A stretch of DNA of 64,000 nucleotides from Ascidiella aspersa (lineage: Eukaryota): positions 30,690,001 to 30,754,000 of the forward strand of contig OZ004607.1 in NCBI GenBank assembly GCA_963924565.1. The letters are read 5' to 3'. The position numbers and the translations under genes are program-made. Within the stretch, counting starts at the first letter, position 1. Every line of letters begins with the position of its first letter. Under the pieces are notes generated by a model. It was not told where the DNA came from. It was given only the letters and a program-made list of their open reading frames with translations, and did not search any database. Positions 1 to 64,000 of this stretch are shown here, piece by piece.

Positions 1-482
1 AACAACTTGTACGCTCTCTAAAGAAGTGTTCTTTTGAACTTTTGGGCTTTTGCGAAACCGCAAAAAAAGAAAAAGATTCGTGGCACACTTTACACAAAAC
101 AACACTTTTGTAACTTGACAATTGCCCTAATACGTGTCAAGTCAGTAGATAAATGCAAAACTGTTGTCAGTTTACTAATGGATGAAATGTAGTTAAGTGA
201 AACCAGCCTGATTGCTTGCATGTGTGTATTAAATACAAATAGCTTATTCTCCAAAATTGCAACCGGGTACTCAAAGTTCACATATGCGAACTGCAGTTTG
301 AAGAGGCGTGACCAATCATCCTTTCCCTCAAGCAATTGTTAATTGTCCCAACTTCAACTTCAAGATCGGACAAGTATGTTTATTTAACAAAAGTAATACC
401 TCTTAAACTTTAAATTTCTATACGATTACGTGTTTAGTAATGTCTTGCCACACGTTTTTAATGTCTGGTCGTTTATCTAAAC

Positions 483-1156
483 CAGTGTGGTCCAACTGCA
501 GGCCCGCGGGCCAACTTTAGATTTTACGCTTTTTTTGGCCCGCGAACTGATAGTCAGCTTTGCTACAATCTAGCAATATCACTTCAATTTCTATTTTTTG
601 TTATTGTAATTGGCAAAAAAATCGTAAATGATCCTTTGTGATTTCATAACTACCGTAGCTGAACAAAGGTGTACATTTCACAAAGTTAGTATATATGCCA
701 TAGGCCAGCGGTTCTTAACCTGGTGGGCGCGGCTCCTAGGGGGGTTAATGGATTGCTGAAAATAATATTTAATTTTTTTTGCATTGATTCTAATGGTTTC
801 GTTTAGGTTTTACACCACTCCTACAGCGCTGTAGGCTACAAAGTCTGTTTTTGCCAACTTTAACATTGAAACAGCAAAATTTTTTTCGGGCTTCGCGCGA
901 CCAACAACAAACTTTACTATTTTCAAGTTGTCTTAGTGATATTTAATTGAAAATGCCAAATTGCTTTTCGTAGGGGGGCGAAAGGCATTGGAAAATTACC
1001 AACGCGGGACGCGGCACAAAAAATGTTAAGAACCACTGCAATATGCTATGTATAATTGCCAGCAATAAGCCCAAGAATCGCTATTTAAAAACATTGGCCC
1101 GCAAGATAAAACAAATTGTTTTTTGGCCCGCGATGAAAAGAAGTTGGACCACGCTG
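483..1156. mobile_element. Non-autonomous hAT-type MITE with a perfect 8-bp TSD
   Basis: TIRs CAGTGTGGTCCAAC (483) and GTTGGACCACGCTG (ends 1156). ATCTAAAC is duplicated at 475-482 and 1157-1164. Subterminal GGCCCGCG repeats are present. Confidence 0.92.
706..1038. mobile_element. Second hAT-type MITE nested inside the 483-1156 element
   Basis: TIRs CAGCGGTTCTTAAC and GTTAAGAACCACTG. Degenerate 8-bp TSD CCATAGGC / CAATATGC (6/8). Its 3' half recurs at 12620-12786. Confidence 0.85.
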
Positions 1157-1822
1157 ATCTAAACTCTGACATTTTACCTCATAAAAATAAAATTTCACCT
1201 CATTAAAACGAAAATTTATCATCATAATTCATCAAATCTAAAATATATCTATAGTTTAACACTTTAACGGTTCCGAATTTCGTAATAAATGCTCTTAAAC
1301 TAAAATTGTGCATATTGCATTAAAGTGATTGATATTACCAATTAGTGGCGGAAAGTAATTAACGTCAATCTTTTCAAAATCACGTTAGTTGGCTGTATTT
1401 TCTTTGCATCAAAATTTATGTGTACCTATATGCGTGCAAAATTCATAACTCAAAATGTCATAACTGACTGAAGTGTCATTATAGATAGATTCATAGGAAG
1501 AAGCTATCATTAAGACTTCTATATAGAGGATTTAACTTCTAAAATTGCCTTTTTTTTATTGCAATAGGAAGCAGCAAATATAAATAAAAAATTAAACAAA
1601 TTTAAAGACACCTGATATGATTTTCTTCACATACGTTGCCACTGTTGGTCAAACTGTAACAAATATTACGATAAAATAAGTTTGTAATAACAATTTTTCG
1701 ATTCAATTTGGTATTTTGAAAGCTGTAACGACGTTTATAATAAACAACGCAGTCATTTAATGAACTTTGTTATGCTTTGTTCAATGTGTTTGATAGTTTT
1801 GTGTAAGAACCTGACTAAATCA

Positions 1823-4800
1823 ATGAAAGTCATTACATTAACTTATTTGCTGGTTATTGGCGGTCAAGCTTTGGCAAGTTATGATAGCCTAGGAGAAAAG
1901 TGGGAACAGTATGTTGGTAAGCCATTCTCAAATAACTTTTATATTGTAGGCTATGTTAAATATTATTTTTAATTTTTTTGTGATGTTTTTTGTCGGCCTA
2001 CAACAGGGGTCGGCAACCTACGGCCCGCGGGCCGGATCCGGCCCTCCGATGAAATTCATCCGGCCCGCCGCTCCTTTCTCAAACTAGACACGAATCCATT
2101 TCACATACTTTTTGACTATTTTAATTAAGTAAGTGCGAAAAATTTTCGCGCTTCGCGCGAATGACCGTTCTGCACCGGTTTGTTTAAGTTTTGACGCTGT
2201 CTTTTGAACTAGATTAGCTCTTTATTACCGTTGCGCCGTGAGAGGTTGCCAAGTGCGTCGCAGAAAAACGGAAAACGTACTTATTCGAAAATATTGGACA
2301 TACTTTTTAAAATTTTATTTATTTTTATTTCGGCAATGGAATAAAAACTTGCATAAAATTTAAAAGAAAATGCCGTATACAAAAAAAAATCGCGCTCGCT
2401 TCGCTCGCCAGGTGTACCTTGACTTAAAAAGGTGTTAACAAACACTGGGCTATAAATTACCTTTAAATGTTATGGAGTTCCATCAAAGTAGTTTTATTAC
2501 ACTTTTCATTCGTTGTACGGATGACGACGTGTGAAATCTAATTTTAAACCAAACAACCGCTTTTTTTCGCTTTGCGTCAACACTTTACCGCCTCCTTAAA
2601 TGTAATTAAACACGTTTTTAATTGCAAAAACGATCCGAGGCCCACCTGATTCACATTTATAACATGTTAATAACACAATTCCTAATATACACTTTGTGCG
2701 GCCCGCAAAGACCTTTCTGAGTTTGGTTTTGGCCCGCGACTAGAAAAAGGTTGCCGACCCCTGGCCTACAACATAGTTGGTCTCACAACAGGTTCCTATA
2801 GGCATTTTTATTCATGATCGACAATTTCGCAATTGTTTCAAAAGTAATGAAAGACACACACAAACATATGTGTTTAATAACATCTGTGATCTAGCCCCTC
2901 GGAAGTTGCTTTATGTCCAACGATTACGGCTTCCGTATCAATAGTACACCGAAAAGCCATCGCAGACTCGCCGAATCTGTCGATCTATGTAGTGTTTCAA
3001 AAGTAGTATGGAGTTGAATTAGTATTACTTTATCTAAACTTTTGGTAATATTTGGCATATATTGGGTTATCTGGTCATACTCGAACCCAAACAGAGTAAA
3101 ATTTCCTAAAATCAAAACATTTTATCTCGCGATTGTATACAAACATTGTCGAAATGAACCATGTCGTATCGGTGTGGAACAAATTGCTTTATAAAAGACT
3201 GATATTATAATGCAACAAATTGTTCTAAAATACATCATTTCTTGTAAAAAGCTAATTGGTTATTTTACAATTCTCACAGAAAGGTGCAACACTCTCAGAA
3301 CTGATCCTGGGCAAAATGATGCACATTGCTTCTGTCCTCCGAAATCCGAAGATCTGTTCTATTTCTTTAATTCAACTTCGATAAGTGGGTCAAGTCAAGC
3401 ATCTATTCCAAAGTCCTTACTTTGCAACGCTAATGATGACTGTGCAAACGGATCAGATGAAAAATACTGTTTATGTAGGGAGTCAGAATACCAATGCGGA
3501 TGCCCAATGAGAACCCAGCACTGCTATCACGGACAGGGGTGCTACAGCGAGGATGACATTTGCAACGGTCGTTTGGATTGCATGGACGGCACAGACGAGC
3601 TCAACTGCACTTGTCCAAGTGGGACTTACCGCTGTGCGTGCCAAGATAACAACACGTGCGCCTACCCGGAAGTGTGCATCTTGGAGCATCAGACCTGCGA
3701 CGGGAAAAGCGATTGTTCCGACGGAAGCGACGAAGCCGACTGCCAATGTGCCGGGGATTTTTCTTGCGGTTGTCGCTACGTGAACGGCAAATGTCAAGAT
3801 CCAACCAGCTGCATCCCTTTGTCATCTAAATGCGATGGAATTAAGGACTGCGAAGACGGCAGCGACGAACCCAAATGCGAGTTTGGCTTAATTCAGTTTT
3901 ACTGCGCGTGCGCACGAAACGGATCATGTGAGTCACGACTTCCTGTTTACGTGCCTTGGGAGTTGGTGTGCAACCGCAATAACGACTGTGGCGATTGGAG
4001 CGATGAGGTTAACTGTCAATGCGGCGATGGCCAATTCAAGTGCGAATGCAACCAAGACGGGTGCGCCAGTTCGCCTGGGTGCTTAGATACCAAAACAGTG
4101 TGCGACGGAATTGACGATTGCGGGGATTTTAGTGATGAAACGAACTGTACATTCGCTTCTGAAGTGTTTATATGCGACTGTTTTGCAGATGCACAAAATT
4201 GCTCTGGGAACGTCGCAAGCGTGGATATGCACAAAGTGTGCGACGGGTTTTACGATTGTTCCGATCACTCAGACGAGCTTTCGTGCACGTGCGATGCTTG
4301 GAGGTTTGAATGCGAGTGCACAAGTTTGGGTTCGTGCGCAGGCGACAACTGGTGCATAAACACATGGCAAGTATGTGACGGCTACATAGATTGCGCAGAT
4401 GGAAGCGACGAGGCGGACTGCACGTGGCCATTTGAGCTTTATGAGTGTGATTGCGCTTACGACCGTTCATGTACAGGAAATTACCTCGCAGTTGACTATT
4501 TCCGACAAAATTGCGACGGTGTGAATGACTGTGAAGACTGGAGTGATGAGGAATGGTGCTTTTTCTGTCCCTTAAACCTATTCGAATGCGATTGTTACTC
4601 GTCTCTAAGCTGCTCCACCACCACCGGCTGCCTTCAGCAAAGTAAAGTGTGCGACCATCTGAACAACTGCGGTGATTGGAGCGACGAACGCAACTGCACC
4701 TATTTTCAGTGCGCATGTAGTGGGTCCGGCTTGCTTTGCTTCGCGGATAGGGTCAATGCGGAGAAGCGATGCAATGGAAAGAACGACTGCGGCGATTGGA

Positions 4801-7800
4801 GCGATGAAACCGATTGCGCATGTTCCGCGGGCGAGACGAAGTGCGAGTGTTTCGAAAACTCAACCGAGGCTTGCCTGGCTAGTCAAACCTGCATTTTGGA
4901 AAATCAGCTTTGCGATGGTCAAAACGACTGCGGCGATTGGAGCGACGAGACCAACTGCTCCTGTCCGCCCGGCTCGTCGCAATGCAACTGCTTCCAAAAT
5001 GCAAGCGAAGCATGTTTGTTTCTACCGGGTTGCATTGCCGAAGAGATGGTTTGCGATGGTCAAAACGACTGCGGTGACTGGAGCGACGAGACTAACTGTT
5101 CTTGTCCAATTGGTACGACAAGATGCAACTGTTCTGACAACGATGGCGAAACCTGTTTGTTCAAACAACATTGTATATCAGACCAAAAGCGTTGCGACGG
5201 TGTTAACGACTGCGACGATTGGAGCGACGAGACTAACTGCCCCTGTCCGCCCGGCTGGTCGCAATGCAACTGCTTCCACAACGCAAGCGCGGCTTGTGAG
5301 TTATTACCAGATTGCATTCCGGACGGGTTTATTTGTGACGGTGTAAATCACTGCGGCGATTGGAGCGACGAAGATGGCCGTGGGTGTAAATGCTCGGCGG
5401 GCCAGGTACAATGCGGCTGTATTTTCAACACGTCGGATTGCAAGTCGAACGAGAGATGCATAAACACGACCTGGTTAAACGACGGCTTTAAAGATTGCAA
5501 AAACGCGGACGACGAAACATGCGTAACCTCGACTCACAGTTTCGTTGAGACAGGGTGTTGGTGCCATACGATGTACTGCCAAGACAATGAGTCAAAAGCC
5601 AGGATGCTGCGCTACGCAAACGCATCACTGACGATATGCTACCCTGTCGCTTTCAAAACTTACATTAACAACACTGTCGGGGAACGAGCGCCGGAGTGGG
5701 TCTGCGTCTCGACCAATTGCGACACCGACCAATGTAGGGTTCCGTTCGTGTGCGACAACAAGGATACCACCGTAGCGCCGCTCTTCTGCGACGGTTATAT
5801 TGACTGCGGAGACCAAGGCGACGAGACCTACGACGTTCCAGGATTTCGCTGTTCGACCAGCTTTTCGGCATCTACTTGCGTGCTGCCGCAGATAAACCTC
5901 TACGACGAAATCGCGCAATGTTCGGATGGGTCTGACCTGTGCTTTGTAGACGAAAATATGAGCTGCTTCGAGTGTATCGACAAGAACCTCATAATCTCGA
6001 CAAGGCAGGTTTGCGACGGCGTTAACGACTGCGGCGATTGGAGCGACGAGACCAACTGCTCCTGTCCGCCCGGCTCGTCGCAATGCAACTGCTTCCAAAA
6101 TGCAAGCGAGGCATGTTTGTTTCTACCGGGTTGCATTACCAAAGAGATGGTTTGCGATGGTCAAAACGACTGCGGTGACTGGAGCGACGAAACCAACTGT
6201 TCTTGTCCAGTCGGTACGACAAGATGCAACTGTTCTGACAACGATGGCGAAACCTGTTTGTTTAAACAACATTGTATATCAGACCAAAAGCGTTGCGACG
6301 GTGTTAACGACTGTGACGATTGGAGCGACGAGACTAACTGCCCCTGTCCGCCCGGCTGGTCGCAATGCAACTGCTTCCAAAACTTAAGCGCGGCTTGTGA
6401 GTTATTACCAGATTGCCTTCCGGACGGGTTGATTTGTGACGGTGTAAATCACTGCGGCGATTGGAGCGACGAAGACGGCCGTGGGTGTAAATGTTCGGCG
6501 GGCCAGGTACGATGCGGCTGTATTTTCAACACGTCGGATTGCAAGTCGAACGAGAGATGCATAGACACGACCTGGTTAAACGACGGCTTTAAAGATTGCA
6601 AAAACGCGGATGACGAAACGTGTATAACGTCGACCAACAGTTTCGTTGAGACAGGGTGTTGGTGCCATACGATGTACTGCCAAGACGATGAGTCAAAAGC
6701 CAGGATGCTGCGCTACGCAAATGCATCACTGACGAAATGCTACCCTGTCGCTTTCAAAACCTACATCAACAACACTGTCGGGGAACGAGCGCCGGAGTGG
6801 GTCTGCGTCTCGACCAATTGCGACACCGACCAATGTAGGGTTCCGTTCGTGTGCGACAACAAGGATACTACCGTAGCGCCGCTCTTCTGCGACGGATTTA
6901 ATCACTGCAGTGACCTGGGCGACGAGACCAGCGACTGGCCAGGGTTTCGCTGTTCGACCGGCTTTTCAGCGTCCACCTGCGTCCTGCCGCAGATAAACCT
7001 CTACGACGAAATCGCGCAGTGTTCGGACGGGTCTGATCTGTGCTTTGTAGACGGAAAGATGAGCTGCTTTGAGTGTATTGACAAGTACCACATAATCTCT
7101 ACAAGGCAGGTTTGCGATGGTATTGTAGACTGCTACGATGTCTCGGACGAGTGCTTTTGCGCAGATCAAACCGTTTGCCACGAAGTACTTGGAGTATCAA
7201 GAACACGCTGTCCTTCTGGCCAGTTCTACTGCAACGAGAACCTGGGATGCATGGACGAAGTCTGGATAGTTTGCAACCACCATTTGCCGTGCGAGGAAAA
7301 TGCGAACAACGCAAGGTGCTGGGGTTACGGATACCTACCATACACCCACGGCTGTTTTACCTCTTATGGGTACGGGCATGCAACATCGTGCGATGGTCGG
7401 CCTGAGTGCAGCGACATGTCCGACGAGTGCGAGACCTGTCAAGATAGGCCACTGTTTTGCGACGACCCTTGTGCCGAATTTACTGCGGCGCTGGACCTAT
7501 ATTGCAACGGCAAATATGACAGTCTGGTATACGACAATGAGAATTGCTCGACGGGTTTTGACGAACGAAATTGCCCGAAGAGATTTAATTGCACATCTGG
7601 CTCCAGCGTCAGCGTAGACGTCGACAGAACTTGTGACGGCCTAATTGATTGTCAGAATGCAGAGGACGAAGCAGAATCCCTTTGTTCCACCACTAGATTC
7701 TATTGTCTTGATAAAACTCCAATATCGGTGGATAAAAGCCAAGTTGAGGATGGCAAGCGAGATTGCGCGGACGGAAGTGACGAATGTCCTCCAGATAACG

Positions 7801-8918
7801 GTGAAGCCACCATTTTCTCGTCGCAATACGAGCTAATTGGAAACAAGTTTATTCTGGCTATTTTTTGGATCATGGCCTTTGTATCAATTGCCGGAAATGC
7901 GGCGGTGTTCGCAACTACAGCAAAAGAAATGCTCACTTGGGACAAACCGTCAGTCGCGATGCAATACAACTCGTTGTTTGTGCTTAACTTGTCATTTTCT
8001 GATTTTTGCATGGGCCTTTACCTTTTATTTGTATGTATTAAGGCCGCTCAGTTCTCCGGGTCATATTGCTTCCATGATAAACCGTGGCGAACAAGCGCAT
8101 TTTGTTCATGTTTGGGGGCGTTGGTGGTCCTATCAACAGAATCGTCTGTATTTATAATGACTGCCATGACCACATTTCGGGTTATTACAATTATGCGACC
8201 ATTCATTACTCGTACACTAACCATTATTTGGGGACGAATAGCAATTGTCTCTTGCTGGATTTTAGCCATGTTAATTTCCACCCTTCCACTGTTTGTTTCG
8301 GAGGATTATTTTGCCTCTGGTCTTTGGTTTCCAAACTACTTTTACAAAACTGATCAGATTAGCAAAACTGAATTGTATACCCTGGCCAACAGAATGGGAC
8401 AACCCAACATATCTACCTGGTTCGAAGCAAAGAGATTTGTTAAATCTAAAATCCCTTACTTGCCTTTATTGGGTGACATAGGTTACTACGGCGAAACAAG
8501 CGTGTGCATGCCGCGAATTTTTGTTAACGTTGGCGATGCTGGATGGGGTTACTCTGCTTTTCTAATGTTTCTCAATTTCGCCCTCTTTCTTTACATGGTC
8601 ATTTGCTATGTAGTCATCTACCGAAAAAGCACTAACAGCGTTGGCAAGTCTGGCAAGCGATCTAAGAAAATGCAAAGCCGTATATCTCGCATCGTATTTA
8701 CCGACTTTGCTTGTTGGGTTCCACTTTGTACTTTAGCCTTCATTCAACTGACTGGGGTTAGTTTACCAGTAGTTGTGTATGCTGTTAGTGCTGGGGTCCT
8801 ACTGCCCATTAACAGCGCTCTCAATCCACTGATTTATTCCGACATTGTAAGTGGGGTACTCAGTAAAGTCTATAATTTCTGCCGATTCACGGTTTCTAGC
8901 CACCAAGCTTCGGAATAG
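1823..8918 (+). CDS. GRL101-like rhodopsin-class GPCR with about 30 LDL-receptor class A repeats and no LRRs; exons 1823-1916 (signal peptide) and 3280-8918; ~1910 aa
   Basis: ORF 3210-8918 has about 30 CxDxSDE motifs followed by a 7TM domain with LGR/GRL101-type motifs ([38 protein letters not shown]). The upstream exon [19 protein letters not shown].. ends in G|gtaagc (phase 1). This matches the acceptor ttctcacag|AA at 3279/3280 (phase 1), with branch-like GCTAAT at 3251. Confidence 0.9.
2004..2763. mobile_element. hAT-type MITE in intron 1 of the LDLa-GPCR
   Basis: Perfect TIR CAGGGGTCGGCAACC / GGTTGCCGACCCCTG. The 8-bp TSD GCCTACAA is at 1996-2003 and 2764-2771. Confidence 0.95.
4911..7112 (+). 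repeat. In-frame tandem duplication, 2 x 1101 bp (367 aa), inside the GPCR exon
   Basis: 4911-6011 and 6012-7112 are near-identical; for example ..[42 protein letters not shown] occurs twice. Confidence 0.95.
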
Positions 8919-10558
8919 TAACAATTTAAATAACTTTATCTGTATAAAATAAAAACATTTCAGACCAGAAAACGAGGCCAGAAAAACATTTTTACTGGTA
9001 ATTCCGAAACATTAATCCCACCAAAAATAATAAACCACTTGCAACAAAAGTACACCAATTTAGTTCGAATTGTATTTTTCTGTAATTGACGTTTTTCTGC
9101 CTATACCTTTTAAACATTTGTATTGTACCATGATACAACATTGTACATTTTTAACGATTTTTTTCAAATAGGATTATGTTGCATTGTCACGTTTCTGTTA
9201 AGTCAGTGGGTCACAACTGTTGAGTTATTCTATGTAAAATACTTGAGTGCATTTTATCTCAGAAAACCTTTATAACGTTTGTTTATAATGATTACAGTTT
9301 GGTACAAAATGAAGTTTTATATCAATTTCCAAATAACATTTTAATCTACAAGAAGACGATATAAACTTTATTAGAACTTTATAAGTGCTGAAATGTATAT
9401 TCTTCTACCGAATGTGCGCGAAAACAGTAACCCCACTTTGTATATTAATGTGCAGCTCATGCATCAGTGGTCCACAAATATTTAGCTTGTGTCGCACAAC
9501 GATAATAATAAATAAAATATTGTATATTTTCTGAAAAATTTAGGTCGATTTATCGATGCTATACGCTAGGAAATAGGTAACTGCCATATTATTTTAAGTA
9601 CCTAAAATGATTAGTGGTTATTCATGTCTGAATGCCTATTTGTAATACGAAAACGTCATTTTCCATAATTACCTTAAGTTAAGCGGCACATTTAATAATC
9701 TCACTGCTAAGACGTTCTACTCAGTATCGTATACGCTTTCATATTTAAAGAAAAAATATGTTTGTTAATTTGTAAATAAAGGATTGAACGTGTACCTGAC
9801 CTCTTGTGTCTTCACTTAACAACATCAATTTTGTTTTCCGCGTACATTATGCACGTTCTGCGTTTAAATTCAAGTTTAAGTCTAACCAATATTTAAAAAA
9901 AGAGTCGCGCAAAAAAGTATTCGAGGTTTTGAGGTGATCCTGATAATTGCGATTTACTAGCCGCTTATGCACAGCTTTTTAATTAAATTAAATTATGAAC
10001 GAACCAACTGGTCTCCTTTATTTAACAACAGCTATGTTTGGACGTCGAGAACGCGTAAACGTTAATCATATATAGTTAGCTATGAAAACGTTAAGGTTAT
10101 TTAAAGTCGCGTGTTTATAAAGTTATATTCAATCTCGTCTTTATAAATGTAGATTGGCTTGCTCCATAAAAAAGGTCACAGTTCCGCCATAGGCTAAAGG
10201 TTATTATAGGATTTTATTAATATTAAATGAAGTGATACGAAATATGACATATTAAATTGTTGCGCCATACTTTATTCTCTGCTTGATGGCCTGTCACTGA
10301 CCGGATGTCGCACTCAAATTGGACATTAGTGTTATTTTTATCAGAATGGCCGTGTGGCGCGAACGCCAACGCTAGGCTCATTTTGTAGCAAATAAAACGA
10401 ACTGCACTAGGCCACACAACGCCAAAAACTAAACTGCCGGGGTTTTCAGTTGTTAAAGCTAAGGAATTGCCCTTTAGAATTCAAACAAGGGCGGAAAACA
10501 ATTACCGGCACACGGCGCTCTTGAATTATTACAGCAGTCGCAAGCACCTAAATAAGTC

Positions 10559-11903
10559 ATGAAATACCAGCACTTGTGCAGCGTCCTGCTGACTGCTCTA
10601 CTCGAGAGTCTTTTACTGGAGGGGGCGATTTTCGGCTGGCCGTCTTTGCAGTACTGCCTGGCGAAAAATGGCGTCTTTTCGGAGCTGCGCAACTTTACAG
10701 AGGCGCGAAATAAAGCGTACAACGGGCCTCAAATCGCAGCTACGACGGGAATCTTCGCGGAGCTGTAACAAGAGGACGAGGCCTTTAACTTGATATTCAC
10801 GCTGGCGACGTCTATACTGAATTATGCTTCCCCTGTGGTTACTTGCTAGACGTGTACGGCACCTGGACACTGCAATGCATTGCTACAGCCTTGTACTCTA
10901 CCGCCTGCCTACTCCTAGCTTTGATGACAGACAGGACCGCGTGGCTCCTTTTCCCGGCAATGATATTTATCGCCGTTGCCGGATTCGCGCTACTCACCAA
11001 CAACATCCAATTCGGGAACCTCTTTCCGCGATGTCGCACCGTCTACATCGCCCTGCTGAACAGTATGTTCGATTCGGGCATCGTAACTTACGTGCTCATA
11101 AAGGTTCTCTTCGACAGCGGATTTGAGCTGCGGCATTTGTTTTACGCCATGGCCGGTTTTACTCTTTTTCAGTGGCCCAGGACCTTTCTGGTCATGCCCA
11201 TCGGCTTGATACCGCCGCGACCTGACAAAGAGTACCGATACGGGATCGTTGAGCACATTTTAAAAAGAGAACAGCTGACTTTTAAAGGCGATGTGAGGAA
11301 ATACCTCAAACGTCCCTTGTTTTGACGTAACGTTTTCTTTATGAGCCTGGGCCACCTGCGAATGTCTTTTTTCATCGGGAGCCTCCTCAACTGGCAGGCG
11401 TACGGATGACGTCAGTCGCCACATGGACGTTTTCGGACTGGTGATGCTGGGCGGCGCCGCCGTGGCCCCAATCAACGGACTGCTGACAGACGCCATGAGA
11501 AAGTACTGCAAGAGAAACGCAGTGGCCGACAGCGAGAGATCGAAGCTCTTCGGCTTCTGTGCTTCGATGGCCGCCACCAGCATTCTTTCAATCGCTCTGT
11601 CGGTGTGCGTTGCCTTTCGCCGAGTCAACGCCGCCTTCTCCTTCCTGCTCATCTTCCGCTCGTTCCTCTACGGCGGCAACGCGGCCTTCGTGGCCCTGGC
11701 CTTCCCTGCGCGCCACTTCGGCCAGCTTTTCGGTCTGTCGCAGACCTGCGTTGGAGCGGTGGGCGCTCCAGTACGTCTTTAAGGTGATATACGCGGACCT
11801 CAGCTTCGTTTTTACCAATTATGCGATGATTGGACTCTCCGTGCTGACGCTGCTTCACCCGCTAAAGATCTACAGGGAAGCCAAATCAGTTTCGACCGAC
11901 TGA
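10559..11903 (+). pseudogene. SLC43A3: Intronless SLC43A3/LAT3-family MFS transporter with stops and frameshifts
   Basis: SLC43 motifs are spread over several frames: IFGWPSL, (Q)EDEAFNLIFT, LLTNNIQFGNLF, SMFDSG, SFFIGSL, APINGLLTD, RSFLYGGNAAF, FPARHFGQLFGL. Stops at 10766-10768 (TAA) and 11323-11325 (TGA). Frameshifts near 10830, 11400 and 11765. Confidence 0.82.
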
Positions 11904-12619
11904 TGATACGCACCCACGCCTATAGCATGTAAACTTAAACTCTGCTCGTGGCTGGAATTGCGTGCAAATTTCGGTTTTTAATTTGCTTTGTTGTTTTTGT
12001 AGTAAGACGCAGAATGAATACCACAATCCATACTACAGTTGGCAGTGATTTAAGTAATCTGGAACAGTACGAATGTTCCGTTAAAACAATATGGCATACC
12101 GGAAATATATACCATTTTTTACGAAGTGTCCCAAAATTATTTTCCCTATGTTCATGGACTGTACATTTGCAAATTGCCAAATGAATGAAAATATCTCACC
12201 TGTGCACAATATTATGGCCTTTGTCATTTTCTTTTTTTACGATTCAAATAAAACATATTTCAAAAATAAGTGGTGAAATTAGAATATTTTTCTCACCGTA
12301 ACAGGTAACATTTTTACATATGACGCCCTAAACACCTTGATAGGGAAGCCAAAGCATTTGTACGTGTACCATGCAAATCGTTCATTGAGTTTCAATGGGC
12401 AAAATTTTAATTTAGAAGCACAAAGTCCCTGTGAGTACCTTTGCATGTTTTGCGAAGATATAACGTGCATAGAAGATATAACGGTCCTATACAAATTATA
12501 GTTTGGCTAACTTATTGATAAACGATAAATGTTATGCCCCTTTCCAACTATTTTATGTATGAAAACAGGCTAAAAACATGCACGGAGACACGAACCTGTT
12601 TTTAGCTAATTCTACCAAA

Positions 12620-12786
12620 ATTAAACTGAATATTTTTCGCTACGCGCGACCAACGATACACTTTACTATTTGTTATGTTGTCTAACTAATATGTAATTCA
12701 AACATACCCAATTGGTTGTTGTAGGGGGGCGCAAAGCGCAGACAATTACCAAGGGGGCGCGGTTTAATAAAGGTTAAAAAACACTG
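12620..12786. mobile_element. 3' fragment of the hAT MITE family seen at 706-1038
   Basis: cgcgcgaccaac..actttactattt..gtaggggggcg..aattaccaa..ggttaaaaaacactg aligns by eye with 870-1038. Confidence 0.8.
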
Positions 12787-12939
12787 AGTTAGACGAAACC
12801 AGCTGCACGCAGAATCAGTAGGCCTATCTTGGCTGCTGCTGTGAATGGCTGGCAACAGCATCAGTAAGGGTGGCGTATCAGATGACATCTGCCACAGCCG
12901 CTGGAGGATCTTGCTTATGATCGTTTTTTGCTTGTTGTG

Positions 12940-13013
12940 AAAATTTTGGCGCCCCTGTACCTTGGCGCCCGGGGACATATGTACCCCCCCGCACCCCCCT
13001 AGCTACGCCTCTG
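12940..13013. mobile_element. Probable end of a GC-rich MITE (GGCGCCC repeats ending ...CTAGCTACGCCTCTG)
   Basis: The sequence resembles a non-autonomous DNA transposon end; no partner TIR was identified. Confidence 0.45.
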
Positions 13014-14580
13014 ACCCGGCGTAATGGTTTGTTTTTTGGATTTGCTTTGCGATTTATAACTTGAAATGGAAAGAGCTGAGCGATTAAAAAAGGAAATTTA
13101 TTTCTTGTGGTTCAAAAGACTTCATTTGTATTCAAATGGCAATGACAGCAATTTGGACTGTGACATCATTAACCATCTGATAACTTCTGGAACTCAACTT
13201 GTTATTTTTGGTAAAAACGACTCCATTAGGACTTGGTTAATTGGAAATGACTTCAAATTGACTTATTTGTTTTCAAAATTGACTTATTTACACTCTGGAT
13301 TTCATTAAATAGGCTAATTAAGTTTTATGTTAAAATTAGTTAAGTTTTGTGATAAATTATCTTTGTCAATAACTCATGTTCATTTTGTTGATACATCGTT
13401 TTTTTTACTTACTGTTGAATTATTTGCTGTAAGTGGTATTAGATTAGTTGTCTGTTCTATAAGGTAAATAGTTATATTAGCTTTTACCAGAAGCGAATCC
13501 AGCATTTTTGTGGTTTATTTAGTTCGAAATGCCAAAAAGTTTAGTTCTTTGAAGGCCCGTTAATTCTTTAAAAGGGATAAAAATGTCGTTTGTTGGCCAA
13601 GACATGCTAAAAATAAATTTACAGTTAAAATATGAAAAAAATAGTTTTTTTGGGGGACGTGGCCTTGCAGTCCCCGAATAAATCTGCCCTTGCCACAGAA
13701 ACCTAGAAGTTTTAGAATATTCGATAATCGAAACAACCTTTACGACAAAAACCATATCAAGCTTCGATTTGTTTATTATAAAAAGGCGATAAATGGCTGT
13801 CAAAAAATGCGAGTTTGCATAAGTAAAGCGAATCCTTCACGGATCACAACAAAAACTGCTCCTAAGAAATTTCAAAACGAAAAAAAAATACACAACGAAA
13901 GCATGCAAAGTATAGGCAGTTGCAGCACGAAAAACTTTCCGCTAAACCGAAAACATCTATAGCTACTAACGGAATAAACAACTGGTCATAAACTTGTACT
14001 TTATGATTTAACAATATAAACAAGCCTAAAATGCTGCCGGCTTCGTAATGGTTTTATCAAGTTAAGCAGCGTCCATTTCATATTGCTTCCCTCACCAATG
14101 ATGGGTGTGTGTAACGCTTTTGAAATAAAATATTAAATCCCCCGAAAGCATTTTGCGCTGTTTTTTTACTAAAAATGGATCCTAGCTGTTTTGAACCCGG
14201 ATAAAATCGGCCTCGAAATCGTCCGTCGCGCCGTCGCCACCGTGGTTGTCGACCGCTTCTCTAACCGATAGCGGCAGATCGACGGGGCCTCTTGACCGTC
14301 GGGTCCTAAACTGTATTTTCTGGGCCCCGACAGCGCTCGCAGTCGACTCAAAGTTCTCCAAAGCGACGCTCGGCTCATCCGCTTCGACGCGCCAGTCATC
14401 CACTTTGCTGTCGCGAGGGACGCCGGGAAAAAAGGCGACTCGCGTTTCGACAGTTTTGTCGTCCAGCACCTTGACCGCGAAGCCGGCCAGGACGCTATTA
14501 GGGTAGAAAAGGGGTGACCTGCGGACAACGGGCGTTTTTTTAACAAAATTTAAATATCTACACTATTTTCTGTCCACAAG

Positions 14581-14763
14581 GCGCTGGTCTAGAATCCTAC
14601 CACAACTATTCAATCAACGCACAAGATTTGGGACTTGGGTTAGGGTGCGAGTTAGCGTTTAGGTGTGGGCGGGTCAAGTATTATTATATTGATTATTTAA
14701 TAAAAGTACTTGACCCTCCCTAACCCAAATAATGTGCGTTGTGGTAGGATTCTAGACCAGCGC
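14581..14763. mobile_element. Fold-back element with two inverted copies of a telomere-like core
   Basis: Perfect 26-bp inverted repeat GCGCTGGTCTAGAATCCTACCACAAC / GTTGTGGTAGGATTCTAGACCAGCGC. Internal GGGTTAGGG..GGGTCAAGTA and TACTTGACCC..CTAACCC. Confidence 0.85.
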
Positions 14764-14877
14764 TTTAACTTCTATAACATCTACTACTTGGCGCTGTTCG
14801 ATTAGGGAAAGGGGCGACCTGCGGACAACGGGGTATATGTTAACAACATTTTGGGTCTTAGTCGATAACCCTACCTC

Positions 14878-15077
14878 AGCGTTGAAACAAGTAGTGGACA
14901 ACGCACTATACCTGGGTTGGGTTGGGGTGTAGGTTAGTGTTTGGTTGAGGGTGGGTCAAGTATTATTCGCCTATATTTATTACTAAATAATATAGCTTAA
15001 CTTACACAAACGAGTCAAACGCTAACCCGCGCCTCCACCCAAATTATGTTTGTTGTGGTGGGATTCTAAACCAGCGT
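14878..15077. mobile_element. Degenerate tandem second copy of the fold-back element
   Basis: caacgcac..gggtcaagta and caaacgctaaccc..gttgtggtgggattctaaaccagcg. The preceding flank AGGGGYGACCTGCGGACAACGGG is also repeated (~14510 and ~14810). Confidence 0.75.
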
Positions 15078-18000
15078 CGAACTTTAAACTTTTTGGAAAA
15101 AAATTACCGCAATCAGACACAATTATAAGGATCCCGATGTAGGATCTACTCAACAAAACAGGTGAAATTAGGACCCATACATGAAGTGTATCAGTCATGT
15201 TGTTGGGCCATAATAAGATTTAGCGGTATGAACCAGTCTGGCACTAATATCCTAATATTAGACATGCACTAATACTGACCAGATATTAAATATCGTAATA
15301 CAACTAATATATTGAATAGTACAAGTTCTCATTGATTTACAAACTGTAGGTTATCTTGAAAGTCTGACAGGTGCTGTCGTATTGTGTTACTCGTTGTTTC
15401 GTCGCTATTTTCTGTTTCAGCGATTTTAAAATTAAAATAGATACGAAAATCGAAATGAAAAAAATAAAATAAGTTTAACATTAGTTAACATTGTAGGCTA
15501 CCGTGTGAAGCATTGTGTGCGATTTTTGGTCATGCGCATTTCTAAAGTAATAACTTATTTTCGACTCTATTGCGTTTAGATAACACAATACCATATACTT
15601 GGTACAGTGTTGACTGTTGCAGGTCATTTGTGGGAAGCCCGTTCAACAATGCCTTGTTACAAAGCGCTTTAGGTCACAACCTCCCACACAGTGACCTAGC
15701 AACAGCGTAAGCCTTTGATGCCAATTGTAAGGAGCTGAACCTATGACTAAGTGACTGTTAACTAAATATGACGTGCAAAATATCTTGGATGGAGCCTAGA
15801 CCTAATAACAATGAAACTGAAGAGGTTCGGCCTCCGGTATTAATAATTACTCCGAAATGTTTATTTAATATAGATGTGATGTAATCATTAAATCGTTCTA
15901 TAGGTTGGTTTGCACTTATGTCTTCAATCAAACTAGATTTACAGAACTCCAAATATTTTTTTTTGGATAAGCTACACCTAGGCGACAATGTAAAAAGAAA
16001 AAGCCACTAACTCTGCGCCAAACCAGGCCTACGCAAATCGAAGAAAATAGGCGTTAGCCACCAATAAGATGATGACAAACTTCGTGCGATTACTGGGTTA
16101 TGAGTTGAAGCGGAGGTCGCGTGACTTACACATCATGCACGTCAGAGCTATAGTCCCACAATGTTCGAAATGTCATATAGTTTTGCTCTACCGGTACATT
16201 GGTAAATTTATATTGCGGTGATATGTGTGCCAGAAAACTATTTTGCTTTATTGGTTGTAAACGTCACACAACTGACCTCTGGTTGACGCGGCTTGATGTT
16301 AGCACCAGCTTATCGGGAGCGTTGTATCTGCAACAAGAAATACTTTAATGATGAAGCACGTTCTTGTATTTTTACTATGTCCAACACAAAAGATTGTTAA
16401 ACCGCGACAATGAAGGAAATATTTTAAAATGAATTTGCTAAACTGGTTGCTCAACGTATCCAAAAGTCGGTGTAGAAATTTGACTTGGTTAGAAATCTTT
16501 TTATCTTCTTTTTTGAGGCAATAGAAGAAAGTCAAAATGTTTTAAGGATTATGCTCTAAATAAGGGCCAAACTTACGACACGATTTTCGTTTAGAAATAG
16601 CTCGGTCAGTAATTTTTAATAACGACCGAGCATAGGCTACCAAACAGAAATCCCATTTGCGGCTATCGGCGACTGTAAACAAAAACATTATTCATATATT
16701 TTATGAATGAATAGCCGTTAGCGTTACGTAATCGGAGACGGTTGCTATCGTGTTTAGTTTTAATCGTGTTTAATGTTATGTAACTACCGACTACGAAAGA
16801 TAATAGCCTATCTTGACAAATAACAGACCTTGCAAATACGCCTTGCGTTATTGAAATCATGCAATTGGTGTAAACCGATTCCTTCACGTTTCCTTGCAAG
16901 TCATTGTCCCTCCAACGTAGTTGCACAGGCGCGAAGTAGCTGTTTAACAAATTAATTTAAATTAGCTGAAAGCTGGTTAACAAGTGGAACGATTCCTAGT
17001 GTTTTATAGGCCTAGCAGAGGTTCTAAACCTTGGTAGTAAATAAACCCCTGAGCATAACTTATCTAAAAAGACCTTTCAACGATAGAACAAGCTGGATTA
17101 ACTTAAATTAACTTATTTATTTAATTGAAAGGTGTTTTTAACGCTATATAAAATAAAACAGAGCAACCTATGCAGTGTACTTGAACTTTTGTAAAGGTAG
17201 AACGAAGTTGTTTGGGGGGTAGTGCATCCACTAGGAGCGTCATATATTTTGTGAAAGCTAAATAGATTAGGACCAATCTGCAAATGTTTAAATTTCCGAT
17301 AAATATATCCACAATAAGTAAGTCTACACGAACCTATATTTTCGATTAATTTTATATTACGTTGTCCGAAAGATGAACTTTATTTTTCGAACGTATTTTC
17401 GGAAACAACTTTTTAAAAATGAGTAAAGCACATTTGCGGTACTTACTTGTAACTGCTTTTCTTCCAATATTTGCCGGTCGAAGATAACCTTTGGCTTAAA
17501 CAAATAAAGTTTCGCGACCTCAACATTTTCAGCTTCAAAAAAATATGTAAAGGTAAAATTGCCTAAAGTAGCCTGCAGATACAACTCGAGAGTAAAATCT
17601 AATCGTTCTTATTTTGCAAATATTCTGACTGACTGGCCGCCTTTTATAGTTACTGGACTGGTGTAAAGCTGTGAGTCACTATTCGTGCTTGGTTGCGACA
17701 CGACTGGTTAATAAATTGATGGGTGGGTATGGGCTAAGTTTGCTGTTGCTATTTCGGCGCCGGTTTGATTAATTGTAAACCGTTATGCCGGACCAATGCT
17801 AGAGTTGAAGCTTAGCCATGCTTTATTGTAACTGTAGCAATCTTAATCCAATTATAGTTTATTCGACCGGCAAACGCGGAAACTGAAGTTATCAAAAATA
17901 ATTTTCAAATTTCGGCTTGACGTTGCAATACTAATGCGGAACTTGCAATCGTAAGTAGGAGGAACCTATAGGGAAAGTAAGGAATCCAATCAACCCGTTT

Positions 18001-18261
18001 GACGCAATTCCGTTGTTCAATCACAATGCAAGAAAATCTCGCAAAGTGAATCCACGCCCACGCGGTCGCAAGGGTTTGATAAACGTGCGCTGACTTCGTG
18101 TTGTCGAAAATAAGTCACTCAAATACTGCAAGCCGTCCGATGACACGTAATGCTGCTGACGTCAGAAAACTAGCAACGGAGGTAACGTAACGCTGTCGTT
18201 TACGTTTCGATTTGCAACGAATAACTCATGCGTTTGCCAAGCAGGCACGTGAATGTTAAAC

Positions 18262-18550
18262 CAGTGTTCTAAAGTTATTTGATATCGCGGCCCACGTTTA
18301 CGACACATTGTGCGTGGCGGCTTATTGAAATGAAAATTTAGTTATTTATTTATCTTAAGGCTCATGATACGGTGTGGCGGCTAACCGAACAACACACAGA
18401 ACAACTGCAATTCAGTTGTAAGGCCAAACCAGCAATCTCATTTCAAATTTATTAGATTAAAGTGTCAGGAAAGGTTATAGCTGCTGTTTGCCCAAACCTA
18501 AATTAAATAGTGCACAGCTCGCCCAAAAGCCCAGCAGTTGAAAATCGCTG
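18262..18550. mobile_element. Degenerate hAT-like MITE
   Basis: Ends CAGTGTTCTAAA and GTTGAAAATCGCTG. The flanks TGTTAAAC / GGCCAAAC match only partly. Confidence 0.5.
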
Positions 18551-19001
18551 GGCCAAACCAAGCAGCTCCAAGCGCTGCGAAACAACAGTTTCATTAGCTT
18601 ACGAAATGAACTACATAAACACGCCAAATCCGGGCAAAAAATATACGCATGTCGTTCATTTTACTATAAACAGGAAAGCACGGAATGTCAAACAATTAGT
18701 GTTGCGAAACAACCAGGTGAAATTCTCCTTTGCGTTTTCCGTGAGCTTCCTTCATTTCGCGGCGCAGCGCATCCCACGACCGAGTAACGAGAATTGAACC
18801 GGGCGCGGAGGTCACGTGACGCCGTCGACGTCAGCCCGACAAGCGATGACGTCACTTGTTCCTCTCCGCTTTGAAGCGCGACACTCTCTTGGGCGCGGCG
18901 GGATGCGGCTTGATGTTGTTGTCAGGGGCGGGAGGGTCTGTGTGCTCGCGAACGGTGGTCGAAAACGCTTCCGTCTGTACATAAGCGGAACAATGGTGTG
19001 T

Positions 19002-19745
19002 TAACGAGGCCTTGTCACTTTTTTATATACGCGGTGTTAGGGTTTACGGGAACTTAGAACGCCGCGGAAACGTGTGTGTCAGTGTGTATGCATGATGTAG
19101 GTGTGTGTGCTTCTGTGTATAGTGCGTATGTATGGCGTGTGGGTCTGCCTGTAAATCTGTACGTCTGTCTGTGGGCGTGTCTGTGCGTGATTCTCATTAG
19201 ACGTGGGCCTCTTAACAAGGCCTTGTAACTTTTTACATACGCAGTGTTAGGGTTTACGGGAACTTAGACCGCCGCGGAAACGTGTGTGTCAGTGTGTGTG
19301 TGTGCGTCTGTGTCTTTGCGTATGTAAGCCGTGTGCCTGTACGTACATCGGTGCGTCTGCTTATGGGTGTGTCTGTGCGTGATTCTCATCAGACGTGGGC
19401 CTCTGTTTGAATCTATGTCAGTTTACATGGGGTTATCTGTGCGTGATCCCAGCCGTTTTTGCGCGTATAGACCTGAGCCTCTGCTTAAATCTATGCGGTG
19501 TGTGGGTTTGTAGAAGTTAGTTTGTTTAATTGAGTTTGTACTAGCGTATTTACGTGCGTAAGTTTTCTTGTGCTTGATTATTTGCGTACGTCTACGTTGC
19601 TCTTCAGACGTGGGCCTTTGCTTGTACTTGCGCGTTTGTAAAAGTGTGTTTAGTACGTGCGTACTGCGTATGTTCGTCCATGTGTCTGCAGGCTTTACGT
19701 GTGTATGCACGATGCACGTGCGTATGTCGGTACGTACCACAGTGC
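19002..19745. repeat. Degenerate GT-rich tandem repeat (~210-bp unit)
   Basis: GTTAGGGTTTACGGGAACTTAGA.CGCCGCGGAAACGTGTGTGTCAGTG occurs at ~19036 and ~19246. AGACGTGGGCCT recurs at ~19199, ~19391 and ~19606. Confidence 0.85.
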
Positions 19746-20003
19746 GCGCGGGTACATTTCACAAACAACAAAATTTAAAATATCGTCTTGCAACGTAATT
19801 GTGCAATATTTTGCGATAAACTACAATCTTTAAGGGGTGCCTTGAAATAGAATTGCTGCGTGTAACCGACAAAATAAACTTCTGACCTTTTCGTGTTGTT
19901 GTTTTCCGATATCACCCGGGGTAAATTCGGTGGGGGGCGTCTGTAACCAAATAGGTATAATGGCAAGGCTTACAGCAAAGAGACATATAAAGAGTATATT
20001 ATT

Positions 20004-20011
<8 letters not shown>

Positions 20012-20037
<26 letters not shown>
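20012..20037. repeat. (AT)n microsatellite
   Basis: Direct observation. Confidence 0.9.
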
Positions 20038-20042
<5 letters not shown>

Positions 20043-20494
20043 GGCAAAAAAAATAAAAACATTAGAAAAGTTCAACGCGAGAATATGGTAATAGAAATCG
20101 TCCGATTCTAATGGGTTATCATTAGCGATCCAATACTAATTTTAGTGCGCATTTCAGACATGCTTTCGATCTAACTTAGGATTTTAACTGTAAATTATTT
20201 TTAGAAAACAATATAAGAACAATGAAATGTATCTAAGTTTCATTGCAAAGTTATGGAACTTCAGTTTCATAAAATTGCCTATTTGACCAGGGTTGTGGCT
20301 TTATTTGGTATCAGATCTAAAACTCTTACGAAGAACGCCCTATTATGGCCAGGTATGTGTTGCTTTTAATAACAGCTAGTAAAGTTTTATTTAAAAAGGT
20401 AATGCTTTACAGCGTGTTGACATATAAATTTTCGTCCATTCTAAAACTAATATAAACGATAAATTTCTATACAAAGTCAAGCAGAGAAATCAAA

Positions 20495-23474
20495 TTATAC
20501 TTCTGGTGAAGCTTCAGAGTGTTTGAATCGAATTGAAATTGTTGAATCAGTGGTCTGGGCTTCTGATTTCAAATCAAATCGAACTTGCTTGCGGACAGTT
20601 GTTTCACTAATAAACAAACATCAATTGCATTTAGAAAATGACTAAGCAACGACAAAAAAGGACTTTAAGAGAAAATTCAACTTAACCAAATATAGGCTTA
20701 TAGAAAACCAAAAAAATCGTAACTTGTTGTAGGTTTGACTATCAAATTAAATTTTAGAAATAGACAAGCACCTTTTGACTGATGATGTTTTCTCTTTTTG
20801 TTGCTCACCATCTAGAAATTTGATGTCATTCAGTCTCTTCATTAGCTCTTGCTCCCTTTCAATGGTTGAGTTTTCTACCACCGTCTAAGAATAAATCAAA
20901 TATCAATTCATAGGTTTTGCTATGACTAACTAATAAGATTACAAAACATGGTAGACTGAATGTTTAAATGACAAATGCAATTAAACACAAGATTTTATAC
21001 AGCATCAAAATTTTCGGGCCACAGACAGGCACAAAGACTATTTGCAGTCTTCAGGGGCTTAACTTAAAGCTAACGAATATAAACTACTTAGAGATGGTTT
21101 TATATCTCTAGCTGACATATGACAGGTCCTGTCTTCAATCAGCTAATTGCCAAAGCAATAAAATGGTCAAAAGGCAATGTTATATATAACGAATTCAAGA
21201 TTTTTTTGTTTAACTTTCTTACCTCTGAATGCCTTTCAGGGACTTGTGTTTTGGTTGGCTTAACTTTAGGCCTAGTAGAAGCATCCTTCACCCGACTAAT
21301 TCTCTTTCTTCGGCTGGGGTGCAGGTAGTCATTTGGTATGGGCTACATTAAAATTGCAAAATAAAATGAAAAAACATGACAAACAAATGTGACCAATTTT
21401 ATAATTTTTTTTTTCAATTTTCCACTTAACTGGGCTGTCACAGCTAGAAAATATCAAAGCTTAGGAATTGCATATTTTTAAAATAAATATAGTGAAAATT
21501 TAATACACAACAGTGACTTAAGGTGAGAATCTCAGTGAAAACATTTTTACTGTAGCATTTAACATGCAATATTCTTGATTTTGCCTAATTTGACATCACT
21601 ATGCAGTTGTGCACGTGACTGTTGTCCACTGAAGCGTGACCACGTGCTGAACTGTGTGTTTTCAGCGTTTCGCAATGGATTCTATTTAATATGTCTTACT
21701 GATTGGCGGCCTGAAGCACCGTTTTGTCATATCATGTGTTTCTGAGATTTGTGAATATACTCGACAGGCAATTATCTACCAAGTGGAAAGACTTTGTCTA
21801 GAGTTGAAGTTAAGGACAGGTATTTTAGCGGTCTGTCCCTTTGGAGTCAAATACAAGGACCTGTAAGCGACTTAGGTTGCCGTCAGCTCTCGTCTTAGGA
21901 GCCAGTGCCTTCTCACCGTAAATACACAACTCTACATTCGCTAACTTACATACTTTTATAAAGCAGATATTTTTTTTAAATAACACATTTTAATTTGTGT
22001 ATTTTTTTGTGCAAACATAAGAAAATTGTGAAGAAATAACGACTACTCATTCTAGGTTTTTTTACCCACATTATTTTTTCTCAGTAAGTGTTTAAGTAAA
22101 ATATACAACACAAACACAAAAAAGTAGTTCCTTACTTCCTTAATGTCCACTGTGTCCTCCCCTTCAACTTTTTGACTCGACAAAACTTCTTTTGAAAATT
22201 CCGTTTTCTTATCAAAGTTTTTCAAGGTTTTGTCTAAATCAGCTAAACTTTTGTCAACAGCTTCCATACGGTGAGCAATAATCTTTTGACCCTTGGAATA
22301 TGGTTATTGTCAACTTTTAAACACAAGTAATTTTTGGATTAATAATTTTAGTTATTACTGGCATTTTAATATATAAAAAAATACAGAAAATTTGGATTAA
22401 TCGAAAAACCTACTTGTTTGCATGTCATTTCTGAAAACCATGAATCCCCAAGATGAACAAGGAGCTCATTTGTGTGAACCAACTTTCCAGGAATGAATGC
22501 CAGAGGACTGAACGGCACCTAACAATATATATAATATTTTCACAATTTTTCTGCTAAAACAAAATTAAAATATATATATACCTAGTTTTAAAACAGCAAT
22601 ACAAACCGTAAATAAAATATGATACTGGGGTTTGAGAACAATTACCGCTACTCTAATAGAGCTTTTATTTTTTAGATGCAGCTTCTTTATTTATTTATAA
22701 ACGAAAATGTTACCATGACATCATATGACATCTTATCAGGAAGTGTCTCCAATCTCTTGTCAAGCTGGGAGTAATCTTCTTTGATTCTTTTCCTGTTGCA
22801 AATAAATATGATTATATAATATATTTACTATTTATTAATTTTATAAATTTATTTAAGGCTCTTGATATTTTTTCAAGTGAACCTACATGCATTTTCCTAT
22901 ATGTCTGTGGTGCACTAATGCATAAATAGTGCACCCATTATGGATATGAAAATTACATTTCAGTTTCGCTTAAGTATCTCAGTATTCAAAGCATGCAGTT
23001 TGTAAACTTCATGTACATATTATAGGAAATTCAAAGCGGCTTTTTAATCTAAATAAGGACCAAAATTGTTATGGCGTTAATCACAAAGCAGATTGCCCAC
23101 TAGCCTATATTCATTGTTAATTTTCAAAAATTGCAACAAACGAAAGAGTGCAAGATTTTCACTGGGTAACACTAATTACGGAATGATGAATGGTCGGAAC
23201 GCTCACAGTATTATTACTAAATATAATAACACTTGACCCACCTTCACCCAAAGCTAACCCCCACCTTAACCCAAATATTGTGCGTTGGTTTAATAATTGT
23301 TTTAACGGGGTAACACTTAAATTAGTGAGCATTCCGACCATTTATCAATCCGTAAATTAGTATTACCCATTTTCACTTGGCTTCCTACCAATGATTAATG
23401 TGTTGATGTACTTCTTTTATTGCTTGGCTGTGCGCTTGCTTAAGCCTCTCAGTTCCTGAAGCCGATTGATGCAT
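20495..23474 (-). CDS. URI1: Unconventional prefoldin RPB5 interactor; exons 23474-23389, 22792-22714, 22518-22414, 22291-22136, 21342-21223, 20884-20772, 20606-20495 (3' end uncertain)
   Basis: The spliced translation gives the prefoldin-alpha domain WKRIKEDYSQLDKRLETLPDKMSYDVMVPFSPLAFIPGKLVHTNELLVHLGDSWFSEMTCKQGQKIIAHR, diagnostic of URI1. All introns are GT-AG with consistent phases. Confidence 0.92.
23164..23368. mobile_element. Inverted-repeat element with a 9-bp TSD in URI1 intron 1
   Basis: ~43-bp arms GGGTAACACTAATTACGG..GCTCAC / GTGAGC..CCGTAAATTAGTATTACCC. ATTTTCACT is duplicated at 23155-23163 and 23369-23377. It contains the ACTTGACC..TAACCCAAAT core. Confidence 0.85.
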
Positions 23475-23639
23475 CTTTATGTTCTTCCAATCAAATTAAT
23501 TTCTACTGCTACACAGAGTCAACGCAGTTCTAGAAGGCCCACTTGTTCCCGAGTTCGTGTTTTAATCAACACTTGTTATTTTGGTCAACAGCTTTTCATT
23601 AAAACTAAAAAAAAAAGCGTGAATAGAAAAAAGTACCAT

Positions 23640-23649
23640 GGGAAATCCC
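23640..23649. promoter_or_regulatory. Consensus NF-kB site GGGAAATCCC upstream of URI1
   Basis: Exact match to GGGRNWYYCC; function is not shown. Confidence 0.3.
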
Positions 23650-24185
23650 CTAATATGTTGGATATTTTTTATTTAAAAGTTGTTTAGCCTTTGGTTATGG
23701 TTTATCGAGGCAAGAGTTTTTTATGCTGTCGACGTATTTTTTCAGACGATGTTTGGCTTTAGTTAAAATTAGGCGTTTTTCCGAAAATGGGTACGCGAAA
23801 AGTCATTCAGACAGCATAAAATGATTAAATAACAACATGTAACAAATAAACACCATGCAATTCGTTGTTTTTCTCATTGCATATCAGCTACCTATGAGTT
23901 TTAATGCACAAGTGATGACGAGTAATGAACAAACACGGGTTGTATATTAGGTCAGTCGACACGGTGTTCGACGGGGTTTACGTGATATTCGCGTCAATAT
24001 TGTGTCAACTGCGCCCTAATATAAGACCCAGAACAGCCATTTCAAAAACTTCGTTTTAAGTTTGAGTTAGTTTTTCTCGCGGAAGGTCTGCTTGACAGTT
24101 CTGCGTGAAATTCGGAGTGAATTAGAAAGCTTGTACATAAAGATTTAGTAATAAAGTACAGAATTCGTGCGAAATTTGTGAAGAG

Positions 24186-24470
24186 ATGCGTCAAGACTGC
24201 GATTCGCTTTACAGGCAGTTCCATTGCCTAGCGCTTTCGGCTTCAATTCACACCCGACACGCTGCAATCACGATACGGGCAAGACAACTGGAAGAAGACA
24301 TGGCCAGTCTAGAGAACCGGATAGATTCGGCCGGGGACCGAATTGCAAGGATACGCTTGGAAGTGGAAAGTGTGACTGCGGCGATCGAACAACTCGAAAG
24401 GGATGTTATTCGTCAACGTGAGCTGTGGCGCCGTAGAGATCAGCAAAGATCGGAGATTGAAGATGTGTAA
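24186..24470 (+). CDS. Hypothetical single-exon 94-aa coiled-coil protein
   Basis: ATG-to-stop ORF with E/R/I/L heptad pattern (RQLEEDMASLENRIDSAGDRIARIRLEVESVTAAIEQLERDV). AATAAA follows at ~24804 and 24841. Confidence 0.5.
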   Translation: MRQDCDSLYRQFHCLALSASIHTRHAAITIRARQLEEDMASLENRIDSAGDRIARIRLEVESVTAAIEQLERDVIRQRELWRRRDQQRSEIEDV

Positions 24471-25688
24471 ATCATTCGCAATGCTTGCTTAAAAGAAATG
24501 CGTATAGCCTACGTTTATCTGCTTGACCATGCTGATCAGTCGCTGAAGTTATGAGCAGTTAAGAAAACGGCCCTTGTGAGTTTTCTTGAGTTACGGTCAA
24601 CGCATAACTTAAAAATCCTAATATAAATTCGTCAAAACGTGAGGGTAGTCGTAAACTAAACTATACAAAATGGTCCCATGCCTTTATTGTTTACCGCCAC
24701 AGGCAAAATTGCCGGCATTCTATTAATCATATAAACTGCCTAATATTTTTTTACATCCAAATGAAAAACGTAGTTTTTTTAAGTTGTATTTTATTGTTCG
24801 TACAATAAACGTAAAGTGAACGACAAATGCAATCATGACTAATAAAATAGCACCCGAAAAAGAAATACATTTTAAGTGAAAAGCATGAAATATTTAAGAG
24901 TTTTCTTTCGTAAAACAATAAAGGTTCTTTAAATTCGATGGTGTCACGTGTCGTATATATGGTAGAAAACCATAAGAAACTAAAGCTATCACAAGGCTAA
25001 GAACTATTAAATATGAGAAGGGGAAAATTTATTTAGTATTAGCCAAGAGTAAAACGGGGTTCGTTACTGTCGTTTAAAACGGAAATACGGCGAAGATAAA
25101 GACAGTCCAAAAGTATAACAAAAACTACAGCCCACTAGACAAATACGTTTCCAGCGTGTCTCAGCGAAATTGGTGAAAAAAGAGATGATTGAAAAATATT
25201 GATAAGAAAGAGAAAGTAGCACGAACGTCATACGAAGAAAAAGAAAAATGTCGTTACGCGTACTTAGCAAAGCAAAGGACTAACGGTAGCGAAATAAAAT
25301 AGAGTAGCCTAGCTACAAAGCGCCGCCAGACGTGCCAAAGCCAATGGGCGGTTTTGTAATGCAATGAAAAGCAAACATAAAGCGAAAAGGAACTAATAGA
25401 GATGGTGCGAAATCCCACCCAGAACACGCAGCTGGGAAAGGTTTATAGATGCTCGAACAGCACTAAATCAGAAAAGAAATAATCGGGCGAGGATCGATCC
25501 GGCGACCCCGCGACTTCACTCCAATGAAAGCTCGTATTGTGCTTCTCGCCGACCAAGACCAGATCGTCTTATGTTTACCAAACTCGCAACGCAAGCGATG
25601 AATTTGTCCTCGTATCCGCCCTATAGATACCACGGGGATTGAAACACAACCAAACAGGGAGCATTGTTCCGAAAGCTTCAATTCCAGC

Positions 25689-28600
25689 CTAAGGAATGAC
25701 TATGCGCGAGGTGTCCACTGTTGCCTTGATAAAGAGCGCATTGCCTTTCAAGTAGCTGTGATCCTTTAGCTCTTTGTGCGCGACGAACTTAGGGTAGCCG
25801 AATCCCAGGTTCGAGTCTTCGCCTCCATTTCCGCTGTCAGCCTTTGGCTGCTGGAAGTTCTTCCAAGCGGGATCGGGGGTGAAACGCACGCTGATGTGGC
25901 TTCGTTTGGACGAGAGAGGGTCACCCTGGTCCAGTACGTTGAAGGTGATGTCGTGCGCGAAAGGCCACTCTAGCAGACTGTCGTAATCGCCCGGCAGCAC
26001 ACGAATGTAGAGGGACAGGTGAGTGCCCAGGCCGCTGCCGTTGCCGTTCAGGAAGGCGGAGAGCTGCAGCTTGTAGCCGTATCTGTTCAAAAGTAGCGAC
26101 GTTATTGAATTACTTGGGCTAGTTTACTCGGCTGCTTGACGGATGACCGGCCAGGTTTGGAAACCAAGATAAGGTGTATTTTGTGCTAAAGCAAACATGT
26201 CGCGTAAGAATACTTTGAGAATTTGAGAGGGACGGTCGCTCTTGATTACTCTAGGAATTTGTTGTATTGAAAGTGGTTGAGCAAAAAAAGAACAAAAAAA
26301 ACTAGAAAAAAATTAATCCATAGAAACATTAACAAAATACAGCGAAAGTCTAGATAACATTATAAATGAAATAATCAGTGATATTCCTAAAAAATATGTT
26401 TATAATCTGTTGTGCGTACCTGTGCGTATAAAAGGGTGGGCTGCGCACTTCGATTGCCTGCTCGTCTTTGGCCACTTGGAGGCGCCGCGAGTAGTCGTCG
26501 ATCTTCCACAGGAGGGCTCCACGGTGGTTGACGCTCAATTCGCTGACCTGACGCTGCAGCTCGGCGATTTGCGTCTTCTGGGTGCGCACGAGATCGAACA
26601 TGCTGCGCACGTGGACGGTGCTCGAATCCGCAAGGTGGCGGTCGAGATGGTAGCGCGGACACTGCAAAAAAACAACAAAGATTTGTTTTCATGTTTCAGT
26701 AGCAACAAAACTTTGCGTTAAACTCTACGAAATTCCGACTTTAAAGGCTAAGTTGGCGTTCCGAGACTTTAAGTCTCGGCGTGAAGTTTTACGCTTCGCC
26801 AATTAAAAATTGAAAACTAAAAACAAAAACGAACACTTGTTGAGAAGATAAACCTGAACATTGCAGCAGATAAAACCAAAAGGCAGCGCATTTTTAACAG
26901 GAACCGAGTCGAAACGAATGCAGGCAACTTTCGCATTCCGGGGGCGACGAGACAGATCGGGCTAAAGCGGGTGGTTTAACGCGTCGCCAAGCAGCAAAGC
27001 CTTCACCACAAACACTGGCTTCCGGGTGAGACTTTAAATGGACGCCTCGCCCGAAAGTAGCGCTGAAGTTTAACCGCGACAACGCTTGTAGTAAGCACAA
27101 CTCCTTTCCCGTCTAGGGGTAACGCCGTTGGGTCCACTCGAATGGTTTTAGCTACATACAGAAAGTATTAAGCTTGGGGCGGTCACTACGCGGAATTAAT
27201 TAAAATGTCATGGCTTAAAAGATTAAAATTATTATTTTAAACGACCAATGTAATTGCAAATTGGCTTAAAAGAAAAACTGTTATTTTTAATGCCAAATTT
27301 AATGCAAAATGGCTTAAAACATTGTTCTAGCCAACCCCCGGGTAAATATGCATTTTCGTATTTTCCGTTTTCAATAAACTGCCGAGGTTAGCACTGAACA
27401 CAGTAAGGCTTTAGGAAGTGGATCCCCATTCGAAGGACCTTTTTAAAAAAAGCTTTTGTCAGTTAAACTCGATTGAAATCTTTATTTATTCCCCCCAAAA
27501 TGGCATGATTTAATCAAAGTATCTTAAAGATAGGACACCTAGTACCTTAGTTGAAACCAATGCGACATTTGAACTTGAACGCCACCAATATCTGGAAACA
27601 CTGAGTTGGAAACTCTGCAGAAACAAGCCTTTCGATTTACTAATGGCTCCTTTGTCGGTGGCTGCCTATATGGGCTTCTTATCGTTACACTTTACGCGAC
27701 GCGTGCGTCATTCGGTCTGTGTCATTGGTCGGCCACGCACTAGTACCTCGGTGAGATGCGGGGGCGTCACAAGCCTGAGACACCCCCCATGCGACAGCAC
27801 ATTCCTGGCTATTTTGGGTCGAAAAACGCGTTTTATCTATTGGCCAAGGTTCAAAATCGACAGCGAACAGCTGGGACCAAAATATTTTGTACTGAGAAAA
27901 TATTTGTTTTGGTGAGCATGCATATTTCGGGGAGAAGTTAACAAGGTCTTGAATGAATTGCGCACTTAATTTAGTAGGAAATGTTACGAAAAAGGAACAA
28001 AACCTAAGTCACATAGTTTTTTCTTGTTTCAGGATTTTCTAATCTTTATACACTTTGTTCAATTTTTCTTGCCCAATCTTTAAAGAATATGCAAGAAGCA
28101 TATAAGATGGTGTGCTAGATGTGTGGTCTTATGACATTTATGCGAACACGCATCGTTGCCTTGAAAAAGGGCGGATTCAGTCCCCTGGTGGTTTCTAGTT
28201 GACGCACTTTTTTTACGGAAAACCAGTCTCGACTGTTTATGGAGGTGATTGTCTGTAACCTATTCGTCATCGGGCGTTCAACTCTTGATCGCCACAGCGC
28301 GATAAACGATGACGTCAGAACTAAAGGAAGATAACTAAAGTTTTACTCAAAATCGTCGTTTTTAAGTCACGCTGTCATTTCCCAGTCACAACGCCGTGTC
28401 AATATCTGTGTAAAACCGGAAAACCAGTATGAGAACGTCAGGGAAAAAGTAAGGATAAGAGGACATATGTTCGCGTATGTTTTGTGACGATTAACAACAG
28501 CCAACAATGAGCCTCCGGCAGTTTAAAGGTTGTGGTACCTTGTATTTGCTCAACTTGCGTTGACGCCCATCGCCCGCTTTTCAATTACGCAATTGTCAAT

Positions 28601-31600
28601 ATGACTGCTGGAGCATAACTCCGCACTATTTCGCCTGCTGTTCAATCAAATTCCACATTCCCAACGCCCATCGCGGAGTTTTGTTTTTCGCGTTACGCTG
28701 TTTTGTGTATAGCAACGAGGCACTTTGAGAAAAAAGGAACACGCCCCGTTTTAAGTACGCAATCGAACCGGTACCAACACAATGCGAACTAGGATTTCGG
28801 TTGCCAAATCAGTAGTCCGCCACTACTTCTGTAGTAACACATAGTTCTAGGACAAGAAACCATACTAGATGGCCAACATTGTTAGCACACAATCAAGAAC
28901 AGTCTCAAAAAGTAGAACGGGTTTCCCTGCCAATTTGACCACGTTTAAGATGAATGGGTACTTGTGTATGGGTTTTGATTTTCTTTCACGACAAACTACA
29001 ATCTCCAGCTATTGCGCACCGTAGGAAAAGGTTCAGGAGAAACAATCTAATAAACCGCAACGAAACTTTCTCACCCATTTGTGCTAACATTTCTAAATTA
29101 CACAGTTGTTCGAGTGTATGTATATGCGTGCGTGCCTGCAAGTGTGTAAATCTTCTTTGTAAATGCGTGTGTACGTTGTGCTTCGTCATACCTTATGTTT
29201 GCATCCGGCCTCTTTGAAGGGGCAGGCGGTGAGCGCCGACTTGCAGTGCTCCTTCAGGTGAACTTCGAGCTCTTCGCGGGGAATTTTCATGACGTCACAG
29301 CGGTTGGGGCAGCCGATCGGGTAGCGGGGGCAGTTACCCAGGTGGGTCTGGAGATGACAGCGTTACATTAGATTATACTACGACTTGACAATAATAATGA
29401 AATCAAATTCCAGTTATAAATGTTTGAATAAATCCCCTTTCAAACTTCAGTAATTGGGTTAAAAGCAGACAATGTGGTGACGAAGCTCGCTTTGTGATTT
29501 TTTTGACTTAGTGGCGCTTAACTTAATAACAACTTAAGCACATAAACTTTGTAAAAATGGTTGATGGATCACGTAATACTTAAGGTTATAATTGTAAGTG
29601 CCTTGGTTGCTTATTAATTTTAGTTGTTGTCAAGTTTGTAAAGTTAAAAAATAAATTGTTTTAGAAGCAAAACATAACACACCCGTGCAGAAAACAACAA
29701 CACACGGCAGCAATGGTAGCAATGGTGCACGTGCACCATTTACCATATATCCGTAAACACGTAAAGAAAAACGATCACCCACCTGTAATATGTCGTAGTT
29801 GAAGTCGGTGGCGCAGTACGTGCACTTGGTGGCTCGCTTGGGACAGTCGCCTGTGGTGTGTCGGTTGAGGTACTTGCGCAGCATCTTGGCGCCACACTTG
29901 TTCTCGCAGTGAACGCTCTCCTGCGGGCAAGCGCCCTCGTGGTCTTCCATCTGAAAACGAACAATTTTAATTTTGATTTTTTGACAAGACCGAGCTTCGA
30001 GTACAGTGTCCGAGACGCCGTGGCCGTGTATGTATATAGTTCGCCAGCCAAGTTTAACAATAACCTTTGGTGACTTTTGTGATTCTTAGTTTAGTTTCTG
30101 AATTTCCCTCTTTGAATCAGGGGTGTAAGGTAACCCAGCAAAAATTAATCAAGATACGAGACTTGTGATGCACAATAATATATCAAGTCGATTTTTAGTT
30201 ATAAAGCCACAAATTGTTTAATGGAAGGTGTTAATTATGAAATATATCTTTTTAAATAAAATGTTAAATTCGCATAGTAACTGTATTTAAGTTAATTAAC
30301 AAAAAACAGTTCTTCAGAGTATTCGGATTAGATATATCGCATTCCTTCTACACTAACATCGTATTCGAACAGCCGAGCCTTGCGCCGTTTTATTCATACC
30401 CTATTTTCATTACTTTTTCAGCCGTAGAGGGTTGCGTGAAATAAGCCTCTCACCTGTTCGCCGTTGAAGTCCTTGTTGCAGAAGTTGCAGGTGACGCGTC
30501 GCTTCAAGCATTCGTACTCGAGGTGGTCGGCCAGCTTCATGGTGCGAACTCTGACCCCACATCGGTTCGGGCAGTCGCGCTCGCTGTGGCTGCACTTGTC
30601 CTGATGCGCCTGCAAATGGTGAGAGTTGAGATTAAACCAAGATATACGGGACTTTTGGGCTTGCGAATGGTGGGAAATGAGAGGTAGCTCGAGATGTACG
30701 GGACTTTTGGGCTTGGTGTTTAAGGTTGTTGTAAGACGTAAGAATCAGTACCTCGGAACCATGCAGTTGTTAGTCAAAATGTCATCTTACTTTCACAAAG
30801 CCGATTTTATCTTTTGTGTTTTACTCAGTTTTAGTCTTAAGTCTTCAATAAAGTTCCTTCTTAACCAGCAGTAACGTTCGCTTCTAAACAAGATAATTTT
30901 AACCTTTCCAAAGTATAAGCTATACAAATGTTTAAGTATAACCTTTTTTTTGTAGTTAATGGTTCACGCCTAAAATGGCTAATTTGATGTCGAATTTATA
31001 ATATTGTTCTTCATTTGGTGCGATAAACTTTCAATATCCTTCTTAAGCGTTTTAAACTCGAAAACCGTTTTTTCTCACCTTGAGATTGTGAAGCTTTCCG
31101 GTCCACTTGCACCCGGAAGGGAAGTTGTTGCAGTGAGTGGTCAACGACATTATTTCGCTCTCAAGATCGGGGTCAGGGTAGATCTGTGGAAATAAAACAT
31201 GGTGTTTAAAACGCTGTGCTTTTGTTGTTTTCCAGAAAGATATATTTTTTTTCTGCTTCGAATTATTTTGCAACTAAAAGTCACCTTCTTAAAGTTTGAT
31301 GCTTTATTTTAAATCTGCATTAATTTGGGTTGGATGTAATACATACAAAAGACAAGCGATCAAACATGACTTGTAGAATTCAAACTAGCACCCCACTTGG
31401 CCAAACGAACAAGAAATTGTCATATAAAACATTAAAAAAACATGTCGGCCACTTCTGTGCCTTGGCCATGACATTGGAAAATTAAATCCGGGCCCTCATG
31501 TATGTCGAAAATGCGCCGATGCGCAATTTCACGGCTCTTAGCGTTTCGGTCGCTCTGCAAATGGCGCCCATTACCCTTGCAGCGTGTACGCGTGGCCTTC

Positions 31601-34600
31601 GACGGGGAAATTTTTGACAGTAATCGCGCGCACACGTCAATCAAACGGGCCCATTCGTCCTTTTAGCTTCTAGTCGATCCCGGTGAGAGCTTTTCGCGAC
31701 GCTGACAACTGTCGTGGCTGCTGCTGTCGAACCGATAAAGAGCCGAGTTCGATTCGCCAAGGTATTCAAGCCTATTTGCGCAACACGCGTAAACTAATGC
31801 TTAACGAGGGCGCTTCTCCTTCCCCTACTTGGCCACATCTGTGCTTAGTTCAATCACGTGGCTATACAGCCGATTGCAAAGCGTAGGAGCCGGTAAAGAC
31901 GCCTTATAAACGACGTATGACGATCCGGTTGAAAGCATTATATTTCCGGAAAAATATGATTTGTGCATTTTAAACTTTAGTTGGTTAAGGCCATTTACAA
32001 ACTAATTTTTAGGCTTGAGTTTGGTTACTTATTACACCTTTTTTCAGTTGAAATCGCGGTTCAGAGAACGACAAACCAATCAATTTTTAAAGTGCTTTAG
32101 TTTCCAGGATTTTTATAGCCTAATGGTGAGGAACATTGTTTTCATGATGGCGTTGGCGTCTAAAAGATATAAATTATTATGTAGGTTTAGGACTTCCTTG
32201 ACCTAAATAAACCTTGTGTTGCTAAAATCTAATTAAACTATACGCCACGACCTTGCTAACCCTGTTTACAAAATTAAAAAAATGTGTTATAAACATGAAA
32301 CACGGTGTGTCGTGCTCATTCACCGGAACACAAGCGTAAATGCGATTTGGCCGCGAGATCAAAGCTTGTTTATCCGCTGACCAGTCTGCTATGCACGACG
32401 TTTAATTATATTCGCGATCGACCTTCTAAAATAAATGAGGTTCAGGCGCCGTTGTTTACAGGAAGCATACGGCGCCCAACCTTCGAGTCCGAATCGAACT
32501 GCCGCTTATAAATAAACAGGGCGCGCGGCCGGCTTTGATATCCGAGACCTAGCATTTTGATATCCGAGACCTAGCAAAGCGGTGGGAAACAAAAATCGAA
32601 AAAAGGCGAACGGCGCTAATCGGCGACAAACGAGATCGCGAAACGGCGGTCGTCGCATTGGACGCGTTCCATCAACGACGAGTAAATATTTGCACAATTG
32701 ACCGCTCGATAGGCACCTGTCGCAGTCTTGCCACTGAAAATGAAGGACGCCACAAAGCGCTGTATACGATCTATCGAACAGTGGTTCTAAACCTTTGGTA
32801 ACCTGTCGAACCCCTATGTTATTCTGCAAGCGTTTGTCGAACTCAAAATTTTCGCTCAGTTCTCCTGTTAGCTGAAACTGGGCATAATCAAATTATAAAC
32901 TTGCATTTATATAGGTTGAATTGGCCAAACTTTTAATTTATAACGTTACATGACACCTTTCTAGACCCATCCAGAGCATAAACAAACGTGCATACATGGA
33001 ATTTCTAAGTTCATCAATAGATTAACGAGTGTCTTACGATGGCATTGCTTTTCGCAGATTGTAATTTTTCGAAACGTTGTATGTGGCGATATTTCCCAAC
33101 TTTATTCTATGTATGTTTTATCGCGTTACAAACGTTTAAACCTGGCGTTTATTTGTCCAAAATGCTCAAAAGGGTAACAAGTTATTCTTTGCAGATTTTT
33201 ACTATTCCGAACGACATCTGGTAATACTGTATTTTTGTAATTAATTTGCTATTTTTATTTTATCATGAGGTCGCATGCAAGTCTCCTTCAGTCATACGTC
33301 GACCAATATCCTTATAAAGTACTGTGTGTAATTGTTTATCACATATTTAAATCAATGTTATCGAGCACCAATGGGGGATTTTGAGCCGAATTACGCATTT
33401 AGCGTTCAGCACGATTCTCACAATTAACATTAGTGCGAAGTTCACACGGCTTATCGCGATTTTGGGGTTCGCCTCGGTTCCATTAATAAGGCTGAGGTCT
33501 GGAGCCCGTGCGATTTTCTCACGGCCAGAAACTAGATCGAACAAGACTTGAACGCGTTTTTCCGGTTTAGCGAACTTGCGCCGAGCGCTTCAAGTTTGCA
33601 TCGGGGCGCATTAAACGGGCGAGGTTCGGAGTCGGAAGATGGTTATCGCGAGATTGCGGCGTTGTATTGCATCAACGCGACGTCGCCCTGGCTCCATTTG
33701 AAATTGCGTAACCGACAGTTTGCGGCGAGTTGGCGCTGTATCAAGTGTAACGCATACGAGTCGAAAGTATTGCGCGACTGTGAAGAAACGGGGTATCTCG
33801 GTTGATCGTTTTTGCGCTGATGGTGAAACATCAGATTCGGAGATGCACTTATTTAATCTGTCTTGATCATTTTCGCACGCGTCTGCAAAACAGTCGTTTC
33901 CGCAACTGCCTCTGTCATTTTGATATTGGGAAAACATCGAATCAAGTTTTCAATTTCGTTTTTTTAGGTCTTGAAGAGCAAAGATTAATTTAATTTAAGA
34001 CAAACGATCAGCTTTAATGACCCAAAGCTGTACTTTTTTTACCGGAAAAATGTACCTATATTCTTTACTTAGCATTTAATGAATTAACTTTTCTTGACTT
34101 AAATTTTCTGGACAAATGACTCGACTTGACTTAAGTCTTTTGGAAAAATGACTTGGGTTGAAATGCAATGTTTTGGTCAAGGAATTTTGTTTTGGTTATT
34201 TATCTTAATTCTTGCATATAAAACAAACGAATGACTTAACTGGGACTTAGGTCCTCTCAAAATGACTTGTTCACAATACTGCATTCTATCTCGTAAATCT
34301 CAATTGGTCACGATAAGTTTTTAACGCGCCAGTGTAACGTAAAACGGTGCTTAGTGTTGTAAATAGAAACCAAATTAAACCGAAACTTGAAGCACAGAAT
34401 AGGTTCGAAAGATCGGGTCGTCTCAATATCAGAGAAAACTACCACCTTCTTAAGCCCCTACAAGCTGCAAAAACTTGCAGAGCTTCTTTTCCCACCAGAA
34501 ACCCAAAACACGCGCCGCCACGGGACAACGCCTCGCAGCCGATTCCCAAGTTTGGCGTCTGCCTTAAAACAAAGGCGACCCAACGCGAAATCCGAATGTT

Positions 34601-37600
34601 TCTGTCGGCCACGCGATACACCGGACCCTCTAATAGCGCGCGCATCGCTGAACGCATGCAAGTACGGTTTCCTCCGACGCTGGTCGACATCGGTTAGCGG
34701 TAAACTAAGAAGAACGACAACAAAAAGAACGGCCATGTCGATTAAACTTAAAGTTTGATAAGTAACTTTAAGTGTTTTTTTTGATATATTTTTTTTTTTT
34801 TGATAAGTCTAAATCATGTTATAGTATTGACTTATTTCAAAACAGCACTGTTGGATGATTACTAAACGTGTGACGTTGGGGTTTCTCGCACGCGTTACAA
34901 AGGTGGTTGTGACGTCATCAAAAGGCAGGGGAGCTGTTTTTGCAGCTAGGCGCAATAGTGTTACCTCGTTACCTTTGGCAAGCACCCAAGCCTCCTCAAT
35001 TGCAAAAACTTACGGTAAAACATCTACCTAAATACTATATCGCACAAACGACGTTACGCCATACAAAACGTTTCTGGGAAATCTTACCCATCTGTGGTGC
35101 AACGCCATCATAAAACCGGGCAAGAAATCTGTGAGAAACCCTGTCGACCAGCCTACGCCGCTCCGCCAGACTGCCAAAGCGGAATTTGAGCGACTATAAT
35201 GGCACGGTAGCTGCTGGCCGGCACAAGGTCAGGCTTATGTAAGCTGGCGGAACGAGACAGCGGGACCCTGATCGTCTTTCAGCGGATATTTAAAAGGGCG
35301 GCCTTACCCTTTAGCGTGTTGGGCAAAGCAGTTACTTAGGCGCTAAGAGGGTAAGCACTATCAGAGTTAGCTTGACCTTTAAACTTAATTGTGTCTTTTT
35401 TAAGTTGTGGAGCCTACGTTTCGGTGTGCCCTGGACTATTTCAACCAAAGTTCACCAGCGCAAAAATAGGGAAAGATAAATGACCACAACACGAATTACT
35501 TTGCAGCAACGAGTCTGTTTTTTTTAGGCATTTTGGAGTTCTTCGTCTTTAACGGCGATTTGGCATACAATATATCGCGCCACAAAACGAAGATGAAATT
35601 TAAGAGTCTATTTACTTACCTTGGCGTAGTCCAACGAAAGATGGTCGACTGGACAGTTGAAAATTCCCTCACTGCAAATACATGAAATACAAAGTTATGT
35701 TTTATCTAAAGCAAGGCTTTTTTAGCTTTTGTAAATGGTGCGTAAACATACAAAAAAATGTTAATAGGTGCATACATAGCGCTAAATGTAGGTGGCTCAA
35801 AACTTTTAATGTAGGTTATAAATAAAAATTATAAAAGACACGTTGCGAAATGACACCGAAAACGCTTGACGGACAGGTGCGACGCGTGTCACGTGATGTA
35901 AAACGTGCCCAGACACGCCCGATATTATTTATGGCCTTGGTGCACGTGTCAAAGGTAATATGGTTACGGTAACAGGTGCTATGGAGGAAACAAAATGCCA
36001 TTTCGTCGAAATTTCGCATTACACAAATAAATTAGGTCTAGTTTTGTAAAAAGAGTTTTGTAAAATTTTTCCCGATCAAATTATAGATTTTAAACGTATA
36101 AATGTGAAAGTTAAATGCGAAATTGGGATAACTCGCAAAACGTGTATTTCCTAATTATTATAAAATCAACGGCATTAGCAGAATGAAAAGTGACGAAACA
36201 AAGAAATTTGAAAAGTTTCCAAGACTCCCAATCAGTGTCAAAACGAAACAATTGCTTGTGCACGTAACCCTGACGGAGTGCTAACTTGGCAAGGGCTGAA
36301 GTTGTTCGAACGCGTTAATTGACGTGACAAAGGTGCTCAAAAACTGTCGAGGGGAAGGTTAAGCCGCAAAGAATGCCTGGTGCCATGCGCTCCACCCAAA
36401 CAAACACAACCGACTGCTAATTGCACCGCAAGGGGCCCATAAAAAAAATTTCTAAAGGTGGAGGACAAAATGTTTTAGCTGCGCTGTATTATATTTAACG
36501 TGGAATGCAGAAAAACACTTTTCGCGCCCAATACAGTTAATTTATTCACGCATACTAACACTGTATTGACCTATGTATATATGACAAAAAGAAATGGCCA
36601 GGTTGTTGCATTTCAATCTTACATAATGGGCAAAATTTAAGGTACTACAAAAGCAGTATCTTACTGTAGCGATCAGTGACAATGTACAAAAAGGTAACAA
36701 ATCAAAGTCGAAAAAACAGGCGTAGAATAGACCCCCCTAGAACCACCAACTTATAAATTCCCTGGCGACGCGCCCGAAAGACACCAGCGACATTCTCCTT
36801 AATCAATATTTCGCTTCAGATTAAACACAAGGCAACCTCGCTAATGAGCGTCATCGAATAACTTGGAACACTTGACCCTGAACAAGCGGCCTCCAGTGGC
36901 CCTGGTGAGTCAGGCTTGTGGGCCCAAGGACTGGTGAGTAACGCCGCATCGCCGAAAGGTCTCATCATGGCGATGACGAACAAGGATTTCGTGTCCGACC
37001 GGTTTGGGATTTTGGTTCATTATTTTGGATTTTTTTCAACCCGAGCGCAATAACATGTTTTGTACCTCAGCGCGCTCGGCCTGAGGAATAACCGCGATGT
37101 TCGCATTTTGGTGGATATATAGTTTATATGTGAAACTTGCAGTCGGTTGCACTTTTTTCTTAAACGAATCAGGTTATTAGATCTGTACCTTGACTTAGAT
37201 AACCGGTAAATTTTATCAGCGTCCTAGCTTTTAAACATAACAAAAATGTAATATTGGAATGTAGTTTAAATGATATTTTCAACATGACTGCTTGGTTAAG
37301 CGATTGTATGTAATAACACTGCAAGAGTTAATTATGAAAGATTATAAAAATTAAGAAAATTCAAGTTGCATGGCTCACAAAGTTAAGTAAGTCCCGAAAC
37401 AACCCTTTAACTCCACGACGACAACAACCTCATAAGCAGCCGCACTGCTGGTAAGCCTACAGCCGCCGTTGGACTTTTTCTACCTGCGGGCATTGGTACA
37501 GTGATAGTATGCGAAATCAACAAGTGCCTTAGCCGAGATTCCCATCTGAACAGTCAGCCAAAACCAGCAACCTGTCACTCGCATCTCGTAAAGCGTCCGT

Positions 37601-40600
37601 CGGGCGCGACTTTAAATCCGATCAGTCGACGCGGATCCGCGAACGGAGGCGCTATACGCACGTCGAGTGACGTACGGCAAATACGCGGACACCCGCAAAC
37701 GCAAACGCAAAGGCCAAAGCCTCGGTCTCCTGGCTAAACGGGATTGGACATGTCGCTAATCCCAAAACAAAGCGAAAATGGCAACTTTGCGACGTATTTG
37801 TGGCTGCTTATCGCTTATTGCTTTAAGCTCTCGCGCGCGCGGCGTTTTCAATTAGAGCTAAGCAGTAACAACACATGTCGCCGTTCGGTGAATGTATGAG
37901 TGAAGGATATTCAATGAACCGTGAAGGACAACTTACAATCTCAGTCGCAATCTTCTACAAAATCTGAAAATCAGGTAGCACTGTTGAACGACAGATGGCT
38001 TTATAATATTGACAAGCTTTTTCACAACCGTGCTTTGTTAGGTAAAGCAAGGGTTCTTACCTTGTACCACCTGGTTATCAGATGTAGATTTAGACAAATA
38101 CAGCTATCAACAAAGATATTCCAATATAGGTTACTTCAAATAAAACTGTACATCTGTCTGTTTAATACAACTTAACACTAAGCATGGCTCTCAAAACCTA
38201 TAGCAGAGTATCATAGAATAAACTGCACTAATTACACCGAAATTCTTTCTCTGCCTAGCCAAAGTGCTTTGGAAGATTTCTTCTACCGCGTGGAACCTTC
38301 TGTTCGGCGCTCACCCCTAATTGAGAACGGTCGGTGGAGCCAAAAATCGCCACCTCGGACATCCTCTCACCGGCGCTCAATCCACAATCAGAGATCAAGT
38401 TGCCAAAGCGCGTCAATCAGACGAACAGGTGGCGGCGAAAATGGCCACCTTGTCGCTCTATTCCCGTAACCGGGCTTGGCACGTTCTTGTTTGAGGTGGC
38501 TTGCCGTAGCGATAATACGGCAAAGCTACATTCCGACACTGGGTAGAGGCGAACGCCAACATGTGGCAATTATTGAGCGATTTTTTATTTCCTTGGCCGG
38601 GTTTTGACATGGATGCTTTATAGTTTTACTGGTTGACTTTGAACGTATAGTTTTGCGCGCCTAAAGGGAAATATACTGCATTAAAAAGCTACTCCAAATG
38701 TATGTATTGTATAATTTCCCATATTTTACCAGTTCAACATAAAGAGAAGGGAACATACTTTCAAACAAAACTTCCTCTTGTTTATCTTTAAAGATTCTGG
38801 TTGTATATTTGTTCATCCATAACAGAGCCATAGCTTTCAATAAGTCGCGTTTTTGGTGAAGTACGCTATCCATTAAGAGCCCTTATCTGCCATTATTTTC
38901 GTTCAATTTAACCGTTTTAAACGTGACATATGCTATCCGCTAACATCCATAGTTTGACATGATACTTCATCAAGCAGCAATAGTTTTAGGTGATAAATGG
39001 AAAGTGTCAATCGCAAAGATAGACTTGTAAGCAACGTCTTGTTACCGTATAAGGGAGAGCCGCAAAATCGCAATCTGATCAAAGATCAGCTCGATTAAAC
39101 CACAGGTTCACGAATAAGCCATGTGCGGCCAATAAATTGCACCTGCCGTAGCCCGCGTTACACGTCAAAGGCGATCTATAAAGGCAAAGGGACTCTTGCC
39201 TTTCTTGCCGAAGCTCAGAGTGTTGCTTCTCTATACACTGAACCGCTTTCCAGGCACCCAATAAAGTAGGGTTTGCCCAATTTGCCCGATCAAATTACTG
39301 TTATGTCGATTCGATGTGACGATATCGTGTGTAGAGCGTACATGACAATCTATGGCCGTGGATGCGGTCTATTGAACGTCAAAAAATAAGGAAAACAACA
39401 ATAACGAGGGAAAACAAGAACGAAAAGGAAAATCACGTCCAGTGCTAGGTTTTGTTACCTGTTTCAAACCGACCAATCTAGTTGGTTAAACGACAATAGG
39501 TGCTTTTGTTTGTTTACATGAACGATTACTATGCCCAATTTCGGGCTCGATTCGTTGCGCGGGAAACGGTTTCCACCGGCTGGGCGCCTGCCAGACGTTG
39601 CCGTACTTGGACCCTTTGACCAACGTTAACCTGGAAGATAGCACTTACGAAAATCGGCACTGGGCCTAAAGTTGTTCGGCGGTAATGGGTTTTATTGGCA
39701 ATCATTTCGGGCAGAAATTCTAGAGCTCGCGCATGCACTTGAGGTAAAACGACCAGAGCATTGTAATGCGCACAAGCGGAAAGCTACACGGGTTTCAGGG
39801 GTTGCCAATTTAGGTAGAGTAGGCTTTGCAAAATTGGACCACACTCCATTGTAATGTAAGACGGACAGTCGGTGCTATTCACCGATAATGGTTGGACAAG
39901 TTTGTGTATAAAGCATTTGTTGAATGTTTTATTGTGGATATGTAAGATTTAAAAACATATATGCACGCTCGTTTAAATAGATTTACTTTAGTGAATGAAT
40001 AATGCGCTGCGGTTAAAATGCTCATATATTCACATTAATGAACAGATGATTTATTGACACTAAGCCGAAAATAGGGGTGTTGGGTGAGCAATATTTAAAC
40101 CTTAGCGCTTATAGCGGTGACATCACTAGCAGCAGAAGCACCAATAGCAGCAGATTATGCAGTGGTGGGAAGGCGATAATTACAAAATCACGAAGCCAAG
40201 GGCCACTTGAAATATGCCCGACGAATACACAAGGAATTCCGACGCGCCACTTAACGTCGGGCGATTGGAAGACCGCTTTTCGTAGCGAACGGGAAACCGG
40301 CTTCGCTTCTGAATTCGAGCAAAGTCCGACAGAACGGAGTCGGTCTGGTCTTCATTGAGATAATTGGCTTCAAATAAGCTCGGCACTCGCTTCTCTTTGT
40401 CAAGCTTAATGAAGTATTTGGACTTAAAAGTAACCGATCGATCAAAAAAGTGGTTGGAGGTAACACAGGCTGTTTAGAACCATACTGGTTGATAATTTGT
40501 TGAATGATTTAAAAACAGCAAACAATAAGCTTTTCCTCTAAATGTAAAAGCCTTTCTCATGAGCTTTGCTTCTATCAGCAGTTTCTCGCGGGTTTCTTTC

Positions 40601-43600
40601 GACAGAGGAAACTAATACAGGAACGATAAGCTGCAGGGCGTCATATGAGTAATCCTCTTCCAAAACATTATGCCACAAAACGCAAAACATCGACACAGCG
40701 CTTTCTCAATACTTTTCGCATGCCAACAGACAAGACCGATTGGCACCGCACTGTGTCATCATCTCGCATGAACGCGAAACCCCAGCTGAATAAAGACGGA
40801 GTGGAAAGGACATTTCTGCTGATGCTGACGTATTAAAAAAGTGAAAGAAATCATGAAGGCCTTGCAAGAAAAAGAGGGTGTAAAGTAAACTGGCCTATTC
40901 CTTTCAGCGTATATTTTTTAATACAGCAACAGTTCCGGTATTGTTTTGTGTCGCCCAGCTGGCCCTGTAGTCACAAAACGCGTTACATAAAATTGGCCAA
41001 TGTTTGTAAACATTCGACGACTCACCAGCCCACGTTTACCGTTACAACCTCAGCAGAGGCGCTGTGGCTGACGTAGTTTAAGGCACAGTTCAAGCTTTGA
41101 TACACGTATGAGTGTTGCCAAATAATTGGTGAGTGGGCGAAGTTTGTTGATGGGACAGCGCCTTGAATCGAACTCGTTGGCCAACGTTTTAAGGAAGGCC
41201 CAGTACGAATCATTAATATGTCCTCATATTGCCAAAGCAACTCTGTTTTCAGATCTATGTTGTTACAAAATGTAGGTGGTCTCTTTAGTATTGAATCTCT
41301 GACTAATATGATAGAGAGAGACTTAGTAACGTAACTCAAAACAATCACAATCAAGAATATGACTAATAAAACACAAGGCGTACACAAAGTTCAACACAAC
41401 GCCAATCTATACTATTGATATTAAAACAATATAACACTGGACTTGAAACGATCAACTGTTATCATCGTTTTTCTAGGTCAGGCTTATCATTTACGCGGAA
41501 ATTCGATATGCTGGTTGGCCTGCTTGACCAGTGCTTTATTGCCTTAGTTAAGTGACTTTGACTCGTAAAAATTACAGCTGCCGCGTAATCGCCCGCTGAC
41601 TCGCAGAGCCGGCAATCAATCAGCAAAAAATATCGAAAATTGCTTTAGCAAAGCCGCAATTAGCCTTTGACGCCGAGCGAGCGCGTGGGATGATCCCGTG
41701 TATCGATCGGCAAACGCAATCTTTCTTAAGGTAAGGCGCCTAATCGTCCGAGCCAAATTAATGCGTGCGGCAAACAGCGTTCAAACCGCGCGGATTAGGT
41801 TGGCGCCTTGCGCTATTAAATATTTATCGCTGAGCGTTTTATTGGGTCTTTCCGCGTAAAACTGAATACGGCAACAAACTTGTGGTTGATCCCTGCCTTG
41901 ATGCCCGAGCGTCGCGCATCGAAATTGAGTCCATTTTATTGCTTTTAGGAAGGCCCGATTTGACAACTTAAACACCTCGGTGCACAACACGACCCACTGT
42001 GCGGTTCAATTAAAGGTATATCCCAAAGACGTTCGGCGGCAATTTTTCTAATAAAGCATGGTGATATATTCGAGCAATCTAAAGTTCGCATTAAAACTGA
42101 CAAGTATCCTGATCGACGATCAAACGTTTTTCCGCGGTGGCCATTGTCTTTCCAGGACAACCCTTTTATATTTTATCTCCAAAGCGCCAAGACAAGTGCC
42201 ACACTCTGACGGGCAATTATTTCGACTGACAAACGTTCGTCGTGTATTTCTCACGCCCAGATTCCCCGTAAAACACCCATGTCGTTGCTGTCGCCCCTCC
42301 GCCCCTGAGCTCGTCGCTGCAATACGAGGAGGGTGCAAAACGCCCTGTGACGTCACAAGTGGTACCTTCGCGATCCCTTTGTGGCGTGTCGACGCCGCGA
42401 GCCGACACTTTCGCTCGCGATTGCCGCAAATGCTTGCAAGCAATGCAGCACATTAGGGCCTCGCCGCTCGCGTCTTTGATGTTGCACGGCCGGCATTTAA
42501 ATCGCCACGGTCGGCCGACGGCCGTCGCGCCCGGATTGCGCCGTCCAGGCCCGGGACCCTGATCGTCGTTCGAAGCAAACATGACCCCCATTTTCGTCTG
42601 TGCGGTGACTGCTTTCGCCGAATCGTTGAAATTCGGTCATTAGGTGGAACGGCAATTTTGGATATCGAAGGCTGCACATGGTGCAACCACTCACCCTCTT
42701 CGTTCTCGCACCTGACCGCTGCAAAGACGGGGAAAAATGTTACTCAGAAACCGCGGAGGGCACTTTTAACCGTGAACTCACGAGCGGATGTTTTCCTTCG
42801 AGGGATGATGTTGTTTTAAGCTAATATTCTCCCGCGAAACTCTTCTTGGGCCGTGCCAATCAGTTAACAGGCTCGTGTTTGGACGGGCGGAATGTTACAA
42901 ACTGCAAAAGTGTGCCGGTTGCCAACATGTTTTTGGGGGCGGCTGGAAGGAACAAAATCGTCTGCTGAAGATAGTGAAGTCATTTCCAGAATGATTTAAA
43001 CTTTATATACCTTAGATTTGTTTTAGTTGTATATTACATTACGTCATAGGAATATCAAAGCCCATACAGAAGTAGGTATCATTTTGAACGTTTCGAATAA
43101 CTCTTTATTCATTTTCAACATGTTGAAAATACGCCCTACTACAACCTCCAACCATTATGCTCCAAAGTGTATTATATTAGTTTTCGTATAGTGCGAAAAA
43201 ATTAAAAGACCGTCTGGATTTTTCAAATTTTACCGGTTTGCGGTGTTAAGGTTGGCATTTGTCCCTCGCAGAGAATAGTAAAGGTACCGCTTGTATTATT
43301 TCAACGTTTGGTAACTCCTAGCGAAATCATGCAATCCTTTTTGCAAACTTGCAACATTACTCCGGCCGTGTTTTGTTGCATCGAGCGGGGAACCCGATTC
43401 GGAGCGAGCCCGACCTTAATCCACAAACACGTGCTCGCGCTTAATTCCACTGCAAACATTTGGATTGCCATAATACGCGATCAAGGACACCAGAACGTAT
43501 CATCAAAGGCACTCATTGGTTTCGTCAGGATAAATTAACAGCAGATCGGCTTACACAAGGTTTTAAAGCTTAATTTAAACGGTAGCTGCATTTAGTCTTG

Positions 43601-46600
43601 TTGTACAACGCCGGTTAGTTTATTACCTAAACGATTTGTTAGCACAGCGGTAAGACACGTGCCCAAGATATCGCATGACAGTTTGCTGGATTCAAAATAG
43701 CGCTTATATGCAACTTTTTGTGCTACAAATTTAAACCCGCCGGCGATTCATTGATTCATGTGTCCCGCCACGCCATGACGAACGACTGGTGGTAAAAAGT
43801 TGGTATGTTTGACGGTCCATATTATAAACAATCGTACTGGCAACTGATCCTTTTTAGCCCCAGACACTCTCGGGGTCCGGCATTTAAGGCAAATTGCCAA
43901 AATCGCCGTCAGAAAAAGCGAATCCTTCCTTATAAAGCAACGATTTCGAACAGTTGGTTTGGTGTCATCGATCTGGCATGCTATCGGCTTACGTCTTACC
44001 TTGGGTTTCCTTTTAAACCGACCTGGCGGCCAACTAAGTTTCAAAGTTTAAGGCGACAAGCAGTGGTGTGTCATTGCGCACATTTTCCGCCTTATTGCCA
44101 GTATGAACCCTACACTACTAAAAAGGAGAATTGCAGTGTTTTGTGATCCATAACAGACTAATATCGATTTGCATGATGCCACGTTAGGTCGAATAAAACT
44201 TCTGGGCGATATTTAGTAAATAAAAAAACATTGGCCGAGGTACAATGACAGATTGCGGCCCATAAGCAAAGCCTGATTATTCGTACCGAGAATTAACTTA
44301 CAAACAAAAATACTCTGAAGTATAACGTTGGTCATTATCAGGTCAATGAACAAAACTTGTACTTGCAAATTGGCAATAAGCGATTTAGACGCCTTTGTGC
44401 CCTCGCTGCGAGAAATTTTGACAGCAACCGCACACATACGTCATTATAGTCGCGACGCGGGGCGGTTTAGGGACGCGGCGGTGGCGGCGTGTATGTTTCC
44501 AGTCGCACTTTCGAGCACAATGAGGCCCGGACGGCCTTCAAATAACTTTTCCGGGGCCGCGCTGAAACTAAAACCGCGCTCACAAAGGAAGCGCTGACGT
44601 CAAATCGAAATCGATCAGAGGCGGCAGATTTCCTGGGCAGTGCCGGCGAGATTTCGAATCTTCTTCCATCCGGAGACGACGGTAGGGACATCGGCGGTGC
44701 TTAAAGTGGGAAGAAAACGCGCTCAAAGGTATCGGGTGACGCCTACACATCCGCATCCCGGCAATAATCGCGCTTTGCTTTGGCTGGGCTATGGAATCGC
44801 GGATACCGTTGTGTGCAGGGATTTGTCGGCTTTGCGCCTTTTTAACTGATAATCTGACCCCTGGGTCAATTCAATTGGCTGTGCACAGGGGAACGTTTCC
44901 GCACCAAAATGGCTTGGACAACTTGCATCCGATTTGAGGCACCTTGTGTTTAGGCCTTTATAACTGTACAGACGTAAAAGGCCTTTGTAATTGTACAGAA
45001 TTTAGGCCTTTATAACGCTAAAGAAGTTGAAAGTTTCTCATCCGCGATATCAAACTACTAGGAGCGAAAAATATCAAAATTGCTTTGTTTCAAGTGTTAC
45101 TTTAATCATTGATTCTCGTTTGTTATGACTTTTATGCCTACATTCCATAATTAGGTTGTTAGCGTTCCAAAGTTGTTTCAACAAGGCGCGGCGTATTGTA
45201 TAATATTATGTCATTGGCAAATAGAGATTACTTCACATCTGGAGTTAGCACAATTGCGCAGTTATCCTTCGGGGGAAAGCAAACCGGGTTTCTTTGAAAG
45301 CCGACACATCGGCCGGTGGCGCCTAATGATGGCTTCCGAAATAAACTTTTGAAACAATAACATTAGCGAGAGACGAATTCGCCTCGGACCCTATATAGGT
45401 AATGTCGCGCCAAACAGTCGACGTCACACCGCTTTGAAACTGGACACTTTCAATTGGCGAGCGTTTGGTGAGAGAATGTGCCGCGATGGCGGCGGAACAA
45501 ATTTGGAAACAATAACATTTGTAAAGATGTCGCGTCAAATGATCAATAGAGTGTAGCCGCGACGGCGCTGCTTGGGCTAAATAGGCTCGAGACATTTCAG
45601 TTTGCCTTGAAACTTCCGGGCATTATTTCAAAAGTTACAGTCGTGTCGTAAACGTCGGGTCGCAGTTTAAGACGCCGAGGCATTTCACACGACCCCGTTG
45701 ACACACAACATGCCAGGATCGATGGCCGGGTTAAGCGGCATATTGTTTAGGCTCGTTAGCGCGGGATTACTTCACTTATGTTAAAAGCATGACAAACCTC
45801 GTTCATGTAAAAATCAATTCGAATGAATCCACGTAAGCAGGACATTGCTTTAAAATATACAATAGTTGAAACACGTTTGTCCAGTGGATTCCTTTTTGCA
45901 AAATCAAAACACATCCATCAACAAAGCCTGTCAAAAATTTCCATAAAATAATACGTTAAACCACACAAAAATATTTCAGTCTATAGAAACTTAGTCTGAT
46001 AACAATTGCGTCTCACCTTTTATAAGTTTTGCTTAAATTACTTCTGAGTCACATTAACTGAAGTTGATACAAGCTCGTATCGAAACGTCTTCAAGATAAT
46101 GTTGATCTTCTCGACCTTTTTGGCATTGCAATTTATTATCAAGCTCATTACAGAACCGTGCATAGTGTACCCAAATATTTCAGTCAAACTAGTGAAGCAG
46201 AAAATAGTCAGGCGCAATTAGCACCCAATAGACTTCGAGTGTTTAGATTTCCTTTTCCAAAACAAACACCCATCGTGCGGCGGGTTCTAGGGGGGCCAAA
46301 ACGCACAATGGTTTCGGGGTCAAAGCCCCACGTCCCGAAAAAAGGAAGGCCCCAGCTATCTGTCGGTTTTGAAAATGTGAAGCGGTTACAAAGGAGGCCT
46401 TTGACTCCGTTGCGAAGCGAGTTATTAATACACGCGGAATACACGTGTAAAACCGAAAAGGAAACCGGCGATTTCTGTTTTGCGTAGCGAACGCAAACAA
46501 GCCGACCGAGCGGCGATGTCCTTTCTGTCGGTCTTACATCATTGGGCCAGTTGGAGAGGCAACCTTGAATAGCGGTCGGTACCCTTTCTTTTTTTATCAT

Positions 46601-49600
46601 TTTATTTTTTGAGGCATAACCTAGCGCTCTCACTAATATTTGGAAAACTTTCTTGGCAGCGCCCTTCGCTTTGACGATTTTGATGACGTTGAACCTGACT
46701 GTATTTGAAAGAGGTCGGCATTCACCCACCGTTGCAAGGTCACCAACATTCACATCGCGAAAGCATCGTGAAAGGTGGACAGACATATTCTTGTGGCACT
46801 TTTCGAATCGGTTGTACTTGGGCACGTATAGTGAAGGCAATCAAGCCCATGTCCGCTTTGAAGTTTTTTTTTCAACCCTTTTCGCGCCGTTTTTGCACCA
46901 AGTTTCAAACAAGGATGCCGACCGGTCTCGAATCGGCCATTTCCAATAACCTCCTTTTAAACTTAGCTCATGCATTACGTCATTTGTTTGATCGTCGGAA
47001 GCATCCCGTTGCTGCGTGGGTGTCATGGAGGGTTTGGCGAGTCGAACACAACATGGGGTCGGTTTCACTGTCGCCGATTCGCTTTGCCCTTAACCATTAC
47101 GAATGTACTTCAATCGAAAGCCCTTCGTTGAGAATCGAGAAATCACGGGTGCTCCCACAAGTAAAATACATATCATTTTTATTTGTACAAGGTCTATGTT
47201 ATCTTTTGCTCGAACCAACAAAAGGTGGTTAAATTGAAATGTAGCTTGTTGGATGTTTAAGCTATTTTTCGTTGATAAGTTTCAAATTGTTCCATGCACT
47301 TCAGCATCTCCCTAGATGGTAAATCAACAGTTGCTAGCAAGGTCAAAGATCCAGTGCTTCACAAGTTACATAGTGCATGTTGTAGTTGTTGTACCTTTCG
47401 GGCGGGAATAGGGTTTCAAAACATATTTCGGCGTTGCTGTGTACTTTGTTTTGAAACGGCTAATCGCTGAAGCGCATGATTCGCAATCGTTGCTGTTTCA
47501 GTAACAGGAAAGGGCTTATATAGGGTTACAACAAACGGAGCCCATTTGGGACAGCCAACTCACAGCATTAGTCACAATGGAATGACAACAAACGCGAGGG
47601 TCCTTTTCCGCGAATCGGCATAGATTTAAGCGATAAGAGATTCTTTCCCGTTATTTTTGCAAAATTGTTAAAGCTAAAAAACTGCGGCCGCGACCTTGGG
47701 GCGCCTTTCCAATTCACACTATAAGCAAGTTTGAAGCGAGTATATGGGGGAAAGCATTTCATTTTTTCATGCCTGTTTAAATTTCAAAGCGCTATACGCC
47801 GTCGCTGCGACCTTTACTCGGGAACCGTGAGATCTGCCATTGTCGCGACCGGCGCTCATTGTGTGACGTCATCGCGCGGTGACGTTAGAAGTGGCGGCGC
47901 TCGACGCACCAAGCAGCGCCACCGATCCGCTAATTAGTCGTTTTGCGCGCGTTCGCGGCCCGATCGCACTCGAGAGGCCTTTTGCTGGCAGTGGTTCGAG
48001 CATCGCTGGAGTGGGAAACCTCTCATTACTGCCGGTTTACACGGCCACTTTATTAAACGACGACGTGTTTGCGCTCTTGTCGTGTTTTAGCTTGCCTTCA
48101 TTCATCACTGAACAAGTGTAAGACCACCGCTTCAAAATTTTAGTTTTCCTACGTTTTTAGGATTTGTTTTAGGTGTTTTCACCACTAACCACTGCAAACG
48201 GTCGTCGGTTGTTTAAAAAGCAGATTCTTGCCGTGCTCAATGCTTAGTGAGCTGCCACATATACATTCGCCTAACGCGCCGACGCCGCAATTCTTTGCTG
48301 CGGTCGCGACTTAATTTCGTCTTTGCTGCGCGCAAAGTGGCGATTTTGCGACGCAGATCACCATAAATGGCGAAACGTCCGTTCGCTGCTTGTAACGCAT
48401 TGTTTCAGACGCCCGAGTAGGAAAAGAAAAGCTCAAAGAAAAGTCCGCCCATTACAACAAAACCCGCGCATTTGAGTGCAACAGCTGGTAGCTTGCTTCA
48501 CATGTTTTACATCTATTGTTTGTCTGTGTTGTAAGACACAACGATAAAGAGAAACACAAATTTAAATAGTTAATCCAATAATCCCCTACTTCAATAAAAT
48601 ATATCAGCAGTGATAACATACTAACAGGCCATAAACCTATATTGCCCCCAATAAAGTAGACGGGTAAGAAGCCAAATGCTGTAAAGTATCACGTAACGCT
48701 AAAAAGATAAACCTAAACACAGAGCCAAAAATCTTCAGATTCAAAACATAACGCATCAGCAGCAAAGAGGCAAATCTGCAAGTTCCCACGGAAGAAATGG
48801 CCAAAACGGTGTTGACATTATTGACATGGCCGCGTCCGCTTTGGATTAGTCGATCTCATTACAGCATTAATCCTTCTGCTTGTACAGAGATAACCCAAGC
48901 GACGTTCAACGCAGTCAGGCCACTTGGCTAGGGCATATACGGCATAAAGGCCAACGATTACGTCATAATCTGGGCGGCTAAATACGCTTGATTAATCTTC
49001 GCAGGAGTGGTTTCGTTAGAAGGACGCTACGAAAAGGGAGCGAGCGATTCTCACGGCCCTATTCTGTGGCGCGGCTACACACCAAACAATGTATGTAACC
49101 TGACACTGACGACAGATGAACACAAACCGTCCCAAGCCCGGGGAGTTTTCCCATAAACTGAAATTAATCCGTCGAGTTGGGCCACACAGCTCAGAGTTGG
49201 TTGGGTTGTGTGGTCTCTTGTAAGTCAGGCGTTATCATAACTCAGCCGCGCATCAGCGTCGATAAATGTCTGTTCGCATAAATATAGCGGTGTAAATTTA
49301 GGATAGCGTACACGCGCTGTGTGTTCTTCCCATGTCGGGCACCTGGGAGAAGTGAAAGCGAATAGATAAGAGTGGCTTTACACTTTTTTGGACCTAAGAA
49401 AACACGTAACCTCCGCAACCCGCCCTTTTCTATGACAGGAAACATTTACGAGTCACCCCTATATGCCCGGTATAGCACTACAGAAATAAAAAACAAACAA
49501 ATCGTCAATGGTTTTTCCAAGACCACGCGTACAACCGTTTTAAAATATAGATTTGAAACATCGTGCGAAGAGTTTAAAACATCCGTTCCATGCGATCCCA

Positions 49601-52600
49601 CGCTTTAAAAACTTGCCACAAAAGAGTAATGTATCGCTAAAAACTTCTACACGGGAGAATTAAAAGGGCACACAGTTGATAAGTAATGACTCATATATCG
49701 TATCCGTGTAAATCCAACCGCAGCAAAAGATGATTCAACAATTTCCGATCGCCTATCAGTAAAAAATAAATAAGGATCACTAATTTTCGGTGGGGTTGAA
49801 GTAGAAAGGTTTAGGCACAGTTCAAATTACGCCCAACTTATGTTAGTTTGTGCTGTATTTTTAAGAAGCCATCTTCTAAGTTTGGGTCATGTTTAAAATC
49901 ACACCGCGGTTGGTTTTGTACAAGTTTCAAATTCCTGAAATTCTGTGCCGCGTCGCCCGCAGACGACGGACATAATAACCTACGCTTTATTATGAGGACT
50001 TATATTAGTATGTTGTGATATTTTAGGAGAGTCTTCCTAAAAGTCGATACAAGGTTTAAAATCACACCGCTATAGCTTTTATGCGACAAGTTTTGAATTC
50101 TCAAAATTCTTAGGCGGCGTAGCCTGCAGACAACCCATAAGAGCATCGGATCCTGCCCGGGCACGTCCAAGCCAGGGCCAGGGTTGCGTTTATCCCATTT
50201 TGAGCATCGCCATTGCCGCTGTGAAAAGCATTTATCGTCGCTCGCAGTTCGTCTTGTTCATTGAGCAGACTTTGACAAACAATCGGGGATAGGATGCGAA
50301 TTTTTGCTGGGAGCACGCAAGGTAACTTTCATAAAAGAGCGACTGAATCTTGACAACAAAGGTACACTCAGCAAGATTTGGATGTAAGGTTTTATCGTCC
50401 GATAGGACGGGAGATTGACATGTTGATACCCTGTTATGACAGGTTTAAGGCCATTTAAACATCGATAATCCCCGTTAAAATAATTACGCAATTTTTTGAG
50501 AAAACTAGCTCGATTATGTTCACTCTTATTGGTCGATAATAATCAGAAAACGAACGTATTCGGCATTTTCGTGGTTAATTTCTTGGTTTACTCATTATGC
50601 GAGCAACCGAAAATCCTTTATCGTGTTTAAAGCTTGTCTACCGTTTACAAAAATGAACAAAACAATAACTCCACAGGCAGCACTTTACTGGAAAGCGTTT
50701 GAGAGGGTTGCAATTGCAGTAAACGATACAGCCCACAGGCTCAGCATTAAAGCCGACCTCCGCCAAATTCGCCATCCACACAAAAAAACACGCGCAGCCC
50801 GTAATCTAGTAGCGACGGGACCGCCTTGAATTACAACAATAGCATTCCTGCGATCGGCACAAGATAGCTGTAGTTGAAGAGAGTGGGTTGCCCGAAAGTT
50901 GCAATGAAGGCCCCGGGGCTGCGAGCTTAAATCGTCGGCCTTTCTGGCCTGCCTTGATGCATCAGCTGGCGCGCTCTATGTTTTCATGCCAAACATATCA
51001 GGCCGTCATCAAATATCGTTTCTCGCAATTACGTGCTTCGGTGTCGGCCAAGCGAAAGACAACCGGTCGTCGCGCTGACGAACGGATAGAACGCGGAAAC
51101 GAAATTTGTACGAAATGGTTGGGGATATCTATTTAACTACTTATTGTCTTTTTATAGCGTATAACAACTTTTATAAGCAGAATTTTGGTCTGTAAAAACG
51201 GCGGTTAATATCGCAGATTTTATGCTTAGACAACTGCTCGTTTTAAGGCAGCATGTTGAATTGTTTGACGTTTTATAATTTACATTGTAAGACTTTTTGT
51301 CAGTTTAACATCTGGAAGATTTGCATTCATGTGTTAGATAAATATGAAAACAAGTCGCACATTAAAATGTGTTAATAGTGTCACTTGTTTTCATTTTAAG
51401 AATCATACAAATACAACCCAACCCAGTCCGATGAATATAGTATACATGGCGTTTCGCGTGAAATAATCAATTCGGCAGGTACAAAGACGTGTGAATCGCA
51501 CGCAAGTTATGCTTAGCGGCTTTGTGCAGAAAAAATAGTAGTCAAGGCCATCAATTTTCGCGTCCGAACGTGAATTGCGAAATTTATCAAAGTGTCAAAA
51601 ATAAGAAAGCCTCTCGGCCTTTCGAGGCTCTCAGTGCGGAGAAATGGCGACTTCACGCCGCGTTCTGCGGTCACAATAAAGTGCGTTTTGGGCCAGTTTG
51701 CCGGCTACTTATAAAGCGACGGCCGGAACCTTTTTAAACCCTTTTTTGTTTTTTAACGTTGACCACTTTAACACCGAAAATACAATAGGATTATTTCTTT
51801 AGTTCATATGGCTGCTTTAAAGTCGGAAGCTAGTTCGTTTTTCAACACATTCGTCCTATCAAAAATTCGCCAGCCTTAAAGTGAAGACAAATTAGCCTCA
51901 TTCCATTCCAATTTAAGTGTGGCGTGGTTTACCATGCTGGGCCAAAATTACGGAGCCGGCTTCTTCGTAACTGGCTACAACTCGGACCTGCAGTGGCCGT
52001 GATTCGCGCGGCAAGCACGACGGGCAGTATTTCCGCGAAACAAATGGAGTTGCGTGTCGCAACACTTGACAACACGCCGCCGATTGGTGAGAAGAGCCTT
52101 CGCTTATAGAACGTTTACATTATGGAAACGAGACATTTACAAACAAGACATTTGAGATTCGAAGATCGGTTTGAAATCGTGGTAACCTATTCCGGGCATT
52201 ATAAACATCACAACAAAAGGCGAACGCAAACGCCGTACGTTGATAACAAAAATAAATTTATCAAAATAAGCAAAGTTGGTCGGATGTTTAGTAAGAGCGC
52301 TGGTTTTAGAAAAAGTGTAATTTGAATTTATTTGCTGAAGTGAATTTGTGAACAGTTTATAATATACCAAAGCCTATATTTAACGCAGTACCTGTCCAAA
52401 AAAACTCCGTTTCCGACCGGGGGCAAAATCTTAGCAAAATTTTTTCAAGTGACTGACCTGAGGAAGTTTTGCAGGCAGGTGTCGCAGAATCGGTGTCGAC
52501 AAGCGGTAATTTGCACAGGGTCGCGCATTGGGAGGTGGCACAGCGGGCACTGGTGCCGTTTGCGGACTTTGTCCATGATCTTGGTCTTGTATCCCGGCAT
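25689..52600 (-). CDS. TRAF4: TNF receptor-associated factor 4; exons 52600-52458, 35671-35620, 31183-31079, 30609-30454, 29950-29783, 29347-29192, 26661-26420, 26082-25689; 471 aa
   Basis: RING domain [48 protein letters not shown]|[17 protein letters not shown]|IYPDP, then TRAF zinc fingers, then a MATH domain ([26 protein letters not shown]). All junctions are GT-AG and in phase; total 1416 nt. Confidence 0.96.
32779..32860. mobile_element. 5' end of a hAT-like MITE (related end at 17016)
   Basis: CAGTGGTTCTAAACCTTTGG..GAACCCCT here versus CAGAGGTTCTAAACCTTGG..AAACCCCT at 17016. No partner TIR found. Confidence 0.5.
34085..34281. repeat. GACTT-rich repeat remnant (similar tract at ~13190-13280)
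   Basis: Multiple (T)GACTT motifs in both tracts. Confidence 0.5.
46585..46845 (-). pseudogene. RPS11: 5'-truncated processed pseudogene of 40S ribosomal protein S11 (uS17) in TRAF4 intron 1
   Basis: DCLHY, a frameshift, then [53 protein letters not shown], which matches the RPS11 C-terminus. It is intronless and followed by AATAAA and an A-rich tail remnant. Confidence 0.92.
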
Positions 52601-55599
52601 GCTGTCTTGTTAACGTCTGAACAAACGCAGCAACTGGGCAGAGGAACGATGCTGCTTTAAAGCGGTGCTAAAACGCCAAGTTTGTTCTATTTTAAACAAT
52701 CTAAAGTCTGTAAAGAAAAGCAACAAAATCGTTACTGTTTATTTTAGTTGCACGCAAATCACATTGCCCTCGTAGAAATGATGGCTGAAATCAACGAGTA
52801 ACTCTATGTATTGCCGTGAGGCAAATGTACAGCGATTAATCGTCACGCAGTTATTCGATGTGTGCTTTACAAGGAAAACCGCGCCTTACATCAACTTTGG
52901 ACCATGACAATTTTCATAGTTATTCGAACAGTATTCGCCTATTCAAACTTAACAAAACTTTCCGTTCTGTTGTTGTGCGGAATGTAAACCTGCATTCTTC
53001 ACAATAAATGATTAACCTCCTTCACAGATGCAACTCATGGTTTAACCGGGCGCTAATTTCCCATCTGATGCAATGCTATCGAATGGATGTCTTCACGGGT
53101 GCTTCTACTACCTGAATGTTATTAGTTTAGTGATCATGGCTACTGATTAAGGCCTTCTTTTCAAACAAGCTTATGTGTCTTTCACCATTGGCTGACTGGT
53201 TTAAAAAGAACTTAATTTTCAGCTCTGTGCCGTGCAAAACTCACAAAACATGGCTAGCAAAAAAAGAGCCGCCAGGTCTACAAGTTGCCATGTAAACTTG
53301 CCTAATAGCCCCTGCTTTCGCCGCCGAGCGAGTCTCTAATGTGTTGGCATTGCGCTTAAGCTCGCCTCGCCCGTTCTACACACCCGTGTGCGGTTCTAAT
53401 TCGGGGATAATCCAAAAAATAATTTCCTTCGCGCGTCGCCACGGCCCTGGCAGCGATTTTACTCTTACCGATTCGGCGCGACGTCGACGGGCTAATGAAG
53501 GTTTTCCGTCTCTCGTTGCGAGCAAGACTCCGAACAAAACTGTACAAGAAAAAAGCGCCGCTTCGAGAAAGGCGGGGGCGAGAAAGCTGTTCACGCCGTT
53601 GCTACTACGACGTCTTCCTTTGTTACGTCGATCGGTCGTGACTTACGTCGTTACGCACGACATTAGCTAAAGCAAGCGACTGTCAATTTTTTTTGAAGAT
53701 AAAAACATGCAACGTAATGTGGAACTTTCGAGAAGAGTTTTTCTTAACGTAAAAATTTGACCTGCACATATAGGTAGCGCCTCTAACAATGCGTGTAAAT
53801 CGCGCCTGTATAATCCCTTCAATTTTTGTATATGACCAGCAGCCGTGTTTATCTATTTAGGATGCGAATGATAAAACTCGCAAATCAGTATCGAGGTTAC
53901 AAATTTCTAGTTCAACAACATATGAAGTTTTTCGTTTCTCTCTACTACAATTTTGGGAAGGCGCGCCCTTTCAATTGTATGACACAAAATATACCACTTG
54001 TAAAAAACATATACCACTTGTAAGGTACTTGTAAAATATTTTCTTTGTCGTTTTGAGCAAAGAACTACAACAACTGTTAGCTTTCAGGCACCTTTTTAAA
54101 TTATTCTGACCACCAATCTTAGGTAAAACCGCAAAAGGCCTGCAGTTAACTCCTCACAGTTGTCTCTGGGCAGTTTTAAGTGGCGTACACACGCTGACTA
54201 GAGCACCAACCACTTTTAAGGTCGATTGATATACGCCCGCCTAAATCTGTAAAACTAAATTAAAACCAGGCCGTAGTAAACAATCAGCAATTTATTATTA
54301 CTTGAAAAAATCGATTTTAAAAGCTTGTATATTCGCGGGATAGGAGTACTCGATGGGCCCCGGCGCACCCCACTCGAACACAATATACGCCATATGAGTA
54401 CCGACGATTACCGCCACTTAAAACACATTGTAGTGCTGTGAAGGATTTGACAGGCTTTTTGCAAGGAATACACTAAACGCCTGCAGAATTGCAGTATGTG
54501 TCATGCACTAAGTATAGCAATGATTTGCTGCGGCAAATATTAATCCTTGTGCGCCTTTGATGTCTGACAGTCCGGTAGCCTAAGTTTCTGATCTAAATTT
54601 GACCTTCATAAACCTTGGAAAAGTCAGGCGACTCATCAGCACAAACTTTACTTTTTTGGTGAAGGTCATTATCTTAGATGAGGATGTATCAGACAAGGTT
54701 TCTCATTTTATTTTAAATTATTACACAACTCATTTTTATAAGAATGGATTTTTCTGCCGATTCACGTTTGTTTTAAATTTGAAAAAAAAACACATCAGTG
54801 TTACTATTTGTATTACGTAAAAAACAAGCGTCTACAGGGAATAGTAGAGCATAATTCATGCTTAGGTATAGAGCCTGTCAGCGGTTTCACCTTTTAAACC
54901 TTAAATCAGAAGTACGAAAGCCAGTTCACAGCAGCAATAGTTATTTTACACGACATGTTTTGTTTGGACAAGGGTACGACTGGCAGGGCTTCAGCTAATT
55001 AAACAAGGCCCCTCTGTTTACATTGATCGAGCCCGTTCCTCATAAGCCTTATTGCAGAGACTGTAATCGCAATTTCACGAAGTCCCCAAGGATACTGTCG
55101 TGGATGTGCCGACTGTCCCGTTTAATTGGACTCTGATAGAAAAAGACAGAAGGTATGGCGCAACCTATGCACACCTTTGTGATTTGGTGTCTGCCTATTT
55201 TCTGCACGAAATCGATTTGAATCAGCTACAATCCATCTGTCTGATATCAAAGAATCGGCCCATATGCTACCTTAAACTTGAATTCATAACTGGTATGCAA
55301 AAAATATAGGCTGTATCTATCAAACGATAACACTATTAAACTGCTGTCAAAACGAATAACCTTCATTCTTGTTACTGACAATACCGTTACAATAGGCTAC
55401 TAATCTAAGTTTCGGTGAAAAAACACACAAACGCTTCGCGAATCCAAAACTGGGCTGTTGAAAAGTGTCAGTTTCAATCTTTATCTGTGTTATCCTTTTA
55501 GCAAACAGGCGCTTTGTCAGCTCTGCCAGCAGAGATCAGTTTCAGCAGGCGCAGAGTTAAGAGTTAACACAGCACCCGACCGAAGCACAAGCGAGCTCG

Positions 55600-56000
55600 C
55601 TCAACTAGTTAACAACTATGGGTCGTCGGTGTGGATTTCTTTACAATACAGCTTTCGCGCACAAAGTAAACAGCTGAAAGGGGCCGCGAAGCCCACGTAG
55701 GATCTTTTATGCGAAAGGGCGATGTCCATTTTACGTGGGCGTGTGCTGTACAGCGGAGGGGCTGCTTCGTCGCGCTCTATTGTCATTTGCCCACTTAAGT
55801 TGGGCGGCGAAGCGAAACCCGCGAACGAGCTTCGAGTTTTTGGAATCAGCTGTTTCGCGCCGCGCAGAAGTGCCCCCAACTGAAGTGCGCGTTGGCGAAG
55901 GTGCGATTTTGCGCTGCTTTTGTGCTGTCGGGGTCTTGTGGGCGGAAGTGGCCGCTGTTTAGCTGCTGGAGTTCAGCTTCGTAAGCAGCGAGCAACCAGA
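55600..56000 (-). promoter_or_regulatory. GC/CpG-rich island, candidate TRAF4 promoter or non-coding first exon
   Basis: CpG-rich block between the GDPD1 3' end and the TRAF4 ATG exon, with TATA-like CATAAAAG on the minus strand at ~55704-55711. Confidence 0.35.
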
Positions 56001-57842
56001 GATAAAGAAGTGCGCCTTTGTCGAATTGAAGTGAGATAAGACGCTGCTGTCGCTTAACAACGCAATACTAAAACACCATTGGTCCATACATAGGTTTATG
56101 CAAACGATCATTGCCCAACAAGAGACATATCCTCAACAATAATTATTTATGACAAATACAGCATTTTTATTCAGCGCGATTAAACAAATAGCCTAACACT
56201 GCATTTATGCCATTAAAATTATATAATTTTATTGCAAGATTTTATTGTAATGCTGTAATTGAATGAGACGTCGTTTGCTTAAGTTTTTTTTATTTAGATC
56301 GCAAGCCCGCCATATCTCCTCAACCACAACCCACAGTGGCATATGGACATATTAGGTTTAACTGATAGACATACGAATACACTGGCCTTGGACCCAAGAG
56401 TATTGGGAGGCACACAGAAACTAATTTGCCGCACAAAACAGTCACACATAGCATACTAATAATAAGAAGGACAGACACTAATGAGCAGACTACTTGGTTT
56501 AAGTAACTTAACGGTCTCTGATTAATGCTATTTAGTCGAAAATATCGCCAATTTCAAAGTCCAAAGATGTAGCCTAACAGTTTTGGCAAATTTAACAAAA
56601 AATACTTGTTTCATACAAATTCAGTTTATTGTAAGGCAATATGTTTTTCCTTTGTTAAAACTTCTTAGTGTCTTAGTGCGCTTTATTTTTGCACTAATTG
56701 ATTTAACTAATGGACATTACTGCTATCATACTCCGCGCCCTGCATAGACTTTGTTTGAAATACTTTGACTCCACCATGCGGTAGAAGTTTTCCTACCAAT
56801 TTTAGTTTTGTATTGAGTTGAAAAATAATCTCTTTATTTAATAATACTAAAAAGGGACAGTAAAACCGCTAAAATTTGGTTATTTATCTGTATTGGTAGT
56901 GCTTTCATGGCTATTTAAATAGTTTGTGGTGTAAGTTAGATGTTTACTAATTTGCAACATTTTTATTAATGCTATTGTTCGCATATTTCAACAGCCCAAA
57001 TAATGCTTTTTGCGAGCAAAAATAATAAATTGACGTTTAAACGCTGGGAAAGGCACTTGCTTATCACAAACTGGAGAGGCTTTATGGTTCCTGTAGTTGA
57101 GGACAACTATTTGTCAAGGATAATTAGGTTATCAAAAAAATCACTCCGAAAATATAAAACCGTGGCAAATCTTAATTTACGTTCTTTGCAACACCAAAAC
57201 AGTTCATCAATGCAGAAACATGTTGACAAAGGCGGAAATTCAGACATGAGCTTGAAAAACATGAAACAGTACAATGATCTGCAGTTTCTTTAACTCTACA
57301 GTAGGTAGTTACCGTCCTAAATAAAGAACTAATTATCTAAAATAACACAGGCCTTACAGCGATAACAAATAAAAATACAAACATAATTAAAATACACAGT
57401 CGTAGTATGTGACGCCTATTGATAATAACCCAATCTAAACAGCGCTCGAGTAAAACACAATATGATAAAAGTGCACCACAAAAGTGAAACAATAATGAAA
57501 GTGTTTACCCCGATTCAAAACAAATCGTAAAACTTAAAATCTCCTAATTTAAAAACTTCAGTAAATAAATGATTTTAAAATAAGCACATATTTTTAAGAA
57601 ACATAAATAACGAAGTGCGTTAAAGTTGTTACTTGAATTTTAAAGATTAAAGGAAAAAAGCGTGTCCTTCGCATTCAAACACACATGCTTTGGATAAATA
57701 CAAAATTATTACAAAACAATCGACAATTTTTTAAATCGTACAACACACAACATGCAGATTGAACTGGCGATGTAGTAAACGAAATTTACAAACGATTTCA
57801 TTTTGCTTAACGCTTACGTATTTCAATCATTTACTAAACAAT

Positions 57843-60647
57843 CTAAGATCTTTTTCCAACCCAGTACTGTGGATTTTCATTTAACCAGTTGGTGAGTTTG
57901 TGAGGGCAATCTGTCATTATACCTTCAGCACCGGTTTTGAATGCAGTCTTGAAGTCTTCTTCTTCGTTTAGCACCCAAAGATAGGTCTAATGAACAAGAG
58001 AATTTTTAATCCTATTTTTTTTCTATGATGTATTGACAGGCAATAGCACTGAAGTAGAAAATATTAACACGGTTAGAACAGGAATGGCGTAATAAAAGCA
58101 AACAAAAAACAAAACAAGTTATGCTTTTTAACATCATGCTATTTACGAAACACGTCTTTGATTGTTTTTTTCTAAAATTGATTTTGATTTCCAAATAAAG
58201 TGTAAGGAAAAAGAAGAAGTGCGATAGGCATTTATACTTCAAGGCAAAATAGTACCGACCTTTATCCCTCTAGCTTTTAGGTGGTTGAACAAAATGCGGC
58301 TGGACAGCAGAAAGCCTGCCGCATTGAGTAGCCTTTTCTGTGTTGGTGACATATTGAAGTTAACCCTAAACGAGCATCATTTTTTAAGTTGTTGATATTT
58401 TACTAACAAATAAACAAAACAGTCGTGTTATAACAACTTTAATATTAAATACCTTTTAAAACAACATGGATGGGGTATTTCCAAGAAGCTCTCCTTAAGT
58501 GGGATGAAAGGCAACAAACCAGTGTAAAACCACAAATAGACTAGACTAACTTTTTTCATCGAAAACAAAAGGGGAACTTCGGGATTCTGAAATGACAAAC
58601 AATTAACATTAATTTTATTGGGCAGCATATTTGCAAATCCTAGAGTAATAATTGGCAATGAAGTACAGCTGTTTCTTGAAAGAAAAGGTTATCAAAATAG
58701 CATCAGACAAAATTTCAATTGTACTTTATCTTCATGAAGGAAATTTTCAAAATGCCGGTAGAATTAACCATGCATGGTATATGTGGTCTGGGGCTGCAGT
58801 TTGGTGACCCCAGTTATATGGTAACCAGAGGTTATAAAGCAGCAATGTGAATAATATTAGTTTGTAAATATCATTGACATAGCTGTTTTATGCAAGTGCT
58901 GTTTAAATTAAATTGAATCAAAATATTAGATGTAATAAGGAAAAGATACGATTGCTGTAATTAAAATACACAGTCAAAAAACTTTACATAACACCCAACC
59001 AAAAAAAAGTAACATAACATAACATCCATTGATACTAAAATGTTAGAAGTATGAAACATACCAGCTTGTAAAGTTCTTCACATGTAGAGGATCTAAAGTT
59101 TCCCCAAACTGTAATTTTTTCTCTGTTGTACTTCTTGATCAGTCTATTTGCCTAAAGGTAATGAGCATGTTAATAATTATATTATGCAACTGTTATTATA
59201 TTTTTACCAATTCAATATAAAAAGTATACGCATTAAAATTTATTTACCATTTTACTTATTTGATAATGGATAGTAATAATAAAGAAAAGCTCTGCCTTCT
59301 CGTGGTATGCATGTACAGTGTACACAGTTTCCATGGTTTCACACATGTGTTAGCATTGACAGCATTACACTATTGTAAATTCTCTAAAGTGTCTTTATAA
59401 AATTATATTAAATTAGGAATCAACAGTTACAACACACTTAAACATAATTGATGAATTTTTGGCACCAGTTGAAAGACAAATATTAAAAAAAAGTCCATCA
59501 GGAAAAAATCACAAAAAACTTACCTCTGCTGGAAGCTCCTTTGAAATCCCTTTGATGTCCAAATTAATTGGAGTGTTGGGAAAAGTCTTGAAGACCTCTT
59601 CCAATGTTGGAATCTGTTCTCGTTTGCCATGGTTATCACAATTGACTGAACCATAAAATGTTACGTTCAAGGAATCTTTCAAGAGGGGTAACTCCTGTTA
59701 TAATATAAAGCATACTGTGAATCCACATGAATTTGGTAGTTTAATAGTTGAGTGTAATATTAATGTATATGCATGATTTTTACAAATCTATTCTGGTTTA
59801 AATAAGGAGTCTTTTAAAAAATAAGAAAAACACAATAAAATACTTTTGTGTAGAAAATAATTTGAGATTAATTATACTGCACAATGTTAATATAAACTTT
59901 TTTGTTTTGACTCTTTTAAACAAATCAACACAACAATTTAGTCTATTTCTGAGTAACAGAGTTTGTATGCAAGCACCACCTGCAAGCATAAGCATAAAAC
60001 TAACCTCAAAGTTGAGGTCAGGTATCTTATCTTCGCAATCAGCACAACGCTTCAAATCCTCATCATGAGATACAACCACAACCTTATCTTTTGTCATTTG
60101 CACGTCCAATTCAAGCATTTGACTCCCAGCATTCACAGCACTGAAAAATAAAGACATGCCAATCAATGTTACAGGTGAAGTGACTACATTTCTATGACAG
60201 GCATAAATGCAAAAATCCAACTGATAACAAAAAAAATAAATATATAGTTCTTTTTAAATATATAACTAACTTTTCATAGGCAGCAATGGTGTTTTCTATC
60301 TTTTCCGCCGCACCTATGGGAGAAATGGAAGAAGGCTCTTGATAACTACAAGTTTAATGTAAATTGTTCACTTAGAAGATACGGTTTTTGGTTATACATA
60401 CAGTGTTATAAATAACAATATGTAGATTATTTTTTGCCAATTTAAAAACAATATATTTTCTATAATTATTCCACATTTTTTTATTTACTGTACCTCCTCT
60501 GTGGCTTATATGTGCACATTGGAACTTGTGCTTCTTCTGCTTGTGCAAAATGGAAGGACAGTTTAACAAGATGATAGAAGTAGTGACATATGCGCCAAAT
60601 GTTCCCAATATAGCATAACCCACAGTGGCACCTACACTTAATGCCAT
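57843..60647 (-). CDS. GDPD1: Lysophospholipase D / glycerophosphodiester phosphodiesterase, GDPD1/GDPD3-like; exons 60647-60494, 60313-60271, 60140-60005, 59694-59524, 59151-59062, 58586-58453, 58365-58260, 57986-57843; 325 aa
   Basis: N-terminal TM segment, ISHRGGAAEKIENT, MLELDVQMTKDKVVVVSHD, IPTLEEVF, NLDIK, FYTGLLPFIPLKE, YLWVLNEEEDF, GIMTDCP. Splice phases are consistent. Confidence 0.93.
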
Positions 60648-60710
60648 GATAAATTCCTAGATATGCAAAACAGGTTATCAATTTTCCAAGACGGTGATTT
60701 AACATTAAAG

Positions 60711-61014
60711 GGCGCTGGTCTAAAATCCTACCAAAACGAACTTTACTTGGGTTAGCGTTTGGGTAGGTTAAGCAATATTAATAAAAGATTGACCCACTAA
60801 CCGTTCTGGTCTAGAATCCTATCACATTTATTGTAACACTAATGAAACGAGTTGTCAAAGTTCAAATCGCAAGAAAGGCATATAATTATGTAACAATAAA
60901 TTTAATAATAATACTTGACCAACCAAAACCCAAACGCTAACTCTCACCCTAACCCAAATATTTTAAGCAATACAAACCCCGAAAGAAAATGTGGTAGAAT
61001 TCTAGAGCAGCGCC
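60711..61014. mobile_element. Fold-back element of the 14581 family directly upstream of GDPD1
   Basis: GGCGCTGGTCTAAAATCCTACCA / TGGTAGAATTCTAGAGCAGCGCC, with core TACTTGACC..CAAACGCTAAC..CCCTAACCCAAATA. Confidence 0.85.
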
Positions 61015-61581
61015 AAAAAAACCTCGGGTGTGCAGCTGCCACTTAATAGACTGGAGTGCAACCGAACGTAGTTCTGCGATATAAACGATGAATATATAAG
61101 AGACCTAATTGATTTAGCCATATGACTATTCAGACTAAACTATCATCAGACTTTCTACCTTTCGCTACAGCTACTAGTTTATTTTATGCCAATCTCTGGT
61201 ATTATACATGCTAAAAAATAAAATAAAATGCACTTTTTGATTTGACAAACCTCCGGTTGATTTTTACCTAGTCATGATGACTAAAATATATCACATCGCT
61301 TTACCCAAATAAATTATAATCTCTTTGCTTTTACCTGGTGAGTACTTTCAACTTTGAACCTAGCTAACCCTATAATTAAAGGGTTTAATTTATTTAAAAA
61401 AAAGAAATATATTTAAATACATATAAAGTTAGAGAATAGAACCCCTCAGTGAAAATATTTTCAGATTTATTAAAAACTGCATTTCGCCTAGGGGTATTTA
61501 CCGCAAAATTCACATGCCTTTTTAAAAACAAAACAACAAGGTTTGGCAAATACTTTTAAACCAAAATTAAGTCACAGGCAA

Positions 61582-61777
61582 AATAAGGTATAACGAATTC
61601 TTAATGCAGCTACTCGCAACGTTAAAAAATATTTTATGTTTATTTAGGCAACTGTTGAGTGTTGACCTAGAAGTAGAAATATGAAAATACTTGACCTACC
61701 CTAACCCAAACGCTAACCCGTAAGCCGTAACCTTACCCAAATAAATAGCTGCACTAAGCATTACCTTATACCTTATT
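61582..61777. mobile_element. Same core flanked by a third type of inverted repeat, upstream of PUS3
   Basis: AATAAGGTATAACGAATTCTTAATGCAGCTA / TAGCTGCACTAAGCATTACCTTATACCTTATT surround TACTTGACCTACCCTAACCCAAACGCTAACCC. Confidence 0.75.
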
Positions 61778-61884
61778 CTGACTTGATCTACCTTATCCTG
61801 CCTACCATTGGGTCAAAGTATTCTCCATAAGGTTTAGTAGTGTTAAATATTAAGTTTTATTTAGATACCAGTATTAAGTCCAAC

Positions 61885-63808
61885 ATGTCAATGAAAAGCA
61901 TACTACTCAGACACTGGACAATACCATTTAAATCGAATCATGTTCGACCCTTATGTAATAACCACACGAATATTTCTCACGACCCTAAATCCGCTGAAAG
62001 TGAAGAAATTCCGGGAAGACTTAATATGATTAGATACACAAATTTCAAATCAAATTATGACTGGCAATATCTAAGCACCTTGTCCAAAGAGGATCTTATT
62101 TACAGGTAAAATTTTTTTATAAAGTTACCATTGCAATTTATGAAACAAACAATCTTTTATAATAAGTCACCTTGTTTTTCATTCCATGTTAACCTAAATT
62201 GTATAGAAAACAGCTTGTGTGAAATTTAAAATAAAGATTTTTCTACTAAAATTTCGCCTTAGCTTAAAGTGTCAAGCGTGATACAATAGAAAAAATTACA
62301 AACTCTGCTTAATATTTGCTTCTACAAGCTCTGCTTAATCCTTGTTTAAGTGATTTGTCAATGAATACAGGCTCATTTTAACATGTTTATGGTTCTCTCT
62401 TTTTAGACTAAGCAGAATTCAGCGAAAGCTGGATCATTTTCAAGAAATTTGTGACCCCAAAAACGTCGATGGACGTGACAAGGTTAAAAGTTGTGTGCTG
62501 ATTTTAACTTTTTTTGATTGGATCTATTAAAGAAAACCACATTTTTAACAAAAACTTAGTCATTCCCACCACATTTACGAAAAAACAATCACAAAATTTT
62601 AAGTTATTGTAGTAATTTTAATTGTTAGATTTGTTTAAGCTTCTATGTAGTTTAATAAAATTGTAGTTGATTACGTATTATAAAAATATTTTTGTTTAAC
62701 ATAGATCAGAGTGCCCCATCCTGATTTATCTCAACACTGGGAAGAAGCCACAGGCACAAGAAGAGTTGCTTTTAAGATCACATACATTGGCTGGCAGTAT
62801 TTGTCATATGCCTGGAGTGGTACTTCAATTACAAATTGTAAATTCCTTATGAGAAGCAATATATATTCTCCTATCATTAAGTTTTTCTATTAGTTTTAGT
62901 ACTGATTGTAATTTTATGTGTGTAGTGTTTGTATTTTTAGGACTAGGTAATGCAGTTTTGTTAACTACCTAATATTGTTGTTTTTTCGGTAGCTGCCCAA
63001 CATACAAATGTGGTGGAGCGGGTTTTACTTGAGGCATTGTTTCGCCAACGGCTTCTTCACAGCACAAACAACATCAATTTGGATAGGTCTGGTAGAACAG
63101 ATAGGGAAGTCAGTGCAGTTTCCCAGACAGTTTCTGTTCCTGTAAGGAGCAGATTGGATTATGGGTTGGTATTTTATTCTGGTGTTTACATCCTGTTTTC
63201 AACAATTTTGTGTAAAAAACAATTTTTTATGTAAGTTCTAGTAATTAAATTGACTATTTGTTTGTTTTAAGATGTTATAATTTCTATAGGCCCAATAAAG
63301 TTTATATTTATGTGTAGTCTGAATAAGGTTGAGTTTTAATTGCAGGTTTGGTGTTACAAGAAAACTGAAGCCTGGCGAAGCAACAAATGGGATTGTTTTC
63401 GGCAAAAGAGTATACCTCGAAGAGGGGATTTCGTAAGTCTTTCTGTAAATTGATTGTGAACATTTTCAACAGAAATTGAAATCAATAAGAAATTCTACAT
63501 TTTATGCAAGTAGTCTTATCTGTGTGTTTTAACTACAGAACTGCTTAAAAGCCATGGTTCTCAGCATGTGGTACATTTATAAAATAAGGTACACAGCACA
63601 ATGTAGGCCACGTAGAGGTAAAACAGCTTCCTGTATCATTATTAGATATTCCTTATTAAACTTTGCCTGTGTCCAGAAATTCCGACACCTCCTTGGATGA
63701 AGGTGAGCTCCCATATGTTCAGCTTCTAAACCAGGCCCTGCCCCTCGATATCAGAGTGCTGGCATGGGCGCCCGTGAGAAGCAAGTTTTCCAGTCGATAC
63801 TTATGCAG
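61885..63808 (+). CDS. PUS3: TruA-family tRNA pseudouridine synthase, PUS3-like (3' partial); exons 61885-62105, 62407-62482, 62705-62837, 62993-63164, 63346-63432, 63677-63808
   Basis: RRVAFKITYIGWQY, VERVLLEAL, SGRTDREVSAVSQTVSVPVRS, ELPYVQLLNQALPLDIRVLAWAPV..FSSR. Splice phases are consistent and the gene continues beyond the window. Confidence 0.85.
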
Positions 63809-64000
63809 GTTTGTACACTGCTTTTTGATATCAAAGGCTTGTTAGTACGGATTTTGAGTGGCGCATTTGATTGCCGTCACAACTATAGGTCAGGTCGCCG
63901 TGTTTTTCCTGAACAATTAAATGTGTCGAGTGGAAGCCTCAATTTCATTGTTTTTGGATATATGAATAATCACCTTTAGTTTGCATTTGGGACTTGTTGG

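Follow-up and report, generated by a model that had tools for sequence, protein, structure and literature searches.

The core-bearing units of the window, by which we mean the whole 64,000-nucleotide stretch of Ascidiella aspersa DNA analyzed here, are non-coding cut-and-paste MITEs: their arms are terminal inverted repeats (TIRs) bounded by target duplications (TSDs) of 7–9 bp, and one of these arms, arm 1, also terminates a Merlin element that codes for a DDE transposase. The core that lies between the arms is, judging from its alignment, a degraded copy of the host's telomere repeat. For the way in which one core came to lie between differing arms, we lean towards telomerase-type patching of broken palindromic elements, followed by relay of the patched interior by capture between families.

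Core copies and arm families

An earlier note on this DNA had counted about eight cores at five loci, with three differing types of arm, and both observations hold. A profile built from the window calls seven copies, and there is an eighth, partial one. A core 18-mer matches five times in the window against 0.01 expected, and none of 100 shuffles reaches five. Hairpin folding of three window elements gave z-scores of −11.4, −7.0, and −3.9, and a search of four core loci against Rfam returned no match.

The pair at 14.5–15.1 kb does consist of two elements, as had been proposed, with the start of the second now corrected to near 14855. The first (14580–14763) is a palindromic arm-1 (Merlin-type) MITE with two opposed cores called by the profile, copy 1 at 14632–14687 (minus strand) and the internally deleted, partial copy 2 at 14701–14732 (plus strand; profile match 14701–14729); it has no TSD left, and in reads from other copies the match breaks off abruptly at 14580 and 14763, with random sequence beyond. 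The second (14855–15077) is an older arm-1 MITE of another subfamily with a decayed left end, in which the profile finds core copy 3 (14916–14968, minus strand) and the partial copy 4 (15016–15046, plus strand). Ahead of both elements is a 50-bp segment on the minus strand, at 14497–14551 and at 14801–14851. Its first copy lies outside the element and appears to comprise the end of an intron and the start of a host exon, with an open frame from 14520 downward, so that the segment looks like a duplicated splice acceptor and not a part of the elements.

The 9-bp TSD claimed for the element at 23164 is real (23155–23163, plus strand, on the left, and 23369–23377 on the right). It encloses a compact arm-2 MITE (23164–23368) made of a 44-bp left arm, a captured interior of about 100 bp, and a 62-bp right arm that carries both termini. 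The captured part consists of the palindrome centre of an arm-1 MITE, one core (copy 5, 23223–23279, plus strand, by profile), and a spacer. Further along, an arm-1 composite (60711–61014) joins a truncated two-core copy to an old single-core copy, with the partial core copy 6 at 60749–60768 (minus strand) and copy 7 at 60905–60962 (plus strand, by profile). At the fifth locus, the sequence taken for an arm at 61582 proved to be internal; the true element is a MITE of the old arm-3 family with GG ends and a 9-bp TSD with one mismatch, spans 61545–61826, and holds core copy 8 (61681–61744, plus strand, by profile). In a search for empty alleles at the window loci at 14.5–15.1 and 23 kb, using reads and contigs from three runs, none of the 15 joints listed (there were 508 more) skips a whole element.

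The search was extended to the assembly (308.6 Mb in 75 contigs, the window being on contig C1). A strict core 29-mer has 1,431 exact matches in the genome, and its reversed control has none. In a survey of sixty 10-kb stretches at fixed intervals (600 kb), the core profile matched 26 times at 14 loci and not once after shuffling, which by loose extrapolation suggests on the order of 7,000 core loci genome-wide. An arm adjoins the core at all 14 survey loci (11 with arm 1, two with arm 4, and one with arm 5, the last two types being new), and none of the 14 has a free-standing core. Genome-wide, five families of arms, including a P-like one, carry the 47-bp core. A search for the core in other organisms gave no exact match in metagenome contigs.

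The cores of different arm families are about 90% alike, and their arms are without homology. Nine of the ten pairwise tests between outer arms gave p values of 0.12–0.90, and the tenth, arm 2 against arm 4, gave an uncorrected p of 0.04; homology among the outer arms was rejected, as their alignments are no better than shuffles. The conserved middle between differing ends that the earlier note had observed is thus borne out by unrelated arms around a shared core. Mean pairwise identity, in family samples that were fetched by similarity and are hence skewed young, is 0.84 for arm 3, 0.94–0.96 for arms 5 and 2, 0.92–0.98 for the arm-1 clusters, and 0.99 for arm 4. Because these values range from 0.84 to 0.99, the core extends over one burst after another.

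Every type of arm delimits a unit that has a target duplication of its own. Of 82 arm-1 copies, 45 have an exact 8-bp TSD, nine have an 8-bp TSD with one mismatch, and 21 have none. Exact TSDs flank 20 of 36 arm-2 copies (11 of 9 bp and nine of 8 bp) and, at 8 bp, 12 of 15 arm-5 copies. For arm 3, 8/9-bp TSDs with at most one mismatch were present in nine of 20 two-ended copies, compared with 25 of 2,000 by chance; ten of the 30 loci sampled lack one end and were left out of this count. Arm 4 has an exact 7-bp TSD in 20 of 37 copies and none in 14, many of which represent an internal duplicate end. The termini are GG in arms 1, 2, 3, and 5, and CA..TG in arm 4. An automatic TIR finder also reported an 8-bp "TSD" within arm 4, in 40 rows, as well as several isolated ends; all of these were false and were set aside.

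Coding partners and the rolling-circle proposal

The transposase profile PF12762 has ten matches in the genome. The two best, on contigs C11 and C52, were dropped because these contigs read as bacterial; besides these two, four end in the arm-1 terminus. One of these four, a complete Merlin element of 12,979 bp, has the same 24-bp end as arm 1 and an 8-bp TSD, and codes for a PF12762 transposase whose D-D-E triad is spread over three exons (last exon, E 1.7e-7). It contains long inverted arrays of a 382-bp unit, giving inverted ends of more than 1 kb, as against a TIR of ~25 bp in the arm-1 MITEs and a range of 24–462 bp in the Merlin criterion. The core is absent from this element (best profile score 3.4 bits), for which reason we rejected a core native to the coding Merlin and regard the core as cargo.

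In the part of PMC8101967 available to us, Merlin is defined by GG ends and 8/9-bp TSDs, a signature that arms 2, 3, and 5 also bear. No coding partner for these three arms was present at 28 Merlin-exon matches or in wider stretches around them, and 30 long arm-2 loci hold no Merlin exon among the matches listed. The end motif of the P superfamily is CA..TG. PF21787 has 51 matches in the genome, and the P-type elements here show CA..TG ends and TSDs of 8 or 7 bp; one P-type coding element has a 7-bp TSD, as arm 4 does. No P-type transposase element with arm-4 ends was found in 23 10-kb stretches around PF21787 matches. As no coding partner was found for arms 2, 3, 4, and 5, their superfamilies are putative, assigned from ends and TSD. 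Merlin and P-type transposases probably move the units. One further candidate, L343, in which half of an arm 5 adjoins a Merlin remnant, seemed to be a native TIR with a core and was rejected, its two cores coming from different broken MITEs.

The core could also be imagined as the native subterminal region of an extinct Merlin-type ancestor of all GG-ended families, whose ends have since diverged. The GG ends and 8/9-bp TSDs common to arms 1, 2, 3, and 5 would fit such an ancestor, and the oldest carriers (arm 3 and single-core arm 1) are alike upstream of the core too. We nevertheless consider it very unlikely, since the living Merlin element and the long arm-2 parents have no core, arm 4 differs in its CA..TG ends and 7-bp TSD, and the arms are non-homologous though the cores are ~90% alike.

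The earlier note had read the core as a rolling-circle module of the Helentron/HINE kind, able to generate palindromic arms or to exchange them, which we now regard as almost certainly wrong. Helitron-type Rep genes are present (19 matches in the genome), some subfamilies have a short hairpin after the core, and DINE-1 likewise has a conserved core (PMC4067079, in the part available). On the other hand, core-bearing units have TSDs of 7–9 bp and inverted repeats that reach both termini, with no TT ends, whereas HINEs, as described in that part of PMC4067079, target TT without modifying it and are marked by subterminal repeats and a 3' stem-loop. In addition, arm 1 is common to a DDE element, and the rolling-circle reading is refuted for it. 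A Rep/Helicase partner sharing the core or the ends was looked for in six 10-kb stretches around Rep matches, which contain neither a core nor an arm, and the 14 survey loci gave no solo core. At one of the 19 short Rep loci, a separate arm-4 MITE lies 1.3 kb away. The companion idea that the core hitch-hikes on other transposons is confirmed. The outcome that the note gave as a refutation, independent insertion of the core into known MITEs, was not observed either: the core travels within captured pieces of other MITEs.

Telomere repeats and a proposed route of patching and relay

When aligned to the telomere repeat, the core is identical at 36 of 43 bases (0 of 2,000 shuffles), and a long TTAGGG array lies ~4 kb from the end of C1. 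Individual cores retain on average less than one exact TTAGGG, and a G-quadruplex pattern occurs in 24–83% of copies depending on the family; since it is present in only this share of copies, a strict G-quadruplex function was rejected. Double TTAGGG was not found in the 600-kb survey.

Besides this old core, fresh tracts of the exact host repeat are present in three families, the long arm-2 parent and two more inverted-repeat families, often at an element's own TAGG. The long, coreless arm-2 parents have 82 exact pattern matches in the genome, and among 25 of them, 17 have fresh TTAGGG tracts unrelated to the core, six have a nested arm-1 MITE, and two have neither. Tract-free paralogous subrepeats served as empty sites for reading the junctions. 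In the arm-2 parent, the tract replaces the TAGG of a subrepeat (70 plain vs. 27 tract-bearing contexts), with the G strand directed from the arm to the centre. Family 6, which we take to be Ginger-like, has TGT..ACA ends and a 4-bp TSD in four of five two-ended copies; three of its copies have the TAGG junction, and a second junction type shows a deletion of the element that stops at the tract. The in-register TAGG junction was not seen for the old core or for this second type, and the G strand is reversed in the second type and in arm 4. The tract gains of the arm-2 parent and of the two other families are separate, and tracts within one family may come from a single event.

A genome pattern for the start of (TTAGGG)3 tracts, which misses tracts preceded by G, has 30 matches, three at contig ends and 27 at 25 interstitial loci. 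Inverted-repeat elements contain 21 of the 25: nine are arm-2 parents (seven seen, and two assigned by position and junction), six belong to family 6, four to the foldback-type family 7, and two are arm-1 cores slipped to pure repeat. The other four, together with an isolated tract on C1 (L389), lie outside any recognized inverted-repeat element.

Telomere repeats that mark repaired breaks in mammals are as a rule in register with the break, which is read as a sign of telomerase, according to the part of PMC2246262 that was accessible. Under the patching that we favor, long inverted repeats (as hairpins) or excision sites would break, telomerase would extend the broken ends from an in-register TAGG, and the ends would then be rejoined. 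Nested insertion or gap-repair capture, followed by deletion and recombination between cores, would place an old core between new ends, and foldback copying would give rise to two-core palindromes. For the old core, which is without a TAGG junction and without an empty site, a telomerase origin is suggested by analogy.

Alternatively, the tracts could have been copied by template switching from telomeres or interstitial arrays during gap repair, with no telomerase, and then been subject to slippage and neutral relay. Ectopic gap-repair capture has been proposed for P-MITE interiors (PMC1562414, in the part available). Slippage is visible here, with 17 of 292 measured cores 6 bp short and two arm-1 cores turned to pure repeat (L394 and L397), and there is a variant-repeat array at L386. 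We find this route unlikely, however, given that no subtelomeric filler flanks the TAGG junctions and that telomere arrays are a tiny share of the possible templates, as the lack of double repeats in the survey also indicates.

Several observations support a relay between families. The interior of compact arm-2 elements equals the centre of an arm-1 MITE plus one half (86% identity to an arm-1 copy over 99 columns), and that of arm 5 equals both arm-1 halves including inner TIR bases (84% over 149 columns); arms 3 and 4 have ~60 bp in common at 86–93%. Whole or trimmed arm-1 interiors are present inside arm-2 and P-type elements, and arm-1 and arm-2 copies are nested in two P-transposase families. 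The arm-1 MITEs found whole in six of the 25 long arm-2 parents stem from about two origins. Four intermediates were found (L016, L356, L381, and L053), among them L381, an arm-2 parent with a pair of cores but no arm-1 ends, and L053, in which a single TSD encloses an arm-1/arm-5 chimera. Ten of 99 arm-1, -2, and -5 copies are nested in another family member, compared with 13 of 3,000 random sites, and none of 23 arm-4 copies is. Against the local background (1–3%), the excess is only ~4–8-fold and involves three of 26 and two of 26 copies, and because of this background part of it reflects regional clustering. We infer from the intermediates that the core was captured by nesting, and the order of the relay given here is likewise our reconstruction.

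Two features are not predicted by passive relay, namely the slower change of the core, which between subfamilies proceeds about half as fast as that of its flanks (p 0.02), and its absence from all 17 CAG/TAG-ended survey elements with 8-bp TSDs, which together contain one hexamer and are presumably hAT-type. In the main rival explanation, selection might keep the cargo: a telomere-binding protein or a transposase, putatively binding the core, would raise excision, end pairing, or escape from silencing, and families that acquired the cargo would amplify. This is compatible with a telomerase origin and can be added onto telomerase patching, and we consider it possible, though doubtful. All 15 of the 15 subfamily majorities keep the core at 47 bp, and the core has 0.55 changes per column vs. 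0.92–1.58 in the flanks at equal rates of private mutation; the core, however, was defined by conservation, which makes this rate test partly circular, and the flanks were compared without gaps. Four unrelated families account for at least five separate gains between them, and 23 of 29 survey matches to the termini of arms 1, 4, and 5 lie within 300 bp of a core. All six arm-2 parents with a nested core lack a fresh tract and 17 of the 19 other parents have one, yet the six represent about two events. Short family-6 derivatives (L403–L405) are cut exactly to the edge of the tract. Conversely, spread without a core is seen in the coding Merlin and in many hAT-type families, and the scarcity of exact TTAGGG and the patchy G-quadruplex pattern speak against selection too.

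In a bolder form that we hold just as tentatively, unrelated transposons (Merlin, P-like, TGT-ended, and foldback) would have converged on the telomere repeat, recruiting telomere proteins to boost or shield transposition, and the 47-bp core would be a portable enhancer that outlives its ends, like SINE central domains.

If telomerase patching followed by relay is true, it would explain most of the telomere-like sequence inside the chromosomes of this genome. Its interstitial telomeric sequence would then stem chiefly from inverted-repeat transposons (21 of 25 loci), which would hold many dated, paralogous records of telomerase at internal germline breaks. A near-intact Merlin and its MITE would also allow two questions to be tested: what makes certain MITE interiors replicate more successfully than others, and whether telomere-binding proteins are put to use by transposons.

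Comparison with known systems

Elements that insert into one another are known as nested MITE multimers, and palindromic repeats with telomere-like middles occur in fish and insects. As a recurring cargo of unrelated TIR families, we found no description of telomere repeats in the full-text literature searched, a body mostly without subscription papers, Dfam, and Repbase; such cargo is absent from the parts available of PMC7998251, PMC10013865, PMC2831315, PMC6431247, PMC5953449, and PMC9071541.

Merlin and its MITEs, as far as the available text of PMC8101967 goes, resemble the elements here in their GG ends, 8/9-bp TSD, DDE_Tnp_IS1595 transposase, and internal tandem repeats. They differ in that the inverted ends of the coding element here exceed 1 kb through 382-bp repeats, and in that the MITE interior is foreign to the coding element and telomere-like; the word "telomer" has no occurrence in PMC8101967. 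The P-MITEs of Anopheles gambiae likewise enclose, between transposon ends, an interior that bears no relation to the master, and gap-repair capture and two-master composite MITEs were proposed for them (PMC1562414, in part). Their TSD is 8 bp in that text, compared with 7 bp in arm 4, and here one telomere-derived interior recurs in five families and apparently two superfamilies. In foldback composite transposons, two ends can mobilize the intervening DNA, and the portion of PMC6431247 at hand describes no telomere-type cargo common to families. What our elements have in common with Helentrons, HINEs, and DINE-1 is a mobile, non-coding unit in which short repeats accompany a conserved core; every one of their rolling-circle hallmarks listed above from PMC4067079 (in part) is absent here.

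The interstitial sequences inserted by telomerase in mammals are similar in that short, exact host repeats lie at breaks, with 1–8 bases in register with the break and decay with age (PMC2246262, in the part available). In contrast, the breaks here are inside mobile inverted-repeat elements, where most of the genome's tracts lie, and each patch was therefore multiplied. Taken singly, MITEs, the capture of interiors from elsewhere, and repaired breaks marked by telomere repeats are all known; the literature searched gave no account of the three together.

Telomere repeats elsewhere in the genome and features of the window

Variant telomere repeats form long arrays away from contig ends at two loci of the same genome, L386 (at ~0.79 Mb of C1, the contig that carries the window) and L396. 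The GGGTCA step that terminates the 47-bp telomere-like core of the MITEs is also part of the L386 array unit. Telomere tracts occupy the middle of two further inverted-repeat families, family 6 with TGT..ACA ends (L387, L390, L398, and L402-L405) and the foldback-type family 7 (L388, L393, L401, and L406).

Within the window, a minus-strand gene contains a duplicated acceptor-like segment (14497-14551 and 14801-14851), and the second copy may represent an exon start that is either dead or used alternatively. An intronless open frame of 1,907 codons (3195-8918) is built from ~20 cysteine-rich repeats of 135-141 bp each, which, judged by eye, we take to be LDL-receptor class A-like. A local tandem family has units of 192-215 bp (19020-19726), and another dispersed repeat has a read depth ~20x background (21573-21903).

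A young P-type family with nested MITEs

A young P-type family (L311-L319) comprises 6.5-kb elements with an 8-bp TSD. Its copies are 97-99% identical, some keep an 800-codon open frame, and arm-1 and arm-2 MITEs sit upstream of the transposase. One copy (L318) lies inside an arm-4 element.

The coding Merlin element and bacterial-looking contigs

In the coding Merlin (L041:4936-6026, and the joined L050/L043 element), the TIR motif recurs as an internal copy within the 382-bp repeat, alongside a perfect CTCF-like site, with ~nine occurrences of motif and site per element.

Two small assembly contigs, C11 and C52 (L046 and L047), appear bacterial (gene-dense, with IS1595 remnants).

Read by eye, an upstream exon of the Merlin transposase (L041:3468-3551) holds a CxxC pair; a Pfam search of this exon gave no match. 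By contrast, according to PMC8101967, described Merlins are without the IS1595 zinc finger.
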